DNA of 64,000 nucleotides from a virus, in IMG/VR virus record IMGVR_UViG_3300045988_107973; one strand, given 5' to 3'. The position numbers and the translations under genes are program-made. The notes beneath the pieces are model-generated. The model was not told the DNA's origin and searched no databases. It saw only the letters and a program-made list of their open reading frames with translations. Of the stretch, positions 1-64,000 are shown one piece after another. Numbering within the stretch: position 1 is the stretch's first letter; each line of letters starts with the position of its first letter.

Positions 1-8
1 GCAAAGTT

Positions 9-296
9 GTGAAGCAGATTGCCGAATGGATGGTCAAAGAAGGTACAAAAAATACTACAGAAGGCAATTGGATTTTTCATATTGACGAAATCACAAAAGA
101 ATTTAACGTAAGCAAAATGTTTGTTGCGGCCTATTGTGGAGAGATTTTTGATTCACTTTATGAACACGAATCGGTTGCTGACGTGGAATGTACTCTACAA
201 GAAGGCTCTGATTTTTATGTGAAAACTTTTGACGTTGATTTTTATACAAAATTTTGTCCCAATGTAGAGGATAAAGATTGGAGTGAGATTGTATGA
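9..296 (+). CDS. hypothetical protein; paralog of the 4120..4614 product
   Basis: ORF. By eye it shares motifs with the 4120..4614 product (IAxxMVxxGTKNT, VADVE, FDVxFYTxxCPN). Confidence 0.5.
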   Translation: MKQIAEWMVKEGTKNTTEGNWIFHIDEITKEFNVSKMFVAAYCGEIFDSLYEHESVADVECTLQEGSDFYVKTFDVDFYTKFCPNVEDKDWSEIV

Positions 297-478
297 CAAA
301 CATTGAAAAGAACATTGTTCTCGCAGCTCTTTCTTCTTATCGGCGTAAGCTTATGGATCAGAGCATTAGTTTTCTAAAAGCTGGCAATCACGAGGATGCA
401 AAGCAGTCAACGATGGAAGCGGCCAACGTGAATGCGCTGGTGATTAAGTTTACAAGAAAAAAGGAGTTTGCAATATGA
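293..478 (+). CDS. hypothetical small protein
   Basis: ORF with start/stop overlap to its neighbours, consistent with phage-type gene packing. Confidence 0.35.
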   Translation: MTNIEKNIVLAALSSYRRKLMDQSISFLKAGNHEDAKQSTMEAANVNALVIKFTRKKEFAI

Positions 479-795
479 ATAACGAAAATAAGATTGTTGT
501 GACTAGCTGGAATGGGAAGTCTTGGGAGATGACACCTGAACAGATTGAAGCAGCTTACCGTTATAAAGAGCGTCAGTATCGTATTGATGACGCTCTTTAT
601 CAGCTCGAACTTAATGCAGACTGGATTGAAGAAGAATATGGCTATTCATACAATGAAATTATCGATTTTTCGGAAGAGTTAGCTGAACGATTTCAGGATT
701 ATTTCGATTGCAATGAATCAGAAAATGACGCATGGATTGACCGTATCACAGAAATGTTTGACAGACTTGGAAGAAAGGAGAGCAACAATGACTAA
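475..795 (+). CDS. hypothetical acidic protein
   Basis: ORF preceded by AAGGAG, with ATGA overlap to the upstream gene. Confidence 0.4.
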   Translation: MNNENKIVVTSWNGKSWEMTPEQIEAAYRYKERQYRIDDALYQLELNADWIEEEYGYSYNEIIDFSEELAERFQDYFDCNESENDAWIDRITEMFDRLGRKESNND

Positions 796-1021
796 TCCCT
801 GCCGTTACTGTGTGGCACCGGAGCGTTATCCTGGTTGCCACGACCATTGCAAAAAGCTGAAAGCTCATCGTGAAAGTGACGAGTATAAGAAGCTGTGCGA
901 GTATAAGAATACATACTTAAAAAGCCCTCCAGAGAGTAGCGCAAAAATAGATAGAGTAATGCGTCGTTTTAAGCAAAAAGGATACCACTTGAATGGTTTC
1001 AAATCGGTAAGGAGTGTATAA
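788..1021 (+). CDS. hypothetical Cys/His-rich small protein
   Basis: ATG at 788 after GGAGAG. Product contains CRYC...CHDHC. Confidence 0.4.
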   Translation: MTNPCRYCVAPERYPGCHDHCKKLKAHRESDEYKKLCEYKNTYLKSPPESSAKIDRVMRRFKQKGYHLNGFKSVRSV

Positions 1022-1022
1022 A

Positions 1023-1253
1023 ATGTGGGATTTAATTGAAGATAGATACTCTGAAGAATATAAAATCGGAAGAGCAAAATTCAAGAACAAACAAACAGGT
1101 CATTACCTTACAATCATGTATGTAGTGTTTGATTTTTGTGTTTCTTTTTATTATCCAGAGTATTCTTTCTCTATCACTTTTGCTACCGCAAGAGATAAAG
1201 AAGAAATGAAAGAAATTATTATTTTAAGACGTTCTAAAACTTTTGAGGACTAA
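1023..1253 (+). CDS. MWDL-family small protein, copy 1 of 5 tandem paralogs
   Basis: ATG at 1023 after AAGGAGTG. N-terminus MWDLIEDRY matches the next four genes. Confidence 0.5.
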   Translation: MWDLIEDRYSEEYKIGRAKFKNKQTGHYLTIMYVVFDFCVSFYYPEYSFSITFATARDKEEMKEIIILRRSKTFED

Positions 1254-1255
1254 CT

Positions 1256-1492
1256 ATGTGGGATTTAATGGGTAACAATTATTCAGAAGTGTACGGTATT
1301 GGATATGCTTTACTGAATGGAATTTCAGCTGGGTTTTATGTAAGTGTCATGTACAAGAACCTTGGAAATGAAATTTACTTCTATTATCTTGATGATGCTC
1401 CTTACGGAGAACTCGATGATAATACCAAAAATAAAATTGAGGATATTATTTATGATGACCTTAGCAAGCGTCATATTTTTGGGGAGGACTGA
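1256..1492 (+). CDS. MWDL-family small protein, copy 2
   Basis: Begins MWDLMGNNY; GAGGA RBS; 2-nt spacing from the previous stop. Confidence 0.55.
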   Translation: MWDLMGNNYSEVYGIGYALLNGISAGFYVSVMYKNLGNEIYFYYLDDAPYGELDDNTKNKIEDIIYDDLSKRHIFGED

Positions 1493-1494
1493 TT

Positions 1495-1716
1495 ATGTGG
1501 GTTTTAATTGCAAACGAATATGCAGAAGATCACAAATTTGGCTGTGCAGAGTTTAGATATAAAGAAGATGATGGAAACTCGTATGGATATTCGGTTATGT
1601 ATCTTGTTATGGACTACTGCATTATGATTTATAAGCCGTATGAAATTGACGAAGATCATATGGATGAAATTCGAGACCTTCTTTTTGAAGATTTGAATAA
1701 GAATTACGGAGTTTAA
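1495..1716 (+). CDS. MWDL-family small protein, copy 3
   Basis: Begins MWVLIANEY; GGGGAGGA RBS. Confidence 0.55.
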   Translation: MWVLIANEYAEDHKFGCAEFRYKEDDGNSYGYSVMYLVMDYCIMIYKPYEIDEDHMDEIRDLLFEDLNKNYGV

Positions 1717-1719
1717 ATT

Positions 1720-1983
1720 ATGTGGGATTTAATTGAAAACAATTACCATAAAGAAGATGGTACTGGCCACGCTTTGATGTTCAACACGAATGATAAATAC
1801 TATTTCGATGTTATGTATGTGTGTAAGCGGTTGTACAATTCAATTCGTGTTTTTTATCATCTTAACGTTTCAGAAAATGAAAAAGAGGATATCGAGGAAG
1901 TGCTCGTGAAAGAACTAAGAAAAACTGGAGTTTTAAGGAGTGATGATTATGTGGGATCTGAGGGAAGTTCACGCTTGTTTTGA
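1720..1983 (+). CDS. MWDL-family small protein, copy 4
   Basis: Begins MWDLIENNY. Confidence 0.55.
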   Translation: MWDLIENNYHKEDGTGHALMFNTNDKYYFDVMYVCKRLYNSIRVFYHLNVSENEKEDIEEVLVKELRKTGVLRSDDYVGSEGSSRLF

Positions 1984-2197
1984 TGGTGATGGCTGGGTTT
2001 GGAATGAATCTTTCCATCACAAGAATGTGTTCGTAGGAGAGAATGAATATCCGAAAGAAATCTTTTGGCAGGAATGTCAGATGTTCTTCCTTCAGGATTA
2101 TTTGAGAAAGTGTGAGATTGTAGATGACGGCGATATTCTGGAACTTCAGCTGAAAAATTCCGGTGAACCAGTTCTCGCTATGATTATGGAAGAATAA
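1949..2197 (+). CDS. MWDL-family small protein, copy 5 (diverged)
   Basis: Begins MWDLREVH after AAGGAGTG. Overlaps copy 4 by about 35 nt. Confidence 0.45.
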   Translation: MWDLREVHACFDGDGWVWNESFHHKNVFVGENEYPKEIFWQECQMFFLQDYLRKCEIVDDGDILELQLKNSGEPVLAMIMEE

Positions 2198-2210
2198 AGG
2201 AGAATGAGTT

Positions 2211-2507
2211 ATGTTGCTTTTCAGTTGTGTTTTGGGCGACTGCGTAGTAATTGTTAAGGATGATAATGGCAACAATAGAGTTATTTTTGGCAGCGCCGAT
2301 TCAATGCTTTATGACTGGTGGCATGAATGCAATTATGTGGCAAGTAATGATTCTTTAATTATTTATGCAGCTTGTTTTGGAGTGGAAGTGAAATGCAAAA
2401 CATTCGGAGAGTATATGGAAATGATTGATAAGATTACATTCGGAGAGTATATGGAAATGATTGATAAGATTGCCGGAAGCTGTGATGGAATGGAAAGAGG
2501 AGAATGA
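2211..2507 (+). CDS. hypothetical protein containing a perfect 36-bp in-frame tandem duplication
   Basis: ORF. Product contains TFGEYMEMIDKI twice in tandem. Confidence 0.45.
   Translation: MLLFSCVLGDCVVIVKDDNGNNRVIFGSADSMLYDWWHECNYVASNDSLIIYAACFGVEVKCKTFGEYMEMIDKITFGEYMEMIDKIAGSCDGMERGE
2400..2471 (+). repeat. perfect 36-bp direct tandem repeat (2 copies) inside a CDS
   Basis: acattcggagagtatatggaaatgattgataagatt occurs twice back to back. Confidence 0.85.
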
Positions 2508-2510
2508 ATT

Positions 2511-2783
2511 ATGACTCGGTTTTATCTTAATGCAGGTGCTCTTGGCCGTTGGATGCACCAGAATAAAGCACAATACACTGGTGCTTATGTTGAGGGTGTT
2601 CTAATTGATAGTTTTGTCGTTGAAACAAAGCGTGGAGTCGCAGCTATCTATGAACACTGCCTGAATGAGTGGACAAGCAACTATTATGTTGAGTTTACCG
2701 ATTATAAGAATGGTTTTAAGAATGGCGAGGTCGATAAGATTTGGTCTGATTGGTACACATTTGAAGAAAAGGCAAGCGCATAA
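2511..2783 (+). CDS. hypothetical protein
   Basis: ORF with RBS GAGGAG and 4-nt spacing after the upstream stop. Confidence 0.4.
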   Translation: MTRFYLNAGALGRWMHQNKAQYTGAYVEGVLIDSFVVETKRGVAAIYEHCLNEWTSNYYVEFTDYKNGFKNGEVDKIWSDWYTFEEKASA

Positions 2784-2790
2784 GAGGTGA

Positions 2791-2985
2791 ATGAATATGA
2801 ATTTACTTACATTTCTTTCTTTGGTCACTGATGGCACAAGCGTAGCTCTTTGGGATGACTACAAGGAGCAAAAAATCAAAGATTATTGTAAACGTGACCA
2901 GATTTCAATTTCAGAAGCCAGTCGGTACGAAGTGTCGTTCTTTACGGCAGATTGCGAAGGTATGATTACAATTTTTGTGCATTAA
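2791..2985 (+). CDS. hypothetical small protein
   Basis: ORF preceded by AGAGGTG. Confidence 0.35.
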   Translation: MNMNLLTFLSLVTDGTSVALWDDYKEQKIKDYCKRDQISISEASRYEVSFFTADCEGMITIFVH

Positions 2986-3013
2986 AAGGATTGATAAAAG
3001 GGAGATTTTAAAT

Positions 3014-3214
3014 ATGGAAGAGGCAATGGAATATATTGAAGATAAATTTACATTAAGTAGTGGACTTTGTAGTCATATCATATCAGATATTTTATGTTTT
3101 TTGAAAAAATCTTCTGGTTCTCGAATGGATAAAATCACTCTCCTTAATAATTTACTTAATTCACTTGGTCTTACGATAGAAGAAGAGAAACAGATTATTG
3201 ATTGGCTCGTATAA
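3014..3214 (+). CDS. hypothetical small protein
   Basis: ATG at 3014 after AAAGGGAG. The longer ORF from 2975 would overlap the upstream gene. Confidence 0.35.
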   Translation: MEEAMEYIEDKFTLSSGLCSHIISDILCFLKKSSGSRMDKITLLNNLLNSLGLTIEEEKQIIDWLV

Positions 3215-3232
3215 TGTAAGGAGATTTTAGAT

Positions 3233-4099
3233 ATGGAAAACTTATATTGCTACGATAATGAAATCATAAAATGGACTTACGGCGATAACCTATATTGCTT
3301 ACATATTCAGCACGACGACGTTGCAGACAATAACCCTCGTTGGTGGGATGACCATGATTCCGTGATGGCTTGTTTCCATTCTCGTTATCGTCTTGGTGAT
3401 AAGATTGATGCGAGTACGGCAGAAGAGTTTTGGAACAATCTGGTTTATAAGTATTGTTCTGATGAAGAAATTCTGGATGCACTTTTTAATATGAAGCTGG
3501 AAGATACTTGTGTCGTTGTTGATGAAAATTATAGCGATGAAAAACGATATACCATCTGCGGTATTGGAACTCTTTTTGGTGAAAAGGTTTCTGAAGACCC
3601 GATGTATGTGGGATTGAAATATAACGAAATCATTACATACGTTACTGATGAGTTTTCTATTCGTGATTGTCAGATTCTTCTTGATAAGTATATTGCATGG
3701 CTTCCTCTTTGGCTTCATGACCATTCTGGCTTGTCTATGGATTGCGATACCCGGTTTAGAGGTTCATGGGATGATAGTAATATTGGTTGGATTGTGACAG
3801 CTGTTACGGATGGTTCGGATGATACCAAAAATGAAGCAGAACGAATTATGCGTAATGAGGTGAAGGAATACAGTGACTATCTTTCTGGTGAGAACTATGG
3901 CTATACGCTTTATCGAGAAGAACACGGAGAATGGAAGGAGATTGACAGAGCATTTGGATTTATCGGTTCTGACGTGTTTGAAAACGGTATCACGTACAGC
4001 GCAGGCTGTGGTCTTGAAAAGGCATTGAGGGAAGATCGATGCCGTATTGGTGATGTAGAGAAGGTCGTTACTGTTACTTATAATTTTGATAAATGTTGA
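3233..4099 (+). CDS. hypothetical protein (288 aa)
   Basis: Long ORF after AAGGAG. No recognisable motif. Confidence 0.5.
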   Translation: MENLYCYDNEIIKWTYGDNLYCLHIQHDDVADNNPRWWDDHDSVMACFHSRYRLGDKIDASTAEEFWNNLVYKYCSDEEILDALFNMKLEDTCVVVDENYSDEKRYTICGIGTLFGEKVSEDPMYVGLKYNEIITYVTDEFSIRDCQILLDKYIAWLPLWLHDHSGLSMDCDTRFRGSWDDSNIGWIVTAVTDGSDDTKNEAERIMRNEVKEYSDYLSGENYGYTLYREEHGEWKEIDRAFGFIGSDVFENGITYSAGCGLEKALREDRCRIGDVEKVVTVTYNFDKC

Positions 4100-4119
4100 A
4101 TTTTAGGAGGAAAATAAAG

Positions 4120-4614
4120 ATGGATGACAACATGATGGAACGTCAGATTGCTGATTATATGGTAGAGTATGGCACTAAGAATACAAATTATGGCACATGG
4201 GTGTTTGAGGTTGATGAACTGGCGAAAAAGTTCAATATTACAGAGAAATGGATTCAGGAACATGAAGACGGTATTATGTCTGAGCTGTATCTCAGAGAAG
4301 AAGTGGCTGACGTTGAACGTGAATTAAGCGGCAATGATATGACTATCACACTTTTTGATGTGAATTTCTACACCGACTATTGCCCTAACTATATTGAAGA
4401 CGAACAGGAAAAGGATGATGGCGTAAATCAATATTGGTTTGCTGAAACTCGTTGGTGTATCGATGATATTATCGGTATTGCAAAAGACAATGGAATTGAA
4501 ATGACTCCGCAGCAAGCAGAACAGTGGTGGAAAAAGAATGAAAATTGGTTCAGAAATGCTCTTGTTGAATATGGCAATGAAGTTCTTGCCAACGCGGATT
4601 TTAGTGAGGTGTAA
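4120..4614 (+). CDS. hypothetical protein; paralog of the 9..296 product
   Basis: ATG at 4120 after AGGAGG. N-terminal ~90 aa alignable to the 9..296 product. Confidence 0.55.
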   Translation: MDDNMMERQIADYMVEYGTKNTNYGTWVFEVDELAKKFNITEKWIQEHEDGIMSELYLREEVADVERELSGNDMTITLFDVNFYTDYCPNYIEDEQEKDDGVNQYWFAETRWCIDDIIGIAKDNGIEMTPQQAEQWWKKNENWFRNALVEYGNEVLANADFSEV

Positions 4615-4616
4615 AT

Positions 4617-4853
4617 ATGTGGTGTGTTATCGAATGCGGTTTCAAAGGTGAAATTTTTGAGCCTGAGTTTTTTCAAAACGAAAAAGAAGCTATGAAATAT
4701 ATCGTGGATGATTCGAAAAAATGCTATGCAATGTATTCTGACCTTCCTAATGTTCTGGCTTATCATGACAATGACGAACTCGAAGCACAGGTTTGGACGG
4801 ATGAATTTGGTTTTAGATGGAAAGCATTTGATATTTCTAATAAATTGATGTAA
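4617..4853 (+). CDS. hypothetical small protein
   Basis: ORF 2 nt after the upstream stop. Confidence 0.4.
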   Translation: MWCVIECGFKGEIFEPEFFQNEKEAMKYIVDDSKKCYAMYSDLPNVLAYHDNDELEAQVWTDEFGFRWKAFDISNKLM

Positions 4854-4868
4854 AAGGAGAGTTTTATT

Positions 4869-5054
4869 ATGAAATATGACACTCAATCGATGGCCGAGGT
4901 CCTTTGTAAAACAGCAGGCGTTGAATACAGCTCTGATTTGGAAAAATTGCTGTACCATTTATATGTTCAAGCACGAAATCCTTACAATGCAGATTTTCTG
5001 CGTACAGGTTTGGCTATCATTGTAAAAGTGTGTGAGGAGTTGGAAAAACGATAA
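4869..5054 (+). CDS. hypothetical small protein
   Basis: ORF preceded by AAGGAGAG. Confidence 0.35.
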   Translation: MKYDTQSMAEVLCKTAGVEYSSDLEKLLYHLYVQARNPYNADFLRTGLAIIVKVCEELEKR

Positions 5055-5248
5055 TGTATTACCACCTTGAATATTCTGTCAGGCACTTTATGTACGGCGA
5101 TACATATAGAGGACATGAAATATATCCAACAAAAGAACTGCGTGACGCAGAGCTTGACTGGATGAAAACGTGTTACAGCAGGCCGACAGAGCTTGTCTAT
5201 GCAACGTATGAAACCGAAACTCTTAGTGAAGATAAGATAATAATATAA
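5054..5248 (+). CDS. hypothetical small protein
   Basis: ORF with ATGA-type overlap. Confidence 0.35.
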   Translation: MYYHLEYSVRHFMYGDTYRGHEIYPTKELRDAELDWMKTCYSRPTELVYATYETETLSEDKIII

Positions 5249-5261
5249 AGGAGAAAGATAT

Positions 5262-5522
5262 ATGTGTAATGTTGGTGAACATGATTTCAAAGTCAAAATT
5301 CATAATGGTTGGTTGATTGCCACGGGGTCGGCAGACAAAGAATGCTATCCGGGTATGCTGATTTTTTACTCTAAAGACGGAAAGACATTTTCGTGGTACG
5401 ATTTAATTACGGTTATTGAGCAAGATGCAGTAAATGATAAGATTCAAACCGACCTGTATAAGAAAGGCTGCGAAGATTGTTGTCATGTTTTTGATTACGA
5501 AGATGGTGAATTGAGAGGGTGA
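5262..5522 (+). CDS. hypothetical small protein
   Basis: ORF preceded by AAGGAGAAAG. Confidence 0.4.
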   Translation: MCNVGEHDFKVKIHNGWLIATGSADKECYPGMLIFYSKDGKTFSWYDLITVIEQDAVNDKIQTDLYKKGCEDCCHVFDYEDGELRG

Positions 5523-5713
5523 GTGTTGTGATTGTTTCCAATGGTGGATGGGATAACTCGATGGACGAGATTAAGGAAGCACTTGATATACTTTCTTATT
5601 GGTTAAGAGAAGGTGCGACGGTTGGAATTTTTAATGAAGAAACCGATAAATTTGAGTTACTAAAACCTTTTGATTCAAAAAAGGCTTTTATTTTAGGGAG
5701 TGTGAGTTTATGA
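5519..5713 (+). CDS. hypothetical small protein
   Basis: ORF with non-ATG start and overlapping stop/start. Confidence 0.3.
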   Translation: MSVVIVSNGGWDNSMDEIKEALDILSYWLREGATVGIFNEETDKFELLKPFDSKKAFILGSVSL

Positions 5714-6027
5714 CGGCGCGTGAAATTGCAAGAGATTTTCTTTCTAAGATGAATCCTTCTGGATGGAATGGACGTGGATACAAACCAGATACATTTAATG
5801 ATAAAAATCAGATTAAATATCATGTAGATGGTCACCCTGAAATTGATGTGGATGTTTATTATGAATATGATGCTGGCGATAATAGCTGGTGGCATTTTTG
5901 TGATGCACGTGATAATGCTTCTGGCGATAAAATTTTTGGTGTGTGTAATCCTAATGTTTGGTCTATTGATGCGATTGAAGAATCTGTTCAATATTTATTT
6001 AGCAAAATGAATATTGAAATTAAATAG
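5710..6027 (+). CDS. hypothetical protein
   Basis: ORF preceded by GGGAGTG. Confidence 0.4.
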   Translation: MTAREIARDFLSKMNPSGWNGRGYKPDTFNDKNQIKYHVDGHPEIDVDVYYEYDAGDNSWWHFCDARDNASGDKIFGVCNPNVWSIDAIEESVQYLFSKMNIEIK

Positions 6028-6043
6028 AATCGAGGTTTTAGAT

Positions 6044-6301
6044 ATGAAAAGTTATTTATTTGATATGAATAATGTATTTTGTATTGCGACAGGAGCAAGC
6101 AAAAAGATTGTTGTTTTCGATGAAGATTTTACAAGCAAGAACGTAGTTCTTTATTATTTGTGTAAACGAATTGTTGACCTCGAAAATGCTGGTTATTTAG
6201 TTTGCGGGGTCACAGAATTAAATCCAGATGGTTCTCATCCGAAGGTTGCGTTTCGTAATACGAAAGAATATAAGAGAGCTAAAAAGGAGTATAAATTGTG
6301 A
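6044..6301 (+). CDS. hypothetical protein
   Basis: ATG at 6044 after GAGGTT. Confidence 0.4.
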   Translation: MKSYLFDMNNVFCIATGASKKIVVFDEDFTSKNVVLYYLCKRIVDLENAGYLVCGVTELNPDGSHPKVAFRNTKEYKRAKKEYKL

Positions 6302-6507
6302 TGAATGTCAATGAAATTCGTTACTTTGAACGCAAGATGACCGACAGTGCATTTGACGATGCGGTGAAATACGATCCAGCGATTGCGGTTCGTGCAAAGC
6401 GAGCATGGGTTATGAAGATGCAAGGGCTGATTTCGTTCCGGGAGTACATTTCTTGCTTGCAAGATATCACAGGCAATGCGCGACTGTTCTGGAAATACCA
6501 GTTTTGA
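6298..6507 (+). CDS. hypothetical small protein
   Basis: ORF preceded by AAAAGGAG; overlapping stop/start. Confidence 0.4.
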   Translation: MMNVNEIRYFERKMTDSAFDDAVKYDPAIAVRAKRAWVMKMQGLISFREYISCLQDITGNARLFWKYQF

Positions 6508-6536
6508 TAAAACAGTTCTTCTAAGGAGATAGTAAT

Positions 6537-6788
6537 ATGAATGAAAAGAGATTTGAAATTGACACGCCCATCGGAAAACTGGTTGCTGAAGCTGGTGGAG
6601 ATTATAAGGATTATCCAGGAATTTATATTTATCTTCAGAGAGAAGATGGCGTTCAAATTGATTTATCTTGTACGGAAATTGATAAAGAAACTGGCGAAGG
6701 CAGGGTCTTTATCTGGGGAAATACGTCTACGGATGAATACACTAGGATGATGCGCTGGACTAAAGAACAACTTATGATTAAAGAGTGA
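6537..6788 (+). CDS. hypothetical small protein
   Basis: ORF preceded by AAGGAG. Confidence 0.4.
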   Translation: MNEKRFEIDTPIGKLVAEAGGDYKDYPGIYIYLQREDGVQIDLSCTEIDKETGEGRVFIWGNTSTDEYTRMMRWTKEQLMIKE

Positions 6789-6807
6789 GCGGAGGGAGTA
6801 AAACAAA

Positions 6808-8109
6808 ATGACTACTAACAATTCTATGACTGTAATAACCTCTAAGCCATTCGGCGCACTGAATGTGGACGTGTACCAGAATGATAAACACCAGTATTAT
6901 ATGACCCGTGAACAGATTGGGCGAGCACTGGAATGTAAAGAACCTCGGAAGTACATTGCGAAGATTCATGAGCGTAATGCAGACCGTCTTGACCCGTTGA
7001 GCTCGGTCGTCAATTTGACGACTGAGGTCGGAAATTATACGCAAGAACGTCAAACATATATGTACAGTTTGCGTGGTGTTATGGAAATCTGTCGTTTGTC
7101 TCGTCAGCCGAAGGCGGATGCGTTTATGGATTTCTGCTGGGACATTATGGAATCTCTGATGCGTGGCGATTCCGTTCTGGCTACTCCTCAGATGGATGCT
7201 GCACTGAGTAAGGAGTTCATTGATGTAAGACTTCACGCTCTGTTTGATAGCATGAAGAACCTTCAGAGTGAACTTGATTCCACTCGCAAGGAGCTCGGTG
7301 ACCAGATTGAGGAAGCTCGTGCTACTAGCAACGAAGCACTGAATATAATCAGCAGCGTGTCTCAGTGTGTCCATCAGATTAAGGATAAGCAGATGGATAA
7401 TTCGATTCGTGCTAAGAGCTATACTCCTCGCAATGTGTTTCAGGATGAAATGAGTGACTGGCGTAAAGATTTGTATAGCAAGATTGGTGTGATTGCAAAT
7501 ACCAAAGGCTATACGAATAAGGAAACGCTTCACAAGATATATGAATATCTGAATCGTAATTATGGTTTCGTTTTGGAAGACGCTCGTGCGAAGTATGTTA
7601 AAAGAACGAATCGTAGTGGGAAAATCTCTACGATTGATATTATCGAAGAGGACTCCACTTGGAAATCCGTTATGGGTGCTGTTGTCGCAGATATGTACGC
7701 GGCATCTATTGAACGTCTGCATCAGAATCAGAATGAACTTCGTCTGACTCCAAAGGCTGTCGAAGCTGTTTCTGAAGTAAACGTGAGCGACGCTCCCGTG
7801 GTTGAGGTGGAAGCCAAGGAAGTTGTTAATGAGAAGCCTAAGAAGCAGAGTGAGACGGCAAAGATTCTTTTCCCAATTATGATGCCTCTGGCGGAAAACC
7901 TTGGTGATAGGCCGCAATACAAGCACACTTATACCCTAATCTATGAGTGTATTGGTTATAAGAAAATGAATAATTTGTTTATTGCTTACGAGAAGGCTCA
8001 TGGTAAAGCACCAAGTCCGAAAACAAAGGTGTTTATCGAAAACGAAAAGAATCTCGCACTGTTTAAAAAGGCTGTAAAGCAGCTGATGAAAGAACGGGAG
8101 AACAAGTAA
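6808..8109 (+). CDS. phage antirepressor-like protein (Bro-N/ORF6N-type N-terminal domain)
   Basis: N-terminal ~115 aa has the shape of Bro-N/ORF6N Ant domains (FGALNVDVY..MTREQIGRAL...YSLRGVMEICRLSRQPKADAFMDFCWDIM). RBS GGAGGGAG. The antisense 382-aa ORF is judged spurious. Confidence 0.5.
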   Translation: MTTNNSMTVITSKPFGALNVDVYQNDKHQYYMTREQIGRALECKEPRKYIAKIHERNADRLDPLSSVVNLTTEVGNYTQERQTYMYSLRGVMEICRLSRQPKADAFMDFCWDIMESLMRGDSVLATPQMDAALSKEFIDVRLHALFDSMKNLQSELDSTRKELGDQIEEARATSNEALNIISSVSQCVHQIKDKQMDNSIRAKSYTPRNVFQDEMSDWRKDLYSKIGVIANTKGYTNKETLHKIYEYLNRNYGFVLEDARAKYVKRTNRSGKISTIDIIEEDSTWKSVMGAVVADMYAASIERLHQNQNELRLTPKAVEAVSEVNVSDAPVVEVEAKEVVNEKPKKQSETAKILFPIMMPLAENLGDRPQYKHTYTLIYECIGYKKMNNLFIAYEKAHGKAPSPKTKVFIENEKNLALFKKAVKQLMKERENK

Positions 8110-8733
8110 ATGTACGTAATATCGAACGGTCATAATTATATTATGAAACGGAAAGGGGGTCGGATTTGTGCCACCTGTGATATTAACCTAGCATTACAGT
8201 TTGAATCTAAGGGTCTGGCGATTTGTGAAATCAACAAGCTTCCCGCCGGGTATAAGAATGGACACTATGTACCGAAATCAATGGATGAAATCGAAGCTGC
8301 AAATAAGAGTCCGAATATAACAAATCAGGTTGCAAAGCCGAATACATACGCATTTCATATGAAAGATTCTGAATGGCTGATAGAGTTGAAGAAAAATCTT
8401 GAGGTCACAGACAAAACCATGGCCAGCCTCGATGATTTATATGCCAAAGTCTACAGTGATTTAACTGCGGCTAGTGATGAGATTGCTGATATTGAACACG
8501 CAATTGAGTTCAAAACAGTGAACGCAGCGCAAGGTTATCAACTTATGGCGGAATTAAAGAAGGCTCGTCGTAAGAGGAGAGAAGCCAAGGATGCAAAGTT
8601 TCTAATTGAAATTGCGATGAGTCATCGAAACAACAATGATTGGGGTCATAGTCGGCTTGAGACTGCCATTGAGCAACTTGACACTCGTCAGTTTACTCCG
8701 AAAGTTCGCAACGATCTGTTTGAAAAGAATTGA
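8110..8733 (+). CDS. hypothetical protein
   Basis: ORF directly after the upstream stop. Confidence 0.4.
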   Translation: MYVISNGHNYIMKRKGGRICATCDINLALQFESKGLAICEINKLPAGYKNGHYVPKSMDEIEAANKSPNITNQVAKPNTYAFHMKDSEWLIELKKNLEVTDKTMASLDDLYAKVYSDLTAASDEIADIEHAIEFKTVNAAQGYQLMAELKKARRKRREAKDAKFLIEIAMSHRNNNDWGHSRLETAIEQLDTRQFTPKVRNDLFEKN

Positions 8734-8744
8734 GGTACATAAAA

Positions 8745-8999
8745 ATGACGATTCATATTTTACATGAATGTATTGATTCTAGCGATTTCTACGCGGAAGG
8801 TAATATTATTACCATTAACAAAGATAAAGAGAAGTTGTCTGAAAAGATGTTCTCGCTTTATAAGGATTGCCGGGACTCGGAAGGAAATAGTGTGAACCAG
8901 GACGAAACGTGGTGTGATTCATGTGAGGCGTCCGTTGTTAGTGGGAGCTCTGGAAATTACTATCGACATCATTGGAAAATTGACAAGTTTGAGGTGTGA
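8745..8999 (+). CDS. hypothetical small protein
   Basis: ATG at 8745 after TTGAGGT. Confidence 0.4.
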   Translation: MTIHILHECIDSSDFYAEGNIITINKDKEKLSEKMFSLYKDCRDSEGNSVNQDETWCDSCEASVVSGSSGNYYRHHWKIDKFEV

Positions 9000-9002
9000 A
9001 TT

Positions 9003-9227
9003 ATGATGGTATATGGAAACATAACGTGTAATCGCTGTGGCATTACATGGTATGGCCCTAAATGTGGAAAGCTCTATTGTGATAAATGTCGTAAGATAAT
9101 AAGAAATGAGGCATCCATTCGATGTAAGAACAAAAAGAAACATAAACCAACATTTGTTGAGATTGTAAGAATGGCAGATGCTGAAGGATTATCTTACGGT
9201 AAGTATTGTTTGAAGTATGGAGTTTGA
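9003..9227 (+). CDS. hypothetical zinc-ribbon protein
   Basis: Product contains CNRCG...CGKLYCDKC. Confidence 0.35.
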   Translation: MMVYGNITCNRCGITWYGPKCGKLYCDKCRKIIRNEASIRCKNKKKHKPTFVEIVRMADAEGLSYGKYCLKYGV

Positions 9228-9237
9228 GGTGAATGTG

Positions 9238-10086
9238 ATGAGTGCGCTTGAAAACGAAAAGAAAATCGAAAATACTGTTGCTCTTGATTTTTCTGACTAC
9301 GATTCTTCTAAAGAAGAAAGGCACCAGAAAGTAATCAAAAGGAATTATAACCTGACTCGGATGGAAGCGAATCATGGAACGGTTCAGCCGATTAAGGACA
9401 AAGAAGATATTAAACGTATTTCAGAATATTTCTGGATTAAACGTCAGTACCGCAACTGGTGTTTGTTTAATGTAGGATGTTGCACAGGATTCAGAGCAAG
9501 TGATTTGCTTCGTTTGAAGGTTTCTGATGTAGCAGCTACAGATATGAATGGAAAGGTTGTGGTGAATTTCAACGCAAAACTTCGTGTTAAGGAAAAGAAA
9601 ACAAATAAGTATCGCATTCTTAAAGTTCCGGTCCCGGCACTAAAGTGTATTCAAACTTATATCAATATTGATGGATTGTCTTATGACGATTGGCTCTTCC
9701 CGTCTCGGCAAGGCAGTTGGAAGAACTCCATGAGAACAAACGGTGGAACAAGCGTAAGTAAATCTGATGTGTTCCGTAAGTATGATGCAAATCCAAAAGA
9801 AATGGGCGATCCGCTTGATGTGGATTCTTTTGGTAGAATCATGCGTCAAGTTGGTAAGGAGCTAAATCTTCCTGTCCAGCTTGGTTCTCATAGCTGCCGC
9901 AAAACTTTCGGATATCAGTTTATTGCATCTCGTCCAAATGACATAAAAGCTCTTGCGTGGTTGCAGCATAGTCTAAATCACAGTAGTCAGGCAATTACGC
10001 TTCGCTATATTGGTCTGGATGAAGAAGTGGATGATGAATACTACTCTGGGATTGATTATGGCGTGGACTGCCATGAAAACTCTTGA
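9238..10086 (+). CDS. tyrosine recombinase (short phage-integrase family, ~283 aa)
   Basis: Catalytic-domain signatures GFRASDLLRLK, LGSHSCRKTFGY, ITLRYIG and HxxR...Y. ATG at 9238 after GAGGTG. Confidence 0.65.
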   Translation: MSALENEKKIENTVALDFSDYDSSKEERHQKVIKRNYNLTRMEANHGTVQPIKDKEDIKRISEYFWIKRQYRNWCLFNVGCCTGFRASDLLRLKVSDVAATDMNGKVVVNFNAKLRVKEKKTNKYRILKVPVPALKCIQTYINIDGLSYDDWLFPSRQGSWKNSMRTNGGTSVSKSDVFRKYDANPKEMGDPLDVDSFGRIMRQVGKELNLPVQLGSHSCRKTFGYQFIASRPNDIKALAWLQHSLNHSSQAITLRYIGLDEEVDDEYYSGIDYGVDCHENS

Positions 10087-10094
10087 GGTGTGTT

Positions 10095-10775
10095 ATGGCT
10101 GATACTTATATTAAAATCTGGGATACTTATGAGAGCTACTTTGAGCCCCTTAGTGCTGCTGAGGTGGGGCGTCTAGTACTGGCGATGATGAAATATAAAT
10201 CGTCTGGAATGGAGCCTGAACTCAACGGAAATGAGCGGTATGTGTGGCCTGCTGTAAAGAGAGATTTAATTAAAGATGCCGAATACATCGAAGGTAAGCG
10301 CATTTCTGGAAAAGCTGGCGGTGAAAGCAAGCGTAAGCAAAACGAAGCAAACGCAAGCAAGAGCAAGCTAGAAAAAGAAAAAGAGAAAGAAAAAGATAAG
10401 ATATCGTCTTCGTCTTATGAAGAGACGACAACGACGAAATCTATCGAGGATGTATTTCGAGAGAATATCGGGAAGCTCGGTGCCACAGGAAAGAAGGCTC
10501 TTGATGGATATGTTGAGCGCATGGGCGATGAACTTGTGCTTGCCGTGATTGGAAAGTGTTCTGATCTAGGTGGTAGTAAATGGGCTTATGTGCGAAAAGC
10601 TCTGGATGAAGCGGAATCTTTTGGTTGCAAGACTGCCGATGATTATCGCCGGGTGTGTCCGACTGGTTGTGGTCGCAATACAAGAGTGGATAGACAAGCT
10701 CCCAGTGGAAACGATTGGCTAAAAAACGCAACAAAACGTCGTCCGCTGGTTAAAAGAGAGCTGGAAACAGCATGA
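10095..10775 (+). CDS. DnaD-domain replication initiation / replisome-organizer-like protein
   Basis: C-terminus (ALDGYVERMGDELVLAVIGKC...WAYVRKALDEAESFG) resembles the DnaD/DnaB_2 domain. The N-terminus is replisome-organizer N-domain-like. Confidence 0.45.
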   Translation: MADTYIKIWDTYESYFEPLSAAEVGRLVLAMMKYKSSGMEPELNGNERYVWPAVKRDLIKDAEYIEGKRISGKAGGESKRKQNEANASKSKLEKEKEKEKDKISSSSYEETTTTKSIEDVFRENIGKLGATGKKALDGYVERMGDELVLAVIGKCSDLGGSKWAYVRKALDEAESFGCKTADDYRRVCPTGCGRNTRVDRQAPSGNDWLKNATKRRPLVKRELETA

Positions 10776-10790
10776 ATGGAGGTTTGAATT

Positions 10791-11192
10791 ATGGGGTTGT
10801 TACTTGGTTTGGGTTTGCTTGGAGCAGCGTTTGGTATTGATGCGGTAAAGCAAGCACCGTTCGATAGGGCATATCGCCGTTTGGAAAATGAATGGGGCAC
10901 TTGTACATCGGAAGAGAGTAAGCGGTGTGATGCTTTGAAGTATGCCGTGCAGAACGGTTTATGTTTTGAGAATGAAAAGAAGCCTGTGATTGAGTGGCAG
11001 AAGCTGAGAGATCTTCAGTGGAAGTATCAGCTGGCTGGCATCTCTTGGCCGAGAGAATCTGCGATTCGAGATGTGTGCCGTCTGGCAGCTCGTGATCGTG
11101 GATTTGAGTATAAGGGGTATCTGCGAAACACGTTGACGTTTGGTTATATCACTGATCCGAAAAACATTTGCAAGCTTGGTATTGTAGATTGA
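10791..11192 (+). CDS. hypothetical protein
   Basis: ORF preceded by GGAGG. Confidence 0.4.
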   Translation: MGLLLGLGLLGAAFGIDAVKQAPFDRAYRRLENEWGTCTSEESKRCDALKYAVQNGLCFENEKKPVIEWQKLRDLQWKYQLAGISWPRESAIRDVCRLAARDRGFEYKGYLRNTLTFGYITDPKNICKLGIVD

Positions 11193-11206
11193 AAGGGGAT
11201 TTGAAA

Positions 11207-11512
11207 ATGAATAATAATCGCAGAAAAGCTATTAAGCAGACCATTGATCGCTTTGATTTCATCCGTAAGAAGCTGGAAGAGCTTGTATCGGAGGTCGAAA
11301 GTGTAAAATCAGACGTCGAGAACATCCAGTGGGAAGAAGAAGAGTATCGTGACAACATGCCGGAGAATCTGCAGGGGGGTGAGCGGTATGATAAAGCAGA
11401 TGATGCTTGCACGAATTTGTCTGATGCTGTGGATGCTCTGGAGGATATGATTGGTGCTCTGGATTTTGACTTTGGTGATGTGACCACATCTCTGGAGGAA
11501 GCGATGGAATGA
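11207..11512 (+). CDS. hypothetical acidic coiled-coil protein
   Basis: ATG at 11207 after AAAGGGGA. Confidence 0.4.
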   Translation: MNNNRRKAIKQTIDRFDFIRKKLEELVSEVESVKSDVENIQWEEEEYRDNMPENLQGGERYDKADDACTNLSDAVDALEDMIGALDFDFGDVTTSLEEAME

Positions 11513-11697
11513 TTAACACAACAAACCCATTGAGGAGAAATGCATGGGCTGTGTTCTTGTATAGAGGTAGGCAAGTTTGTTCGTATCTTTTGCGTAATAG
11601 CAATCTTGGGGACAAGGAACGCATGGTAGAACTGCTGGCACGAAGGTACATGACAGAGCCAGAAAATATTGTTGTCGATATTGAATTTAGAGATTGA
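11509..11697 (+). CDS. hypothetical small protein
   Basis: ORF with ATGA overlap. Confidence 0.3.
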   Translation: MINTTNPLRRNAWAVFLYRGRQVCSYLLRNSNLGDKERMVELLARRYMTEPENIVVDIEFRD

Positions 11698-11798
11698 GGT
11701 GATAAAGAATGACCGCGTTTATGATATTTGCTTTGAATGTGGTGTTGATAATGGCAGTGAATAGTAATCCGTTTGCGTTTTGATTAAGAGGTGTGGAT

Positions 11799-11987
11799 AT
11801 GAGTATGTTGCAAGAAGAGTATAATTTGACGGATGAAGCACTTAAACAGTTGCTTTATGATATTCGACATCCGAGTATGGAAGCTGCTATACGTCGTGAA
11901 AAGATGTACAAAACATATTTATCGAATGTAGATGTTGAATATGATGGTGAATCAGAAGTGGTTGATTTTAAAGATTTAGATATTTGA
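11799..11987 (+). CDS. hypothetical small protein
   Basis: ATG at 11799 after AAGAGGTG. Confidence 0.35.
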   Translation: MSMLQEEYNLTDEALKQLLYDIRHPSMEAAIRREKMYKTYLSNVDVEYDGESEVVDFKDLDI

Positions 11988-12001
11988 CTGGAGGTGTAAA
12001 T

Positions 12002-12259
12002 ATGAATATTCTGAGTTTTAATGGAAATGAAAATCCAAAAGGGAGAGATGGTGATGCCGTTGTCAAGTTAAGTTATCAGGAACTGTTTAAGTTAAATAAT
12101 ATTTTGTATCACGCTCAAAAAGGCGGTGAGATAAAGGACGTAGTGGACTTTAATATTCGAAGGAATTTTTACATGGCGCTTAATTTGGTTCAATATGGTA
12201 GTCTGGATTCTGTTTCGCTAGAAATTATGTTAAAACTTTATGAAAACAATAAAACCTAA
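12002..12259 (+). CDS. hypothetical small protein
   Basis: ATG at 12002 after GGAGGTG. Confidence 0.35.
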   Translation: MNILSFNGNENPKGRDGDAVVKLSYQELFKLNNILYHAQKGGEIKDVVDFNIRRNFYMALNLVQYGSLDSVSLEIMLKLYENNKT

Positions 12260-12276
12260 ATTCTTTGAAAGGATAA

Positions 12277-12528
12277 ATGGGAATGGATAGTAAGAAAACA
12301 AAAGAACTGCGGGCTGGTGTTATGAAAGTTGTCAGCTGGTTGGATAATAATTGGCGTTGGATTCATACCAATGATTTTGGAAATGAAGAAAAGGCAATGG
12401 ATTCCGTTGAGATTTACCATACAGTCTTGAATACTGTTGAGATGCTTGGTGGTGATTGGCAGCGTGACGAGAATGGAAAGCATCGGGTGTTTATCGCCGG
12501 AGTTGGTGGAAAGGCAGAGACGGAGTAA
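12277..12528 (+). CDS. hypothetical small protein
   Basis: ORF preceded by AAAGGA. Confidence 0.4.
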   Translation: MGMDSKKTKELRAGVMKVVSWLDNNWRWIHTNDFGNEEKAMDSVEIYHTVLNTVEMLGGDWQRDENGKHRVFIAGVGGKAETE

Positions 12529-12633
12529 AATCCGGGTTCTTATGAGATTGCTGTAAAAAGCTTGACGATAACTGGTTATGCTGTTAAACTTTGCATAATC
12601 ACAGAATGCGCAAGCATGGAATGAGGTGGACTT

Positions 12634-12933
12634 ATGAATTTACAAGGACTTGAAAATAAAAAATGGGACTTTAATAAACAAGAGGAACTAGCTATCTCTT
12701 GGCTATTAAAACATGGCTTTGAGGTGAAATTGAAAAAACAGTATACATCAAAGGATATTTATACGGTAACAAAAGATGGTATTTTAGATGAATTTATCTT
12801 TCCGAATAACCAGAAGAACATGAACGTTCGGGCTTTTATGGAAAGATATGAGAAAAATTTTGAAACAAAGAAAGAACTCATAAAATTAAGAGCAGAGGCA
12901 TCGGCTAATGGTTTGATTAAAGAACGTAGTTGA
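12634..12933 (+). CDS. hypothetical protein
   Basis: ORF after GAGGTGGA. A TTGACG-N17-TAAACT promoter-like sequence lies at about 12566-12600. Confidence 0.4.
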   Translation: MNLQGLENKKWDFNKQEELAISWLLKHGFEVKLKKQYTSKDIYTVTKDGILDEFIFPNNQKNMNVRAFMERYEKNFETKKELIKLRAEASANGLIKERS

Positions 12934-12966
12934 TGTGATAAAAGTTAAGATTTAGGAGGATGTGTT

Positions 12967-13140
12967 ATGGAAGATAATACGAAGGAATTTGCAAGAGCTA
13001 TTGATACTGTAAATAAATTTTTGGATTGTGGAGCAATTGTTTTTGTCAAAGTAAAAGGAAATGAAAAATTGGTAAGACTTGAACAGATTGATATGTGTGC
13101 GCCATTATCATGCCGTTTTAAAAATTCTGATAAGAGCTGA
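12967..13140 (+). CDS. hypothetical small protein (58 aa; below the ORF-track cutoff)
   Basis: ATG after the conserved AGATTTAGGAGG leader shared with the next four genes. Confidence 0.3.
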   Translation: MEDNTKEFARAIDTVNKFLDCGAIVFVKVKGNEKLVRLEQIDMCAPLSCRFKNSDKS

Positions 13141-13159
13141 GATTTAAGGAGATTGTAGG

Positions 13160-13435
13160 ATGGTTAAATTGAATAAGTGCCCATTTTGTGGGCATGAAGC
13201 GATTTCCATTAGTGTGTACGATGTTGACGAAAAGTGGAAAGGTTCGCTCGGATGTGATTTTGAGAAAGACCCGGATTACGGTATGGCATTGTATGCCTTA
13301 CATCACGAAGAATGGATGAGCTGCATTCTTCGCTGTGATGACCAAGAAGAAGCACTTGGCGGGTTGTTTTTCAATTCTGCTAAAGAGGCTGAAAAGTATT
13401 GGAATGAAAAGACTGCAATGCTTGACAAAAGCTGA
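13160..13435 (+). CDS. Lar-family restriction alleviation-like protein, copy 1
   Basis: N-terminus LNKCPFCGHEA matches the Lar-family signature K/xPCPFCG. Confidence 0.5.
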   Translation: MVKLNKCPFCGHEAISISVYDVDEKWKGSLGCDFEKDPDYGMALYALHHEEWMSCILRCDDQEEALGGLFFNSAKEAEKYWNEKTAMLDKS

Positions 13436-13454
13436 GATTTAGGGAGACATAGTT

Positions 13455-13685
13455 ATGAGTGAATATAAATTAAAGCCGTGTCCTTTTTGTGGTGGAGAAG
13501 TTACCGTTGCAGAGGGCAGTTATCGCCAAACACGATGGATGTATGTTACGAGAGGAAACAAAGAAAATAGGTGCAACTGCCATGTTTTCATGGAAAGCAA
13601 AACTTACTACTTTGATTCCTCTGAAAAAGACAAGGAAAGAATCAAAGCCGACCTTATCGAAGCGTGGAATAAGCGAGTCGAATAA
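13455..13685 (+). CDS. Lar-family restriction alleviation-like protein, copy 2
   Basis: N-terminus MSEYKLKPCPFCGGEV is the canonical Lar-like start. Confidence 0.55.
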   Translation: MSEYKLKPCPFCGGEVTVAEGSYRQTRWMYVTRGNKENRCNCHVFMESKTYYFDSSEKDKERIKADLIEAWNKRVE

Positions 13686-13712
13686 AAACTAAGATTTAAG
13701 GAGAGATACATT

Positions 13713-13910
13713 ATGAAAAAATTCGTTGCTCTTTTTGAAGGTTGGAACGATAAGCATGACCATGAGTGTATGTGCTATGTTGTTGATGTAGATGATGACT
13801 TTGAAAGTATTTTGAGTATTGAAGAACAGGCAGAAAAGATGGCTCGAAGCGAATATCCTAATCTGAAAAATTTTGAGACGCTTTACATCAAAGAACTGCT
13901 TAACAGATAA
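13713..13910 (+). CDS. hypothetical small protein
   Basis: ORF after the conserved AGATTTAAGGAG leader. Confidence 0.35.
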   Translation: MKKFVALFEGWNDKHDHECMCYVVDVDDDFESILSIEEQAEKMARSEYPNLKNFETLYIKELLNR

Positions 13911-13936
13911 GAATTAAGATTTAGGAGGAAATAGTT

Positions 13937-14713
13937 ATGCCGAGAAGGAAAACAGTAGAAGCACTGCAATTAACGCCGAAAGAAATAGCTCGGAAGTCGC
14001 CTACTTTTATGGAGCTTCCTGAGATGGTAAGCCGTGCTGGTGAGCCTACATACTATTATGATGTGGGAGATGCTGTAGAGATTGGTCATCTTAGCGGATG
14101 CAAGATTGATGAAGTCTGCGACGGTGGTTTATATTACGGTGTTTCTTACGATGATGGATATAGGTACGAAACGTGGTTTAACATTCGTAAAGCAGGTGTT
14201 GAGAAGAAATCTCAACTGACAGAGAATGAAGATATTAAGATTTCTTACTCAAACGTGACCATTGAATCCTTGCTCCACAGGTATTACTTTTTTGGCATCA
14301 ACTGCAATCCGAGTTATCAACGCGGATCTGTGTGGACGGATGATGACCGTGAACTGCTTTTTGAGACAATTTTTATGGGTGGTGAAATCGGTCGATTTGT
14401 TCTAAAAAACATTGACATGGACGAATGGCATGAAAATCAGAACTACCTTTATGAAATCATTGACGGTAAGCAGAGACTTCTGACACTTGCTGCGTTCTAC
14501 GAAGATCGGTTCCGTTATAAAGGATATCTGTACAGTGAACTCTCTAAGAAGGATAAGAGAACCTTTGATGAGACTGCAATTGCTATCGCGGATTTGCGGA
14601 ATCTTTCTAAGAAGGATACGTTGCGTGTGTTCTTGCTTCTGAATCGTGGTGGCAAGGTCGTTTCCAATGCTGTGCTTGACCATGCAAAAGAGCTTCTGAA
14701 CGAAATGGAGTGA
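13937..14713 (+). CDS. DUF262 (ParB/Srx-like, GmrSD N-domain-type) protein
   Basis: Product contains NPSYQRGSVW...LLFETIFMGGEIGRFVL...YEIIDGKQRLLTL, the DUF262 signature (DGQQR-type). Confidence 0.6.
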   Translation: MPRRKTVEALQLTPKEIARKSPTFMELPEMVSRAGEPTYYYDVGDAVEIGHLSGCKIDEVCDGGLYYGVSYDDGYRYETWFNIRKAGVEKKSQLTENEDIKISYSNVTIESLLHRYYFFGINCNPSYQRGSVWTDDDRELLFETIFMGGEIGRFVLKNIDMDEWHENQNYLYEIIDGKQRLLTLAAFYEDRFRYKGYLYSELSKKDKRTFDETAIAIADLRNLSKKDTLRVFLLLNRGGKVVSNAVLDHAKELLNEME

Positions 14714-14719
14714 GTGAAT

Positions 14720-14875
14720 ATGAGTAGTGTACTTATTTATCGAAAAGTAGCTAAGAAGGTGGAGTTTATCTTCGAGCATCCTGGTAAGGTCTATTCGGTG
14801 TATTTGAAGGCTGGCGGAGATGTCGTTTGGCTGCAAAGTGAAATTGAACTGTATGAATTTTTGCGCAGCTTATAA
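14720..14875 (+). CDS. hypothetical small protein (51 aa)
   Basis: ATG after GGAGTGAG. Not in the ORF track because it is under 60 aa. Confidence 0.25.
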   Translation: MSSVLIYRKVAKKVEFIFEHPGKVYSVYLKAGGDVVWLQSEIELYEFLRSL

Positions 14876-14896
14876 AACCAATATTTTTGAAGGGAA

Positions 14897-15523
14897 GTGA
14901 TTTTTATTAACTCTAATTTGTTAATAAATCGTGAGCAAAGTGTTGCCATCGTGTGTATAATGTGCTTGCTGGCAGGGAATCTGGTATCGAAGATCAGCCC
15001 GGTAATTCAAAATCAGAGCAATTCGTACCTTTATAATAGTAGTCCTCCGGCAGTAAGTGTTGTGCAGCAAGAGGAAAAGGAACCAGAAGTCATCGTAAAA
15101 ACTGTTATCGAGACGCGTGTGGTAAACTTCAGTCAGGGAAAGCGCGAACTCACTAATGATGAGCGTGCTCTTGCGGAGCAGATCGTTGCTTGTGAAGCAG
15201 GTGCTGATAGCCTAGAAGGTCAGATGGCTGTGGCTCAATGTCTTTATGATTCTGCTGTACTTGATGGTCTAACCATCCAGCAGGTCTTTAAGAAGTATGG
15301 TTATAGTTCCTTATATAATAGGAAGGTGACGGCAGAGAACGAATTGGCTGTGTCTATGGTGTTTGATTACGGCGCTAAAATTTCAAACAAACCAATTCAA
15401 TGGTTTGTGACCCCGGCGGCAGCTTCCGGCAGTTGGCACGAGCGCGGAGCAACGTTCGCTGGACAATTTGGCGCACATAGGTTCTATTACAACGCGGAAC
15501 TGGTTGTGGATGATGCCGAGTGA
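14897..15523 (+). CDS. SleB/Hydrolase_2-like cell wall hydrolase with N-terminal hydrophobic anchor
   Basis: Product contains ERALAEQIVACEAGADSLEGQMAVAQCLYDS, the SleB-type signature, with a TM-like N-terminus. The start codon is uncertain (GTG 14897 or ATG 14960). Confidence 0.5.
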   Translation: MIFINSNLLINREQSVAIVCIMCLLAGNLVSKISPVIQNQSNSYLYNSSPPAVSVVQQEEKEPEVIVKTVIETRVVNFSQGKRELTNDERALAEQIVACEAGADSLEGQMAVAQCLYDSAVLDGLTIQQVFKKYGYSSLYNRKVTAENELAVSMVFDYGAKISNKPIQWFVTPAAASGSWHERGATFAGQFGAHRFYYNAELVVDDAE

Positions 15524-15577
15524 ATGGCATCATCTAAAATTTTAAACTTTTACAACAACAAAAAGATGTATAATATA

Positions 15578-15605
15578 TTGACCAAAACAAAAAGATGTGT
15601 ATAAT
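15578..15605 (+). promoter_or_regulatory. sigma70-like promoter (TTGACC-N16-TGTGTATAAT) within a duplicated 20-bp element
   Basis: TTGACC 15578-83 and TATAAT 15600-05 with a TGn extended -10. The element aaaaagatgt(g)tataatata occurs twice, at about 15559-15580 and 15586-15608. Confidence 0.45.
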
Positions 15606-15647
15606 ATATCTTGAAAGTTGTCTAAATGAGTGGAGGGCGGTGTTTTA

Positions 15648-15974
15648 ATGCGTGAGAGAAATGTTCTGAAGGTCATACGAGTTGATGACTTTTTAAAGTA
15701 CATAAGAAAAAAGAGAGTGTGGGTTTGTTTTATTTGCAATGGTGTAGATGTTCACATGGTCTGTAACAAAATGAACGATGTTGGAGCAGAGACACATGGG
15801 ATCGTTAAAGGCATTGGCTTCTTCGGAAACGAAAGTCATATTGAGCTGCGGCAAGAATGCCACGAAGTAAGGAGGATTGAGCTTAGACCGGGCGATAAAG
15901 AGAAAGCGTATGAGATGATCTTCGATAACACAAGCGTGTTCGTATCAGAGAACCCCGAGTTGTACGGGCACTAA
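15648..15974 (+). CDS. hypothetical protein
   Basis: ATG at 15648 after GGAGGG. Lies downstream of the tandem promoter element. Confidence 0.35.
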   Translation: MRERNVLKVIRVDDFLKYIRKKRVWVCFICNGVDVHMVCNKMNDVGAETHGIVKGIGFFGNESHIELRQECHEVRRIELRPGDKEKAYEMIFDNTSVFVSENPELYGH

Positions 15975-15992
15975 AAATATTTAAAAAACCTC

Positions 15993-16021
15993 TTGACTTC
16001 TGCAAGGGTATCCTGTATAAT
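15993..16021 (+). promoter_or_regulatory. strong sigma70-like promoter (TTGACT-N17-TATAAT) containing an inverted GTATCCTGT motif
   Basis: TTGACT 15993-98, 17-nt spacer, TATAAT 16016-21. GTATCCTGT lies inside the spacer. Confidence 0.55.
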
Positions 16022-16064
16022 ATAGCTATGGAACGGAGCTACACTATTATAGAGGAGAAAGACT

Positions 16065-16484
16065 ATGGATAGTAATATTGACCCAAAGGTCGGAGAGGTT
16101 TGGTTGGTTGATCTATCCAATGCGACAGGTCACCAGCAGCGCGGTATTCGACCGTTTGTTGTGACGAGCAACAACAAGCGCAACTTCTTCAGTCCCACAA
16201 TCAAAGGGAATCCGTTGTCTTCCAGAATATACAAGCGTTCTCCGGTTCATGTCCTGCTCTCAAAGGAAGATTGCGATTTTCTGGATGTTGACAGTATCGT
16301 TCTTTGTGAAGAGACCGATACACTTAACAAAGGACAGTTCATCAAGAAACTTGGTGTCTTATCGGAGCGTCAGATGAATATGATCGCAATGGCAAGATGC
16401 AAGGATGAACCGTTCTTACTCGCAGCATTCCTGAGCGGCGTACAACATACTATGGAATTTCAGAATTTTGCCGCATTTGCTTGA
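16065..16484 (+). CDS. MazF/PemK-family toxin-like endoribonuclease homolog (solo)
   Basis: N-terminus VGEVWLVDLSNATGHQQRGIRPFVVTS fits the MazF/PemK consensus (G-x-[IV]-x-x-V-D-[FL]...G-x-E-Q-x-G-x-RP-x-VV[VI]S). C-terminus is extended to 139 aa. RBS GAGGAG. Confidence 0.55.
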   Translation: MDSNIDPKVGEVWLVDLSNATGHQQRGIRPFVVTSNNKRNFFSPTIKGNPLSSRIYKRSPVHVLLSKEDCDFLDVDSIVLCEETDTLNKGQFIKKLGVLSERQMNMIAMARCKDEPFLLAAFLSGVQHTMEFQNFAAFA

Positions 16485-16537
16485 TTTTTTATAAGGGTTA
16501 ATGGTACACTACATATAATAAGAAGGAGTGTGCCACT

Positions 16538-17464
16538 ATGCTTACTGAAGAGAAAATCAACGCTTTTGCCGAAAAGTATTCTGATAGAAGCGGTGAGTTT
16601 GTTATATCGACACTTAACCATGTTATGGATTACGAGGCCGAGCGTGGGTATGAGTTGTTTGACTTCACAAAAGATGATTTTGTAAAGATGTTTGCCAAAT
16701 ACAATTGGGTGAATTCAAGTCGGTCGTTCAGAAATGTAAAGTCAATAATTACAGGTTACATCAAAAGTGAGTATCGAGCGAGCATGTATGACTTAGCTGA
16801 ATTCTCGGAGAGCGACGTGAGTTCAGACAATATGTACGAGGACAAGTATTTTGCGTCAGCTGATGAGTTTGTTGATTTCTTGGACAAGTATGAAGAACCA
16901 TATCAGATTCGTATGAACGTGATTGCCGTGCTGTACTGGATTGGTCTTACTTCCGAAGAGGTTTCTAATCTGACAATTAACGATGTTGATTTTGAATCAT
17001 GTACTGTTCTGAATAAGACCGGTGTTGACGCGAGATTGATGAATATCATTAAGCAGTGTTATGAAATGAAACAATACGATGCTCCAAATATGGGAGGATA
17101 CAGAACGTTTTATGTCATAAATGGTGATTACATTCTTCGCAAAACAGAGGATAGAACTGGTGCAGACAGTGACTCAAGAATGTCTACAAATACGATTCAT
17201 AGTTATTTCACGCGCTTGAATGATATTCTCGAAAGAAGATATCATTCAAAGGCTTTAGACCGAAGACATCTGACCAGAAACGGCGAGTATGTCAAGGTTT
17301 ATAACTACTGTAAAACTCATCCAGAATTTAATCTTGCAGAACTTAGTTTCGGAAATGGTAAAGATCCTCTTGCGGACATTATCGGAAGAAAGTGCAGCAA
17401 GGTTGCCTACATTAGTTTCCGGCAAGGATACAAGGGCTGGATCGAATACTTCCACAAAAATTAA
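16538..17464 (+). CDS. hypothetical protein with a degenerate tyrosine-recombinase-like central segment
   Basis: IRMNVIAVLYWIGLTSEEVSNLTINDVDF resembles the start of an integrase catalytic domain, but the catalytic Arg is replaced by Thr. Downstream motifs are unclear. Confidence 0.4.
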   Translation: MLTEEKINAFAEKYSDRSGEFVISTLNHVMDYEAERGYELFDFTKDDFVKMFAKYNWVNSSRSFRNVKSIITGYIKSEYRASMYDLAEFSESDVSSDNMYEDKYFASADEFVDFLDKYEEPYQIRMNVIAVLYWIGLTSEEVSNLTINDVDFESCTVLNKTGVDARLMNIIKQCYEMKQYDAPNMGGYRTFYVINGDYILRKTEDRTGADSDSRMSTNTIHSYFTRLNDILERRYHSKALDRRHLTRNGEYVKVYNYCKTHPEFNLAELSFGNGKDPLADIIGRKCSKVAYISFRQGYKGWIEYFHKN

Positions 17465-17468
17465 AAAC

Positions 17469-17492
17469 AGGGGGCTTCAGCCCCTTGATTTT
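17469..17492 (+). terminator. rho-independent terminator-like hairpin
   Basis: aGGGGGCttcaGCCCCtt followed by gatttt, immediately after the 16538..17464 stop. Confidence 0.5.
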
Positions 17493-17511
17493 AACATTGT
17501 AACTATATAAC

Positions 17512-17520
17512 ACAGGATAC
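17512..17520 (+). promoter_or_regulatory. conserved motif AACTATATAACACAGGATAC (copy upstream of 17544 gene)
   Basis: Exact 20-mer shared with 42241-42260; the 9-mer core recurs five times in direct orientation. Confidence 0.5.
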
Positions 17521-17543
17521 AGAAAATAGTATTTGAATGGAGA

Positions 17544-19619
17544 ATGATAACAATGTCTGATTTCAAGAAATTTCGTGCACTGCTGCAGGACCACTTCAAT
17601 GAGATGGTGAAGGGCGAAAACCCTCTGTTTATCACCGATGCAGACGAGGATGAACTGTATAACCTGTATCTCGACAGCTTCCCAGCTGGCACGAATGAGT
17701 TGTTCCGTAAGCGGCGCGAGTATGACTGTTCCTGCTGCCGCCGTTTCGTAAAGAACATCGGTAAGCTGGTTTCCTTTATGGATGGTCAGATGGTTACCGT
17801 CTGGGATTTCGATACCAAGTCCGATGTTTATCAGCCGGTTGTGGATGCGCTGGCTGCCTATGTGAAAACCTGCGCTGTTGTGAACCCGTATTACGTCAGC
17901 CGCAATATGATCTCTGATAGCAAGTTTGGCACTGAGATGAACTATGAGTATGACGCTGATCATAAGGCGGTTCATACCTGGGATCATTTCGTTGTCGAGA
18001 TTCCTCAGCGGTTCATTGTGCGTCCCGATGACGTACCTACCAAGATGGCTCAGTGGCGTGATTCCGCCAATGTGTTCAAGCGCTCTCTGGAGGAGCTAAC
18101 CATGGATGCCGTGGACACCGTGCTTGAGCTGATTGCGCAGAACAGCCTGTATCGCGGTAAGGAGTTTGAATCTCTGGTTCGTGGCTTCAAAATCGATAAG
18201 CAAGTGTATGATCGTCTGCCTGATGAAAAGAAGTCCGCTTATGTTTGGATGGCTCCCGGCGGAGCTTCGATGAACCGGCTTCGCATCCGCAATACGGCAA
18301 TCGGTACTCTGCTGGTGAACCTGAGCGAGGGCATGGACGTGGATGCTGCTGTGTCTGCGTTTGAGGCCATTGTTGCTCCCGCCAACTATAAGCGTCCTAA
18401 GGCGATTTTTACCAAGAAGATGCTGGAAGACGCACAGAAAACCGTCACTGAGTTGGGCTATATGAACAGTCTGGGTCGCCGGTTTGCTACTCTGGACGAC
18501 ATCACCGTAAATAACGTTTTATTCTGTAACCGAGACGCAGCCCCTCGTATTACTGGCGCTGTGAATCCGTTTGAAGCAATGGCGAAGACTGTCGCAATCG
18601 ATCCTAAGAAGTTCGGCCGCGCAGAGGAAATCGGTATTGATAAGTTTATCAAGGACGTGCTGCCCACCGCGACTGGTCTGGAACTGTTTATGGAGAATCG
18701 GTTTGAGAAGAATATGACGTCTCTGATTGCTCCGCAGGATAAGAACGCGCCGTCTATGTTCAAGTGGGCGAATGGTTTCAGTTGGGCGTATACGGGTAAC
18801 GTGGCTGACAGCCAGATCCGTGAGAACGTCAAGAATGCAGGCGGTAAGGTTGATGGCGTGTTGCGTTTCTCTATTCAGTGGAACGATAAGCAGTGCGAGT
18901 GGGATGGAAATGACCTTGATGCCCACTGTGTTGAACCGAACGACTTTGAGATCTATTTTGGCAACAAACGAGATTGGAGTACTGGTGGCAATCTGGATGT
19001 AGATATTATTCATCCTGATCGCGATGAGGCCGCTGTTGAGAATATTACATGGCCTGACATCAAAAAGATGAAGGATGGTAAATACGAGTTCTTTGTTCAT
19101 TGCTTCTCTAACCGTGGCGGCAAAACCGGCTTCCGCGCAGAGATTGAATTTGATGGTCAAATCTACTCCTTCAATTACAATATTCCGCTGCGTCAGACTC
19201 AGAATGTTTCTGTTGCTACTGTTGTGTTGAATGATGGGCAGTTTACTATTAAGGAACATCTCAATAGTTCTACTTCTTCCCGTGAAATCTGGGGTGTGAA
19301 TTCCAATCAGTTTGTACCGGTGTCCGTAGCAATGTATTCTCCGAACTACTGGGACGAGCAGAGTGGTAACGGTAATCGTCATTACTTCTTCATGCTCAAG
19401 GATTGTGTAAACCCTGAAAAGCCCAATGGATTCTACAATGAATTCCTGAAGGCGGAACTGCTACAGCATAAGCGAGTATTCGAGGCTCTTGGTTCTCAGA
19501 TGGCAGTTCAGTCGGTAGATGACCAGCTGTCCGGCGTTGGGTTCTCTGAGACGAAACATGATTCCTTTGTTGTCAAGGTTCAGGGCGCTACTGAGCGGGT
19601 TCTGAAAGTTGTTATTTAA
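17544..19619 (+). CDS. large hypothetical protein (691 aa), first gene of the Pnkp/tRNA operon
   Basis: Long ORF after GGAGAATG. No confident family assignment. Antisense ORFs are judged spurious. Confidence 0.5.
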   Translation: MITMSDFKKFRALLQDHFNEMVKGENPLFITDADEDELYNLYLDSFPAGTNELFRKRREYDCSCCRRFVKNIGKLVSFMDGQMVTVWDFDTKSDVYQPVVDALAAYVKTCAVVNPYYVSRNMISDSKFGTEMNYEYDADHKAVHTWDHFVVEIPQRFIVRPDDVPTKMAQWRDSANVFKRSLEELTMDAVDTVLELIAQNSLYRGKEFESLVRGFKIDKQVYDRLPDEKKSAYVWMAPGGASMNRLRIRNTAIGTLLVNLSEGMDVDAAVSAFEAIVAPANYKRPKAIFTKKMLEDAQKTVTELGYMNSLGRRFATLDDITVNNVLFCNRDAAPRITGAVNPFEAMAKTVAIDPKKFGRAEEIGIDKFIKDVLPTATGLELFMENRFEKNMTSLIAPQDKNAPSMFKWANGFSWAYTGNVADSQIRENVKNAGGKVDGVLRFSIQWNDKQCEWDGNDLDAHCVEPNDFEIYFGNKRDWSTGGNLDVDIIHPDRDEAAVENITWPDIKKMKDGKYEFFVHCFSNRGGKTGFRAEIEFDGQIYSFNYNIPLRQTQNVSVATVVLNDGQFTIKEHLNSSTSSREIWGVNSNQFVPVSVAMYSPNYWDEQSGNGNRHYFFMLKDCVNPEKPNGFYNEFLKAELLQHKRVFEALGSQMAVQSVDDQLSGVGFSETKHDSFVVKVQGATERVLKVVI

Positions 19620-19633
19620 GAGGAGAAATTATT

Positions 19634-20017
19634 ATGGAAAAGAATCTGTTTGAAATTGCAACCCGTAATCGCTATCGCTTCAACTATAAGGGTATTATGA
19701 CTGTTGAAGATCTGTGGGCTCTGAGTGTCGAGGCACTAGATGCGATTTTTAAGACCCTGAATCGTCAGAAGAAGACCGCAGACGAAGACTCCCTGCTGGC
19801 TGTTAAGAGTGCCGAAAATACCGAACTGGCAAACAAGATTGAGCTGGTCAAGTATATCGTGTCTGTCAAGCTGGCTGAATCTGAGGCTCGTGTGGATGCA
19901 GCCGAGAAGAAGGCGCAGCGCGATAAGATTATGAAGATTGTGGCAAAGAAGAAGGACAAGGAGCTGGAAGATATGGACGTAGACCAGCTGATGAAGAAGC
20001 TGGAAGAGTTGAACTAA
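19634..20017 (+). CDS. hypothetical coiled-coil protein (127 aa)
   Basis: ORF after AGGAGAAA. K/E-rich and heptad-like. Confidence 0.45.
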   Translation: MEKNLFEIATRNRYRFNYKGIMTVEDLWALSVEALDAIFKTLNRQKKTADEDSLLAVKSAENTELANKIELVKYIVSVKLAESEARVDAAEKKAQRDKIMKIVAKKKDKELEDMDVDQLMKKLEELN

Positions 20018-20086
20018 AATAGACATTTTATCGTGATTTGGCAACAAATAAATGACGATAATACGTTAAATAAAGGGAGAAAAACG

Positions 20087-22297
20087 ATGAGAACTTTGCT
20101 TCTTTTCCGTGGAGCACCCGGATGCGGGAAGTCCACCTATATTAAAGAGCATGATCTGGAAAAGTATACGCTTAGTGCAGATACGATTCGCCTTATGTGT
20201 CAGGGTGGTCAGGAAACCCCGGCTGGCACAATGGAAATCTCTCCCCAGAACGATGATGTTGTCTGGGATATGCTCTTTAAGCTGTTGGAGGTTCGGATGT
20301 CTCACGGTGAATTTACCGTGATTGATGCAACGAATTCCAAGACGGTCGAAATGAATCGTTATAAGAATCTTGCAAAACAGTATCGTTATCGGATGTATGT
20401 TATTAACATGACGGACCTTCCGATCGAGGAATGCAAACGAAGAAACGCTCAGAGAGAATGGCTGAAGCGAGTTCCTGAAGCGGCTATTGATAAGATGTAC
20501 GCTCGGTTTGCTACTCAAAAAGTTCCTTCTGGCGTGACAGTTCTTCCTTCTACTACGGATGTGATGTCCGATTTGAACTACTGTCCGAATGACTTCAACC
20601 AGTGGAAGAAGATTCATGTCATCGGTGATGTTCATGGCTGTTATACTTGTTTAAGTGAATACCTTGGTGAGATGAAGGACGATGAACTTTATATCTTCGT
20701 TGGTGATTATCTCGATCGTGGCATTGAAAACGTTGAGGTATTCAAGTTCTTGTGTGATGTTGTAAATAACAACCGCAAGAATGTGATCCTTTTGGAAGGG
20801 AATCACGAGCGTTGGCTGAACAAGTGGGGGCATGATGAACCGGTTCAGAGTGAAGAGTTTGCAAACTACACTCGTCCGCAGCTCTTTAAAGCCGGTATTG
20901 ACAAGAACACTGCTCGTAAAATCTATTCCAGAGTTGGCCAATGTGCCTACTTTGAGTATGATGGGAAGCGGTACTTCGTGAGCCACGGTGGTTTGAGTTA
21001 TCTGCCTTATTTTCTTCCTTTTGTATCTGCTGACCAGATGATTAAAGGTGTAGGTCGCTATCCTGATATGCTAACCGTGGCTGAGTCTTGGGAAAAATCG
21101 ATGCCGGATAGCTACATTCAGATCTTCGGTCATCGAAATGTGCAGGATGTTCCTATTGATATGGGGCATCGGTGCTACAACCTCGAAGGAAAAATCGAGT
21201 TTGGTGGATATCTCCGTTGCGTGGAACTTGAACACGGTCAGTCAATCAAATGTGTAGAAACAAAGAACGATGTGTTCCGAAAAGAGGAGCCAAAGACTGA
21301 AACTGCCGTTGAAATGAAAACTGAGTTCGATAACGCAGAACTTGTCAGTAAGATGCGTCAAAGCAAATATGTGTTTGAGAAGCGATTCGGAGATATTTCT
21401 TCTTTCAACTTCTCTCGTGAAGCATTTTATAAGAAGCACTGGGATGAGGTTTCTACCAAAGCAAGGGGGCTGTTCATTAACACAAAGACGAATAAGATTG
21501 TAGCTCGAAGCTATGATAAGTTCTTTGCGGTCGATGAGCGGAATGAAACGAGAATTGGAAACCTACAGAACACTTTGAAGTTCCCGGTGACTGCATATCT
21601 GAAGGAAAACGGATTTCTTGGCATTGTCTCGTATGATGCAGAACAGGATGGTCTGTTCATTGCAAGTAAATCCACTCCTGAAGGGCCTTTTGCAGATATG
21701 TTCCGAAAGATTCTCATGGATACGACTTCCGATGAAGACCGTAAGAATCTGAAGGAAGTTGCAAAAGAGAATGGTTCAGTCATTTTTGAAGTGATTGATC
21801 CTGTAAATGACCCGCATATCATCGAATACATGACACCATATATTGTTTTGCTGGATATTGTTGCGAATGATATGAACTTCAGTGTGATGGATTACGATGA
21901 TCTGAAGCGTGTTGCTGAAAAGTGTCATTTGCAGATTAAGGAGAAGGTTAAGATCTTTGAGAGCTGGAGTGAATTCTATCCTTGGTATGAAGAAGTCATG
22001 AATGAGAATTATCTGTACCGTGGCATCGAGCATATTGAAGGCTTTGTTTTGAGAGATAACAACAATTTTATGTTTAAGCTGAAGCTTCCTTATTATAAGC
22101 ACTGGAAGTTCTTGCGTGGTGTTATGCAGAGCGTCCAGAAGCGTGGCTATTACGAAAATACCGCAAAGTTGTTTACTGCTGAGGATAACCTGTTCTATGG
22201 TTGGATGCGTGAGCAACGAGAGAAAGACCAGGAATCTTTCTGCAAGAAGGGTATTATTCAGTTACGGAATGAATTCTATGAGAATCGGCACGAATAA
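20087..22297 (+). CDS. Pnkp-like polynucleotide kinase-phosphatase with C-terminal ligase-like region (RNA repair enzyme)
   Basis: N-terminal P-loop LLFRGAPGCGKST (kinase). Central calcineurin-like phosphoesterase motifs GDVHGC, GDYLDRG, GNHE, GHR. About 330 further C-terminal residues contain a KENG candidate adenylyltransferase motif I. The domain order matches bacterial Pnkp. Confidence 0.6.
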   Translation: MRTLLLFRGAPGCGKSTYIKEHDLEKYTLSADTIRLMCQGGQETPAGTMEISPQNDDVVWDMLFKLLEVRMSHGEFTVIDATNSKTVEMNRYKNLAKQYRYRMYVINMTDLPIEECKRRNAQREWLKRVPEAAIDKMYARFATQKVPSGVTVLPSTTDVMSDLNYCPNDFNQWKKIHVIGDVHGCYTCLSEYLGEMKDDELYIFVGDYLDRGIENVEVFKFLCDVVNNNRKNVILLEGNHERWLNKWGHDEPVQSEEFANYTRPQLFKAGIDKNTARKIYSRVGQCAYFEYDGKRYFVSHGGLSYLPYFLPFVSADQMIKGVGRYPDMLTVAESWEKSMPDSYIQIFGHRNVQDVPIDMGHRCYNLEGKIEFGGYLRCVELEHGQSIKCVETKNDVFRKEEPKTETAVEMKTEFDNAELVSKMRQSKYVFEKRFGDISSFNFSREAFYKKHWDEVSTKARGLFINTKTNKIVARSYDKFFAVDERNETRIGNLQNTLKFPVTAYLKENGFLGIVSYDAEQDGLFIASKSTPEGPFADMFRKILMDTTSDEDRKNLKEVAKENGSVIFEVIDPVNDPHIIEYMTPYIVLLDIVANDMNFSVMDYDDLKRVAEKCHLQIKEKVKIFESWSEFYPWYEEVMNENYLYRGIEHIEGFVLRDNNNFMFKLKLPYYKHWKFLRGVMQSVQKRGYYENTAKLFTAEDNLFYGWMREQREKDQESFCKKGIIQLRNEFYENRHE

Positions 22298-22363
22298 CTA
22301 AGATATTTTCTTCCTCCGAAAATGCCCTGCGCGGGGCTGACAGCCGGGAAAGACCGGCAATAT

Positions 22364-22446
22364 GGGGATATGGCGGAATTGACAGACGCAAACGATTCAA
22401 ACTCGTTCGGGAAACCATGTGGGTTTAAATCCCACTATCCCTACCA
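22364..22446 (+). tRNA. tRNA-Leu (anticodon CAA), type II, CCA encoded
   Basis: Hand-folded. Acceptor GGGGATA/TATCCCT. D-arm TGGCGGAATTGACAGACGC is nearly identical to the E. coli tRNA-Leu D-arm. Anticodon stem AACGA/TCGTT with loop TTCAAAC. T-arm GTGGGTTTAAATCCCAC. 3' end ACCA. Confidence 0.55.
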
Positions 22447-22522
22447 GTTCATTTACAGATGAGCATGAGTTAGAATGGCAAATCGGAAAGACGGTTGACT
22501 CTTGGACAGACAGGGTTGATAT

Positions 22523-22610
22523 GCCGCAGTGATGGAGTGACATACATTTCCCGCTTAAACCGGGACGCCTGAAACATGGATCGTGGGTTTGAATCCCACC
22601 TGCGGCACCA
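22523..22610 (+). tRNA. tRNA-Leu (anticodon TAA), type II, CCA encoded
   Basis: Acceptor GCCGCAG/CTGCGGC. Anticodon stem TCCCG/CGGGA with loop CTTAAAC. 17-nt variable arm. T-arm GTGGGTTTGAATCCCAC. Confidence 0.55.
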
Positions 22611-22613
22611 TAT

Positions 22614-22687
22614 CCAGAATGTAGTGTAATGGCAGCACGCTGCGTTTGGGACGCAGAAGAGCGATTCGAATTCGACATTTTGGACCA
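22614..22687 (+). tRNA. tRNA-like element with a Pro(TGG)-type anticodon arm; T-arm non-canonical (possible pseudogene)
   Basis: Acceptor CCAGAAT/ATTTTGG + A + CCA pairs perfectly. Anticodon arm CTGCG-TTTGGGA-CGCAG matches E. coli tRNA-Pro. No 5-bp T-stem could be found around TTCGAAT. Confidence 0.25.
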
Positions 22688-22783
22688 GTAGAGTATTCCA
22701 TTTGCTTTTCATGAATACCTTCCTATTATTCTTGGCTCTCCAAAAAAACGGAGCAGTAGGACGCAGCAAGCCAAGTTACATAA

Positions 22784-22873
22784 TGAGGGTTCGCCAAGTG
22801 GTAAATGGCATCTGGCTTTGACCCAGACAGCGTGCTTTATAGCCGATCGTCGGTTCGATCCCGACACCCTCAA
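22784..22873 (+). tRNA. tRNA-Gln (anticodon TTG)-like with an abnormal 21-nt variable region
   Basis: U1-A72 acceptor TGAGGGT/ACCCTCA and D-arm TCGCCAAGTGGTAAATGGC resemble E. coli tRNA-Gln. Anticodon stem TCTGG/CCAGA with loop CTTTGAC. T-arm GTCGGTTCGATCCCGAC. The segment CAGCGTGCTTTATAGCCGATC is inserted at the variable position. No encoded CCA. Confidence 0.45.
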
Positions 22874-22878
22874 TTTAT

Positions 22879-22967
22879 GGACACGTGATGGAATCGCAGA
22901 CATGAAAGATTTAGGCTCTTTTGCCGTTAACAGCGGTGTGCCCGTTCAAATCGGGTCGTGTCCACCA
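22879..22967 (+). tRNA. tRNA-Leu (anticodon TAG), type II, CCA encoded
   Basis: Acceptor GGACACG/CGTGTCC. Anticodon stem AAAGA/TCTTT with loop TTTAGGC. Variable-arm hairpin CCG-TTAACAG-CGG. T-arm GCCCGTTCAAATCGGGT. 3' end ACCA. Confidence 0.6.
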
Positions 22968-23066
22968 TTATCAACTTATGGTTGCGTACCGTTTGTTGAT
23001 CTCCTTTACTATTATTCCCGGCTCGCCAGTGATGGTGCAGTAGTGCTTTGTAAGCTGGGTTTTCAT

Positions 23067-23141
23067 GCAGCGGTCGTACAACGGCTAGTACATCAGCCTT
23101 CCAAGCTGAGGATGAGGTTTCGACTACCTTTCGCTGCTCCA
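23067..23141 (+). tRNA. tRNA-Gly (anticodon TCC), CCA encoded
   Basis: Acceptor GCAGCGG/TCGCTGC. D-stem GTAC/GTAC. Anticodon arm TCAGC-CTTCCAA-GCTGA is identical to E. coli glyT. T-arm GAGGTTTCGACTACCTT. Confidence 0.65.
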
Positions 23142-23322
23142 ATCTTGTATGGGTAGGATCTTTAGCGGTCAGATCCGGCCGCGCCTGTGCAAGATACCAC
23201 CCCGAAAGGGGCTAACGAAATTTTCTATGTCAATTATTCTCGGCTCACTTAAAAGAGTGCAGTTGACCTTTGTAAGCCGAGTATCCCAGCCTAGTGATGC
23301 CAGTTGCTAGGTTGGTTCTTAT

Positions 23323-23398
23323 GCGACTGTAGTTCAATTGGTAGAGCGTCAGATTTCCAATCTGAATGTTGCGGGATCGTGCCCCGTCAGTCGCTCCA
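23323..23398 (+). tRNA. tRNA-Gly (TCC)-like second copy with a non-canonical T-loop (ATCGTGC)
   Basis: Perfect acceptor GCGACTG/CAGTCGC. D-arm TAGTTCAATTGGTAGAGC. Anticodon arm TCAGA-TTTCCAA-TCTGA. T-arm GCGGG-ATCGTGC-CCCGT lacks T54/A58. CCA encoded. Confidence 0.4.
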
Positions 23399-23529
23399 CA
23401 CGCAGCCCATGACGCTGCACCGGTTACTCAGAGCCGAAAGGAACCTATATGTTACGACATGGTTGCTAAGAGTGATCATATTGGAACGCGACGTAGCTTT
23501 GATAGTGGGAATTAAATTCTGAGGTATAC

Positions 23530-23598
23530 GGCTGGATAGCTTAATGGTAAAAGCGCTCGGAAACACCGAGAGATGAGGTTCGATTCCTCCGCTGGCAT
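23530..23598 (+). other. tRNA-like remnant (good D-arm and T-arm, no acceptor pairing, defective anticodon arm)
   Basis: TAGCTTAATGGTAAAAGC D-arm and GAGGTTCGATTCCTC T-arm. The anticodon region CTCGG-AAACA-CCGAG has a 5-nt loop. The ends are a direct repeat (GCTGG), not complementary. Confidence 0.2.
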
Positions 23599-23625
23599 CG
23601 CGCCGACGAAAGTCGGCGTTTGCAT

Positions 23626-23702
23626 GGGATAGTAGCTCAGTTGGTCAGAGCTGGCGGCTCATAACCGCTTGGTCGCGAGTTCAAATCTTGCCTGTCCCAC
23701 CA
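23626..23702 (+). tRNA. tRNA-Met (anticodon CAT; elongator or Ile-lysidine type), CCA encoded
   Basis: Acceptor GGGATAG/CTGTCCC. D-arm TAGCTCAGTTGGTCAGAGC. Anticodon stem GGCGG/CCGCT with loop CTCATAA. T-arm GCGAGTTCAAATCTTGC. Confidence 0.6.
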
Positions 23703-23817
23703 GCCCGAAAGGGCGTACATAAAACCTGCTAGAACTTTTGTTTTATAGGCGAATGAATAATATGACGTTAATACGTCTATCACTTTTCGCTTATTTTCGG
23801 GAGTTTAACTATATTAC

Positions 23818-23826
23818 ACAGGATAC
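23818..23826 (+). promoter_or_regulatory. conserved motif AACTATATTACACAGGATAC (copy upstream of methyltransferase operon)
   Basis: 19 of 20 nt match the 17501-17520 and 42241-42260 copies. AAGGAGG lies 4 nt downstream. Confidence 0.5.
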
Positions 23827-23844
23827 GAAAAGGAGGAATGAAAC

Positions 23845-25305
23845 CTGAAGCATTACGGAGATATCACACAACTTCATGGATGGCAGATTGAACCGGTTTC
23901 CTGTATCACAGGAGGCAGTCCATGCCAAGATTTGAGTCAGGCCGGTAAACGTGAAGGTTTGACTGGTGAACGCTCTGGATTGTTCCTTGAAATGATTCGT
24001 GTGATTACAGAAATGAGGGAGGCCACCAATGGGGAATGTCCAAAATTCGCAATCTGGGAAAATGTCAGAGGAGCTTTTAGCTCAAGCAAAGGTGAAGACT
24101 TCAGATGTGTGTTGGAAAGATTTGCACGCATTGTCGAGCCAGACGTTTCAATTCCTCGACCTTCAGGAAAGAACGGAAAGTGGGCAAAATCTGGAGCGAT
24201 TTCCGGTAATGGATGGTCTCTTGCATGGAGATTGTTCGACGCTAAATACTGGGGAGTCGCCCAGCGCCGCCAAAGAATCGCGCTTGTCATGGATTTTGGA
24301 GGACAACGTGCCTCAGAAATTCTATTTGAGCGCACGAGCATGTCAGGGGATTCTTGTGAGAGCATCCCGGCGTGGAAAACCTTTGCCCGAACTCCTGAAG
24401 CAAGCGTTGCTGGATATGATCGAATGGTGGAATCCAGGAACTCTGTCACAGGTGGTGCAGAAAGTGAAGGAACAAGAAGGTCTGGAAGAGAAGGAATTGG
24501 ACGAGTATTGGAGTCAAACCATCGAGAGACTTCGACTCGATGCACAGAACCTACAGCCTACACTCTAAAAATCCGCTCTGGATGTGAAGGTGGCGGTAAA
24601 GGCGCTCTGGTTCAAACTGAATTGAGCGCAACGATTTCTACGTTGCAAGACCAGACGCTAATTTGCTTGGTAGAAAATCCCTCCTTACATAATTTAAAAC
24701 AAAAGATCTCGCCGGTAGTATTTGAGAGTCACAGCCAGGACGCTCGATACACTCAGCAGGGTGATACAAGTCCGACTTGTACTGCTCAGTGGGGAACAGG
24801 CGGTAATAATATGCCGCTGGTCGTTGAAAAGAAAGCCTTTGCAATGCAGCGCATTGGTGAGTACAAGGAAAGCGAACACGCCAGCACGATGAAATCTCGT
24901 GATTATAAGGACGCTACTGATCTGATTGCAGAGAAGGAAACGAAGAATCTACGATGGATTGTTCGCCGCTTGACTCCTTTGGAGGATGAACGGTTACAGG
25001 GTTTCCATGACGGATGGACTGATATCGGTGATTGGATCGATGAGAATGGGAAGAAGCACAAGACTTCTGACGCAGCTCGTTACAAGGCGCTCGGCAATTC
25101 GATTGCTTTGCCTCAGTGGTATTGGATTTGCCAGAAGATGAAACCGTATATTGGTGAAAATCCCACGCTTGGCAGTCTTTTCGATGGAATTGGTGGCTTT
25201 CCGCTTGTCTTTGAAAGTACGTATGGTGATGGTACTGCTATCTGGGCGAGCGAAGTGGATAGTTTTTGCATCGCAGTTACAAAGAAAAGATTCCCAGAAA
25301 ATTAA
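23845..25305 (+). CDS. circularly permuted DNA (cytosine-5)-methyltransferase (motif order IV-VI-VIII-TRD-X-I-II/III)
   Basis: In the frame opening after TGA 23839-41: GDITQLHGW...GGSPCQDLSQAGKREG (IV), FAIWENVRGAF (VI), QRRQRIALV (VIII), ALGNSIALP (X). At the C-terminus: SLFDGIGGF (I) and ASEVDSFCIAVTKKRFPEN (II/III). There is no in-frame ATG. CTG 23845 sits 8 nt after AAGGAGG. ATG 23838 is in the -1 frame (17-aa ORF). Confidence 0.6.
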   Translation: MKHYGDITQLHGWQIEPVSCITGGSPCQDLSQAGKREGLTGERSGLFLEMIRVITEMREATNGECPKFAIWENVRGAFSSSKGEDFRCVLERFARIVEPDVSIPRPSGKNGKWAKSGAISGNGWSLAWRLFDAKYWGVAQRRQRIALVMDFGGQRASEILFERTSMSGDSCESIPAWKTFARTPEASVAGYDRMVESRNSVTGGAESEGTRRSGREGIGRVLESNHRETSTRCTEPTAYTLKIRSGCEGGGKGALVQTELSATISTLQDQTLICLVENPSLHNLKQKISPVVFESHSQDARYTQQGDTSPTCTAQWGTGGNNMPLVVEKKAFAMQRIGEYKESEHASTMKSRDYKDATDLIAEKETKNLRWIVRRLTPLEDERLQGFHDGWTDIGDWIDENGKKHKTSDAARYKALGNSIALPQWYWICQKMKPYIGENPTLGSLFDGIGGFPLVFESTYGDGTAIWASEVDSFCIAVTKKRFPEN

Positions 25306-25314
25306 AAGGAGATA

Positions 25315-25863
25315 TTGATGCCAGAAAACAAAGGATATCTTACATCTGACCGATCTACGGCAGGCGACGAGCGATACACTCCGGTTTACGCAGTTGTTCC
25401 ATTGCTTGAATTTGCCCCCCCCCCATCGAGTAAAGCAGTGATTTGGTGTCCGTTTGATAAAGAATGGTCTGCTTTTGTGCAGGTGTTTAGAAATGCTGGG
25501 TACAAAGTAGAGTGTAGCCATATCGATAATGGGCAAGATTTCTTTACATATGAACCAGAACGTTGGGATGTTATGATTTCGAATCCTCCTTTTAGTAAGA
25601 AGGATGATGTGCTGCGTAGAGCATATGAACTTGAAAAACCGTTTGCTCTACTGCTTCCTGCAAATAGTATTCAGGGGAAAACACGATTTGACATTTTTAA
25701 AAATGATGTACAGATGTTGTGTTTTGATTCTCGAATCGGATTTATGGACCCTGAACACACAGACAGTCCTGTCGAGGGAGTGTCGTTTGGAAGTGCATAC
25801 TTCTGTAGAAATTTTCTTCCAAGTAAGTTAGAACTGCGGAAGCTTGATAAGAAAATCTCATAA
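25315..25863 (+). CDS. putative DNA N6-adenine methyltransferase (NPPF motif)
   Basis: Product contains DVMISNPPFS (motif IV, (D/N)PP(F/Y) type) and an N-terminal DERYTPVYAV phage-MTase-like segment. It lies 10 nt after the C5-MTase stop. Confidence 0.5.
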   Translation: MMPENKGYLTSDRSTAGDERYTPVYAVVPLLEFAPPPSSKAVIWCPFDKEWSAFVQVFRNAGYKVECSHIDNGQDFFTYEPERWDVMISNPPFSKKDDVLRRAYELEKPFALLLPANSIQGKTRFDIFKNDVQMLCFDSRIGFMDPEHTDSPVEGVSFGSAYFCRNFLPSKLELRKLDKKIS

Positions 25864-25891
25864 AAGGCTAATTCAAATAAGAGGTGACCTA

Positions 25892-26122
25892 ATGAACAGC
25901 AAAACTCCTATCAATATATCTATCGACCACGGTTCATTGAGCCTTCCGGCAAGTCCTATCTTTCAGAAGGAGAAGAACACGTATCTCTGTCCGTTTTGCG
26001 TGACGAAGCTGGAAAAGTTCGAGTGTGAATGTTCTGATTGTCATCGCAAGATGGATTGGAGTGTGTGGATGGATAAGAATGCAAAGCATAACTATGCATG
26101 TGCTGAAAGTGGTGTGTTATGA
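25892..26122 (+). CDS. hypothetical zinc-ribbon protein
   Basis: ATG at 25892 after AAGAGGTG. Product contains CPFC...CECSDC. Confidence 0.35.
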   Translation: MNSKTPINISIDHGSLSLPASPIFQKEKNTYLCPFCVTKLEKFECECSDCHRKMDWSVWMDKNAKHNYACAESGVL

Positions 26123-26343
26123 AAGATTGGCTCCATGCAAGAAAAAAAGAAATTGAGAACATGACTTTCGACCAGGCAAAGGAAATTGTAGAGAAACAAA
26201 TCCGACTTGGCAAGGAAGGTGGAATGTGGTGTCCTCGTGAGCACACCACCCGCGCATATGAGATGATTCTTAAACGAGCTGTCGATTATGAGATTTTTCT
26301 AAGCACTTATAGAGACTGTCTAAAGAGGTTGGGCTATTTATGA
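26119..26343 (+). CDS. hypothetical small protein
   Basis: ORF with ATGA overlap. Confidence 0.35.
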   Translation: MKDWLHARKKEIENMTFDQAKEIVEKQIRLGKEGGMWCPREHTTRAYEMILKRAVDYEIFLSTYRDCLKRLGYL

Positions 26344-26618
26344 ATATAGATTTCTTCCAACGGCGTAAGACTCAGCTTGAAGATGCACTTCTTTTGAAGA
26401 ATCAGGCGGTCGATATGCTTGATTATCTAAAGATACACTATATCAGCAGTGACCAGTATTGTGCAATTCGAGATTATATTGAAGAAGCTGCTAAGATTTT
26501 GGAGAGTGACCTCGAATACGCAAACAACAAGCTGCAGTCCGCATTCAGACCTAAGTATAGTCGGAATAATAGATTGACTCGTGCTCAATCTAAGATGTTC
26601 CGTGATAGGGAATATTAA
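26340..26618 (+). CDS. hypothetical small protein
   Basis: ORF with ATGA overlap. Confidence 0.35.
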   Translation: MNIDFFQRRKTQLEDALLLKNQAVDMLDYLKIHYISSDQYCAIRDYIEEAAKILESDLEYANNKLQSAFRPKYSRNNRLTRAQSKMFRDREY

Positions 26619-26634
26619 AATGGGGTGATGCCGT

Positions 26635-26847
26635 ATGAACACATGTAAGAAAATATGCAACTGGTGTGGTCGTGAAATCAAGCCGATAGGCAGCGAGCAG
26701 GGAATCAGTTTTGAACATCAATACTCTTACGGTAGCCAACTTGATGGTTCGTTTTTGAGTTTTGATTTGTGTCCTGAGTGTTCAGAACGGCTCCCAGTAG
26801 TGCTCGGCGCGATGTTTTTACATAATCCCTTAAAGGACGATTTCTAA
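26635..26847 (+). CDS. hypothetical zinc-ribbon protein
   Basis: Product contains CNWCG...CPEC. RBS GGGGTGATG. Confidence 0.35.
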   Translation: MNTCKKICNWCGREIKPIGSEQGISFEHQYSYGSQLDGSFLSFDLCPECSERLPVVLGAMFLHNPLKDDF

Positions 26848-26993
26848 CGGCAAAAGCCGTATGAAAATATAAGCCATCAATAAGCCAGACGGAGGACAAT
26901 ATATAGAATGAATAGTGCATGAATTGACTCGAGACAATAAAAAGAAACATAAGTGATTACCGATGAAACAAAATTACATAAAGGAGACTTGAT

Positions 26994-28097
26994 ATGGCAG
27001 ATAGAATTTTTAATCTTCCTCAGACCCGTGGTTCTTTTGAGATGGCTGGTAAGGTCACCGGCACCCAGCGTAGTAACTTCTATAACGAGAAGGAGACTAA
27101 GAGTGGTGCTATGCGCCGTGTCCTGAGCTTTGGCGTTCAGACTTCCAATGAAAACACTTTCTATGTTGATCTGGCTGGTATGCCTCGTGATAAGGTTTAC
27201 TTCTTCCGCCGTGCCGATAAGGACAAGGGCATCGAGAAGGATAAGAAGGAAGTTGCTTGGAAGGATCGTCTGACTTATGTTGCACCGGAAGGCTATGATA
27301 TGATTGGCGTCAAGGTCGGTGTTACCAAGAAGACGAATGAGTCTGGTAAGGTCGTCAATGATAACAAGACTCTGACCGATTTTGATGCAGCTAAGGAGAT
27401 TTCCGAGAATCTGCATGACGGTGACAACGTGTATGTCCGTGGTAACATCGAGTACAGCACTTACAACGATAAGCACCAGATTCGATTTGTTCCTACTCAG
27501 GTTTCTCTGAGTTCTAAGGAAATCGACTTCGATGCAGAGGACTTTGAAGAGCTGGCTCTGTTCACTCAGACCATTGTGTACACTAGTTGCCGTAAGAGCG
27601 ATGAGGACGATGAAGTAGTTGTCGATGCAAAGATCGTGAATTACAACACCATCGAGGATGCAGAGTTCTTCATTGACTATAAGGCAAACACTCAGAATAA
27701 GGTTCTGGCTGATTCTATTCGCAAGCGTCTGAAGCCCTACACCAGTTTCGAGTGCTTTGGTCCCATCGTTAATCAGCAGAAAGTTGAGGAAGTTGAGACT
27801 GAGAATATCTGGGGTGGTCCTAACAAGATGAAGCGTCAGGGCACTCCGGCAGTTCGCAAGCTGTATATCGAGGGTGTTAATCCTGATTCCTTTGATCCGA
27901 ATCCTGGTGATAAGGATGCGGAGCCCACTTACACTGAGGACAATATCTCTGAGGCACGGGCAAAAATTGCTGCCAACGCTCAGGCAAAGAAGGACTTCGA
28001 CGGCAAGGCTGCTGAGAACGACACTTCTTGGTGGGGTGGTTCTAACAAGTCTACTGCAACTCCTGTAAACGAGGAAGAGGATGACTGGGGAGTGTAA
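26994..28097 (+). CDS. putative phage ssDNA-binding protein (SSB-like, acidic C-terminal tail)
   Basis: 367-aa ORF after AAAGGAGA. Ends in the acidic tail NEEEDDWGV. Sits immediately upstream of the Sak4-like ATPase, a common SSB position. The assignment is weak and rests on position and tail. Confidence 0.35.
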   Translation: MADRIFNLPQTRGSFEMAGKVTGTQRSNFYNEKETKSGAMRRVLSFGVQTSNENTFYVDLAGMPRDKVYFFRRADKDKGIEKDKKEVAWKDRLTYVAPEGYDMIGVKVGVTKKTNESGKVVNDNKTLTDFDAAKEISENLHDGDNVYVRGNIEYSTYNDKHQIRFVPTQVSLSSKEIDFDAEDFEELALFTQTIVYTSCRKSDEDDEVVVDAKIVNYNTIEDAEFFIDYKANTQNKVLADSIRKRLKPYTSFECFGPIVNQQKVEEVETENIWGGPNKMKRQGTPAVRKLYIEGVNPDSFDPNPGDKDAEPTYTEDNISEARAKIAANAQAKKDFDGKAAENDTSWWGGSNKSTATPVNEEEDDWGV

Positions 28098-28119
28098 TTT
28101 TTAGTCTTAGCTAAGTAAT

Positions 28120-28128
28120 ACAGGATAC
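28120..28128 (+). promoter_or_regulatory. conserved ACAGGATAC motif copy upstream of 28144 gene
   Basis: agtaatACAGGATACataaggag lies directly before the RBS. Confidence 0.45.
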
Positions 28129-28143
28129 ATAAGGAGTTTAGTT

Positions 28144-28437
28144 ATGCAGAATACTCTTGAGTATACCGCTTATAATGGTATGAAATTTTACATTGTCTAT
28201 ATCGAAGCGCTTGAAAAGGAACCTGAAGAAGACTCTCCGATGATGTCTATTGTGTTTACTACGCATCCTGAGATTATTGCAGAAGCTAAAGCCGACGCGG
28301 AATGCAATGGTGGTGCTGTTCCGGTAGGGTGTAAAGACCTTCTGGTTGATAGTGTGGATAACATCACCCGTCAGTTGGATTATGTTGCTCATGCAGTTGA
28401 AACGGGTGATCCGTGGTATGAGTGTTTGAAAGTTTAA
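28144..28437 (+). CDS. hypothetical acidic protein
   Basis: ORF after AAGGAG. Confidence 0.4.
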   Translation: MQNTLEYTAYNGMKFYIVYIEALEKEPEEDSPMMSIVFTTHPEIIAEAKADAECNGGAVPVGCKDLLVDSVDNITRQLDYVAHAVETGDPWYECLKV

Positions 28438-28470
28438 TAAAAGAAAAGATTTAGAGAGGAATTTACATAT

Positions 28471-29619
28471 ATGGCTATGATTCGTAAGGCATCTGCTGTT
28501 CGTAAGAAGCTTCATATGCTGATTTATGGTGAACAGGGAACTGGTAAATCTCGTACTGCTATGCAGCTGTGCTATCTGAAGAATGCAGACGGTAAGCCAT
28601 TCCGTGTTCTGTATTTGGATACCGAGAATGGTTCTATTGATAATTACACCGAGGAACTGGAAGCTAATGGTGTGAATCCTGACAATCTGTTGATTGTTTA
28701 CACCCAGTCTCTGGCAGAAGTTCAGGATTATATCAAAATGGTTACCAACGATGAGGACATCGAGGATGAGAATGGAGATGTTTATCTGGACGCAAATGGC
28801 AAGCCGTTCCGTGCAGACGCTTTGGTTGTTGACTCTGCATCTATTCTCAAGATGACAGCCACTCAGGGGCTCACCGCCTTCTCGCAGAAGCGTGCCAAGG
28901 TTAAGGCCGCATCTCAGGGTCTGACTGGTGATGAAAAGGCAGTTAAGATTGAGGGTGCTGGCATGGAGCTCAAGGATTTCAATACCCTGAACTTCAAGGG
29001 TCAGTCTCTGATTTTGGATCTGAATGCATCTGGTGTGAACTACATCGTTGTTTGCCGAGAGAAGGACGAGAAGCATACTAAGGTTGTGAATGGTTCTATC
29101 GTAAGTGAGCCTACTGGTCGTAAGATTCCTGATGGGTTTGCTGGTCAGGAGTATAACGTTGATACGGAGTTCCGTCTGTATTTCCAAGATGGTCAGCAGC
29201 TCGCTTTCTTTGATAAGGATCGTACTGGTATGCACAAGGGCGGTGAGGTTGTCGAGGATCTGACCCTGCTTGAGTATCAGGATATTATTTCTAGCAGTGC
29301 AAAGAATCGAGAGAACATTATCAAAAACGGTCTGAATGATGCTGTTAAAACTGAGGTTAAGTTGAGTATGCGTGACCTTGGCATCGAAAATGATGAGACG
29401 GATGATGTTCCAGTGCACAAGAATTCTGAATCTAAGGAACCTTCCATGGATGACATCAAGAAAAAGCTGAACGACCTGGTTGCCGCAGCTTCTCCTGTAA
29501 AGAGCAGTGCCGCACAAAAGGCTGTGCGGGCAGCAGGTCTGTCTACTGCGTTCCGTTCTATGACTGATATCGAGGAACTGAAGAAGGTTGCCGCAATCAT
29601 GGAGAAGGAACTGGCTTAA
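28471..29619 (+). CDS. AAA_24 / Sak4-like RecA-fold ATPase (phage recombination protein)
   Basis: Walker A KLHMLIYGEQGTGKSRTA. Walker B-like RVLYLDTENG and ALVVDSAS. The antisense 459-aa ORF is judged spurious. Confidence 0.55.
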   Translation: MAMIRKASAVRKKLHMLIYGEQGTGKSRTAMQLCYLKNADGKPFRVLYLDTENGSIDNYTEELEANGVNPDNLLIVYTQSLAEVQDYIKMVTNDEDIEDENGDVYLDANGKPFRADALVVDSASILKMTATQGLTAFSQKRAKVKAASQGLTGDEKAVKIEGAGMELKDFNTLNFKGQSLILDLNASGVNYIVVCREKDEKHTKVVNGSIVSEPTGRKIPDGFAGQEYNVDTEFRLYFQDGQQLAFFDKDRTGMHKGGEVVEDLTLLEYQDIISSSAKNRENIIKNGLNDAVKTEVKLSMRDLGIENDETDDVPVHKNSESKEPSMDDIKKKLNDLVAAASPVKSSAAQKAVRAAGLSTAFRSMTDIEELKKVAAIMEKELA

Positions 29620-30311
29620 TGGAACTTACCCGTAAATGTATGATTTGCGGGAAGAATATTTTCATCGAGCGAGACCGTAGCACGTTTTTCTACGACAAGA
29701 CTGGTTTTTGTCATAAGGATTGTTTTGTAGAAAAAAAGAAAAATCAAAAACGCCCTTGGACAGATGACCTGCTAAGGGCATTTTTTGACAAAGCAAAACC
29801 CGCTACGGATAAAAAGGTCGATGATCTTCTTTCCAAAAAGAGAGAACAAGACCACAATCGTGAGCTTGCACATATCAAACAGGAAGAAAAAAAGATTCTT
29901 TTCGACCATATTCGAGATACATACGCCCCGGCGGTTGTTCCTGGTAGCTTCTACTCGAAACTTACGCAGTTGATTTCCGGTAATTATTACAAATATAGAG
30001 GTTCTATTCCTCCGCTAGAACTCTACGATATGTGGGTTCTAGCGAAACCCCGACTAGATAAGATAATTGCCGAGAAAGAAGCAAAGGGTTGCGATATGAG
30101 CCAGCGATGGAATTACGACTTGGCTATTTTGCTGGCTCAATATCCTAGTTATCTCGAACGAAAAGAAAAACTAGCTTCGATTCGCAGTGAAAGCGAGGGC
30201 AAAACGAAGGAAAATTTGACTGAAACGGTACTGAAACGGATGAAAACAGCACCGAAACAGAGTAAAAACGAGAATGAAATCGATATAAGTGCAATTCTCG
30301 ATGAGATATAA
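29619..30311 (+). CDS. hypothetical protein with N-terminal zinc finger
   Basis: Product contains CMICGK...CHKDC. Confidence 0.4.
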   Translation: MELTRKCMICGKNIFIERDRSTFFYDKTGFCHKDCFVEKKKNQKRPWTDDLLRAFFDKAKPATDKKVDDLLSKKREQDHNRELAHIKQEEKKILFDHIRDTYAPAVVPGSFYSKLTQLISGNYYKYRGSIPPLELYDMWVLAKPRLDKIIAEKEAKGCDMSQRWNYDLAILLAQYPSYLERKEKLASIRSESEGKTKENLTETVLKRMKTAPKQSKNENEIDISAILDEI

Positions 30312-30328
30312 AAGAGGGAGGTGGATGA

Positions 30329-31852
30329 GTGGAACTCATTTCAAATATCCCGAACGAAATTCTATTTGTTGGCGCAATTTACAAGCATCCTGACTATTTG
30401 GTCGAGTATGGGCATTATGTCAAGAGCAAGTACGATTTTGCCGATGAAGCAACAAAATTTTTCTACGATGCAGCGCTAATTATTTATGAAACTCGGACTC
30501 AAGAATTTAATAAAACATCTGTTTTAACGTTTATGGCTGAAGACGAGTCCAGATTGTCCCAATACAAGCGGCTGAAGGGCTGGTCAACCATTGAATACTA
30601 CATAAGCCTTGCGAATGACGATGACATCAAGGGGTACTTCAATATCCTGAAGAAATATTCTCTACTTCGTGAGTACCAGAGAAACGGATTTAACATTGAG
30701 GGAATCTTGAAGCATCGACAGTTTGAAATGTTTGGTGCTCAGGACATTTACAAATTGATTCGTGGCAAGGCAGACAAGATCAATACGGTTATCATCACAA
30801 ACGATGATGCTGAGATTTTGAATAATGGTCTGCTGCCAATGGTTAATGAACGTCTGAGTGTTCCTGATATGGGCTTGCCGTTCCAGTATCCTATCATGAA
30901 TGATTTGTTTCGAGGATTGAAGCTGGGCACTGTGATGTTCAATGGTATGCCATCTAACGCTGGTAAGACTAGATACATGATGGCGATTGTTGCATACGTC
31001 ACATTGGTTCAAAAGCAAAAAGCACTCCTGCTGCTGAACGAGATGGATCTTGAATCAGTCCGGTATTGCTTACTGGTCACCGCCATCAATAATCCTGAGT
31101 TTCAAGAGTTGCATGGTCATCGTTTCCATAAGGATGAGCGAGAGATCACTCTTGGAATGTACCGGGATGCAAACGGAAATTTCATCTTCCGAAAACAAAA
31201 TGAGGATGGAGAATACATAGAAAGCATTGATGAGTTCACCGCCCGTGTCTACGAGGAAAGCGAAGAGTACCGCAATGTGCTTGATGTTTGCCAGTGGATT
31301 GAGAGCGAATCACAAGGCTTGATTATCGCAAAGGATGTTTCAGCTGATTACAGTGATAAGTCTCTGCGATTCGAGATCCAAAAGGCAGCTCTCACTCAGG
31401 GAGTTAAGTATGTGTTCTACGATACTCTAAAGAACGACATTGCATCTATTGGTGAATGGGCAGCGTTCAAGGTCACGGCCACCGAGCTTGAAGAGATTGC
31501 GAAAAATCTGAAGATCTTTATCTACGGTAGCATCCAGTTGGCTGAAAATGCCCATGAGTATCTTCCTGATGAGCTGAATTCAAACAACATTGCTGAGTCA
31601 AAAATGATTAAGCATGTTGCTTGGACAATGGTTCTGTTCAAGGAGATTCCAAAAGATAAGTTCGTGAAGTATCAATACATCTCTCATGACCCTGAGTGGG
31701 GCGGTGACTGTGCCCATCGGCTAAATCCAGATAAGCGGTATTACGTTGGAAACATCGATAAGAACCGCTTTGGTGAGAAAAAGAAAATCATGTTTGAAGT
31801 GAATTTGAACCAGAATGTCTGGAAAGAGGTCGGTGTCTGCACCAGAAAGTAA
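30329..31852 (+). CDS. dnaB: DnaB-like replicative DNA helicase
   Basis: N-terminal DnaB-N-like segment (IPNEILFVGAIYKHPDYL). RecA-fold core with GLPFQYPIMNDLFRGLKLGTVMFNGMPSNAGKTRYMMAI (Walker A). GTG start after GGAGG. Confidence 0.6.
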   Translation: MELISNIPNEILFVGAIYKHPDYLVEYGHYVKSKYDFADEATKFFYDAALIIYETRTQEFNKTSVLTFMAEDESRLSQYKRLKGWSTIEYYISLANDDDIKGYFNILKKYSLLREYQRNGFNIEGILKHRQFEMFGAQDIYKLIRGKADKINTVIITNDDAEILNNGLLPMVNERLSVPDMGLPFQYPIMNDLFRGLKLGTVMFNGMPSNAGKTRYMMAIVAYVTLVQKQKALLLLNEMDLESVRYCLLVTAINNPEFQELHGHRFHKDEREITLGMYRDANGNFIFRKQNEDGEYIESIDEFTARVYEESEEYRNVLDVCQWIESESQGLIIAKDVSADYSDKSLRFEIQKAALTQGVKYVFYDTLKNDIASIGEWAAFKVTATELEEIAKNLKIFIYGSIQLAENAHEYLPDELNSNNIAESKMIKHVAWTMVLFKEIPKDKFVKYQYISHDPEWGGDCAHRLNPDKRYYVGNIDKNRFGEKKKIMFEVNLNQNVWKEVGVCTRK

Positions 31853-31861
31853 GGAACTACA

Positions 31862-32884
31862 ATGGTAAATATCGCAGATCTGAAAAATTACATTCTTGAA
31901 GAACAGCAGATTGAACCGATTCTGGAGGAACTTGGTTGTCATCATATCAGTCACAAGACTGGTTATTACCAGTGTACAAATCCAGATGGTGACAATAGAA
32001 CGGCACTCTGTATCTACGAGAATGAAAATCTTACTGCGGTAGATTACACACGAGATATTGCCAATGGAAAGACCAGTTATGATTTGATTTCTGTCGTCCA
32101 GTTCTTTCTGGAACTGTCTTTCCCAAAAGCTATCAAGCAAATCTGCGAATGGGTTGGTCTTGACTACTATCACAACTTCGAGGAAGACCTTCCTAAAAGT
32201 ATGTTGATTCTAAAAGAGCTCATTACCATGCAAAATGAAAGTGAAGAACACGAGGATGATCGTCCGATAGTCCCCATCTCCGAAGCCATCCTCGGTTATT
32301 ACAAACCTTATGTGAACCAGATTTTTGCTGACGATGGGATATCTTATGAGACGCAGCGGGAGTTTGAGATTGGCTTTGATGAACTGACAAATAGAATCAC
32401 GATTCCAATTAGAGATGAAATTGGTACTCTGGTTGGTGTAAAGGGAAGATATTTTGGTAAGCCGCCTGAAGGTGAATTGAAGTATCTATATCTTGAGCCG
32501 TGTGCCAGAAACCGTATTCTGTATGGTCTGTATAAGACAGAGCCATACATTAAGAATGAAGGTCTGGTATATGTTGGTGAAGCTGAAAAGTCTGTCATGC
32601 AGATGTGGAACATGGATGTTTATAACTGTGTGGCGACTTGCGGTAAGAAGGTTTCACAGAATCAAATTGAAATTTTAACACGTCTTTGCGTTGATATTTG
32701 TTTTGTATTTGATAAAGACGTTCGGCTTAGTGAGCTTATGGTTCTCGCCAATCGATTTGTCGATGGCGTAAGTGTGTATGCTGTAGTAGATGATAAAGGG
32801 ATTCTGGATGAAAAGGAAGCCCCGACTGACAATCCTGAAAAATTTAAAGCATTGATTGAGAATTGTGTTAGGAGAATTAAATGA
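31862..32884 (+). CDS. DnaG-like DNA primase (zinc-binding + TOPRIM)
   Basis: Zinc-binding segment CHHISHKTGYYQCTNPDG. TOPRIM-like segment VYVGEAEKSVMQM...CVDICFVFDKD. Confidence 0.55.
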   Translation: MVNIADLKNYILEEQQIEPILEELGCHHISHKTGYYQCTNPDGDNRTALCIYENENLTAVDYTRDIANGKTSYDLISVVQFFLELSFPKAIKQICEWVGLDYYHNFEEDLPKSMLILKELITMQNESEEHEDDRPIVPISEAILGYYKPYVNQIFADDGISYETQREFEIGFDELTNRITIPIRDEIGTLVGVKGRYFGKPPEGELKYLYLEPCARNRILYGLYKTEPYIKNEGLVYVGEAEKSVMQMWNMDVYNCVATCGKKVSQNQIEILTRLCVDICFVFDKDVRLSELMVLANRFVDGVSVYAVVDDKGILDEKEAPTDNPEKFKALIENCVRRIK

Positions 32885-34605
32885 ATGTAAAACTCTGGAA
32901 GGGGAGTAGGAACGACCTATCAGACCCGATTGGAACGATTATGGAGAACAGAGGGGTTGAGGATTATAAGACCTACATGAACCTAGATGATTCTTGTCTG
33001 AATTCTCCGTGGGAACTGGACAACATGGAAGATGCTGTCCGGCTGTTGAACAAACATATCTGGAATAAGTCTATTATCTCTATCCTTGTAGACTGTGATG
33101 TGGATGGATTCACAAGTGCTTCAATGATGTTTCAGTATTTGAAGACGATTGGTTATTTTGGAAAAATCAATGTTCTGCATCATAGTGGCAAGGAGCATGG
33201 ACTCTCTAAAGAAATTGAGGTTCCACCTGAAACTACCTTGCTGATTATTCCTGACGCTGGTAGTAACGATGTTGAGCAGTGTAAGGAACTCCGCGAAAAG
33301 GGCATCGATATTTTGATTCTTGACCATCATATCTGTGACAGAGAAAATCCTTACGCAGTGATCGTCAACAACCAGAAGGGTACATATTCTAACAAGGAAT
33401 TGTCTGGCGCTGGCGTAGTGTACAAGTTCCTTCAGGCTGTTGATGAATATAATTGGACTGATGTTGCAGACCGATATCTTGATCTGGTGGCTGTCGGAAA
33501 TATCGGTGATGTCATGGATATGCACTCGCATGAGACGAAACGTCTTTGCACGAAAGGTTTGGCACGAATTGTAAATCCGATGATTTGTGCTTTGATTGAG
33601 GCAAACAGTTTCAATATCAAGGGTGATCCGACCATCAATGATGTTCAATTCTACATTGTTCCCATGATGAACGCACTGATTCGCGTTGGCTCATCCGAGC
33701 AAAAGAAACGGATGTTCCGTGCGATGGTAGGTGAGGAACAGACTTTCCAGTATACTCCAACTCGTGGCAAGAATGCCGGTATCACAATTGATGAGACTCT
33801 GGCGCAGCATGTAGCTCGTGAGTGTTCCTCTTGTAAGTATCAGCAAAATAAAATCAAGGACAAGGCCGTCACAGAGCTTCAGAAACTGATTGAGAAGCAC
33901 AGTGCAGACCAGGACAAGATTCTCTTCTGCAACTCCACTGGCATTCTTGATAATACTCTGACTGGTGTTGTGGCAATTAAGCTGGCTGAAATGTATGCAA
34001 AACCGTGCGTACTACTTCGTACTTTCGCTGATGAACCAGACTATTACGGTGGTTCAATGAGAAATCCTGATGGTTCTCCGATTGAAAGCTTAAAGGAATT
34101 TTTGATGAGCACCGGAGATTTTGAGTCGGTTCTTGGTCATGATAATGCAGCTGGTGTGAAAATCAAGAAAGAAAATGTGCCAAAGGCGATTGCGGATTGC
34201 AATGAGCTGCTTAAAGATGTCACGATGAGTAAGGCAATCGTAGTTGACTTTGATTTTGACTATAGTAGGCTGACTGTTGCACTGCCGAAGACCATGTATG
34301 AAATGCATAAAATCTGGGCACAGGGAATCTCGGAGCCATATTTCTACATTAAAAATATTCCGCTGATTCATAGTGCGTGTGCTCCGATGGGCAAGAATGG
34401 AAACATGTGGAAGTATTCTGATGAAGAAAAAGGCATTGATTTTGTGTGCTTTGCTGATAATGGCCGGATGATTGGCTGGATCAACAATGACTTCTATGGT
34501 GGTCAAGAAGAAAAGTATATCAATGCCGTGTGCCGGTTGTCTTTGAATCAGTATGGAAACAAGGTGACTCCGCAGGCACAGATTGTTGATTTTGAGGTGA
34601 TTTGA
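32881..34605 (+). CDS. RecJ-like DHH-family phosphoesterase / ssDNA exonuclease
   Basis: DHH motifs ILVDCDVDGFTS, LLIIPDAG and ILILDHHI, followed by GAGVVYKF. Confidence 0.55.
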   Translation: MNVKLWKGSRNDLSDPIGTIMENRGVEDYKTYMNLDDSCLNSPWELDNMEDAVRLLNKHIWNKSIISILVDCDVDGFTSASMMFQYLKTIGYFGKINVLHHSGKEHGLSKEIEVPPETTLLIIPDAGSNDVEQCKELREKGIDILILDHHICDRENPYAVIVNNQKGTYSNKELSGAGVVYKFLQAVDEYNWTDVADRYLDLVAVGNIGDVMDMHSHETKRLCTKGLARIVNPMICALIEANSFNIKGDPTINDVQFYIVPMMNALIRVGSSEQKKRMFRAMVGEEQTFQYTPTRGKNAGITIDETLAQHVARECSSCKYQQNKIKDKAVTELQKLIEKHSADQDKILFCNSTGILDNTLTGVVAIKLAEMYAKPCVLLRTFADEPDYYGGSMRNPDGSPIESLKEFLMSTGDFESVLGHDNAAGVKIKKENVPKAIADCNELLKDVTMSKAIVVDFDFDYSRLTVALPKTMYEMHKIWAQGISEPYFYIKNIPLIHSACAPMGKNGNMWKYSDEEKGIDFVCFADNGRMIGWINNDFYGGQEEKYINAVCRLSLNQYGNKVTPQAQIVDFEVI

Positions 34606-34606
34606 T

Positions 34607-34948
34607 GTGGGAAATTGGAAACGTGCTATCGCCATCGACTTTGATGGCACTCTTTGTGAGAATAATTATCCTGATATCGGTGAGCCAAACTGGAATATAA
34701 TTTATGAAGCAATTCAGGAACAGAAGCATGGTGCTGGGTTGATTCTCTGGACTTGCCGGGAAGGAAAGCTTCTGTATGATGCGATGGAAGCTTGTTTTGA
34801 TTGGGGAATCCAGTTTGATGCCATCAATGAAAGTCTTCCTGAGTGGAAAGAGCATTTTGGTACTGCACCTAGAAAGGTCGGTGCTGATGAATATTGGGAT
34901 GACAAGGCTGTGCCAGTGAAGAATGGAGGGTTGGTTTATAATGACTAA
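34607..34948 (+). CDS. small HAD-superfamily hydrolase-like protein
   Basis: HAD motif I AIAIDFDGTLCEN. Confidence 0.4.
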   Translation: MGNWKRAIAIDFDGTLCENNYPDIGEPNWNIIYEAIQEQKHGAGLILWTCREGKLLYDAMEACFDWGIQFDAINESLPEWKEHFGTAPRKVGADEYWDDKAVPVKNGGLVYND

Positions 34949-35246
34949 TGCGAATAATTACGATTTGTCGTTAAATCTGTTGGATGGCGCATGTCAATCG
35001 CTTGCAAATGCTTCAAAAAACTTGAAGCTGCTTCGGGAAGGAACCGCATTTAATCAGGTTCTGAACAATGCTACACATATTATTGAACCGGATGAGCTAA
35101 CTCATATTCTTGATAAATTCGCAGAGCAGCATCCTGACTGGGAAATCTGTCTTGAAACTGACCATGGGACGGTTAGTGAAAAACTTAAAATGAATCATAA
35201 TTTCTACGAAGGAATGGGTAATATGATTGTCCTTGATTTTGAATGA
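34941..35246 (+). CDS. hypothetical protein
   Basis: ATG at 34941, overlapping the upstream stop. Confidence 0.3.
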   Translation: MTNANNYDLSLNLLDGACQSLANASKNLKLLREGTAFNQVLNNATHIIEPDELTHILDKFAEQHPDWEICLETDHGTVSEKLKMNHNFYEGMGNMIVLDFE

Positions 35247-35512
35247 AGATGACAAAACGACGATGACGATATAGACATTACATAATTGATTATCGCACAT
35301 ACAATTGTACGCTCAAGAAATATCATAATTTGCATAGAGAGATCTATGCTAAAAACGCAAGAGATGCAGTTAGAATGTTAAGAAGTAAAGAGTGTAATCG
35401 TGAATTTGAAATTGTTAAAGTCTGGTTTGTTGATATCTTTGGATATCGAAATGATAGGTTTTATCCACGAACTTATGTAATAGATAAAGAGGATTATGAG
35501 TGAGGTGAGTGT

Positions 35513-36274
35513 ATGGTTTACATTACAGGTGATATTCATGGCGAATTTTACCGTTTTTTTAAATTAGAGAAATTCTGCCATAAACATAATCTTGGAAAGA
35601 ATGACTGGATCATTTGCCTTGGCGATGTCGGTTTGAACTACTACGGCAAAGACGACCCTCGTGAATGGAGTATTAAGACTATTGCCGCAGATATCCCTGC
35701 GAATCTGTTTTGTATTCATGGAAATCATGAACGCCGCCCATCTCGTAAAGATGGCTATAAAATAAAGGAAATCAGTGGAGATATTTGCGGTAAAGTGTGG
35801 TATAACCCACATTATCCTAATCAGTATTTTGCTATTGATGGCGAGGTTTACCAGATTCTTGCTGATAGGGAAATTTTAAACTGTCTTGTCTGTGGCGGAG
35901 CCTATTCTGTAGATAAATATTATCGGTTAGATCGTGGATGGAATTGGTGGCCGGATGAACAGCCTAATGAGAAGACTAAGAAAAAGATCTGGAATATTAC
36001 ACATGACCATCAAATCGATGATATTGATGTTATGCTCACGCATACCTGTCCATTCTGGTTCATTCCAACTGAATTGTTTATCGGTGGTATTGATCAAAGC
36101 ACAGTAGACCAGTCAACTGAAATATTCTTTGATAATATATACGAATGCTATCCTAACGATTGTAAACCATTCTGGTACTTCGGCCATTTCCATGGTAACA
36201 AGTACACCGATGACTATGTGATGCTTTTCGACGATATTATTAAGTTTGGAGATAAGGTGAAGAGTGATGAGTGA
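35513..36274 (+). CDS. calcineurin-like metallophosphoesterase (lambda Ser/Thr phosphatase-like)
   Basis: Motifs GDIHGE, LGDVG, HGNHE and GHFHG. Confidence 0.55.
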   Translation: MVYITGDIHGEFYRFFKLEKFCHKHNLGKNDWIICLGDVGLNYYGKDDPREWSIKTIAADIPANLFCIHGNHERRPSRKDGYKIKEISGDICGKVWYNPHYPNQYFAIDGEVYQILADREILNCLVCGGAYSVDKYYRLDRGWNWWPDEQPNEKTKKKIWNITHDHQIDDIDVMLTHTCPFWFIPTELFIGGIDQSTVDQSTEIFFDNIYECYPNDCKPFWYFGHFHGNKYTDDYVMLFDDIIKFGDKVKSDE

Positions 36275-36509
36275 ATATCATGTGAGCTGTGGTATGTTTG
36301 GTATTTACGCAGGAACTGTTAAAAAGAATGGAACCGAATGGAAGGATAAAACTCGTGTCACGGATGAAGCTATTGAAGCAGTTCGTGATTGGCTTCTTTC
36401 TGGAACTCAGTTCAACAATAAAACTTCTAATGGATACTCATGGACAACAAAGGAAGGTAATACTGTAACTTTGAAAGTGTCTATCGAAGGTAAGGAGCAG
36501 ACAGAATGA
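36264..36509 (+). CDS. hypothetical small protein
   Basis: ORF overlapping the upstream stop. Confidence 0.35.
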   Translation: MMSEYHVSCGMFGIYAGTVKKNGTEWKDKTRVTDEAIEAVRDWLLSGTQFNNKTSNGYSWTTKEGNTVTLKVSIEGKEQTE

Positions 36510-36540
36510 ATTCAAATAGTATGAAAGGTGGTGTTGCCTG

Positions 36541-39500
36541 ATGAGTAGTAGTTTACATACGCACTCATACTTTTAGCTTACTCGACGGATTCTCTTCTCC
36601 TGAAGAAAATCTAAAAAGAGCATCAGAACTTGGTTTAAAAGCCATTGCCATTACGGAACATGGTGAGGTAACAAGCTGGCCGTACTACTCAGAACTGAAA
36701 GACAAGTATCCGAATGTAAAACTTCTTTATGGTATTGAGGCATATGAGTGTGAGGACAGGGAAGTTAAGGATAAGAACAGTAAATACTGGCACTTGATTA
36801 TCATTGCAAAAAACGAAGCTGGTCGTCAGGCTGTTAATCGCTTGTCTACACTCGGTCATCTTCATGGTTTTTATAGCCGTCCTCGTATCACAAAAGAGGA
36901 TATCGCTAAGGAAGATACGAATAATTTGATTATCCTGTCTGCTTGTTTAGTAAGTAGGCTATCCAGAACAGATGATTATAACGCTTGTATTAAGCTGGTT
37001 CAAGAGTATAAGAGCTTATTTCCTCACTATTATCTTGAAGTTCAGGCTCATGCAAACAGTGAACAGGCAAAATACAATCAAAAAATCATGCGGCTGGCGA
37101 ATGATACTCATACAAAAGTAGTTGTCACAAACGATGTTCACGCTGCCACCAAAGAAGATCTTTATTATCAAGATTATTTCCTTCGTATCGCTCATGATAC
37201 GGAAACCGCCGCAGAAATCTATGAAGGATGCTACTTCATGTCTCGTGAGGAACAGCATAGAGTTCTTGATAGCCAGATTGGATACGAAGCGGCAGAATGG
37301 TGTATCAATAATACTGACGAGGTTGCCGACCTGTGTGATGATGTAGATATGCCTTGGCATGAACCTGAACTTCCCAAAATTGAGATTCCGCCACAGTATT
37401 CTAATTCGGCAGCTTACCTGAAAGACCTTGTAAAAGAGGGATGGAAGAAACGTGGAATTGATAAGTTTGATGCAGAAAAGCAGAAAATCTATCGCAAACG
37501 TGTTGATGATGAGTTGTTTGTCATCGAGAAGAAAGACTTCTGTGACTACTTTTTGATTCTAGTCGATTACATCAACTGGTGTAAACAGAACGATGTTATT
37601 GTTGGCCCAGGGCGAGGTTCTGCTGCTGGTTCACTTGTATGTTACTTGATTGGTATTACGCAGCTTGACTCTATCAAATACGAGCTTGATTTCGGACGAT
37701 TCCTTACTATTGAACGAAAGGACCTTCCTGACGTTGATGTGGACGTTAGCGACCGTGCGAAGGTTGTTGAGTATTTGACACAGAAGTATGGAGAAGATCG
37801 AGTGGTTCAGGTTATGAATATCGTGTACACTACTCCGGTCACTTCGATTCAAGACGTTGGTAAAGTTCTCGGCTTTCCGTATGCTGAAATAAGAAAAATC
37901 AGCGAGAAGTTTGTTCAAAAGACATGGAAGGATTGCCTTGATGCCAACCCGGAAGTGGCTGAAAATCCGAAGTATAAGGAACTACTTGACATCGCAAGTC
38001 ATATCAATGGTCGCCCACGAGGATATGGTATTCATGCTGGCGGTGTTATTGTCTGCCGACATCCTTATTATGAGTATATCGGCATTCGGCACGGCACTGA
38101 CGGAGAACATGTTATTTCTGTTGATAAAGTGATGAACGAGAAGATTGGACTCGTCAAGTTTGATATTCTTGGTGTTGCGTCGCTGGTTGCTATCGATGAG
38201 GCAAAACGTGAAGACAATATTCCAGACTGGGAGATTGATATTAACAATCCAGAGTTTGAAAACGATAAGGCAACTTACGATTTGATTTGCTCCGGGCGGA
38301 CAGACAATCTATTCCAGATTGAGTCTTCGGGAATGAAGGATCTGGTTGCACAGCTTCAGCCGAGGTCGATTGAAGAGCTATCCGCTTTGATTGCACTTTA
38401 TCGCCCTGATGCAATGCCGTCCATTCCTACATACGTTGATTGCAAATACCATCCTGAGCACATTCATTATTTTCATCCTGATATGGAACCGATTTTCCGC
38501 AGCACATACGGTGTGAATATTTATCAGGAACAGAGTATGAAGCTCACGAAGGTGTTCGGTGGTCGAAACGATGCCGGAGCTGACAGAATGCGTAAGTGCT
38601 TGGCAAAGAAAAAACCTGAGAAAGTCAAGGAAGAGGTCGAGCTTCTTTACGATGAGATTCTTGCAAACGGATACGATAAAGCAACCGCCGAATATATTTG
38701 CGATGAACTGTCAACGAAGGGCGGCTACGGATTTAACAAGTCACATTCTCAGGCGTATGCCGTTATCTGCCTTCAAACAGCATACTTAAAAACACACCAT
38801 CCGCTTGCATTCTTTAAGGCTATGCTAAACCTGAATAAAGCAAAGGTCGGTAAGGTAAACAAGATTATGGTGGATGCACGGAGTTTTGGTGTTCAGGTTC
38901 TTCCTCCGAGTATCAATCGTTCCGGCATGGATTTTACTGTATCGAATGGGAAAATTCTATTTGACCTATCCGCAATCGGTGGTATTGGTGATACGCTTGC
39001 CGATGCTATTATTGCCGAAAGAGATAAGAATGGAAAGTTCAAGGGTCTTGATGACTTCACGAGCCGTGTCCGTGCAACAAAGGCACAGATCATCGCACTG
39101 GTTAAGTCTGGTGCCATTCCTACAAAGAATAAACGAGCATTCTTGGAAAAGTACATTGCGAGTGGTTTGGAGCAATCTGAGTTCAAACCGGTAAGCACAC
39201 TTCCTACAAAAGCTGTCCTGCTGAGTAAGTGGGATATTGATACGGAGCATTATAAGGTTGGTAAGAAGGTTGATAAAGAAACTGTCCTACGAATCTATAA
39301 CGAAAAACGCCGTGTTGTATATGAAACTGAAAAGCTCAAGAAAAAAGAAGCATACATGACTGAGCAGTCAGAGAAGTATTTGAAGGACGAGCAATTCTGG
39401 GAGTTCCAGACATTACAGACGTTCATCATCGATAAGAATCCGTTTGAAAAGGCATACGAGTACATTCAGGATTTCTCAGAGATTGAGAGTGGCGACTCTT

Positions 39501-39757
39501 GTGTGCTGGTTGGTATTATCGCAAAGATTCAGAAGAAGAAAACAAAGACTGGTATGCAGTTTGCATTTGTAAATCTGTACTCTGGTGATGGTATCATTGA
39601 GCTAACTGTGTGGCCGAGAATCCTTTCTGATTATCAGGATTTGATTGTTAAGGGAAGTCAGGTAGCTGTGCTTGGTAAGAAGGAAGATGATTCGCACGTT
39701 ATTGCAAATGACTTCAAGCCTTACAAGCAATGGCTGCATGATAGAGAGATAAGGTAA
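36541..39757 (+). CDS. dnaE: DNA polymerase III alpha subunit (DnaE-type, PHP + polymerase core + C-terminal OB); N-terminal +1 frameshift at a T4 run
   Basis: ATG 36541 after GGTGGTG gives MSSSLHTHSYF then TAG. The +1 frame continues SLLDGFSSPEE...AIAITEHG (canonical PHP HxHSxYSLLDG). Further on: GYGIHAGGVIV, FDILGV, and OB fold QFAFVNLYSGDG. The frames join inside tttt at 36571-74. Confidence 0.7.
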
Positions 39758-39769
39758 GAGGGTTGTAAG

Positions 39770-42100
39770 GTGGCAGATAAGAAATTTAATGAAAATATGA
39801 TCCGTTGCTATATCAGGATAAAACGAGTCTTTTATCCGAAAGATGGGAAGGGGGTGGAGCCCGGCGGCTTCGCCACCTTCTCTGCCGAGGTGGTAAAAGT
39901 CAAGCAGGGAAATCCTATCATGAGCCGATACAGCGACCTCCGACTGAAAGGCAACGTCCCTAGTCTTGATATGGATAAAACTTATTCATTCTGTGGTAAG
40001 TATGTTCATCATGAAAAGTTTGGTGACCAGTATAAAATCGTCTACATGAACGAGTTCCAAGAGATTACCGACCCAGAAGAACAGAAAAGCTTTCTCCGTT
40101 TTATCTTGACAGAACATCAGTTTGAGATGCTTTATGAAGCATTTGATAATCCGTATGAGATCATCAAGAACGGTGATATCAAGTCTCTTTGCACTGTTAG
40201 TGGCATCACAGAAGGTCGAGCACAGAAAATTATCGATGCCTTTGAAAATAACATTGATAACAGCGAAGCATACACGAAGCTGATTGAGTATGGCTTGACT
40301 CCCAGTGCTATCGGAAAACTTGTTCATCAATATCACGGTGCAGACACTCTTGTAAGAAAGATTGAAGAGAACCCTTATGTTTTGATTGACGATGTATATG
40401 GTATTGGTTGGAAGAAAGCTGACGCTCTTGCATTGAATATGGGATTAAAGCCAAACTCTCAATTCCGAATTGAAGCTTACGTTATGCATTTTCTTGCCGA
40501 CCGTGCCGAAGAAGGCAATTCTATCATCCCGGCAAACCAGACAATCAATAGTTGCATTAAGGAACTTGGCTTGGATGAGGGTGACCAAGAGATTATCAAG
40601 AGAGCACTTTTCCATCTGCACGATGTCCGCGAAACGCTTTGGTGGAGTGATGATCGTCAGGAATTTGCTTTAACAAGAGTGTGGAATCTGGAAGATAAGA
40701 TTGCAAAGGAAATTAAGCGTCTGGCGGATGCACCTGTCGAGCCGATTGGTCGAAACACGGATGCTGCAATCGATGAGGCAGAACGTGCTCTTGGCATCGA
40801 GTACACCGAGGAGCAAAGAGATGCTATTAAAAAGGTATGCTCTAGTAATGTCTGTATCTTGACGGGCTACGGAGGAACCGGTAAAAGTACCGTTGTCGCT
40901 GGTGTCCTAAAGGTTCTTCGTGGTAAGTCGTTTGCCCAGACTGCACTCTCTGGTCGTGCTGCTGCTCGTATGCAGGAGATTACTGGTCAGGACGGCAAGA
41001 CAATTCACCGCCTCCTTGGTTACGACATTGAAAATGGTGGCTTTATTCATAATAAGAACAATCCTTTAGAGGAGGATATCATCATTCTGGACGAGACCTC
41101 TATGGTTGGCGCTCAACTGTTTTACGATTTAATTCAGGCAATCGAAACTGGTAAACGATTTATCATGATTGGTGATGACGGCCAGCTTGAGAGTATTGGT
41201 ATGTGCAACATCTTCAAGGATATGCTTGCCTCCAAGGTTGTTCCGGTTGCTCGCTTGACTAAGATTCACCGTCAGGCTGCTAAGTCAGCGATTATCACTG
41301 AGAGTATCAAGGTTCGTAATGCCACGCAGTTGGTTCCTTACGGTTGGGCTGGTAATGAGATTCGTGGCGAGCTGCGTGATTTGGAGCTTAATATCTATAA
41401 GGATGCAGGCGAGTCATTTAGCCACATCATCAATCAGTATCGTACCTTATATAATAAGGTAGGGAACGATAGCGCAAAGATTCAGATTGTACTTCCGCAG
41501 AAGCTCCGTGGCAGCATCTGCACCTACGAGGTAAATAATGCTATTCAGGAAATTGTGAATCCGAGTCGTGGTCAGACCGAAGCGAAGATTTCTATCTATG
41601 GTGATGGCAAGGACAGAGTGTACACTCTGCGTGAGGGCGATCAGGTCATTATCAACAAGAACAATTATGAACTTCACACATACAATCTCAAGACAAAGAA
41701 AAAGGAAGAGAAGTGTCCGGTGTTCAACGGAAACCGTGGCATTATCCGAAAGATTGAGACTAGTTTTATTCTGGTTGATTTTGACCAATGGGGAACGATC
41801 TTCATTCCGCATTACTTTGGTGGGAATAACATCTGGGCAACGCTTGAACTTGCTTATGCTTTAAGTTGTCATAAACTACAGGGCAGTGAGGCTCCGTATG
41901 TGATTGTTGGTATGGACAACTCTGCATACCTGATGCTGACGAGAGAATGGCTCTATACGGCCATTACTCGTGCCAAGAAGTATTGTGTGATTTGCGCCGA
42001 AACTCATGCTCTTGATCGGGCTGTAAAGACTTCGAGGGTGCCATACAAGCGGACGTTCTTGAAGGAATTTTTACGGAAAGAATTTTCAGAAAAGCATTGA
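39770..42100 (+). CDS. RecD2/Dda-like SF1 DNA helicase
   Basis: Helix-hairpin-helix SGITEGRAQKIIDAF. Walker A ILTGYGGTGKST. Also IILDETSMV, IMIGDDGQL, and C-terminal LSCHKLQGSEAPYVIV..YTAITRAK. Confidence 0.6.
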   Translation: MADKKFNENMIRCYIRIKRVFYPKDGKGVEPGGFATFSAEVVKVKQGNPIMSRYSDLRLKGNVPSLDMDKTYSFCGKYVHHEKFGDQYKIVYMNEFQEITDPEEQKSFLRFILTEHQFEMLYEAFDNPYEIIKNGDIKSLCTVSGITEGRAQKIIDAFENNIDNSEAYTKLIEYGLTPSAIGKLVHQYHGADTLVRKIEENPYVLIDDVYGIGWKKADALALNMGLKPNSQFRIEAYVMHFLADRAEEGNSIIPANQTINSCIKELGLDEGDQEIIKRALFHLHDVRETLWWSDDRQEFALTRVWNLEDKIAKEIKRLADAPVEPIGRNTDAAIDEAERALGIEYTEEQRDAIKKVCSSNVCILTGYGGTGKSTVVAGVLKVLRGKSFAQTALSGRAAARMQEITGQDGKTIHRLLGYDIENGGFIHNKNNPLEEDIIILDETSMVGAQLFYDLIQAIETGKRFIMIGDDGQLESIGMCNIFKDMLASKVVPVARLTKIHRQAAKSAIITESIKVRNATQLVPYGWAGNEIRGELRDLELNIYKDAGESFSHIINQYRTLYNKVGNDSAKIQIVLPQKLRGSICTYEVNNAIQEIVNPSRGQTEAKISIYGDGKDRVYTLREGDQVIINKNNYELHTYNLKTKKKEEKCPVFNGNRGIIRKIETSFILVDFDQWGTIFIPHYFGGNNIWATLELAYALSCHKLQGSEAPYVIVGMDNSAYLMLTREWLYTAITRAKKYCVICAETHALDRAVKTSRVPYKRTFLKEFLRKEFSEKH

Positions 42101-42125
42101 CAATTATATTCGTATCCTGTATAAT
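42097..42125 (+). promoter_or_regulatory. strong sigma70-like promoter (TTGACA-N17-TATAAT) with an inverted GTATCCTGT motif in the spacer
   Basis: TTGACA 42097-102 and TATAAT 42120-25. The spacer is nearly identical to that of the 15993 promoter. Confidence 0.55.
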
Positions 42126-42182
42126 ATAGTTATAAAAAGTCTCCATCCCGGAGGCTTAAAATTCTCTCTTTAGATGCATAAC

Positions 42183-42191
42183 ACAGGATAC
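42183..42191 (+). promoter_or_regulatory. conserved ACAGGATAC motif copy (between promoter and terminator-like hairpin)
   Basis: Sequence gcataacACAGGATACgag. Confidence 0.45.
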
Positions 42192-42200
42192 GAGAAAGAG

Positions 42201-42236
42201 AAGGCTTGCTCGTAACGACAAGCCTTTCTTTATTAG
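42201..42236 (+). terminator. hairpin + T-tract terminator/attenuator-like structure in the ligase leader
   Basis: AAGGCTTG-ctcgtaacga-CAAGCCTT followed by tctttatt. Confidence 0.45.
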
Positions 42237-42251
42237 CTATAACTATATAAC

Positions 42252-42260
42252 ACAGGATAC
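42252..42260 (+). promoter_or_regulatory. conserved motif AACTATATAACACAGGATAC (copy upstream of ligase gene)
   Basis: Exact 20-mer also at 17501-17520, followed by AAGGAGG. Confidence 0.5.
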
Positions 42261-42273
42261 ACAAGGAGGCTTT

Positions 42274-43587
42274 ATGACAGATAAAGAGCTCATAGGTAAG
42301 CTTGATGCGATGGTTAAGGCATTGCAGAAAGCAAAGAAAAAGACGGACAAGACCCGCATTTTGCTGGATGCACGTAAGGATTTTGGAGATGAAGCTGATG
42401 AGTTAATGGCATTCTTTCGATTCCTGCTTGACCCGGCAATTGTTACTGGCCTGTCTAATGCAAAGATCAATAAGAAGGTAACCGCAAGGCCGGATTTCGA
42501 TGTTCAGTATCTCAGCTGCGGATACCTTTATATTATGGGTGCTAGTCACAATACAGGCTCTGATACATCCATCGCAACAATCCAGAATTATTTACATAAA
42601 AATCCTGAATACGAAGAGTTTCTGAAACGACTGTTCACTAAGAACCTGCCGATCGGAGTCGAGGCAGCTACCATCAATAAGGTGTACGGCGAAGAGATTG
42701 TTCCTGTCTGGGAGGTTCAGCAGGGATATCCGATTGACAAGGTTAAACTGAAGCGGAATGAAATGATTTTTGTATCGCGCAAATTAAATGGAGTGCGCGG
42801 CACCTTTATCAATGGTCAGCTCATTTCCAGACAGGCGCAAAAGTTTACTGGACTTGACCACATTATCAACGATATTAAAAATACTGGCTATTTTGGTTAT
42901 GTATTTGATGGAGAGTTAATTCGTAAGAATGTCGATGGTCTGTCAGATAACAAAAATTTCGTTGTTGGGACAGGCATTATTAACAGCGATTCTACAGATA
43001 AGAGCTGCATCAAGTTCGTAATTTTCGATATGGTTCTACAGAGACAGTTTGAAAATGACGAGTGTGTTGAACGGTATTCAGTTCGTAAACAGCGGCTTCT
43101 TGAGCTGAAAGAGAAAATCAAGCAGCACAATCTTCAAAACATTGAAGTTGTCGAGATGGTCTACGAAGGAACCGACCATTCACAGATTGCTAAATGGCTT
43201 GATTATGCTGTTGCAAATGACTGGGAAGGACTTGTCTGTAACAGAGATGTCCCTTACCGCCGGACACGACATAATGGATGCCTGAAAATAAAACGTTTCT
43301 ATACCGTTGACCTGCGAATCATCGCGATTGAGGAAGGTCAGAACCGTCTGGCTGGTACGATGGGTGCTCTGGTCGTTGACTACAATGGTAACGAGCTTCG
43401 TGTTGGTTCCGGTTTTGATGATACTACGAGAGCTACCGTTTGGGCGAATCCGGGTGACTATATCGGAAAAATCGTAGAAGTAAAATACAAGGAAAAGTCG
43501 TGCGACAAGAAAACTGGTGCTGAATCCCTGCAGTTCCCGACATTTGTGAGATTCCGAAATGACAAAAATGAGGTGTCTTATGGCTGA
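42274..43587 (+). CDS. ATP-dependent DNA ligase
   Basis: Motif I SRKLNGVRG (KxxGxR with Asn variant), III FDGELI, IV DWEGLVC, V GCLKIKR. Confidence 0.65.
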   Translation: MTDKELIGKLDAMVKALQKAKKKTDKTRILLDARKDFGDEADELMAFFRFLLDPAIVTGLSNAKINKKVTARPDFDVQYLSCGYLYIMGASHNTGSDTSIATIQNYLHKNPEYEEFLKRLFTKNLPIGVEAATINKVYGEEIVPVWEVQQGYPIDKVKLKRNEMIFVSRKLNGVRGTFINGQLISRQAQKFTGLDHIINDIKNTGYFGYVFDGELIRKNVDGLSDNKNFVVGTGIINSDSTDKSCIKFVIFDMVLQRQFENDECVERYSVRKQRLLELKEKIKQHNLQNIEVVEMVYEGTDHSQIAKWLDYAVANDWEGLVCNRDVPYRRTRHNGCLKIKRFYTVDLRIIAIEEGQNRLAGTMGALVVDYNGNELRVGSGFDDTTRATVWANPGDYIGKIVEVKYKEKSCDKKTGAESLQFPTFVRFRNDKNEVSYG

Positions 43588-43879
43588 TGTTAGGTTGATT
43601 GACGCAAATGCTTTGCTTGACAAAAATAATTGGACAATCAAGCAATACAGTGAAGAAGAAGCCAATGCTTGGAGAGACGGCATTGCCCTTATGAAGAAGA
43701 ACATTGAAAACGCTCCAACCATCGACCCGAAAACGCTGCGGCCGGTGGCACACTGGGAAGAGAGCGTTTGCTTCGACGATGCCTTTTGGGTGTGCTCGAA
43801 CTGCAAGTTTCCTAGTGAAGCGATAGCTGCACCCCGTCTTTATCACTATTGCCCGGTGTGCGGGTCGAAGATGGAGTGA
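43580..43879 (+). CDS. hypothetical zinc-ribbon protein; paralog of the 54370..54738 product
   Basis: C-terminus VAHWEESVCFDD...CSNC...YHYCPVCGSKME aligns to the 54370..54738 C-terminus (IAHWDHWSCDDEED...CSNC...YCPYCGAKMEG). Confidence 0.4.
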   Translation: MADVRLIDANALLDKNNWTIKQYSEEEANAWRDGIALMKKNIENAPTIDPKTLRPVAHWEESVCFDDAFWVCSNCKFPSEAIAAPRLYHYCPVCGSKME

Positions 43880-43967
43880 ATCATGGCTAAAAATAAGTTA
43901 AAAGATTCCTTTTATTGGATGGACGGGAATGATAAGAATGAAGTAAGTTTCGGCTAAGGAGAAGATT

Positions 43968-44351
43968 ATGAAAACTTATTATGCAGTAACTGAAGGCGAA
44001 TACTCAGACTATCGAATTATTACCATCACTGAAAACAAAGAAAAAGCGGAAAGAATCGCTGCGGCATACGACGGTGATGTCGAAGAGTATGAGGATTGTA
44101 TCATAAATCCGATTGGCGTTTGGAATGTTTATTACTACGAAAAAATAAAAAACTGGTTCGTAATCCATTCCAATAGAGATGTTGAAGATATTAAAGACAA
44201 AGAGTGGAAACCTGATTATTTTGATTCAGCTCCTTATGATAAGGGGATGGTGTGGACTATTTATGTAACCGCTGAGAATAGAGAGCTTGCTCAAAAGATT
44301 GCTTATGATAAGTATGCTCAGTGGAAAGCCGAACGGGAGGGGCTGGTATGA
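43968..44351 (+). CDS. hypothetical protein
   Basis: ORF after AAGGAGAAG. Confidence 0.4.
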   Translation: MKTYYAVTEGEYSDYRIITITENKEKAERIAAAYDGDVEEYEDCIINPIGVWNVYYYEKIKNWFVIHSNRDVEDIKDKEWKPDYFDSAPYDKGMVWTIYVTAENRELAQKIAYDKYAQWKAEREGLV

Positions 44352-44626
44352 ATCTTTCCAAGAAGTCCATTAAACACATTCTTCGGATTCTGGATAACAA
44401 ATGTGTTGAGAATCCATCCAAAACCACAACAATTAGCTTCGGCGGCAATCGAATTCCAACTCGTGAATTCACGCCTAAGAATAAAGAAGCGTATGGATGG
44501 TGGACTATTGTTTACGTTCCATCCGAAGGTTACTTTTGGGGAATCAAAAATGAAATGTCTGAGGAGTTTGGGATGGATTTGGATAGTCCAGATATCGATT
44601 CTCCTGCACAGCTTGCCGATTTGTGA
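44348..44626 (+). CDS. hypothetical protein
   Basis: ATG at 44348 with ATGA overlap. Confidence 0.4.
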   Translation: MNLSKKSIKHILRILDNKCVENPSKTTTISFGGNRIPTREFTPKNKEAYGWWTIVYVPSEGYFWGIKNEMSEEFGMDLDSPDIDSPAQLADL

Positions 44627-44634
44627 GGTGTAAA

Positions 44635-44850
44635 ATGCTACTTTTAACGCAAAACAAAGAAATCGTAAATCTTGACCGTATAGCCATCATTGATACTGCA
44701 AGCCTTAATATTTACGCAAGACAGGGAAATGGTGAGCGCGGAATCATTCTTGGAGGATACGATTCCGAAGAAAGGTGTAAGAGTGTTATTTGCGATATTT
44801 TTTATTGCTATAAGTTGAATGCACTTGCTTATATTATGCCAAATAACTAA
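44635..44850 (+). CDS. hypothetical small protein
   Basis: ATG at 44635 after GAGGTG. Confidence 0.3.
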   Translation: MLLLTQNKEIVNLDRIAIIDTASLNIYARQGNGERGIILGGYDSEERCKSVICDIFYCYKLNALAYIMPNN

Positions 44851-44851
44851 A

Positions 44852-45091
44852 ATGAATGATTTCAAAAAACTAGCTATCCCAAAGAAAGAACGACTTGAAG
44901 TTCAACTTACGGATGGCACAGAAGAACACAATATACTGTACATAATTACATCTCTAGCCACTATTAAAGGTGCTGAGATTTTTAAAAATTTTCGTTTGTA
45001 TTCTGTAGGCTCCGCCGGGGAGCTCAACTTATTAGAGAAGCGAGACGGCGATCCCTACTTTGATAAGCTGAAAGGAACAGAATATGAGTAA
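44852..45091 (+). CDS. hypothetical small protein
   Basis: ATG at 44852. Start uncertain; the alternative start is 44819. Confidence 0.3.
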   Translation: MNDFKKLAIPKKERLEVQLTDGTEEHNILYIITSLATIKGAEIFKNFRLYSVGSAGELNLLEKRDGDPYFDKLKGTEYE

Positions 45092-45431
45092 TTCGATGAA
45101 TCGAGAAGACCGGCGCAGAGAGCAGCGTAAGGCACGAATCCTTGCCCGGCGAATCAAAAAGGCCGGTGGTCCCGACTTTCTGGCTGGGATGCCAGTTGAA
45201 GAGTGGGAACCCAAGATTGGTGATGAGGTCACTATTAAGGTAAAGAGGATTCAGGGTAAGAAGGATTTCTTCAAGATGAGTCCGCAGTATCAGGACTTTA
45301 TCAATAGCCTTGAAGACGGAAAGCCTTACAAGATTACCAGTACCGGTATGAAGGGTCAGGTCTACGGCATTGATGCACATCCTTATTTTCAGATTTGGAA
45401 GGGTGATATGGAACCCTACAAGGAGTCCTAA
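45084..45431 (+). CDS. hypothetical basic protein
   Basis: ATG after AAAGGAACAG. Confidence 0.4.
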   Translation: MSNSMNREDRRREQRKARILARRIKKAGGPDFLAGMPVEEWEPKIGDEVTIKVKRIQGKKDFFKMSPQYQDFINSLEDGKPYKITSTGMKGQVYGIDAHPYFQIWKGDMEPYKES

Positions 45432-45679
45432 TGAGGATGTACTTCAGGACGGATTATAAAGAGTGGGGCCCGGCAGAAGCCACTTTGCAGAAAGGACGCT
45501 GGTATAAGGTTCTTTGTGATGCTGGCGACTTCTACATAATTGACAACAGACCAGAAAGTAACAAGTGCGGCCTGCGACTAGGAGAAATATCGTTTGTTGA
45601 TAAAGAAAATCTCGAAGATGACGTCTATGTCGTGACCGGAAAGAGTGAAGAATTTGAGGAAGGAGGTGGGGCGATATGA
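45431..45679 (+). CDS. hypothetical small protein
   Basis: ORF overlapping the upstream stop. Confidence 0.35.
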   Translation: MRMYFRTDYKEWGPAEATLQKGRWYKVLCDAGDFYIIDNRPESNKCGLRLGEISFVDKENLEDDVYVVTGKSEEFEEGGGAI

Positions 45680-45879
45680 TTGGTATTGACCATCGTGAGC
45701 AGGGTCGTAAGGAACGAGCCCTTGCAGAGTATTATAGAACCTTAGCTCGATATCCTGTCGAGTGTGGAGAGCCGATTACATATCAGTTATCGGAAGAGCA
45801 GCTTAAACAGGTTCTCTGTGGAGAGGTTACCGTGGATGAGTTGATTGAAAGAGGTGAGGTAGATGAGAGACAGGATTAA
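45676..45879 (+). CDS. hypothetical small protein
   Basis: ORF with ATGA overlap. Confidence 0.3.
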   Translation: MIGIDHREQGRKERALAEYYRTLARYPVECGEPITYQLSEEQLKQVLCGEVTVDELIERGEVDERQD

Positions 45880-46027
45880 AATGTGGATCGCTTTCATTAA
45901 GATTTTTAAGGATTATCTTATTGCGGTCGGAATCATGATTGCGTTGTGGTTATTGTCTTGCCTTATCAAGTATGGGATTTCAGTATCCAACTTCCCAGAT
46001 TGGTTTAAGTTTGCACTTCTAAAGTAA
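45863..46027 (+). CDS. hypothetical small membrane protein (54 aa)
   Basis: ATG after GAGGTGAGG. Hydrophobic core IAVGIMIALWLLSCLI. Not in the ORF track because it is under 60 aa. Confidence 0.25.
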   Translation: MRDRIKMWIAFIKIFKDYLIAVGIMIALWLLSCLIKYGISVSNFPDWFKFALLK

Positions 46028-46038
46028 TGGAGGATTAA

Positions 46039-46830
46039 ATGGTAGTTAAACTGATTACACATACTCCTGACCCTGAAAAGGTGGTAGCTGCCGCTGCAAA
46101 ACTGTGTTACTCCAATTCGAGTATTCAGGATTTGATGGATGGACTGACCGATGAGAAGGTCGATGAGTTTCTGAATCGGCTTTCTAGCCTTGGTCACGCT
46201 AGTCCTACGGAGCACGCGACTTTTACTTTTGGAATTGAAGATGTGAGCCGGTCTTTACTTACCCAGATTACCCGGCATCGCATTGCGTCATTCAGTGTAC
46301 AGAGTCAGCGCTATGTGCGAATGAATAATGTAGAGGTCATCGTCCCTGACGTTATCGATGATGATAGCGAAGCAAGAGAGGTATTCAAACAGGCAATTCA
46401 GACAGCTGAATATTCATATAAGCACCTGTGTCAGATTCTTGAGGACAAGATTACTGAGGAACTAATGGTTGCTGATTCTCGTCTGACTGAGAAAAAAGCA
46501 CGCGCAAAAGCATCCAAGATTGCAAATGAGAATGCACGTTCCGTTTTGCCAAATGCTTGTTCTACGAAGATGATTGTTACAATGAACGCTCGTTCGCTGA
46601 ATAATTTCTTTAACCTGCGTTGTTGTGAGCGAGCGCAGCCGGAAATCAGGGAGCTTGCAACTGAGATGCTGAAGCTTGTTTATCCGATTGCTCCTCATCT
46701 GTTTAAGTGTGCTGGTCCCAACTGCTGTGGTAACGGTTGTACCGAAGGTATGATGTCTTGTGGTAAATCCCATGAGATTCGTGATAAATACAACAAATTG
46801 AAACAGGAGGCATTAAATGGAAACACTTGA
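46039..46830 (+). CDS. thyX: flavin-dependent thymidylate synthase ThyX
   Basis: ThyX signature RHRIASFSVQSQRYV (RHRxxSxxxxSxRY). Confidence 0.75.
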   Translation: MVVKLITHTPDPEKVVAAAAKLCYSNSSIQDLMDGLTDEKVDEFLNRLSSLGHASPTEHATFTFGIEDVSRSLLTQITRHRIASFSVQSQRYVRMNNVEVIVPDVIDDDSEAREVFKQAIQTAEYSYKHLCQILEDKITEELMVADSRLTEKKARAKASKIANENARSVLPNACSTKMIVTMNARSLNNFFNLRCCERAQPEIRELATEMLKLVYPIAPHLFKCAGPNCCGNGCTEGMMSCGKSHEIRDKYNKLKQEALNGNT

Positions 46831-47257
46831 CGAAATTAAGAAGAACGTCGAGCACCCGTCTTATTACGGCGGTGCAGACAATCCCTATGAGGCTATCAAA
46901 GTGCTGCGAGAGTGGCAACTGGACAAGGATGCTTATCTTTGGAATGTTGGTAAATATTTGAGCCGGGCAGGACACAAAGATGGCAATTCTCAACTTCAAG
47001 ATTTGACGAAGGCACGTTGGTATTTGGACTATAAAATCCGGCTTTTAGAGGAACAGCAGAAGGTTGCTGAAAGTGTCGTAGATACGCTAAAGAAGATTCC
47101 TAACGAGGTGACTGATGAGCTGACTACGATGTCGGATTACATTCCTCGTCATGCAAAGCCTGACTATACGGATGATTTGGTTTTCCGTCCAGAAATCCAT
47201 ACTCCAAACATTGAGACTGCCGTCGTTCCTGATTGTGCCGACGAGGTAAAATTTTAA
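46817..47257 (+). CDS. DUF3310-family protein (phage nucleotide-metabolism-associated)
   Basis: HPSYYGGADNPYEAIKVLREW...NVGKYLSRAGHKDG...DLTKARWYL matches the DUF3310 pattern. Often found beside thymidylate synthase genes in phages. Confidence 0.45.
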   Translation: METLDEIKKNVEHPSYYGGADNPYEAIKVLREWQLDKDAYLWNVGKYLSRAGHKDGNSQLQDLTKARWYLDYKIRLLEEQQKVAESVVDTLKKIPNEVTDELTTMSDYIPRHAKPDYTDDLVFRPEIHTPNIETAVVPDCADEVKF

Positions 47258-47385
47258 GAGGTTTACATAAATGAGATACACGAGATACAACTGGGAAGGA
47301 CCATTTGCGGCATTCGCCCTGTTTGTTACAATGTTGATTTTTGGCTTTTCCAAATTTGTTTTAAGATAATCAAGGAGAAAAATAC

Positions 47386-48909
47386 ATGAATATGATGTTT
47401 ATTGCAATTCCTGTCGTTATTGTTCTTCTGGTCGCCTTTGCATTTACTTGCTACAAGAAGGCTCCTCCTACTCAGGCAATTGTCGTAACAGGTTTTGGAC
47501 TGTCTAAGCCGAAAGTTATCTGTGGTCGTGGCGTGTTCGTCCTTCCGGTTATTCAGCGAGCTGACCGTCTGAATATGCGACTGCTCAAGATTGATGTCAA
47601 GACTCCTGAAACCGGTGTCAAGACTAAAGAGGGTGTTTCTCTGTGGCTGGACTCTGTTGTTACTGTTCAGGTTTACTCTGAAAACTCTACTGTAACTGAT
47701 GATGAGATTAAGAGCGCCGGTTGCGAGGATGCAAAGACTTACATTAGTGCTCGTCAGCAGGCTGCTATTTCCAACTTCCTGGGCATGAGTGAAGATGGAA
47801 TCAACGAGAAGATCAACGATGTCCTTCAGGGCAATCTGCGAGAGATTGTCTCTGAGATGACTGTCAACGATATCCTGACTAATCGTAAACAGATGGCAAT
47901 TTCCGTTGTTGAGAATGCTCGTCCCGATCTCGCAAAGATGGGTCTGGAAGTTGTTACTTTTAATGTTCAGGATATCAAGGATGCTATTGATGCTCAGGGT
48001 CATAATCATGGTGTCATCGAGGCAATTGGTGTTCAGCAGGAAGAGCTGGTGAAGAAGCAGGCAGAGATTGCTAAGGCTGAAGCCGCTCGTGATATTGCTC
48101 GCGCTAAGGCAGATACTGCTCGTGAATCAAATGAAAAGGAAATTGAATCTAAGACTGCTATTGCACAGCGTAACAATGAGTATCTTCTGACTCAGGCTGC
48201 TCTGAAGGCAGAGGCTGATAAGGCAAATGCTGATGCAGAAGCTGCTGGTGAGATTCAAATGAATCTGCGTGATAAGGAAATCAAGGAAGCTGAGGCTGAC
48301 GCAGCTATTGCAAAGCAGAAGAAGATGGTTGAGTTGGCCGCTCAGGAAGCAGAAGTTCGTCAGCAGAAGCTGGATGCAGAGATTCGTAAGCAGGCAGATG
48401 CTGATTTGTACAAGCGTCAGAAAGAAGCTGAAGCGAAAAAGTACGAGGCAGAACGTTTTGCAGAATCTGCGAAGTTTGCCAAGGAGCAGGAGGCTGAAGG
48501 TATTCGTATGGTCGGTATGGCCGAGGCAGATGCTATCAAGCAGAAAGGTCTTGCTGAGGCAGAAGCTATGCTAAAGAAGGCTGAGGCTTACAAGCAGTAC
48601 AATGGCGCAGCAATGGGAGAGATGATTATCAAAATTCTGCCTAGCATTGCAGAGCAGGTTGCAAAGCCTCTGGCATCTATTGACAAGGTTTCTATTATCG
48701 GCGGTAATGCTAATGGTGTTTCTGAGATTTCTGGAAATGTCCCAGCAGTCATGGCACAGACTTTTGAGGCTGTCAAGGAAGCCACCGGCATTGATATGCG
48801 AGAAATCGTCCGTGCCAATAGTTACGATGCCAAGGTTACCAAGAATGTGAATCTGGTAAGTGATTCTACTATCACTTCCGACAAAGGTGAGACCCATGAC
48901 GCAGAGTAA
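47386..48909 (+). CDS. flotillin-like SPFH/band-7 protein (N-terminal TM, SPFH domain, long EA-rich coiled coil)
   Basis: N-terminal TM IAIPVVIVLLVAFAF. SPFH-like core. About 200 aa of AEAxxxA repeats typical of FloT/YuaG-type flotillins. Confidence 0.6.
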   Translation: MNMMFIAIPVVIVLLVAFAFTCYKKAPPTQAIVVTGFGLSKPKVICGRGVFVLPVIQRADRLNMRLLKIDVKTPETGVKTKEGVSLWLDSVVTVQVYSENSTVTDDEIKSAGCEDAKTYISARQQAAISNFLGMSEDGINEKINDVLQGNLREIVSEMTVNDILTNRKQMAISVVENARPDLAKMGLEVVTFNVQDIKDAIDAQGHNHGVIEAIGVQQEELVKKQAEIAKAEAARDIARAKADTARESNEKEIESKTAIAQRNNEYLLTQAALKAEADKANADAEAAGEIQMNLRDKEIKEAEADAAIAKQKKMVELAAQEAEVRQQKLDAEIRKQADADLYKRQKEAEAKKYEAERFAESAKFAKEQEAEGIRMVGMAEADAIKQKGLAEAEAMLKKAEAYKQYNGAAMGEMIIKILPSIAEQVAKPLASIDKVSIIGGNANGVSEISGNVPAVMAQTFEAVKEATGIDMREIVRANSYDAKVTKNVNLVSDSTITSDKGETHDAE

Positions 48910-48921
48910 AGGAGTGATTGC

Positions 48922-51117
48922 ATGGAATATGTGATTAAACGTGATGGAACGAAAGTTCCTTTTGATAAAAGTAAGATTGTAAACGCGATTGAGAAGGCAA
49001 TGACGAATACGACTGGAGGAGTTGATTCTCGCGTATCTAACGCCATTGCAGACTACATCGCAGACATCCCTGATACGATGTCTGTAGAGCAGATTCAGGA
49101 TGTGGTTATTGACCAGTTGAAAAATAGCCCTCTTTCGGATGTGGCTGATGCTTATAGTCACTGGCGTATTCTTCGGCAGGAGATTCGTGAGAAGCAGCGA
49201 GCATATGGCGAAATTCTTTCCATCTGTGATGTAGATAATGAGAAGGTCAAGCAAGAGAACAGTAACAAAAATCCTGTTGTGAATAGCGTACAGCGTGACT
49301 ATATGGCTGGCGAAGTCTCCAAAGATCTGAGCTTTAATCTGCTTCTTCCAAAAGATATTGTGGATGCTCACTATGATGGTAGAATTCACTTCCACGATTC
49401 CGACTACTTTGCCCAGCATATGTTTAACTGCTCGTTAGTTAATCTGGAAGATATGTTGCAAAACGGCACTGTGATTTCTGGTACAGGAATTGACAAACCA
49501 CATAGTTTCTCTACAGCGTGCAATATTGCAACCCAGATCATTGCACAGGTTGCTTCAAATCAGTATGGTGGTCAGAGTATTACTCTGTCTCATTTGGCTC
49601 CCTTCGTGGATATCTCTCGAAAGAAGATCGCGGGTGAAGTCTATGAGGAATTTTACGACATGATTCAAAACAATGAGATTGACAAAATGCCAAATCAGGA
49701 GACTATCAATCGAATTGTAGAGAAGCGTTTACATAAAGAAATCGTTGCAGGCGTTCAGACTATTCAGTATCAGGTTATTACTTTGATGACCACCAACGGG
49801 CAGGCTCCTTTTATTACCATTTTTATGTACCTTGATGAAGTTCCTGAAGGCCAGACCCGTGATGACCTTGCAATTATCATTGAAGAAGTCCTTCGTCAGC
49901 GCATTAAAGGTGTGAAGAATGAGACTGGAGCATGGATTACTCCGGCTTTCCCAAAGTTGATTTATGTGCTGGAAGAAGACAACATTCGAGATAATTCTAA
50001 GTATTATTATCTGACTGAACTGGCAGCTAAATGTACGGCCAAGAGATTCGTACCTGACTACATTTCTGAGAAGAAGATGTTGGAGTACAAAGGTGCTTGC
50101 TACCCCTGTATGGGATGTCGCAGCTTCCTGACTCCTGATCGAACCACCGAGAATATTTCTGGTGCCATGAATTGGGAGAAGGGTCACAAGTATTATGGTC
50201 GCTTTAATGCCGGTGTTGTCACCATCAATCTGGTAGATGTTGCTTGTAGCTCTAAAAAGGATGTTTCTGAGTTTTGGAAAATTTTTGATGAGCGTCTTGA
50301 ACTATGCCATCGAGCACTTCAGATTCGGTATAAGCGATTGATGGGTACGCCTTCTGATGTGAGTCCAATTCATTTTCAGCATGGTGCAATCGCACGTTTA
50401 AAGAAGGGTGAAAAGATTGATAAGCTCCTGTTTGACGGATATGCAACTATCAGTCTTGGTTATGCTGGTCTGTACGAGTGTGTAAAATATATGACCGGCA
50501 AGAGCCACACCGACGATGAAGCAAAACCTTTTGCCCTCGAAATCATGCAGCACATGAATGACAAGTGCAATGAGTGGAAAGCCGCTGAAAATATTGATTA
50601 TAGTTTGTACGGAACACCGTTGGAATCCACTACATTCAAGTTTGCTAAGTGCTTACAGAAGAAGTTCGGTATCATTCCAGATGTAACAGACCATGATTAC
50701 ATCACCAATAGCTATCATGTCGTGGTTCGTGAGCATATTGACGCATTCAAGAAGCTGGAGTTTGAGTCTGAATTTCAGCAGCTGTCTCCCGGCGGAGCCA
50801 TCTCGTATATCGAGTGCCCTAATATGACCAACAATATTCCTGCCGTGATGAATGTTATTAAGTACATTTACGACACCATTATCTACGCAGAACTGAATAT
50901 CAAATCTGATTATTGCCAGGTCTGTGGTTACGACGGCGAGATTAAGATTGTTGAAGATAACGGTAAGCTCGTTTGGGAATGCCCGAACTGTGGTAATCGT
51001 GACCAGAATAAACTGAATGTTGCACGACGTACCTGCGGATTTATCGGCACTCAGTTCTGGAATCAGGGTCGCACTCAGGAAATTCGAGATCGAGTGGTTC
51101 ATTTGAGCGATAATTAA
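48922..51117 (+). CDS. nrdD: anaerobic ribonucleoside-triphosphate reductase NrdD (class III)
   Basis: N-terminal ATP-cone (VIKRDGTKVPFDKSKI). C-terminal zinc ribbon CQVCGY...CPNCG. Glycyl-radical motif RRTCGFIG. Confidence 0.75.
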   Translation: MEYVIKRDGTKVPFDKSKIVNAIEKAMTNTTGGVDSRVSNAIADYIADIPDTMSVEQIQDVVIDQLKNSPLSDVADAYSHWRILRQEIREKQRAYGEILSICDVDNEKVKQENSNKNPVVNSVQRDYMAGEVSKDLSFNLLLPKDIVDAHYDGRIHFHDSDYFAQHMFNCSLVNLEDMLQNGTVISGTGIDKPHSFSTACNIATQIIAQVASNQYGGQSITLSHLAPFVDISRKKIAGEVYEEFYDMIQNNEIDKMPNQETINRIVEKRLHKEIVAGVQTIQYQVITLMTTNGQAPFITIFMYLDEVPEGQTRDDLAIIIEEVLRQRIKGVKNETGAWITPAFPKLIYVLEEDNIRDNSKYYYLTELAAKCTAKRFVPDYISEKKMLEYKGACYPCMGCRSFLTPDRTTENISGAMNWEKGHKYYGRFNAGVVTINLVDVACSSKKDVSEFWKIFDERLELCHRALQIRYKRLMGTPSDVSPIHFQHGAIARLKKGEKIDKLLFDGYATISLGYAGLYECVKYMTGKSHTDDEAKPFALEIMQHMNDKCNEWKAAENIDYSLYGTPLESTTFKFAKCLQKKFGIIPDVTDHDYITNSYHVVVREHIDAFKKLEFESEFQQLSPGGAISYIECPNMTNNIPAVMNVIKYIYDTIIYAELNIKSDYCQVCGYDGEIKIVEDNGKLVWECPNCGNRDQNKLNVARRTCGFIGTQFWNQGRTQEIRDRVVHLSDN

Positions 51118-51239
51118 ATAACGTGTAAGTGGTGGGTTGGTGGGATTACATATGAAAGAAATCATTGTTTTCTTTGTGATTGTATGGGTTATCGCCTATT
51201 ACATTTTAAAAGGTAACTATAAAGATTAAGGAGATACTT

Positions 51240-52091
51240 ATGAAGAAATTTATGGCAATTTTCGTTGCATTCCTCATTGCAGTCGGTGCGGTGCTTTGTA
51301 CCGAGCGAGTACATACTGGCTATGTTGGTGTTGTTTATTCTGCAAAGGGTGTTGAGCAGCAGACTATTTCTCAGGGCTGGCATTTCATGAGTCCACTGAA
51401 GCATGTGTCTGAGTTCCCGATTACTCAGCAGCGAGTGGTATTTTCTAATGCTCCGTCCGACTATGGCGTAAAGGAACACGCAGATTGGCACATTGATGCC
51501 CCTGCTAATGGCGGTACGATTGCAATCAACCTGACTGTCAATTATAACTTCCTGCCGGAGCATGTTGTTGAACTGTACACCAAGTTTGGTGGTATGGACG
51601 GTGAGAGCCTGATGGAGAGCAAGATTCAGAACGATATTATTGCTTACGTCAAGGAAGTTACTCCTCAGTTCAGTGTCATGCAGATTTATTCCGATGATCG
51701 AGCAGGTGTGAATACTGCAATCACCAACTATCTGAATGAGAAGCTGACCGCAGAGTATGGAATCAATGTTTCCTCTGCTCTGATTGTGGATGCACAGCCT
51801 GATGATACCCTGATGCAGAAGATTCGCGCAAAGGAGCAGGCAAAGCAGGACGCAGAGATTGCAGAGCTGAATAAGCAGACCGCTCTGGCTCAGGCGGAGA
51901 CTGATAAGGTTAAGGCACAGACGGAAGCTGACGTTAAGATGATTGAAGCACAGGCCGAGGCTGATGCAAATAAGGTGCTTTCCGAGTCTATCACTCCTGA
52001 GCTGATTCAGATGAAGGAAGCAGAAGCTCGTCTGAAGCATGGTTGGGTGACTGTACAGGGTGCTGATACCGTTGTAACTAAGGGTGAGTAA
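51240..52091 (+). CDS. SPFH/band-7 domain membrane protein (HflK/C- or prohibitin-like)
   Basis: Signal/TM N-terminus. SPFH-like core (GYVGVVYS...). C-terminal coiled coil (AKEQAKQDAEIAELNKQTALAQAE). Confidence 0.55.
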   Translation: MKKFMAIFVAFLIAVGAVLCTERVHTGYVGVVYSAKGVEQQTISQGWHFMSPLKHVSEFPITQQRVVFSNAPSDYGVKEHADWHIDAPANGGTIAINLTVNYNFLPEHVVELYTKFGGMDGESLMESKIQNDIIAYVKEVTPQFSVMQIYSDDRAGVNTAITNYLNEKLTAEYGINVSSALIVDAQPDDTLMQKIRAKEQAKQDAEIAELNKQTALAQAETDKVKAQTEADVKMIEAQAEADANKVLSESITPELIQMKEAEARLKHGWVTVQGADTVVTKGE

Positions 52092-52288
52092 GTAACATCT
52101 TATTGATGGAATAAAAGCAGGGTGGGTGTGGTGGCATGAAAACATGGATGTGGAACGTATACGTCAGTTGATTCTCGAAATTATTCGAGTCATACAACAA
52201 GCGAACAATATTAGTCAAAATGAAATGGAAGATATTATTTCTGATGTTGAGTTTGATTTTTATAACGGTCGATAAAGAAAGGAGTCTT

Positions 52289-52465
52289 ATGGATTATTGG
52301 TCTGTTGAAGTAATGTACTACGATGATGGGAATCAGGCATTCAATACATATATGGTAAAGGCGCAGGATCAGAATGATGCTATAAACAAGGCGCATCATC
52401 GCTTTGAAAAGGCTCATCCTAACATGAGCTGTATGATTCAGAGCATTGAAAAGGCAGGTGGCTGA
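52289..52465 (+). CDS. hypothetical small protein
   Basis: ATG at 52289 after AAAGGAG. Confidence 0.3.
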   Translation: MDYWSVEVMYYDDGNQAFNTYMVKAQDQNDAINKAHHRFEKAHPNMSCMIQSIEKAGG

Positions 52466-52466
52466 G

Positions 52467-52817
52467 ATGGACTTCAAATGTAAGTGTGGCAGTGAATCCT
52501 TCTTTATCCAGAGTAAAGGTAGCCAGATTGGTCTGTATTGCTCTGCTTGTGGCAAGTGGCAGAAATGGCTCACTAAGAATGAAGTGAGACAGTTTGAGTA
52601 CGAGACGAATACGTTGGACTCAAAAGAAAACAATCCTGATGATGATTTTTATGAAAAATTCGCCTTAACTCCATGGGGCTGCCTACACTGTGCTTTTAGA
52701 GATTTTGGACTAGATCTCCCTGAAATACCTGGTAAGATGGCCGATACTCTTATGGAAGATTTCTTCGAGATTATGAAAAAGCACGGATTATGGAGAAAGA
52801 GTAAGAATGATTGCTAA
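52467..52817 (+). CDS. hypothetical zinc-ribbon protein
   Basis: Product contains CKCG...CSACG. Confidence 0.4.
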   Translation: MDFKCKCGSESFFIQSKGSQIGLYCSACGKWQKWLTKNEVRQFEYETNTLDSKENNPDDDFYEKFALTPWGCLHCAFRDFGLDLPEIPGKMADTLMEDFFEIMKKHGLWRKSKNDC

Positions 52818-52962
52818 ACTTTTGAAACGTCTACTCCATTGGTTCCTTCCCGAATGCAGTAGCTGTGGCGGTGTTATGCTTTACGATAACACTCATAGCT
52901 GGCATGATAAATGGCACTTTGTATGTGATACATGTGGTAGAGAAAAGTGGGGTGCTTTATGA
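52807..52962 (+). CDS. hypothetical zinc-ribbon small protein (51 aa)
   Basis: ATG after GGAGAAAGAG. Product contains CSSCG...CDTCG. Under 60 aa, so not in the ORF track. Confidence 0.3.
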   Translation: MIAKLLKRLLHWFLPECSSCGGVMLYDNTHSWHDKWHFVCDTCGREKWGAL

Positions 52963-53210
52963 GTGTTGAGTCAAAATGTCACTTCAATATTGAGCCTCTG
53001 CTTAACCCATCATATAAGGAAGTGCTCATTATCGAAACCGACAATTGGGCATCTTGTGAGATTGTAAATAAAAACACTTATTATAAAGTGGAAGGTACAA
53101 TAAGGTACGAATACCGCAATAATGAACCAAATGAAACAAAATATCTTGAGGCAAAAAAGATAAATGGAATTCCGTTGAGAAATCTTTGGATAGAAATTCA
53201 TTCACGATAA
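52959..53210 (+). CDS. hypothetical small protein
   Basis: ATGA overlap with the previous gene. Confidence 0.35.
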   Translation: MSVESKCHFNIEPLLNPSYKEVLIIETDNWASCEIVNKNTYYKVEGTIRYEYRNNEPNETKYLEAKKINGIPLRNLWIEIHSR

Positions 53211-53236
53211 AAGTGCCGTTTTAGCGAGGTAAATGT

Positions 53237-53491
53237 GTGGAAAAGAAATACGTAAAAATCTTTAAATGCCGTGGATGTGATCGCTACATCACTTTTTATG
53301 ATGTTGATTTATCTGCTGTTGAGGAATGGACTCTTTCCGAAATGTTTAAAGATGGTCGTGAACCCGCTGAAGTGTCTGGCGGTTCTAGGCTTTCTGGACA
53401 GAATAAATTCCTGCTTCATCGGTGTGATCAAGAGAAGCTTTGTGTTTGTGATTTCATTGGATGGAAAGAAATCGAGGCTAAAAATGATTAA
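53237..53491 (+). CDS. hypothetical zinc-ribbon protein
   Basis: Product contains CRGCDRY. GTG start. Confidence 0.35.
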   Translation: MEKKYVKIFKCRGCDRYITFYDVDLSAVEEWTLSEMFKDGREPAEVSGGSRLSGQNKFLLHRCDQEKLCVCDFIGWKEIEAKND

Positions 53492-53816
53492 CAATCCTTT
53501 TGCAGAAGATGGTATTGTCGCTTGCCAGAATTGTGGTAGCGGCGAATACCTTTATAACGAAGACGAGGATCGAAATAGCTACTGCGGTCAGTGTGGCACT
53601 CGAATTGACTGGCCGGAAGATGAAGACGGTTGGAAGAGTACAAATACTGACCTTCCGAAATATGGAGTACTGTGCAAGATTAAATATAAAGATGGTCGAG
53701 AAGATACGGCTGTTTTAAGTTCTTATATCGGATGGCATACTGACGGCATGTTTAATACTCTCAAGGAGCCGGATTATTGGCGATACATGACGGAGGAAGA
53801 GAAGAATGGGGCTTAA
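53484..53816 (+). CDS. hypothetical zinc-ribbon protein
   Basis: ATG at 53484. Product contains CQNCG...CGQCG. The N-terminal part of the track ORF 53271.. is an alternative frame of the upstream gene. Confidence 0.4.
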   Translation: MINNPFAEDGIVACQNCGSGEYLYNEDEDRNSYCGQCGTRIDWPEDEDGWKSTNTDLPKYGVLCKIKYKDGREDTAVLSSYIGWHTDGMFNTLKEPDYWRYMTEEEKNGA

Positions 53817-53871
53817 AAACACAAAACAGGATGCGCTTTCTAAAATTCCGCTTTTAACAGAAAGGAAGGGT

Positions 53872-54180
53872 ATGTTTAAAATTTTTAAAAATACTGCCGT
53901 ATGCATACTTCTAGCAACGATTATACTGACTGGATGTAGTACAAGGGTGAAAGACTCAGTAGGAAATGTAACTGTAGCGAATGGCTGGTTCTATCGTATC
54001 GGTGACACTCCTATGGTGTACGACAAGGATACACACATCATGTATTATTTGTTCGGAAAAGGTGCAGGCTACACAGGCTACGGCTATATGTCTCCTTATT
54101 ATAATGAGCACGGTCAGATGTGCCACTACGTTGATGGTCAGATTATTCCTATCGAGGAGGTGCTAATCGATGTGGATTGA
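53872..54180 (+). CDS. phage-encoded lipoprotein (signal peptidase II substrate)
   Basis: MFKIFKNTAVCILLATIILTGCS: hydrophobic signal plus lipobox LTGC. RBS AAAGGAAGGG. Confidence 0.5.
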   Translation: MFKIFKNTAVCILLATIILTGCSTRVKDSVGNVTVANGWFYRIGDTPMVYDKDTHIMYYLFGKGAGYTGYGYMSPYYNEHGQMCHYVDGQIIPIEEVLIDVD

Positions 54181-54358
54181 TTTTACGATTGCTGTCTTAG
54201 CAACTCTAATTATGATGGGCTGTTGCATCCGATGTGAGCAGCTTATCGTTGAAGTGTCCAAGACAAGTTTTGATGACGAAAGCACACAGAAGTTCTTTTG
54301 TGGAGTTGTGAATGTTGCTATTGTCGTGTTTGCAGCATTACAGACGTTTAAGCATTGA
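54170..54358 (+). CDS. hypothetical small membrane protein
   Basis: Two hydrophobic segments. Confidence 0.3.
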   Translation: MWIDFTIAVLATLIMMGCCIRCEQLIVEVSKTSFDDESTQKFFCGVVNVAIVVFAALQTFKH

Positions 54359-54369
54359 GGTGGTTTAAG

Positions 54370-54738
54370 ATGGCGAAATACATTCCTGAAAATGCTCGAT
54401 GGGCGGATATCACTCCTTTGCTAGATGAGATTGACAGTGGCTTAAAACATATGCGCTTTTATGACGAACAAGATGACTATTCTGATTTTCTAGCAGAAGA
54501 ACGCGAAGATCTACTGAGGCTTCCGAAAGCAGAATCTAATACGGTTCGCGCTATCGCACACTGGGATCACTGGTCATGCGATGACGAAGAAGACTTTGTA
54601 TATCATTGCTCTAACTGTAGTGAACAGTTTTACGAAGATTTCTTTTATCCTCGTGAGAATCCTTGTGTTGGTTCTGAAAAGTATAAACCTTTTAAGTATT
54701 GCCCTTATTGCGGGGCGAAAATGGAGGGCGTTAAATGA
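54370..54738 (+). CDS. hypothetical zinc-ribbon protein; paralog of the 43580..43879 product
   Basis: C-terminal AHWDHWSCDDEED...YCPYCGAKMEG. Confidence 0.4.
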   Translation: MAKYIPENARWADITPLLDEIDSGLKHMRFYDEQDDYSDFLAEEREDLLRLPKAESNTVRAIAHWDHWSCDDEEDFVYHCSNCSEQFYEDFFYPRENPCVGSEKYKPFKYCPYCGAKMEGVK

Positions 54739-55262
54739 ACTACGCTAAAATTGTTCCATGTGATATTGCGAATGGGCCAGGCGTAAGAGTCACGTTGTTC
54801 TGCGCGGGATGTAACCATCATTGCCCCGGCTGTCAGAATCCTACCACATGGGACCCGAATGGTGGTCAGCCATTCACAGATGAAATGCTTGATAAAATTG
54901 TAGATTTACTTCGACCTGATTATATTCAAGGGCTTACGCTCACTGGTGGAGATCCACTATATCCTGAGAACAGAGAAGTTGTTGAGAAAATCGTCCGTCG
55001 TGTATGGGCTGAATTTCAGGACAAAAAAGACGTTTGGCTCTGGACTGGATATAAGTGGGAAGAATTGTGGAATCAGGATGGGCTCGTAGCTGACATTCTT
55101 GCTAACATCAACGTCCTCGTAGATGGTCCTTTTATTGAAGCAGAAAAAGATATTTCACTTCCATACATGGGAAGCAAGAACCAACGAGTAATTGATATTA
55201 AATGGAGTCTTGGATATAAAGAGCCAACCCTTTGGTGGGCTCCAGAAGAGAAAGGAAAATAA
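54735..55262 (+). CDS. nrdG: anaerobic ribonucleotide reductase activating protein NrdG (radical SAM)
   Basis: Product contains CDIANGPGVRVTLFCAGCNHHCPGCQN, the CxxxCxxC cluster typical of NrdG. Confidence 0.7.
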   Translation: MNYAKIVPCDIANGPGVRVTLFCAGCNHHCPGCQNPTTWDPNGGQPFTDEMLDKIVDLLRPDYIQGLTLTGGDPLYPENREVVEKIVRRVWAEFQDKKDVWLWTGYKWEELWNQDGLVADILANINVLVDGPFIEAEKDISLPYMGSKNQRVIDIKWSLGYKEPTLWWAPEEKGK

Positions 55263-55263
55263 T

Positions 55264-55797
55264 ATGGATTTAGGAAACGCAACTACTAATCTTGGCTATG
55301 GCATGAGTCGAATGCCGTATCGCCCAAACATTAAAATCAATAAACTACACGATGATGCTCATCTTCCGACTTATGGTTCTAAAAATGCTGCTTGTGCAGA
55401 CCTGTATGCCTATATCGGTTTTGATGACGCAACGATGGTAAACAAGAATGGTGACCGTTGCATCATGATTCAGCCGGGCGAAACCGTTAAGGTATCCACT
55501 GGGCTGCGGATGGCTCCGCCGGAAGGCTGGTACGTTGCTATCTATGCTCGCAGCGGTATGGCAACCAAGCAGGGTTTGGCTCCTGCGAATAAAACAGGAA
55601 TTTGTGATCAGGATTACCGTGGGGAATACATCGTAGCACTACATAATCATTCTAATATCCCTCAAATGATTACTCACGGTGATCGCATTGCTCAGATGGC
55701 GGTTGTTCCGTTCTGGCAGGCTGATTTTGAAGAAGTTTCCGAATTGGACGAAACTGAGCGTGGCGGCGGTGGGTTTGGATCTACTGGGGTGAAGTAA
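55264..55797 (+). CDS. dut: dUTP diphosphatase (trimeric dUTPase)
   Basis: Motifs AACADLYA, ARSGMATKQGL, GICDQDYRGE, GDRIAQM and GGGGFGSTG. Confidence 0.75.
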   Translation: MDLGNATTNLGYGMSRMPYRPNIKINKLHDDAHLPTYGSKNAACADLYAYIGFDDATMVNKNGDRCIMIQPGETVKVSTGLRMAPPEGWYVAIYARSGMATKQGLAPANKTGICDQDYRGEYIVALHNHSNIPQMITHGDRIAQMAVVPFWQADFEEVSELDETERGGGGFGSTGVK

Positions 55798-55809
55798 TGG
55801 AGAGTGTAT

Positions 55810-56121
55810 ATGAAGTATTACATTATTGAATCTCATTACGAGAAAGAAGCTCCATTTGGAATTGCATGGCAAGTAAAGCTGTTTGACAAGCACACGCTTC
55901 TGGAAGAGTACGACCACATCTTCTATAACGAGATTGCTGGCTACTGCAAGTGTCTTGAGGATATAGGATTCGTGGATGAGCGATGGACTTTTAAAAGGCC
56001 ACAGGACGAAGAAAATCATGACTTTGTTAAAATGTGCATAAAGGAAAAGGAGAATGCACTTCAGACGGAGTGGTATGAAATGACCGGTAACTGGCCGAAT
56101 GGCGCAGTGATTCTCGATTAA
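55810..56121 (+). CDS. hypothetical protein
   Basis: ATG at 55810 after GGAGAG. Confidence 0.35.
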   Translation: MKYYIIESHYEKEAPFGIAWQVKLFDKHTLLEEYDHIFYNEIAGYCKCLEDIGFVDERWTFKRPQDEENHDFVKMCIKEKENALQTEWYEMTGNWPNGAVILD

Positions 56122-56146
56122 AAGGTAAATTTTACGGAGGTTTTTT

Positions 56147-56620
56147 ATGATTGTTATTGGATATCCATGTGTTGGTAAAAGTACATACGCAGTTGGTCAT
56201 CCGTATCGTGCAATCGACCTTGAAAGTAGTAATTTTGTAAAGGATGATAATTGGGTCAAATCGTATTGCAATGTCGCTATTGATTTATCGAGACAGGGAC
56301 ATGTTGTGTTCGTATCTTCACATGATGCAGTTCGTAAACAGCTTTTGAAGAGTAATTACGAATATGTTTTTGTGATCTATCCAGCTCTTGATATTAAAGA
56401 AGAGTGGCTTGAACGGCTTCACGAAAGATATTCAGAAACTGAACTCGATAAAGATTATCGTGCATGGCAGCGTGCTCTGAATTATTACGATGAAGATATT
56501 GCAAAACTCAAAGAAGACGCAAAGAACTTTAGTGGGTTTTATGAAATTGGTCATGGCCGATATGACCTTACTGTAATTCTGGATGAATTTGACTATGGTT
56601 CGACTTGGGACCATTCGTAA
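56147..56620 (+). CDS. P-loop NTPase, putative (d)NMP/polynucleotide kinase-like
   Basis: Walker A IVIGYPCVGKST at the N-terminus. Small size and position among nucleotide-metabolism genes suggest a kinase role. Confidence 0.45.
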   Translation: MIVIGYPCVGKSTYAVGHPYRAIDLESSNFVKDDNWVKSYCNVAIDLSRQGHVVFVSSHDAVRKQLLKSNYEYVFVIYPALDIKEEWLERLHERYSETELDKDYRAWQRALNYYDEDIAKLKEDAKNFSGFYEIGHGRYDLTVILDEFDYGSTWDHS

Positions 56621-56665
56621 TTGTTAATTGAGCTTAACGGGTGGGTGGGAGAAATAAAAATCATT

Positions 56666-56896
56666 ATGCATAAGACTGATAGTTTGAAAAATCCAGTAAT
56701 CGTATTCCATTGTAAGAACTGCGGTTGTACAACTAAGATTCGAGTGACTTCTTTTGAAAATACTGATTTGAATATTCCTGAGAACAATGTGATTGCGTGC
56801 TATAGATGTAGAGCAGAAGTTGTTGGATCGGAGTTTATTTCTTGGAAAGAAGCAACTAAAACTATTTTTACCGTGGAGGTGCCAGATGGCGATTAA
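56666..56896 (+). CDS. hypothetical zinc-ribbon protein
   Basis: Product contains CKNCG...CYRC. Start uncertain. Confidence 0.35.
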   Translation: MHKTDSLKNPVIVFHCKNCGCTTKIRVTSFENTDLNIPENNVIACYRCRAEVVGSEFISWKEATKTIFTVEVPDGD

Positions 56897-57119
56897 AATT
56901 ATTCAACATAAGCAGACTCCAAAAGAACTTGCATATCATTTTAAATGTGGTTGTGGTTGTGAATTTTGGTCTGATTCGGGATTCGGAAGGTGTTTTGGTT
57001 GCGAAGTCATTAAATGTGATTTTATTTTATCAAACATAATGTCCAGAATGCGGCAGTCGTGCAGTCGTGTAGAGAGTCATGATGAGCCTGTTTTGAGAGA
57101 AGAAATTTTTGACGATTAA
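56886..57119 (+). CDS. small zinc-ribbon protein; paralog of the 58507..58743 product
   Basis: HFKCGCGCEFWSD...EIFDD aligns with HFECSCGCEFWAD...EVFDD in the 58507..58743 product. Confidence 0.4.
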   Translation: MAIKIIQHKQTPKELAYHFKCGCGCEFWSDSGFGRCFGCEVIKCDFILSNIMSRMRQSCSRVESHDEPVLREEIFDD

Positions 57120-57161
57120 AATGTAAATTTAGGGGTGGGTGGGAGGAATGAGAGGATGTGA

Positions 57162-57899
57162 ATGGAACTTTATAATGATGATTGTCTGAAAATTATGCCA
57201 CAAATCACAGATAAATCTATCGATATGATTCTTTGTGACTTGCCATATGGTGTCACTCACAATAAATGGGATTCTGTGATTCCTTTCGACAAGCTGTGGG
57301 AACAATACAATCGAATCATCAAAGATAACGGTGCGATTTGTCTGTTTGCTGATGGAATGTTCATGGCAGATCTTATGGAAAGTAACCGCAAAATGTGGCG
57401 ATATAATCTCGTGTGGGATAAAGTTCTTTCATCTGGATTTTTGAATGCAAAACGAATGCCACTCCGCAGTACAGAAGAAATTGTTGTTTTTTATAAGAAG
57501 CTTCCTACATATAATCCACAATTCACAGAAGGTAAACCGCTCCACGGAATGGGCACAAAATATAAAGAAGGAAACCGTAAAAACAACAACTACGGCAACT
57601 TTAATTCTACAAATCAGGCATCTGCGGAAAGAGCGGGTGACACGAAAAAGTATCCGAAATCGCTGGTGACATTTCAAAGAGCACATAGTTCCGTTATGCT
57701 CCATCCAACCGAGAAACCGGTAGCTTTGATGGAGTGGCTTATCAGTACTTACACAAATAAGGGTGAGATCATTCTTGATAATTGTATGGGTGTTGGTGGA
57801 AGTGGTATTGCCGCTAAAAATCTTGAACGAAATTATATTGGTATAGAACTTGACCAAAAATGTTTTGAGATTGCCAAAGAAAGAATCGAGGTATCATGA
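57162..57899 (+). CDS. DNA methyltransferase, N6_N4_Mtase family (beta-class; N6-adenine or N4-cytosine)
   Basis: Motif IV ILCDLPYG (DPPY type). C-terminal motif I HPTEKPVALMEWLI...DNCMGVGGSG. Confidence 0.65.
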   Translation: MELYNDDCLKIMPQITDKSIDMILCDLPYGVTHNKWDSVIPFDKLWEQYNRIIKDNGAICLFADGMFMADLMESNRKMWRYNLVWDKVLSSGFLNAKRMPLRSTEEIVVFYKKLPTYNPQFTEGKPLHGMGTKYKEGNRKNNNYGNFNSTNQASAERAGDTKKYPKSLVTFQRAHSSVMLHPTEKPVALMEWLISTYTNKGEIILDNCMGVGGSGIAAKNLERNYIGIELDQKCFEIAKERIEVS

Positions 57900-58132
57900 A
57901 AGCACATATTCAAAAAGAAAAGAAAACAACTCCATTAAAACTTGGTAAGGGAACTCTATTTCAAAATAAAGACGGCAAACTGTATAAGATTTGCGACACA
58001 GCAGAATATGACGAGACGCATACTGACGATGAAGTTATCAAGGTTGCTCTATCCGAAGAGAATATGATTCAAGAAAGAAATCTCCAAGATATTTTTAATA
58101 TGTCGTTTGTGTTTGCGGCGAATAATATTTGA
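57896..58132 (+). CDS. hypothetical small protein
   Basis: ORF with ATGA overlap. Confidence 0.3.
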   Translation: MKAHIQKEKKTTPLKLGKGTLFQNKDGKLYKICDTAEYDETHTDDEVIKVALSEENMIQERNLQDIFNMSFVFAANNI

Positions 58133-58142
58133 GGAATAAAAT

Positions 58143-58496
58143 ATGGTTTACGACATTAAAACAGTCCCAGAAGATACCCCTCTATGGTGTACTGGATTTA
58201 GATTTGACGATACAAAGGCTGGCATCAAATGTGAGCCTGTCTTTGGTACTTTTGAAGAAAGAAGTTGCTATTCTAAGTTCCATACCTTGAGTAACAAAAC
58301 TAGATCAAAGACTTTTAGCGTTGGGGCAAATCCTGATTGTTATCGTTTCGCAGACACTTATGAAGAAGCGGCAACTGAATATAATGGTATGATTTTCGCT
58401 GCCAAATACGAGCTTATGAAAAAACAAGAATATCTAGAGCAGTGCTTGCTGGCTGATAAGAATGGGTCAGTATATAATCGTGTGAGTATGCAGTAA
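58143..58496 (+). CDS. hypothetical protein
   Basis: ORF after GAGGAATAAAAT. Confidence 0.35.
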   Translation: MVYDIKTVPEDTPLWCTGFRFDDTKAGIKCEPVFGTFEERSCYSKFHTLSNKTRSKTFSVGANPDCYRFADTYEEAATEYNGMIFAAKYELMKKQEYLEQCLLADKNGSVYNRVSMQ

Positions 58497-58506
58497 GGAG
58501 TATAGT

Positions 58507-58743
58507 ATGGCATATCAAATTATTAAACATAGAATTGTGAAACCTATAGAGTACGCGGTACATTTCGAGTGCAGTTGTGGCTGTGAGTTTTGGGCAGACC
58601 AAAATTCTGTTACGGAATATTGTATGCGTGGAGGACTGGACGTTTCTAAGTTCCTTCATTATGAAACAAGATGCCCAGAATGTACTAGCATTGCTTATAG
58701 CGTAGAGGTAGCTGTTCCAAGGGACGAGGTTTTTGACGATTGA
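58507..58743 (+). CDS. small zinc-ribbon protein; paralog of the 56886..57119 product
   Basis: See the 56886 feature. RBS AAGGAG. Confidence 0.4.
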   Translation: MAYQIIKHRIVKPIEYAVHFECSCGCEFWADQNSVTEYCMRGGLDVSKFLHYETRCPECTSIAYSVEVAVPRDEVFDD

Positions 58744-58763
58744 AATGTATGTTTTAGAAAGAG

Positions 58764-59171
58764 GTGAGAACAATAGAAATTTGGGAGTTGAATCTTCTAC
58801 ATGATGGTGATATAGAACGAATATGTGTGTGCTCTGACGAGCAACCACTATTCGAAATGGCGGTCGATAGGGCAGTTAGTTTACTTGAAAAAATAAATGA
58901 ATGGCCGCTTGAACAAGAACATTGCTATACTTCTGTAAATGTAAACGCACATCTTCGTTCTATTTTTGTGAAAATCAGTACACAAGATAATAGTACAGTT
59001 GAACTCTGGGAGTATAAATGGGAATGTATTTATAAAGAACCTCATGAAGACAAAGCTAGTAACACCTTACTTCAGGAAGTTGTTTCTTGTGTACGAGACA
59101 TTCCAAAACTATTTTATGATTGGGCAGAGAATTTCTGTTGGAAAGCGAGAAAAAATGGCTATTTGCAGTAA
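58764..59171 (+). CDS. hypothetical protein
   Basis: ORF after AAGAGGTG (GTG start). Confidence 0.35.
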   Translation: MRTIEIWELNLLHDGDIERICVCSDEQPLFEMAVDRAVSLLEKINEWPLEQEHCYTSVNVNAHLRSIFVKISTQDNSTVELWEYKWECIYKEPHEDKASNTLLQEVVSCVRDIPKLFYDWAENFCWKARKNGYLQ

Positions 59172-59222
59172 ATGTTTACATAAAGAAGTATGCGCTTATA
59201 GAAAGCATTCAGGAGATTGATT

Positions 59223-59519
59223 ATGAAAGTTGTAGAGCTCATCAACAAACTAAACGAAATCGGATACGACGAGAATACTGAACTGACATTTGGATTCGCA
59301 GACGGTAATACTGGAGAATGGTACAATGCTCCATTTGATGAGATCACCTATGGTATTGATTTGACCGGAGAACCATACCATAATGATGTACTCAATATTG
59401 ATGTTGATGTTGATTCTGTAAAAGAATATCAAAAAGATAAAGCAGAGTGCGCTGTTATTGATATTGTAGAAGAAATGCAGGATGTTTTGAATAGACACAT
59501 TCGGAGGGTTAATTTTTAA
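59223..59519 (+). CDS. hypothetical acidic protein
   Basis: ATG after AGGAGATTG. Confidence 0.35.
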   Translation: MKVVELINKLNEIGYDENTELTFGFADGNTGEWYNAPFDEITYGIDLTGEPYHNDVLNIDVDVDSVKEYQKDKAECAVIDIVEEMQDVLNRHIRRVNF

Positions 59520-59842
59520 TGGTCGAAATTAACGGAAAGAAATACGAAATCGTAGGAATCTCTTTTGACACATCAAACAATCCAAACAAGAAGTTCTTCA
59601 AACCGGTTTACATAATGCCGGATGGAGATGTCGTAGCTTGCGATGGGACTCACGATTTCAATTATGATCCTAACAAAGAAATTCAAATTGTTCCAAAGGA
59701 ATCTATCCCATTTTATGGCAAGCCAACAGAGCCTGCTGTTTATTGTGATGATGATGGCAACTATGTGGATGTTGACGGTAATCCTCTCGGTATGAAATGG
59801 GACGACTTTATGGAGAAACAGTTCCGAACAGTAAATAAATAA
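59519..59842 (+). CDS. hypothetical protein
   Basis: ORF with ATG overlapping the upstream stop. Confidence 0.35.
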   Translation: MVEINGKKYEIVGISFDTSNNPNKKFFKPVYIMPDGDVVACDGTHDFNYDPNKEIQIVPKESIPFYGKPTEPAVYCDDDGNYVDVDGNPLGMKWDDFMEKQFRTVNK

Positions 59843-59906
59843 CGTATCATCGCTATAAAAATTAGAAAATAATACGGTAAAACTAGACTTTTATGAGGTG
59901 GATTGA

Positions 59907-60368
59907 TTGGACGATAGATTTTCAATCGAAAAAAATCACTGGGAAATACAAAATCCAGAATGGGAGAGCTATTCTCATTTCATCTGCACTAAAGACCATT
60001 ATTGGACTGGTGTACACGGTATCAGCAACTATTTTCTTCAATATAAGAATTTTGGCAGAAGTAAACCAGTCGAACGATTTTCTGTAGAATGGCCGAACTT
60101 CGTAGAGCACATGTGGTTTATCCATTGGCGTGGCCCATGGGACTATATCTTTGCTTCATATAAATTATCCGAGATTAAACGATTTTTAGAACTTGATATT
60201 GATACTATTAAAAAGAACCATTGGCCGGATGGACGCTGTACTTGCTACAGTATTTATGACTACGTGAAGAAAAAATGGTACTATTTTAAAATCGAAAATT
60301 TGGGAACATTTTATGGATGCAAGTGGCCGTTAGGTGATGATACTGGTGAGGTGATTAGTTGTGACTAA
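59907..60368 (+). CDS. hypothetical Trp-rich protein
   Basis: ORF after GAGGTGG. Confidence 0.4.
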   Translation: MDDRFSIEKNHWEIQNPEWESYSHFICTKDHYWTGVHGISNYFLQYKNFGRSKPVERFSVEWPNFVEHMWFIHWRGPWDYIFASYKLSEIKRFLELDIDTIKKNHWPDGRCTCYSIYDYVKKKWYYFKIENLGTFYGCKWPLGDDTGEVISCD

Positions 60369-60849
60369 GCAAATAGGCTGTTATAAATCCGACTGGTACA
60401 TTATGGGCATCGATGGAAAATATAACAATGCCTGTATCTCGCATACAGAATCACAGCTTCGGTATACAGTTCCAAGGTCGCCAGAATGGACTATCAATGG
60501 ATTGGGCTTTGCTTACCTTAGAGAACATGGATTTGAAGATTATCCTGAACTCTATGGTATTGTATTCTATGATATGGAGTGGTGGCGACGAAAACGCTAT
60601 CCGGGTGACTTTTATGTAGAGATACCAATTTGCGATTCGTGTGCGGATACCTTTCATTTAAAATGGCGTTGTAAGGAATTTCGTGTACACCAGTGGTCTA
60701 ACTTGAGAAAAGAAACAAAGTGGGTGAAAGGCAGAAGTAGTTACACTGTTTGTGAACTTGCACATAAGTTGCCACACGAAGAATTTATAGAATATCTTAA
60801 AGACAACGGCATCTATATTGTAAACGAAGGTGGTGTTGAACTTGGATGA
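60361..60849 (+). CDS. hypothetical Trp/Cys-rich protein
   Basis: ORF overlapping the upstream stop. Confidence 0.4.
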   Translation: MTKQIGCYKSDWYIMGIDGKYNNACISHTESQLRYTVPRSPEWTINGLGFAYLREHGFEDYPELYGIVFYDMEWWRRKRYPGDFYVEIPICDSCADTFHLKWRCKEFRVHQWSNLRKETKWVKGRSSYTVCELAHKLPHEEFIEYLKDNGIYIVNEGGVELG

Positions 60850-61288
60850 TAAAATTTGTTTTGTGAATTACCGACCATACCTTACAATAGTAGATTACGG
60901 AGATTGGACTCCAAGATGGAAAATCGCATATTGGATTGATATAGATGGATTTAAGCCTGGATTTAGAATCTCAAGGAACTTCATTCATCCATATCTAAAT
61001 AACGTCACGCGCCCATGTTTAAACGTAGTAGCCTATGTCGATATGTATGATCCATTCGTTAAAACACTTTTGTTGAGTTGTATGACAACAGATAAGTCAA
61101 ACCTAATTCCGGGTGATTTATATCTTGTGTGGAGATGTCCCGGTAATTTTTCATGGCCGGACTGCGAGCCACATTTTACATTAAGAAAGTTCAATCAGAA
61201 ATATTTATTCAAAGATGGCGACGTGAAATGTTGGGTGAATATGAAAAATATCGATTGGAGCAAACAATGGCTCCTTCATCGTATTTGA
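60830..61288 (+). CDS. hypothetical protein
   Basis: ORF with non-ATG start (GTG/TTG). Confidence 0.35.
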   Translation: MVLNLDDKICFVNYRPYLTIVDYGDWTPRWKIAYWIDIDGFKPGFRISRNFIHPYLNNVTRPCLNVVAYVDMYDPFVKTLLLSCMTTDKSNLIPGDLYLVWRCPGNFSWPDCEPHFTLRKFNQKYLFKDGDVKCWVNMKNIDWSKQWLLHRI

Positions 61289-61382
61289 GGCAATAAATGA
61301 GTAAAAATAATAGCGATAATTCGTTAAATAAAAGCGACAAATTTACAGTAGAATTAGGGTTTTATAAAGGAGAATGTTTATA

Positions 61383-61646
61383 ATGGATTACAAAGATGCA
61401 GATAGTCTTTCTTCTAAAATATTTGCGTTGATTGCTTCGGCTACAGTGTTGATTATAGCCATTGTTTTTCTTCGTATTATTCAAGTGGATTTTAATAATG
61501 CCAAGTGGCATGATGGCATCTGTCTAAAGGACAATACTCATTGGCAGTATAGTAATAGCACCCACAACAGATTTTGGAGATGCGACTATTATATATGCGA
61601 TAACGGTCATGTCATTGAACTTGTCAACGATTATGAAATACGATAA
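61383..61646 (+). CDS. hypothetical membrane protein
   Basis: ATG after AAAGGAGAATG. TM segment IFALIASATVLIIAIVFL. Confidence 0.35.
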   Translation: MDYKDADSLSSKIFALIASATVLIIAIVFLRIIQVDFNNAKWHDGICLKDNTHWQYSNSTHNRFWRCDYYICDNGHVIELVNDYEIR

Positions 61647-61675
61647 AACTTGAATTCTTATAAAGGAGGTTCACA

Positions 61676-62569
61676 ATGATTATTGATTGCAAATCTATTG
61701 CACAAGATATCAAAAATAAAATCAAGAATATTATCGCAGAAGCTGACTACGCTCCTGTTTTACTTATTTATCAAGTAGGGGACAACCCTGCATCCAATGC
61801 TTATATTCGCGGCAAGCTGCGTGACTGTGAAGAGGTTGGAATCGAAGCGGAGCTTATCAAGCTGCCAGAAAATATTACCGAAGATGAATTGAACAACAAG
61901 ATCTTAGAAGATTATAAGATCTTAGAAGATTATAATTGGGAAGATGTGGACGGTATTATTGTTCAGCTCCCGCTGCCAAAACATATCAATCCTAAGAATA
62001 TCATTATTCCAGACGAACTTGACGTTGATGGTTTTAATTCTACATCACCATTTCAGCCTTGCACTCCACTTGGCGTTATGAAGATTTTTGATTCCATCGG
62101 TTACAATTTGGATGGCAAGAATGTGCTTGTATGTGGTCAGTCTGATATTGTGGGTCGTCCACTGGTCAATATGCTGATTAAGCGGCATTGTAATGTGATT
62201 AGTATTAACAGCTCTACGGAGAAATACGTTCGTGATGAAATGCTTCTTCGTGCAGATGTTCTTATAACAGCTACTGGTCGCATGAATCTTATCACAGAGA
62301 ACGACCTTGATTATAAATGGTGCACTGAAATCAATGGCTATGAAAACTCTGGCTCTTGTCCAGATCTTATTATTGACGTTGGTATCAATTACAAGGATGG
62401 CAAGCAGTATGGGGATTGCTCCGATGAGCTGCGCTCTGAGAAATATAACCATTGCTTCGATATTACCCCTCGTATCGGCGGAGTTGGACTTATGACACGT
62501 GCCATGCTACTTTATAATGTATGTGTGGCAAGGTATGGGGAAGAGAAGATGGAGGAGGTGATTGAATGA
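61676..62569 (+). CDS. folD: bifunctional methylenetetrahydrofolate dehydrogenase/cyclohydrolase FolD
   Basis: FolD-typical motifs YIRGKLRDCEEVGI, DVDGFNSTSPFQPCTPLGVMKI, VLVCGQSDIVGRPL, and GGVGLMTRAMLLYN (GG-G-TxAxL). Contains an 18-bp in-frame tandem duplication (KILEDYKILEDY). Confidence 0.7.
   Translation: MIIDCKSIAQDIKNKIKNIIAEADYAPVLLIYQVGDNPASNAYIRGKLRDCEEVGIEAELIKLPENITEDELNNKILEDYKILEDYNWEDVDGIIVQLPLPKHINPKNIIIPDELDVDGFNSTSPFQPCTPLGVMKIFDSIGYNLDGKNVLVCGQSDIVGRPLVNMLIKRHCNVISINSSTEKYVRDEMLLRADVLITATGRMNLITENDLDYKWCTEINGYENSGSCPDLIIDVGINYKDGKQYGDCSDELRSEKYNHCFDITPRIGGVGLMTRAMLLYNVCVARYGEEKMEEVIE
61898..61933 (+). repeat. perfect 18-bp tandem duplication inside folD
   Basis: aagatcttagaagattat occurs twice in tandem. 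Confidence 0.85.
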
Positions 62570-62760
62570 AGGAAGTCCCAATTTGGGAAAAGACGACCTT
62601 GACGTTAGATGAAGCGGCTGCTTACACGGGGATTGGGGTCTGCCGACTAAGAGAGATTACTGATGATGAAAACTGTCCATTGGTACTTTGGGTGGGGAAT
62701 AAACGTCTTATCAAACGTAAAGCTCTCGAAAAATATATAGATCAAACGTATTCTGTTTGA
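62566..62760 (+). CDS. xis: excisionase-like HTH DNA-binding protein (Xis/HTH_17-type)
   Basis: LTLDEAAAYTGIGVCRLREIT is an Xis/MerR-type helix-turn-helix. 64 aa, directly upstream of the integrase. Confidence 0.5.
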   Translation: MKEVPIWEKTTLTLDEAAAYTGIGVCRLREITDDENCPLVLWVGNKRLIKRKALEKYIDQTYSV

Positions 62761-62766
62761 AATATA

Positions 62767-62805
62767 GGCTCTGATGTGATATACTCATGGTGTCACACCA
62801 GAGCT
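62767..62805 (+). promoter_or_regulatory. imperfect inverted repeat (13-bp arms) spanning a TATACT -10-like box upstream of the integrase: candidate operator/P_int
   Basis: GGCTCTGATGTGA-tatactcatgg-TGTCACACCAGAGCT with 11 of 13 arm matches. Confidence 0.4.
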
Positions 62806-62833
62806 TCTTATATAACGTAAGGAGTTCTGCATC

Positions 62834-64000
62834 ATGATAAGACGTAAAGATAATAATGGCAAAGTTTTAAAAGACGGCGAGAGCCAGAGAAAGGATGGGA
62901 GATACCAATATAGATGGACAAACAAACTTGGAAAACGCTCAATAATATACGCCACTTCACTTAAAGAATTGAGAGAAAAAGAAGCTGAAATCCAAGAAAA
63001 ACTTAATTTGGGTATAACATCTACTTCAAAAATCACAGTGTACCAATTAGCAAAAAGACATCTCGAAGAAACAAAACTCACTATTAGGCCAAGCAGCTAT
63101 AAAACAAAATCGCAGAATTTGAAAATCTTTCAGAATCACCTAATTGGGGAAATGAATGCAACCGATATTTTAGTGCGTGATGTAAAACAATTTGCACGAG
63201 AATTGGATAACGAAGGATATTGTTATACAACAATCAGAGATGTCATGTCTTTAGCTAGACCGGCATTTCAAGAAATGTTTGATGAGAATATAATTCCTAG
63301 AAATCCATTCGTTTTTAAATTAAATACAGTTGTCAAATGTGACTCAAAAGAAAAAGAAATATTAACAGAAGAGCAGTATCAAAATCTGATCAAGTTCATG
63401 AAATCTAGTCGAGTATATAAAAGGCATGTTGGCATGGTGATGCTTTTGCACGAGACAGGACTTCGAGCAGGAGAATTATGCGGGCTAACAAAAAAGTCAT
63501 TTGATTTTGATAACAACACTGTTACTATATCTCATCAGATGGTGTACGATGGAAAGAGCGGCGGGCTGTATTTAGCACCTACAAAAACAGAAAGTGGGAT
63601 AAGGACTATCCCATTATCTAAAGACGCCATCATTGCTTTTGAAGAAGCGATAAAACAACGACCGATTGTAAAAGCAGAGAGAATAATAGATGGGCAAGCC
63701 GACTTCTTGTTTATAGCAAAAACTGGAAGGCCCTATACAAATAAAAACCTTGTTAGAATTTTTGAAGGACTAATCAAAGCCTATAATAGTTGCCATGATG
63801 AACCATTGCCTGAAGTCACTGCCCATAGTATGCGTCACGAATATTGTACACGACTTGTCAAAGCCAAGATGGATGTTAAATCGGTTCAATACCTCATGGG
63901 ACATTCGTCGCCCGATATAACCTTGAAAGTGTATACTCATATCTTAAAAGAAGAGACCGAAGCAGAGGCAATCAAACAGTTTAATAGGATTGTTTCCTAA
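62834..64000 (+). CDS. int: tyrosine integrase (phage integrase family, N-terminal arm-binding/SAM-like + catalytic domain)
   Basis: Catalytic-domain segments LLHETGLRAGELCGLTKKSFDF and HSMRHEYCTRLVKAKMDVKSVQYLMGHSSPDITLKVYTHI (R...HxxR...Y). Stop is TAA at 63998-64000. Confidence 0.75.
   Translation: MIRRKDNNGKVLKDGESQRKDGRYQYRWTNKLGKRSIIYATSLKELREKEAEIQEKLNLGITSTSKITVYQLAKRHLEETKLTIRPSSYKTKSQNLKIFQNHLIGEMNATDILVRDVKQFARELDNEGYCYTTIRDVMSLARPAFQEMFDENIIPRNPFVFKLNTVVKCDSKEKEILTEEQYQNLIKFMKSSRVYKRHVGMVMLLHETGLRAGELCGLTKKSFDFDNNTVTISHQMVYDGKSGGLYLAPTKTESGIRTIPLSKDAIIAFEEAIKQRPIVKAERIIDGQADFLFIAKTGRPYTNKNLVRIFEGLIKAYNSCHDEPLPEVTAHSMRHEYCTRLVKAKMDVKSVQYLMGHSSPDITLKVYTHILKEETEAEAIKQFNRIVS

What the first reader, a model, noticed from the sequence alone, without database searches (positions are those of the whole stretch)
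46039..62569. Extended thymidylate/folate auxiliary module: ThyX + DUF3310 + NrdDG + dUTPase + kinase-like + FolD, with an internal 18-bp duplication in folD
ThyX needs CH2-THF. FolD (61676..62569, clear FolD motifs) regenerates it from CH-THF/formyl-THF. Carrying folD next to thyX, dut and class III RNR points to a phage that reprograms dTTP synthesis under anaerobic conditions. folD contains a perfect in-frame 18-bp tandem duplication (KILEDYKILEDY) in a surface loop region, a recent slippage event. DUF3310 sits directly after thyX, as in many phages.
Basis: partly seen in the sequence, partly recalled or inferred. Interest (0 to 1): 0.5.

Follow-up and report, generated by a model that had tools for sequence, protein, structure and literature searches.

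The report
Gut phage thymidylate genes plus FolD
A large temperate phage of the gut anaerobe Faecalibacterium carries an intact, conserved set of DNA-precursor genes (ThyX, class III ribonucleotide reductase, dUTPase, FolD). This is a coherent but already recognised kind of phage metabolic gene set, and the 18-bp repeat inside folD is a real, recent change seen only in this genome.

Summary
All named genes sit at the stated coordinates and are intact, and a perfect in-frame 18-bp tandem duplication lies at 61898-61933 in folD.

**FolD itself**
- It keeps the catalytic Tyr, Lys, Gln and Asp (Y43, K47, Q97, D118).
- Its predicted structure is a FolD/MTHFD fold (TM about 0.8).
- It is under strong purifying selection (median dN/dS 0.11 over 82 alleles).
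- It is present in 72 of 72 related gut viral contigs that extend far enough.
- It always lies downstream of nrdG-dut, and its stop codon usually overlaps the start of a Tn916-type xis, followed by int.

**Host and element.** The host is Faecalibacterium. The relatives are viral contigs of mostly 100-150 kb, and several of them end in host DNA just after the integrase.

**The duplication.** It is absent from 120 close homologues, from IMG/VR and from JGI metagenomes. A 99.9% identical sister contig differs in folD only by this indel and one SNP. It lengthens a surface helix.

- DUF3310 is the domain found in the T7 gp1.7 nucleotide kinase.
- The "module" is interrupted by two SPFH genes, a DNA methylase and more than 20 unknown small ORFs.
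- FolD alone cannot recharge the THF that ThyX releases. A host formate-THF ligase or serine hydroxymethyltransferase (SHMT) is needed, and the direction of flux is unknown.

**Novelty.** Phage folD is already a PHROG family, is annotated in Enterococcus phages, and is listed among common gut-virome auxiliary metabolic genes (AMGs). The finding is ordinary and of modest interest.

The parts
46039..46830 (+). thyX, flavin-dependent thymidylate synthase (263 aa) with a Cys-rich C-terminal tail beyond the Thy1 domain
   Evidence: Pfam Thy1 1e-68. TIGR02170 188.6 bits against a cutoff of 87.9. The RHRxxS...SQRY motif is readable in the translation.
46817..47257 (+). DUF3310-domain protein (146 aa), candidate gp1.7-type nucleotide (dTMP/dGMP) kinase
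   Evidence: PF11753 2.2e-10, above cutoff. phrog_236 'nucleotide kinase' 3.8e-21. T7 gp1.7 itself hits PF11753 at 4.5e-23. Pairwise BLASTP against gp1.7 is not significant.
47386..48909 (+). Membrane-anchored flotillin-like SPFH protein (507 aa). It interrupts the nucleotide genes and its role is unknown.
   Evidence: Band_7 2.7e-19 and Flot 1.7e-8. NCBIfam FloT 5e-77, below the curated cutoff.
48922..51117 (+). nrdD, class III (anaerobic) ribonucleoside-triphosphate reductase with an ATP-cone
   Evidence: NRDD 1.4e-188, ATP-cone 1.9e-22, Gly_radical 7e-17. The C-terminal RRTCGF glycyl-radical motif and a four-Cys ribbon are visible in the translation.
51240..52091 (+). Second SPFH/Band-7 membrane protein (283 aa)
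   Evidence: Band_7 7e-24. phrog_200 1.9e-54. Found at 96-100% identity in 25 folD-anchored loci and detected in 57 of 80 dut-anchored loci.
54735..55262 (+). nrdG, radical-SAM activase of NrdD
   Evidence: Fer4_12 4e-48. phrog_626 1.4e-56. The CNHHCPGC cluster motif is in the translation.
55264..55797 (+). dut, trimeric-type dUTPase (177 aa)
   Evidence: dUTPase 4.5e-20. TIGR00576 132 bits against a cutoff of 102.6. The GICDQDYRGE and RGGGGFGSTG motifs are in the translation.
56147..56620 (+). Small P-loop kinase-fold protein (157 aa), substrate unknown. It is accessory, present in 16-20 of 80 relatives.
   Evidence: Walker A motif GYPCVGKST. phrog_4182, unknown function. AF2 pLDDT 93. Foldseek hits are mostly NMP, nucleoside or shikimate kinases, with E from 3e-4 to 1e-2 and TM about 0.5. 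An nr relative is named 'kinase fold'.
57162..57899 (+). N6/N4 DNA methyltransferase. It is accessory and not part of the nucleotide pathway.
   Evidence: N6_N4_Mtase 2.2e-27. Present in 9-11 of 80 relatives.
61676..62569 (+). folD, methylene-THF dehydrogenase / methenyl-THF cyclohydrolase (297 aa) of a divergent short-linker lineage
   Evidence: Both Pfam domains match. phrog_7320 7e-54. PDB FolDs match at 4e-36. Foldseek TM is 0.76-0.83 against FolD/MTHFD. Y43, K47, Q97 and D118 align with E. coli Y50, K54, Q98 and D121. dN/dS is 0.11.
61898..61933 (+). Perfect in-frame 18-bp tandem duplication (KILEDY twice; FolD residues 75-86)
   Evidence: TRF finds 2.1 copies at 100% match. Absent from 120 homologues, from sister contigs L088 and L089, from IMG/VR and from JGI metagenomes. 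The unduplicated junction is found in 4 IMG/VR contigs.
62566..62760 (+). Tn916-type excisionase. Its ATG overlaps the folD stop codon (ATGA).
   Evidence: Tn916-Xis 1.7e-21. phrog_16129. The overlap is read from the sequence and is conserved in about 60 loci.
62834..64000 (+). Tn916-type tyrosine integrase, at the end of the prophage
   Evidence: Phage_integrase 4e-34 and Integrase_DNA 6e-19. Host DNA at 55-60% GC begins just after the homologous gene in L083, L001, L087 and L088.

Best explanation
The interval is the DNA-precursor section of the replication half of a large temperate phage of Faecalibacterium. Its relatives are viral contigs of mostly 100-150 kb.

**Proposed pathway.** The section encodes an oxygen-independent route from ribonucleoside triphosphates to thymidylate:
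1. NrdD, activated by NrdG, reduces NTPs to dNTPs, including dUTP and dCTP.
2. dUTPase converts dUTP to dUMP.
3. ThyX methylates dUMP to dTMP, using CH2-THF as carbon donor and NADPH/FAD as reductant. It releases THF, so no dihydrofolate reductase is needed.
4. The DUF3310 protein, which shares its domain with the T7 gp1.7 nucleotide kinase, may then make dTDP.

**Role of FolD.** FolD is an intact, selected, core gene of this phage group. It interconverts CH2-THF, CH+-THF and 10-formyl-THF. This ties the ThyX cofactor pool to the host's one-carbon supply. The most plausible scheme is that host formate-THF ligase loads formate onto THF and phage FolD reduces it to CH2-THF for ThyX.

**Expression.** folD is the last gene before xis-int and is translationally coupled to xis, so it is probably expressed on induction rather than in the lysogen.

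**The duplication.** It is a recent replication-slippage event that adds six residues to the end of a surface helix. It is probably neutral.

**Shown versus inferred.** Shown: gene identities, intact motifs, selection, synteny, host, and the fact that the duplication is confined to this genome. Inferred: enzyme activities, direction of FolD flux, timing of expression, and kinase activity of the DUF3310 protein.
For: - **Family and motif assignments:**
- **FolD catalytic residues:** conserved against PDB FolDs and E. coli FolD. Y43, K47 and D118 are invariant and Q97 is at least 90% conserved in 33 phage homologues.
- **FolD structure:** AF2 model with pLDDT 80 and pTM 0.80. It matches FolD/MTHFD1/MTHFD2 structures at TM 0.76-0.83.
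- **Selection:** median dN/dS is 0.11 over 3214 pairs of 82 alleles.
- **Synteny:** of 81 folD-anchored loci with a full 10-kb upstream flank, 80 have nrdG and dut 3-7 kb upstream; the exception is L002. In dut-anchored loci folD is present in 72 of 72 contigs that extend more than 5 kb downstream. nrdD is found in 78, thyX in 67 and DUF3310 in 70 of 80.
- **Backbone gene:** folD stays in place while the neighbouring integrase varies from 22% to 100% identity. It therefore belongs to the phage backbone, not to the integration cassette.
- **No ThyA or DHFR:** neither has a homologue in the window. This is consistent with ThyX chemistry.
- **Host:** the folD locus occurs in a Faecalibacterium MAG contig, and GC jumps from about 0.33-0.44 to 0.55-0.60 after the integrase.
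- **DUF3310:** T7 gp1.7 carries this domain (PMC10700055).
- **The duplication:**
Against: - No enzyme activity or expression data exist for any of these genes.
- folD is 15 kb from thyX and about 6 kb from dut. More than 20 unknown small ORFs lie between them, and no shared regulatory signal was found. Promoter and terminator scans were at chance level and there is no riboswitch.
- FolD is reversible, so the direction cannot be read from sequence.
- This FolD lineage is divergent in several ways:
  - NCBIfam FolD equivalog scores are about 165 bits against cutoffs of 333-559.
  - The linker between DVDGF and PCTP is 9 residues shorter than in E. coli.
  - The PGGVGPMT motif reads RIGGVGLMT.
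  - A 15-residue, low-confidence insert lies at residues 212-226.
  Altered activity or cofactor use therefore cannot be excluded.
- The DUF3310 protein shares only a 60-residue domain with gp1.7.
- Only about half of the phage genome is in the window, so other folate genes could lie outside it.
Confidence: 0.6

Rival explanations
1. FolD runs in the oxidative direction during infection. It takes CH2-THF made by host SHMT and converts it to 10-formyl-THF plus NAD(P)H. These products feed purine synthesis and fMet-tRNA formylation, and supply reductant that ThyX also needs. On this reading FolD serves general nucleotide and protein demand rather than feeding ThyX.
For: FolD is a reversible bifunctional enzyme (established biochemistry). 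folD is not adjacent to thyX and is separated from all nucleotide genes by about 6-15 kb of unknown ORFs. The phage replicates a large genome with its own DnaE-type polymerase, helicases and ligase, so purine demand is high. No formate-THF ligase was identified among the ORFs examined in the window.
Against: No purine-synthesis gene was identified in the window. The conserved co-occurrence is with thyX, dut and nrdDG. An isolated Enterococcus phage also places folD beside thymidylate synthase and DHFR, which points to thymidylate as the linked function.
Confidence: 0.3
2. folD is a lysogenic-conversion (moron-like) gene at the prophage end. It would be expressed in the lysogen and benefit the Faecalibacterium host's one-carbon metabolism rather than phage replication.
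For: It is the last cargo gene before xis-int, at the prophage-host junction. That is a typical position for morons. A gut-virome survey finds folD-carrying viruses enriched in healthy controls together with Faecalibacterium phages (PMC11938785).
Against: folD is co-oriented with the upstream lytic and replication genes. Its stop codon overlaps the xis start (ATGA), and this arrangement is conserved in about 60 loci. Xis is expected to be silent in a stable lysogen. folD is core in 72 of 72 relatives and is only 35-40% identical to cellular FolDs, so it is not a recent host capture. No separate promoter or terminator stands out.
Confidence: 0.07
3. The 18-bp duplication is an assembly or sequencing artefact, or it inactivates FolD, so that this particular copy is a dead allele.
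For: The duplicated junction was found in no other sequence: 120 homologues, IMG/VR and JGI metagenomes. AF2 confidence drops to below 50 at residues 86-88, right after the duplicated segment.
Against: A perfect in-frame 18-bp tandem copy is not a typical assembler error. The same spot is naturally length-variable in relatives (DYNYNW; RVCDRVCE). The model keeps the helix continuous through both copies, and the following strand carrying Q97 is intact. The site is on the surface helix preceding strand 93-97, not at the YxxxK, Q or D residues.
Confidence: 0.03

Closest known systems
Phage-encoded FolD (PHROG 7320, 'tetrahydrofolate dehydrogenase and cyclohydrolase'), e.g. Enterococcus phage VRE9_2 (PP680568.1), phage H1 and Lak megaphages
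   Same: These are phage-borne bifunctional FolD homologues. In VRE9_2, folD lies within 6 kb of a thymidylate synthase. That is the same thymidylate/one-carbon association seen here.
   Different: Identity is only 31-37%. VRE9_2 pairs FolD with ThyA and DHFR, whereas this phage uses ThyX and has no DHFR in the window. The VRE9_2 and Lak enzymes keep the long DVDG...(C/A)TP linker and the PGGVGP motif. This lineage has a linker 9 residues shorter and reads RIGGVGL. Those phages are a virulent isolate and megaphages; this one is temperate, with folD coupled to xis.
Gut-virome auxiliary metabolic gene K01491 (folD) reported with thyX/thyA (Chinese Gut Virus Catalogue, PMC11938785)
   Same: Methylenetetrahydrofolate dehydrogenase and thymidylate synthases are listed among the frequent AMGs of gut viral genomes and are enriched in control-associated vOTUs. 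In the same analysis, many control-enriched vOTUs were predicted to infect Faecalibacterium. This is very probably the same kind of element.
   Different: That survey gives KEGG counts only. It offers no gene-level anatomy, synteny, catalytic-residue check or lineage description.
Cellular FolD / MTHFD (E. coli FolD 1B0A and 5O22; human MTHFD1 and MTHFD2)
   Same: Two-domain fold with TM 0.76-0.83. The YxxxK, Q and D catalytic residues and the GxSxxVGxP Rossmann motif are present.
   Different: About 33-38% identity. It falls below all NCBIfam FolD equivalog cutoffs. It has the 9-residue linker deletion, the 15-residue insert at 212-226 and an altered GGVG motif context.
T7 gp1.7 nucleotide kinase (DUF3310)
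   Same: Both proteins match PF11753 above its cutoff. PHROGs labels the family 'nucleotide kinase'.
   Different: The domain is N-terminal here (residues 11-71) and C-terminal in gp1.7 (residues 122-184). There is no pairwise similarity outside it. Which part of gp1.7 carries the kinase activity is not known to me.
Phage nucleotide-metabolism clusters with NrdDG, ThyX and Dut (common in phages of anaerobes and facultative hosts)
   Same: The same enzymes and the same logic: the phage secures its dNTP supply independently of oxygen.
   Different: Here FolD is added as a core gene. Two SPFH membrane proteins flank nrdD.

Membership tests
THF dehydrogenase/cyclohydrolase (FolD/MTHFD; Pfam PF00763 + PF02882) | Both domains present, above Pfam gathering scores, in the canonical order | tested here: met
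   PF00763 scores 91.1 bits (cutoff 32.8) at residues 3-117. PF02882 scores 113.2 bits (cutoff 27) at residues 124-284.
THF dehydrogenase/cyclohydrolase (FolD/MTHFD) | Catalytic YxxxK motif (E. coli Y50 and K54) | tested here: met
   Y43 and K47 align with E. coli Y50 and K54 and with PDB FolDs. They are invariant in 33 phage homologues.
THF dehydrogenase/cyclohydrolase (FolD/MTHFD) | Pterin-binding Gln (VQLPLP) and Asp (DVDGF), equivalent to E. coli Q98 and D121 | tested here: met
   Q97 and D118 are conserved.
THF dehydrogenase/cyclohydrolase (FolD/MTHFD) | Rossmann dinucleotide-binding motif GxSxxVGxP | tested here: met
   The motif reads GQSDIVGRP (residues 154-162) and aligns with E. coli GASNIVGRP.
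THF dehydrogenase/cyclohydrolase (FolD/MTHFD) | Conserved PxPGGVGPMT loop | tested here: inconclusive
   The GGVG..MT core is kept, but the flanking residues read TPRIGGVGLMT. The nearest relatives mostly read VPGGVGL(L/M)T. The functional consequence is unknown.
THF dehydrogenase/cyclohydrolase (FolD/MTHFD) | Overall two-domain fold | tested here: met
   The AF2 model has pLDDT 80. The top 50 Foldseek PDB hits are all FolD/MTHFD, with TM 0.69-0.83.
THF dehydrogenase/cyclohydrolase (FolD/MTHFD) | Dehydrogenase and cyclohydrolase activities; NADP or NAD preference | not testable with these tools
   This requires enzyme assays.
FolD equivalog as named by NCBIfam (e.g. NF008058) | Score above the curated equivalog cutoff | tested here: not met
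   The best scores are 165-167 bits against cutoffs of 355-421. It is a divergent lineage, so I file it at family level and not as an equivalog.
ThyX (flavin-dependent thymidylate synthase) | TIGR02170 above cutoff and the RHRxxS...SxRY signature | tested here: met
   188.6 bits against a cutoff of 87.9. TRHRIASFSVQSQRY is in the translation.
Class III RNR (NrdD/NrdG) | NRDD domain, C-terminal glycyl-radical motif and Zn ribbon, and a radical-SAM activase with CxxxCxxC | tested here: met
   RRTCGF, the four-Cys ribbon and CNHHCPGC are read from the translations.
Trimeric dUTPase | TIGR00576 above cutoff, with motifs 3 and 5 | tested here: met
   132 bits against a cutoff of 102.55. GICDQDYRGE and RGGGGFGSTG are in the translation.
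T7 gp1.7-type nucleotide kinase | DUF3310 domain | tested here: met
   The window protein scores 40.9 bits (cutoff 24). T7 gp1.7 scores 81.5 bits.
T7 gp1.7-type nucleotide kinase | Full-length similarity to gp1.7, and dTMP/dGMP kinase activity | tested here: not met
   BLASTP gives E = 44, and the domain sits at the opposite end of the protein. The activity is not testable here. I treat 'kinase' as a lead only.
P-loop NMP/nucleoside kinase fold (protein at 56147-56620) | Walker A motif and a kinase-type P-loop fold | tested here: met
   GYPCVGKST lies at residues 5-13. The model has pLDDT 93. Foldseek hits are mostly such kinases but are weak (E at best 3e-4, TM about 0.5). The substrate is undetermined.
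Tn916-type Xis/Int integration module | Tn916-Xis domain, plus Integrase_DNA and Phage_integrase domains | tested here: met

The most novel reading that the evidence does not exclude
The short-linker FolD of this phage group may be a phage-adapted FolD subfamily with altered properties. Its distinguishing features are a linker 9 residues shorter between DVDGF and PCTP, RIGGVGLMT in place of PGGVGPMT, variable surface inserts, and mosaic alleles. The altered property could be a changed cofactor preference, loss of one of the two activities, or direct hand-off of CH2-THF to ThyX. Its conserved translational coupling to xis would then tie one-carbon reprogramming to the moment of prophage excision.
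Probability: 0.1. Interest if true: 0.5.

Novelty: new member of a known kind. Interest (0 to 1): 0.25.

Why it matters
It documents, gene by gene, that a widespread group of large temperate Faecalibacterium phages keeps a complete oxygen-independent thymidylate route, with FolD as a core gene under selection. That gives anatomical substance to the "folate AMG" counts reported in gut virome surveys.

It also offers a natural pair of FolD alleles, 291 and 297 aa, that differ by a single six-residue insertion and one substitution and could be compared directly in enzyme assays. It does not reveal a new mechanism.

Tried and rejected
- **Promoter and terminator scan, 45.5-64 kb:** counts were at shuffle level (52 found against 49 expected; 12 against 11), so it says nothing about operon structure.
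- **Rfam at gathering thresholds over the whole window:** only tRNAs were found. No THF or ZTP riboswitch lies upstream of folD.
- **Pfam and PHROGs on about 25 small ORFs between nrdD and folD:** no informative matches, and no glutaredoxin, flavodoxin, DHFR or other folate enzyme.
- **tblastn of phage ThyA and DHFR against the window:** nothing.
- **PADLOC on the SPFH proteins, the P-loop protein and the DUF3310 protein:** no hits. Only the unrelated GmrSD_N protein matched, to NsnA.
- **BLASTP of the DUF3310 protein against T7 gp1.7:** not significant.
- **The T7 gp1.7 papers (PMC3436134, PMC2453740):** not held. The kinase link rests on PMC10700055 and the Pfam test.
- **Genome-collection scan:** gave only 3 loci, one of them a Faecalibacterium MAG. 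The host call rests on that record title and on GC jumps in several loci.
- **Literature searches:** "Faecalibacterium + prophage + nrdD" and "methylenetetrahydrofolate dehydrogenase + phage + thyX" both returned nothing.
- **Rejected idea, recent capture from the host:** the nearest sequences outside the clade are at most 55% identical, and typical cellular FolDs are about 35-42% identical.
- **Rejected idea, inactive remnant:** the catalytic residues are intact and dN/dS is 0.11.

Full report
**Observation**

They match the expected families:
- ThyX, 46039-46830: Thy1 1e-68; TIGR02170 188.6 bits against a cutoff of 87.9.
- DUF3310 protein, 46817-47257, overlapping the end of thyX.
- NrdD, 48922-51117, with ATP-cone, NRDD and glycyl-radical domains.
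- NrdG, 54735-55262.
- dUTPase, 55264-55797.
- A P-loop protein, 56147-56620.
- FolD, 61676-62569, with both FolD Pfam domains.

Signature motifs can be read directly from the translations. They are RHRxxS...SQRY in ThyX, RRTCGF plus a four-Cys ribbon in NrdD, CNHHCPGC in NrdG, and GICDQDYRGE and RGGGGFGSTG in Dut.

Tandem Repeats Finder reports a perfect 18-bp repeat of 2.1 copies at 61898-61935. The sequence shows AAGATCTTAGAAGATTAT twice, in frame, encoding KILEDYKILEDY.

The interval is not a compact module. It also holds two SPFH/Band-7 membrane proteins flanking nrdD, an N6/N4 DNA methyltransferase, and more than 20 small ORFs with no family match.

**What the element is**

The first 46 kb of the window encode a DnaE-type DNA polymerase, a DnaB-like helicase, a RecJ-like exonuclease, a helicase/exonuclease V-like protein, an ATP-dependent DNA ligase, a PNK/phosphatase/RNA-ligase fusion, methyltransferases and eight tRNAs. 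The window ends with a Tn916-type excisionase and integrase.

Relatives found through FolD or Dut are IMG/VR viral contigs, mostly 100-150 kb long. In them folD sits about 2.3 kb from the contig end.

Several lines point to the host:
- In a Faecalibacterium MAG contig (L083), GC jumps from 0.33-0.44 to 0.55-0.60 just after the integrase.
- A carboxyltransferase/biotin-carrier host flank follows the integrase in L001 (ORF translations) and in L087 and L088 (Pfam calls).

The window is therefore the replication and nucleotide-metabolism half of a large temperate Faecalibacterium phage. Its polymerase is at most 34% identical to any isolate in the phage collection.

**FolD**

Catalytic residues. 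Aligned with E. coli FolD taken from MG1655 and with PDB FolDs, the protein keeps Y43, K47, Q97 and D118. These correspond to E. coli Y50, K54, Q98 and D121. It also keeps the GxSxxVGxP Rossmann motif. Across 33 phage homologues, Y43, K47 and D118 are invariant and Q97 is conserved in at least 90%.

Structure and selection. The AF2 model (pLDDT 80, pTM 0.80) matches FolD, MTHFD1 and MTHFD2 structures at TM 0.76-0.83. Across 82 alleles the median pairwise dN/dS is 0.11.

Divergence. The protein is nevertheless unusual:
- NCBIfam FolD equivalog scores are about 165 bits against cutoffs of 333-559.
- The linker between DVDGF and PCTP has 9 residues, against 18 in E. coli.
- PGGVGPMT reads RIGGVGLMT.
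- A 15-residue low-confidence insert lies at residues 212-226.

The short linker is shared by about 78 of 113 scorable nearest 50%-cluster representatives. The FolDs of Enterococcus phage VRE9_2 and Lak megaphages do not share it. This is therefore a separate lineage with many members.

Mosaicism. The window allele is mosaic at the nucleotide level. Positions 1-530 and the 3' end resemble the common 275-aa type (L001). Positions 540-830, which include the insert, resemble the 292-aa type (L002).

**The duplication**

- None of the 120 closest homologues carries it.
- P0001 (291 aa) equals the window protein minus six residues, with one substitution.
- Sister contigs L088 and L089 are 98.6-99.4% (L088) and 98.9% (L089) identical to the window at the nucleotide level. 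In L089 the only differences over about 1.77 kb are one mismatch and the 18-bp gap. The L088 folD differs from the window's only by the 18-bp indel and one SNP.
- The exact duplicated junction has no hit in IMG/VR or JGI metagenomes. The unduplicated junction is found in four IMG/VR contigs.
- The same spot varies in length in relatives (DYNYNW; RVCDRVCE).
- In the model, helix 69-85 runs through both copies and confidence falls at residues 86-88, before strand 93-97, which carries Q97.

It is a recent event seen only in this genome, most simply explained by replication slippage. The unit contains an internal AAGAT repeat. It lies at the end of a surface helix rather than within a loop.

**Is the gene set a unit?**

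- Of 81 folD-anchored loci with a full 10-kb upstream flank, 80 have nrdG and dut 3-7 kb upstream; the exception is L002.
- In dut-anchored loci, folD is present in 72 of 72 contigs that extend more than 5 kb downstream. The eight without it are all truncated. nrdD is found in 78, thyX in 67 and DUF3310 in 70 of 80.
- ThyX and DUF3310 remain adjacent even where they are only 30-40% identical to the window versions.
- folD persists next to integrases ranging from 22% to 100% identity, and its stop overlaps the xis start in about 60 loci.
- The P-loop protein (16-20 of 80), the methylase (9-11 of 80) and SPFH1 are accessory.

The enzymes form a conserved backbone set with variable filler between them.

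**Mechanism**

Established biochemistry, which I cite from my own knowledge:
- NrdD/NrdG reduces NTPs anaerobically.
- Dut yields dUMP.
- ThyX uses CH2-THF as carbon donor and NADPH/FAD as reductant. It releases THF, so no DHFR is needed.

Consistent with this, the window has no ThyA or DHFR homologue. Enterococcus phage VRE9_2, by contrast, pairs ThyA with both DHFR and FolD within 6 kb.

DUF3310 is the domain of the T7 gp1.7 nucleotide kinase (PMC10700055). The protein could therefore make dTDP, but only the domain is shared.

The P-loop protein has a confident kinase-type fold. Its substrate is unknown.

FolD links CH2-THF with 10-formyl-THF. To recharge the THF released by ThyX it needs a host formate-THF ligase. 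Alternatively, SHMT supplies CH2-THF directly and FolD drains part of it to formyl-THF and NAD(P)H. I favour the thymidylate-supply reading because of the conserved co-occurrence. The direction remains inferred.

**Comparison with what is known, and novelty**

Phage folD is already on record in several places:
- It has its own PHROG, phrog_7320.
- It is found in 54 phage records, including annotated Enterococcus phages and Lak megaphages.
- It is listed among the frequent gut-virome AMGs together with thyX and thyA, with a link to Faecalibacterium phages (PMC11938785).

This locus is a new and divergent member of a known kind. Interest is modest. The value of the analysis lies in the anatomy, the evidence for selection and synteny, and the natural allele pair.

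Noticed in passing
window 47386-48909 and 51240-52091: Two membrane-anchored SPFH/Band-7 proteins flank nrdD. One is flotillin FloT-like (507 aa); the other is 283 aa and matches phrog_200. The 283-aa protein is 96-100% identical in 25 related loci, whereas folD in the same loci is only 71-74% identical. It has no PADLOC match. SPFH genes have been noted in other phage genomes in the literature.
   Followed up: partly
window 20033-22297 and 22364-23702: A 754-aa polynucleotide kinase/phosphatase/RNA-ligase fusion (phrog_8238) is followed directly by an array of eight tRNA genes: Leu x3, Pro, Gln, Gly x2 and Met. This looks like a tRNA repair-and-supply unit.
   Followed up: no
window 62566-62569; loci L003-L082: The folD stop codon overlaps the start of the Tn916-type xis gene (ATGA). 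The overlap is conserved in about 60 related loci even where the integrase type differs (22-100% identity).
   Followed up: partly
window 61676-62569 compared with L001 and L002: folD is mosaic. The 5' 530 nt and the last 100 nt resemble the 275-aa allele type. The middle 300 nt, which include a 15-aa insert, resemble the 292-aa type. This implies recombination between folD lineages.
   Followed up: yes
window FolD residues 119-128; This FolD lineage lacks 9 residues of the conserved GFHPxNxGxL linker and reads RIGGVGLMT instead of PGGVGPMT. Most of the nearest 50%-cluster representatives share the short linker. The Enterococcus-phage and Lak FolDs do not.
   Followed up: partly
window 46700-46830 (ThyX residues about 222-263); L001 1471-2160: ThyX has a Cys-rich C-terminal tail (CAGPNCCGNGCTEGMMSCG) beyond the Thy1 domain. 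The distantly related ThyX of L001 (31% identical) also ends in a Cys-rich tail.
   Followed up: no
L001 3149-6151: The NrdD of the related phage MT835556.1 is at least 1000 aa, against 731 aa here. The extra length comes from an insertion of about 270 aa that splits the conserved sequence, which looks intein-like. Some other relatives carry an NrdD only 27% identical.
   Followed up: no
window 13937-14713 and 9217-10086: There is a GmrSD_N / NsnA-like protein (PADLOC NsnA 1.7e-17). There is also a second tyrosine-recombinase-family ORF, far from the terminal integrase.
   Followed up: no
window 56658-57132; 56793-57119 and 58507-58743: About 475 bp are present here but absent from the near-identical sister contig L088. 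The segment holds a small Zn-ribbon ORF that is paralogous to the ORF at 58507-58743 (shared AYxFxCxCGCEFWxD).
   Followed up: partly
whole window compared with host flanks (L083, L001): The phage DNA has about 36-48% GC, while the Faecalibacterium host flank has 55-60% GC. This is an unusually large gap between a temperate phage and its host.
   Followed up: no

What the first reader, a model, noticed from the sequence alone, without database searches (positions are those of the whole stretch)
47386..52091. Two SPFH-family membrane proteins (a full flotillin-like protein and an HflK/C-like protein) flanking the class III RNR gene in a phage
47386..48909 has an N-terminal TM helix, an SPFH core and ~200 aa of AEA-rich coiled coil, the FloT/YuaG flotillin architecture. 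51240..52091 is a second, shorter SPFH protein with signal/TM and a coiled-coil tail. They bracket nrdD. The activase nrdG is displaced 3.6 kb downstream behind a block of small zinc-ribbon, lipoprotein and membrane genes. Phage-encoded flotillin pairs are rarely described. They could scaffold membrane microdomains for the oxygen-sensitive RNR or replication machinery, or act in superinfection exclusion.
Basis: partly seen in the sequence, partly recalled or inferred. Interest (0 to 1): 0.6.

Follow-up and report, generated by a model that had tools for sequence, protein, structure and literature searches.

The report
Two independent SPFH membrane scaffolds in prophage
A large temperate gut phage carries a host-derived flotillin and a common phage prohibitin-like protein on either side of its anaerobic ribonucleotide reductase gene, but the two are separate, interchangeable membrane-protein cargo genes with no detectable link to the reductase.

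Summary
47386-48909 is a full-length flotillin: N-terminal anchor, SPFH domain and Flot domain, collinear with human flotillin-1. 51240-52091 is a second SPFH protein, nearer to prohibitin than to HflK/C. They flank nrdD, and nrdG lies 3.6 kb downstream.

- The two proteins are distant paralogues (17% identity).
- The positive-inside rule puts them on opposite membrane faces.
- Across about 27 sister phages they assort independently. The slot before nrdD holds the flotillin, LemA plus a 258-aa protein, all three, or nothing. The second SPFH protein is present in about 40% of flotillin carriers.
- Outside this lineage, 68 of 69 phage loci with the second protein have no RNR hit within 10 kb.

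The prohibitin-like family is common in phages (491 of 50,697 records, PHROG 200). The flotillin type is rare (10 records). It is 74-77% identical to Oscillospiraceae chromosomal flotillins, has taken on phage base composition and is under strong purifying selection.

New here: each SPFH gene is preceded by a tiny single-pass membrane ORF. Such an ORF precedes 52 of 73 phage prohibitin-like genes against 4.6% of other genes.

Function is untested. These are most likely membrane-scaffold accessory modules.

The parts
47271..47369 (+). 32-aa single-pass membrane micro-ORF (MRYTRYNWEGPFAAFALFVTMLIFGFSKFVLR). It starts 13 nt after the DUF3310 stop and ends 16 nt before FLOT.
   Evidence: Read. The reading frame and sequence are conserved upstream of FLOT in the FLOT-only relatives examined; one allele (L022) carries a 1-nt frameshift. 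Its start region, RBS and first codons match the lemA start of relative L033, so it may be a LemA N-terminal remnant. Translation is not shown.
47386..48909 (+). FLOT: full-length FloT-type flotillin (507 aa). N-terminal hydrophobic anchor followed by KK, SPFH domain, about 200 aa of A/E/K-rich helix, Flot C-terminal domain.
   Evidence: It is 74-77% identical to Gemmiger, Subdoligranulum and Dysosmobacter flotillins. dN/dS is 0.02-0.05 within the phage lineage; GC3 is 0.43 against 0.82-0.88 in the bacteria.
48922..51117 (+). nrdD, class III anaerobic ribonucleotide reductase (context gene, not part of the SPFH modules).
   Evidence: It is present at the same position in relatives without FLOT and/or SPFH2.
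51152..51229 (+). 25-aa single-pass membrane micro-ORF (MKEIIVFFVIVWVIAYYILKGNYKD) ending 10 nt before SPFH2.
   Evidence: Comparable 20-75 aa hydrophobic ORFs lie directly upstream of 52 of 73 SPFH2-like phage genes against 44 of 960 other ORFs in the same loci. They occur in 5 of 9 SPFH clusters at 50% identity.
51240..52091 (+). SPFH2: prohibitin-like SPFH protein (283 aa, PHROG 200). N-terminal signal-anchor (MKK plus hydrophobic stretch), SPFH core, one long helix, conserved C-terminal motif ...MKEAEARLKHGWV.VQG.
   Evidence: Near-identical copies occur on more than 1000 metagenome contig blocks.
54735..55262 (+). nrdG, NrdD activase (context gene).

Best explanation
The window is the early/replication arm of a roughly 125-140 kb temperate phage (prophage) of human-gut Clostridia. 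nrdD is flanked by two recombination-prone cargo slots that collect membrane-protein genes.

Slot A lies between DUF3310 and nrdD. In this genome it holds a micro-TM ORF plus a flotillin. The flotillin was captured long ago from an Oscillospiraceae-type host lineage and has been kept under strong purifying selection.

Slot B lies after nrdD. It holds a micro-TM ORF plus a prohibitin-like SPFH protein, a two-gene module widespread in phages.

Inferred mechanism:
- Both proteins oligomerise into the ring or dome cages typical of SPFH proteins and fence off patches of the host cytoplasmic membrane.
- The flotillin sits on the cytoplasmic face, where at about 75% identity it could co-assemble with the host's own flotillin.
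- SPFH2 sits on the outer face, enclosing its small single-pass partner and/or host clients.
- Both are transcribed with the nucleotide-metabolism and replication genes. They act as independent accessory modules that reorganise or stabilise the membrane and its protein quality control during infection.
- Their position next to nrdD is a matter of genome architecture, not function.

Shown: identity, fold, origin, selection, gene order, independent assortment, micro-ORF association. Inferred: oligomerisation, topology, time of expression, physiological role.
For: - Identity and fold.
- Phage and temperate lifestyle: replication genes, Tn916-type integrase at 62834-64000, host metabolic genes immediately beyond the integrase in L149, IMG/VR contigs of 70-141 kb.
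- Host origin of FLOT: 79% identity to the Gemmiger formicilis ATCC 27749 copy, which sits among thiamine-biosynthesis and ABC-transporter genes. The phage clade groups with these bacterial flotillins. GC3 has shifted to the phage value and dN/dS is 0.02-0.05 with dS up to 0.74.
- Independent assortment: among FLOT-retrieved relatives, SPFH2 is present in 6 of 16 tabulated loci, and also in L032. Among SPFH2-retrieved relatives, slot A holds LemA+258aa in 8 of 10, nothing in 2 of 10 and FLOT in 0 of 10. L033 carries LemA+258aa+FLOT.
- No RNR link: 68 of 69 SPFH2-like loci outside the lineage have no RNR hit within 10 kb.
- One operon: the gaps in DUF3310/micro-ORF/FLOT/nrdD/micro-ORF/SPFH2/next ORF are 10 to 34 nt. 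The promoter and terminator scan is at chance level.
- Opposite topology: FLOT has an uncharged N-terminus and KK after the helix. SPFH2 and its relatives have a basic N-terminus.
- Micro-TM partner: (52/73 against 4.6%, Fisher p about 1e-43, not phylogenetically independent).
- Kayvirus also has a small TM protein, MbpV, next to its SPFH protein MbpS (PMC7150955).
Against: - No functional data exist for any phage SPFH protein. The papers found call the role unclear (PMC13239085, PMC8540360).
- Topology rests on the positive-inside rule only.
- The FLOT structure prediction failed (pLDDT 51), so its fold rests on sequence homology.
- FLOT always directly precedes nrdD (12-nt gap) in every FLOT-bearing relative, so a lineage-specific functional coupling cannot be excluded.
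- In two annotated large phages (Bacillus Thrax1, Mammaliicoccus phi127) the SPFH gene lies 0.5-3.4 kb from class I RNR genes.
- The RNR screen used tblastn with only two RNR queries and would miss divergent RNRs.
- Expression timing is inferred from gene packing only.
Confidence: 0.5

Rival explanations
1. Superinfection exclusion or prophage-encoded defence. One or both membrane proteins, especially the outward-facing SPFH2 with its micro-TM partner, block DNA entry or abort infection by competing phages.
For: - The phage is temperate.
- The slots hold alternative membrane proteins in sister genomes (TM75, LemA+258aa), as is usual for exclusion or defence cargo.
- SPFH2 is predicted to face outwards.
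- Near-identical SPFH2 copies also occur at 65-79% identity in unrelated, smaller gut phages, which indicates horizontal spread.
Against: - No PADLOC match.
- The genes lie inside a tightly packed replication and nucleotide-metabolism operon in the same orientation, with no promoter or terminator of their own.
- The family is also common in strictly lytic phages such as the Kayvirus group (PMC7150955).
Confidence: 0.15
2. FtsH modulation in the manner of HflK/C or prohibitin. The SPFH cage(s) enclose the host FtsH protease and alter degradation of phage regulators or membrane proteins, which tunes the lysis-lysogeny decision or protects phage proteins.
For: - The closest solved relatives of SPFH2 are prohibitin and HflK/C cages, both of which regulate AAA proteases (PMC12048511, PMC13376388, 76 listings).
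- The phage is temperate.
- The predicted type II topology matches HflK/C and prohibitin.
- This idea has been raised for phage SPFH genes before (PMC8540360).
Against: - SPFH2 is a single gene, not a K/C or PHB1/2 pair.
- No FtsH-related gene lies nearby.
- The family occurs in many obligately lytic phages.
- There is no experimental support.
Confidence: 0.12
3. Lysis-timing control. The micro-TM proteins are holin- or antiholin-like peptides, and the SPFH cage sequesters or releases them to control membrane permeabilisation.
For: - Micro-TM ORFs with a charged cytoplasmic tail directly precede most SPFH2-like genes.
- In Kayvirus the SPFH gene mbpS and the holin-like small TM gene mbpV lie between the endolysin and tgl genes, in the same eight-gene region as holA (PMC7150955).
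Against: - Here the module is in the replication and nucleotide-metabolism operon, far from any lysis gene seen in the window.
- In other phages it lies in replication modules.
- The micro-ORFs are not shown to be translated.
Confidence: 0.1
4. One reading: the two SPFH proteins scaffold a membrane microdomain for the oxygen-sensitive class III RNR or for the replisome.
For: - FLOT and nrdD are separated by 12 nt and are adjacent in every FLOT-bearing relative.
- SPFH genes in several unrelated phages sit in replication modules, and twice near class I RNR genes.
Against: - Sister phages keep nrdD and nrdG with neither FLOT nor SPFH2, or with only one.
- 68 of 69 other SPFH2-like loci have no RNR within 10 kb.
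- SPFH2 is predicted to face away from the cytoplasm.
- Established knowledge: NrdD and NrdG are soluble enzymes with no known membrane requirement.
Confidence: 0.05

Closest known systems
Bacterial flotillin FloT (YuaG) / eukaryotic flotillin-1/2 cage (PDB 9bq2, 9l3g)
   Same: N-terminal membrane anchor, SPFH domain, long EA-rich helices and Flot C-terminal domain. End-to-end alignment to flotillin-1 (E 3.7e-49) and to the NCBIfam FloT model. 74-77% identical to chromosomal flotillins of Oscillospiraceae.
   Different: Phage-encoded, with phage-like base composition. Scores 260 bits against the 700-bit FloT equivalog cut-off. No NfeD gene beside it; a 32-aa micro-TM ORF precedes it. In relatives it is linked to, or replaced by, LemA plus a 258-aa two-TM protein (PHROG 3886).
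Prohibitin / HflK-HflC / erlin cages (PDB 8rrh, 9urz, 7vhq, 9vvj)
   Same: SPFH2 has an N-terminal anchor, an SPFH core and a single long wall helix. Best sequence-profile and structure matches are prohibitin, then erlin, then HflK/C. The predicted type II topology is like HflK/C and prohibitin.
   Different: One gene, not a heteromeric pair. 283 aa. No evidence of an AAA-protease client. A family-specific C-terminal motif (KHGW). Phage-borne, with a micro-TM partner.
PHROG 200 phage 'lipoprotein'/prohibitin family, including Kayvirus MbpS with neighbouring MbpV (PMC7150955)
   Same: SPFH2 is a clear member (E 1.9e-54). The family is present in 491 phage records. In Kayvirus, as here, a small TM protein gene is adjacent. 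Function is untested in all cases.
   Different: The Kayvirus copy lies in the lysis region, whereas this one lies in the nucleotide-metabolism operon. The 'lipoprotein' label does not fit this member: A-V-L-C is not a lipobox, and the Cys is not conserved.
SPFH-NfeD operons (e.g. E. coli QmcA-YbbJ, PDB 8z5g; B. subtilis yuaF-floT)
   Same: An SPFH gene immediately preceded by, and probably co-translated with, a small membrane-protein gene. QmcA is a detectable relative of SPFH2.
   Different: The partners here are 25-60 aa single-helix peptides, too short to hold the NfeD OB-fold domain. Homology to NfeD was not tested.
Flotillin family protein of crAss-like phage csAssE-Sib (OR575929.1)
   Same: Another phage-annotated flotillin, lying in a replication module and preceded by a transmembrane protein gene.
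   Different: Only 28% identical over the SPFH domain, so an independent acquisition. Different phage group and host.

Membership tests
Flotillin (FloT type) | SPFH/Band 7 domain | tested here: met
   PF01145 E 2.7e-19, 70.3 bits against cut-off 23.6.
Flotillin (FloT type) | Flotillin C-terminal domain after a long EA-rich helical region | tested here: met
   PF15975 35.1 bits against cut-off 27. Residues 201-400 are 58-74% A/E/K/Q/R. Helices 211-303 and 317-429 appear in the otherwise poor AF2 model.
Flotillin (FloT type) | Full-length collinearity with a solved flotillin | tested here: met
   Flotillin-1 9l3g_A, query 27-490 to chain 6-435, E 3.7e-49.
Flotillin (FloT type) | N-terminal membrane anchor with the bulk of the protein cytoplasmic | tested here: inconclusive
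   A hydrophobic segment at 1-26 followed by KK, conserved in bacterial homologues. Orientation is inferred from the positive-inside rule only.
Flotillin (FloT type) | NCBIfam FloT equivalog score | tested here: not met
   NF058507 259.9 bits against cut-off 700. It is a flotillin-family member, not a FloT equivalog by that criterion.
Flotillin (FloT type) | Adjacent NfeD partner gene | tested here: not met
   The upstream genes are DUF3310 and a 32-aa ORF; downstream is nrdD. The Gemmiger chromosomal copy also has no called upstream ORF in its 210-bp gap; its other upstream and downstream neighbours carry unrelated Pfam domains or none.
Flotillin (FloT type) | Oligomeric cage / focal membrane microdomains | not testable with these tools
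   Needs microscopy, cryo-EM or multimer modelling.
HflK/HflC | Closer to HflK/C than to other SPFH subfamilies | tested here: not met
   Profile against PDB: prohibitin 1.8e-25, erlin about 1e-15, HflK 2.9e-7, HflC 4.7e-5. The Foldseek top hits are prohibitin.
HflK/HflC | Two paralogous subunits encoded together | tested here: not met
   A single SPFH2 gene. FLOT is a remote paralogue (17% identity) with the opposite predicted topology.
HflK/HflC | Association with FtsH | not testable with these tools
   No ftsH-like gene was seen among the scanned genes of the window. An interaction needs experiment.
PHROG 200 (phage prohibitin-like SPFH) | Profile match over the full length | tested here: met
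   E 1.9e-54, residues 1-280 to profile positions 81-349 of 379. tblastn finds 491 phage records, 469 of them covering at least 80% of the query.
Bacterial lipoprotein (the PHROG 200 label) | Lipobox [LVI][ASTVI][GAS]C | tested here: not met
   The sequence is A-V-L-C20, and the Cys is absent from the four aligned relatives.
Known anti-phage defence systems (PADLOC) | Match to any PADLOC model | tested here: not met
   No hits for either protein.

The most novel reading that the evidence does not exclude
Phages carry a conserved, so far unannotated two-gene unit: a 25-60 aa single-pass micro-protein plus an outward-facing prohibitin-like cage. The unit builds a closed membrane compartment around the micro-protein, or around a host client such as FtsH, to control membrane permeability, proteolysis or DNA entry. 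This lineage has in addition domesticated a host flotillin, interchangeable with a LemA/PHROG-3886 pair, that co-assembles with host flotillin on the inner face. That would be the first defined function for viral SPFH cages.
Probability: 0.2. Interest if true: 0.6.

Novelty: new member of a known kind. Interest (0 to 1): 0.35.

Why it matters
SPFH proteins occur in about 1% of sequenced phage records. Papers keep noting them without assigning a function. Solved cage structures (flotillin, prohibitin, HflK/C, erlin, stomatin) now make mechanistic hypotheses testable.

This locus offers three things:
- a clean natural experiment, because sister genomes exist with every combination of flotillin, LemA pair and prohibitin-like gene;
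- a clear case of a host flotillin kept under strong purifying selection in a phage;
- a recurrent micro-protein partner that gene callers and annotators have missed.

It does not give a membrane-bound RNR story.

Tried and rejected
- AlphaFold2 on FLOT, with 36 homologues mostly 69-77% identical (two at 95%), gave pLDDT 51 and pTM 0.21. The SPFH core was not modelled, so no fold search was run on it.
- phmmer of SPFH2 alone against PDB found nothing. A 5-sequence profile was needed.
- PADLOC gave no hits.
- The promoter and terminator scan of 45.5-56.5 kb was at chance level (22 promoter-like sites against 23.9 expected; 8 terminator-like sites against 6.9).
- The host was not identified. The one genome-contig scan went on FLOT and points to Oscillospiraceae. 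However, the phage is about 42-44% GC and those genomes have GC3 of 0.82-0.88, so the real host may be an unsampled lower-GC relative.
- The 16 IMG/VR contigs (68-389 kb) with 75-77% identical flotillins have ORFan-rich flanks: a Y-family polymerase, a PLD nuclease and an MBG-repeat giant protein. I could not decide whether they are phages, other mobile elements or chromosome.
- Literature searches for LemA together with flotillin or SPFH, and for functional work on phage SPFH proteins, found nothing beyond annotation-level remarks. One search, on phages of Gemmiger and Faecalibacterium, was not useful.
- A recent duplication as the origin of the two SPFH genes is rejected.
- A decaying hitch-hiker gene is rejected for FLOT (dN/dS 0.02-0.05).
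Full report
**1. What is at the coordinates**

All long ORFs in this part of the window are on the + strand and tightly packed. The order is:
- ThyX, 46039-46830
- DUF3310, 46817-47257
- FLOT, 47386-48909
- nrdD, 48922-51117
- SPFH2, 51240-52091
- about ten small ORFs
- nrdG, 54735-55262
- dUTPase, then a DNA methylase at 57162-57899

Upstream lie a DnaB-like helicase, RecJ-like exonuclease, PolC-type polymerase, RecD-like helicase, ATP-dependent ligase, an Pnkp/RNA-ligase protein and eight tRNA genes. The window ends with FolD (61676-62569) and a Tn916-type tyrosine integrase (62834-64000).

Near-identical DNA is found on IMG/VR viral contigs of 70-141 kb. In one assembly, bacterial carboxyltransferase, biotin-carrier and OadA-like genes follow directly after the integrase (L149). 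The element is therefore a large temperate phage seen both free and integrated, from human-gut samples.

**2. The two proteins**

FLOT (507 aa):
- It passes the Pfam thresholds for Band_7 and for the flotillin C-terminal domain.
- It aligns over its whole length to the NCBIfam FloT model, at 260 bits against a 700-bit equivalog cut-off.
- It aligns to human flotillin-1 and flotillin-2 of the solved cage structures (E 3.7e-49 and 1.9e-40).
- It has one hydrophobic segment (1-26) followed by KK, and 200 residues rich in A/E/K/Q/R.

SPFH2 (283 aa):
- It has a Band_7 domain (E 7e-24) and is a strong member of PHROG 200 (E 1.9e-54).
- An AlphaFold2 model built on 67 diverse relatives is confident (pLDDT 92.4). 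It shows a TM helix, an SPFH core and a 62-residue helix.
- Foldseek ranks the human prohibitin complex first, then erlin, HflK/C and stomatin cages.
- A sequence profile against PDB gives the same order: prohibitin 1.8e-25, HflK 2.9e-7.

"HflK/C-like" should read "prohibitin-like". The PHROG label "lipoprotein" does not fit: A-V-L-C is not a lipobox and the Cys is not conserved.

The AF2 run on FLOT failed for lack of alignment diversity (pLDDT 51), so its fold assignment rests on sequence.

**3. Are they a pair?**

- They are remote paralogues. BLASTP finds only low-complexity helix matches, and hhalign gives 96.8% probability at 17% identity over the SPFH core.
- FLOT and all its homologues have an uncharged N-terminus and a conserved YKKAPP after the helix. 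This implies N-out/C-in with the SPFH domain cytoplasmic, as for bacterial flotillins.
- SPFH2 and its relatives have a basic N-terminus (MKK, MSKTKS, MKKEEK and so on). This implies a signal-anchor with the SPFH domain outside, as for HflK/C and prohibitin.
- This topology is an inference from the positive-inside rule. If it is right, the two proteins cannot share one cage.

**4. Population evidence**

I compared about 27 sister loci of this phage lineage: L001, L002, L021-L036, L051, L052, L055, L056, L069, L070 and L072-L078 (tabulated).

Slot A, between DUF3310 and nrdD, holds one of four things:
- FLOT alone: this window and most FLOT-retrieved loci.
- LemA plus a 258-aa two-TM protein (PHROG 3886): 8 of 10 SPFH2-retrieved loci. 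This is the most abundant form, since SPFH2 sequences are indexed in more than 1000 contig blocks.
- All three: L033.
- Nothing: L069, L075.

Slot B, after nrdD, holds SPFH2 in 6 of 16 FLOT-retrieved loci, or 7 of 17 counting L032. In the remaining 10 of the 16 it holds instead a 72-75 aa multi-TM protein without SPFH2, and some genomes carry both.

nrdD and nrdG are present throughout. Every combination exists, so neither SPFH gene depends on the other, and nrdD depends on neither.

A LemA / 254-aa / 120-aa / flotillin cassette also occurs together on an unrelated 108-kb contig (L003). Its LemA is 52% identical and its 254-aa protein 40% identical to the phage versions. LemA, the PHROG 3886 protein and flotillin therefore look like a recurring membrane-gene set.

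**5. Origin and selection of FLOT**

- The closest cellular homologues are flotillins of Gemmiger formicilis (79% by tblastn), Subdoligranulum variabile, Dysosmobacter segnis and an unnamed Clostridiales bacterium.
- The Gemmiger copy lies among thiamine-biosynthesis and ABC-transporter genes, which is housekeeping chromosome.
- In a neighbour-joining tree the phage alleles form one clade beside these bacterial sequences. Phage-to-bacterium identity (74-77%) is similar to the identity between the bacterial genera (77-78%).
- The phage gene has GC3 of 0.43 against 0.82-0.88 in the bacteria.
- Within the phage clade dS reaches 0.74 while dN/dS is 0.02-0.05.
- The gene was therefore captured long ago, has adapted to the phage genome and is functionally constrained.
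- One allele (L001/L002, 456 aa) lacks residues 348-398 of the helical region.

**6. How common, and is there SPFH-RNR synteny?**

Frequency:
- In 50,697 phage records, tblastn finds SPFH2-like genes in 491. These include Staphylococcus Kayvirus, Bacillus, Enterococcus, Streptococcus prophages and haloarchaeal viruses.
- FLOT-like genes occur in 10 records. Five cover the query at 33-37% identity, and several of the records are short, unannotated fragments.
- In the 1.84-billion-sequence representative library, SPFH2 has 1,915 cluster hits at E up to 1e-3.
- Papers have listed SPFH genes in phages since 2006 (PMC1524935). They still call the role unclear (PMC13239085), or speculate about HflKC-like lysogeny control (PMC8540360) or help for Sec-dependent export (PMC7150955).

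- I fetched 80 IMG/VR loci with 10-kb flanks around SPFH2-like genes and searched them with NrdD, NrdG and a class I NrdA.
- The 11 loci of this lineage have nrdD next door.
- Of the other 69 loci, one has an RNR hit.
- Several have DnaB or PolC within 10 kb.
- Annotated examples place the gene in replication modules: Clostridium phage Amboise, crAss-like csAssE-Sib and Streptococcus phi3396. Two of them place it 0.5-3.4 kb from class I RNR genes: Bacillus Thrax1 and Mammaliicoccus phi127.
- The general pattern is therefore "early/replication region", not "RNR". The screen is limited by tblastn sensitivity.

**7.

The two 120-130 nt "gaps" before FLOT and SPFH2 each contain a tiny hydrophobic ORF with its own Shine-Dalgarno sequence: 47271-47369 (32 aa) and 51152-51229 (25 aa).

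- The first is conserved in frame upstream of FLOT in the FLOT-only relatives examined (one allele, L022, has a 1-nt frameshift). It begins like LemA (MRYNW...), and the DNA around its start matches the lemA start of L033. It may be a retained LemA N-terminal helix.
- The second recurs, with sequence divergence that tracks SPFH2 divergence, in other phages.
- A scripted test found a 20-75 aa ORF with a strongly hydrophobic 17-mer ending within 160 nt upstream of the start, or overlapping it. This held for 52 of 73 SPFH2-like genes against 44 of 960 other ORFs of at least 120 aa in the same loci.
- The positives fall in 5 of 9 SPFH clusters at 50% identity, so the count is not driven by one clade. 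The genes are still not independent samples.
- Many of these ORFs overlap the SPFH start by 4 nt.
- The longer ones have a basic juxtamembrane stretch and an acidic tail.
- They have no PHROG family, or only weak matches.
- Kayvirus has the analogous MbpV (102 aa, TM plus basic tail) in the same small gene cluster as its SPFH protein MbpS.
- This resembles SPFH-NfeD operons in layout, but the peptides are too short for an NfeD OB-fold domain.

**8. Expression context**

With the micro-ORFs counted, the gaps from the DUF3310 stop to the ORF after SPFH2 are 13, 16, 12, 34, 10 and 34 nt. The promoter and terminator scan is at chance level. The simplest reading is one transcript with the nucleotide-metabolism genes, which means expression during lytic development. 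This is an inference, and it weighs against a lysogen-expressed moron.

**9. Conclusion**

- The interpretation as a functional flotillin pair serving the class III RNR is not supported.
- The locus is best described as two independent SPFH scaffold modules, each with a micro-TM ORF, sitting in two variable membrane-cargo slots of a temperate gut phage.
- One module is a domesticated host flotillin, which is uncommon in phages. The other is a member of a common phage family, predicted to be prohibitin-like and outward-facing.
- Their physiological role is not known. The candidates are general membrane organisation or homeostasis, FtsH modulation, exclusion and lysis timing. I rank general membrane scaffolding first and the RNR idea last.
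- This is a modestly interesting locus. Its best use is as a natural presence/absence series for working out what phage SPFH cages do.

Noticed in passing
window 47271-47369 and 51152-51229; L064, L079-L146: Unannotated 25-60 aa single-pass membrane micro-ORFs directly precede phage prohibitin-like SPFH genes (52 of 73 against a 4.6% background). One also precedes the flotillin here.
   Followed up: yes
L033 6707-7985; L055 6035-7316; L003 6158-7864: LemA (PHROG 1383) plus a 254-258 aa two-TM protein (PHROG 3886) occupy the same slot as the flotillin in sister phages. In L033 and in the unrelated contig L003 they occur together with a flotillin, which suggests a recurring LemA / PHROG 3886 / flotillin membrane gene set.
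   Followed up: partly
L032 9536-12640; L033 9536-12607; L071, L074, L089 (nrdD region): nrdD itself is mosaic in this lineage. Alleles are about 98-100%, about 80% and only 27-29% identical to the window's protein. In L032 and L033 the gene is interrupted by an insertion of about 840-900 bp (intron, intein or homing endonuclease not determined).
   Followed up: no
window 46039-46830; L025-L028, L034-L036 and others: Two very different thyX alleles (about 95% and about 34% identical to the window's ThyX) occupy the same position in closely related genomes.
   Followed up: no
window 20033-22297 and 22364-23702: A 754-aa polynucleotide kinase-phosphatase/RNA ligase (PHROG 8238) lies immediately upstream of a cluster of eight tRNA genes (Leu x3, Pro, Gln, Gly x2, Met). 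This looks like a tRNA-repair and tRNA-supply unit.
   Followed up: no
window 61676-64000; L149 10001-15724: FolD, a Tn916-type Xis (in relatives) and a tyrosine integrase end the window. In L149, bacterial carboxyltransferase, biotin-carrier and OadA-like genes follow the integrase, so this roughly 130 kb phage is temperate and integrates next to a decarboxylase operon.
   Followed up: partly
L059, L061, L063 3147-4322 (- strand): An IS110-family transposase is inserted in the small-gene block upstream of thyX in some relatives.
   Followed up: no
L037-L050, L053, L054 (IMG/VR contigs of 68-389 kb): Flotillins 75-77% identical to FLOT, with intermediate GC3 (0.48-0.59), lie in ORFan-rich regions. 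These hold a Y-family polymerase, a PLD-type nuclease and a 1523-aa MBG-repeat protein. It is unclear whether these are large phages, other mobile elements or chromosome.
   Followed up: partly
L079-L099: SPFH2 copies 65-79% identical to the window's occur in unrelated, smaller (30-85 kb) gut phage contigs with none of the other queried window proteins detected within the flanks. This indicates horizontal movement of the micro-ORF + SPFH module.
   Followed up: partly
L001 10001-11371; L002 778-2148: A 456-aa flotillin allele lacks residues 348-398 of the helical region but is otherwise 95-100% identical to the full-length alleles, so cage-wall length may vary naturally.
   Followed up: no
proteins P0007 (786 aa) and P0021 (776 aa): Flotillin homologues are listed with extra AAA (PF00004) or prismane (PF03063) domains. 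These may be real fusions or merged gene calls.
   Followed up: no
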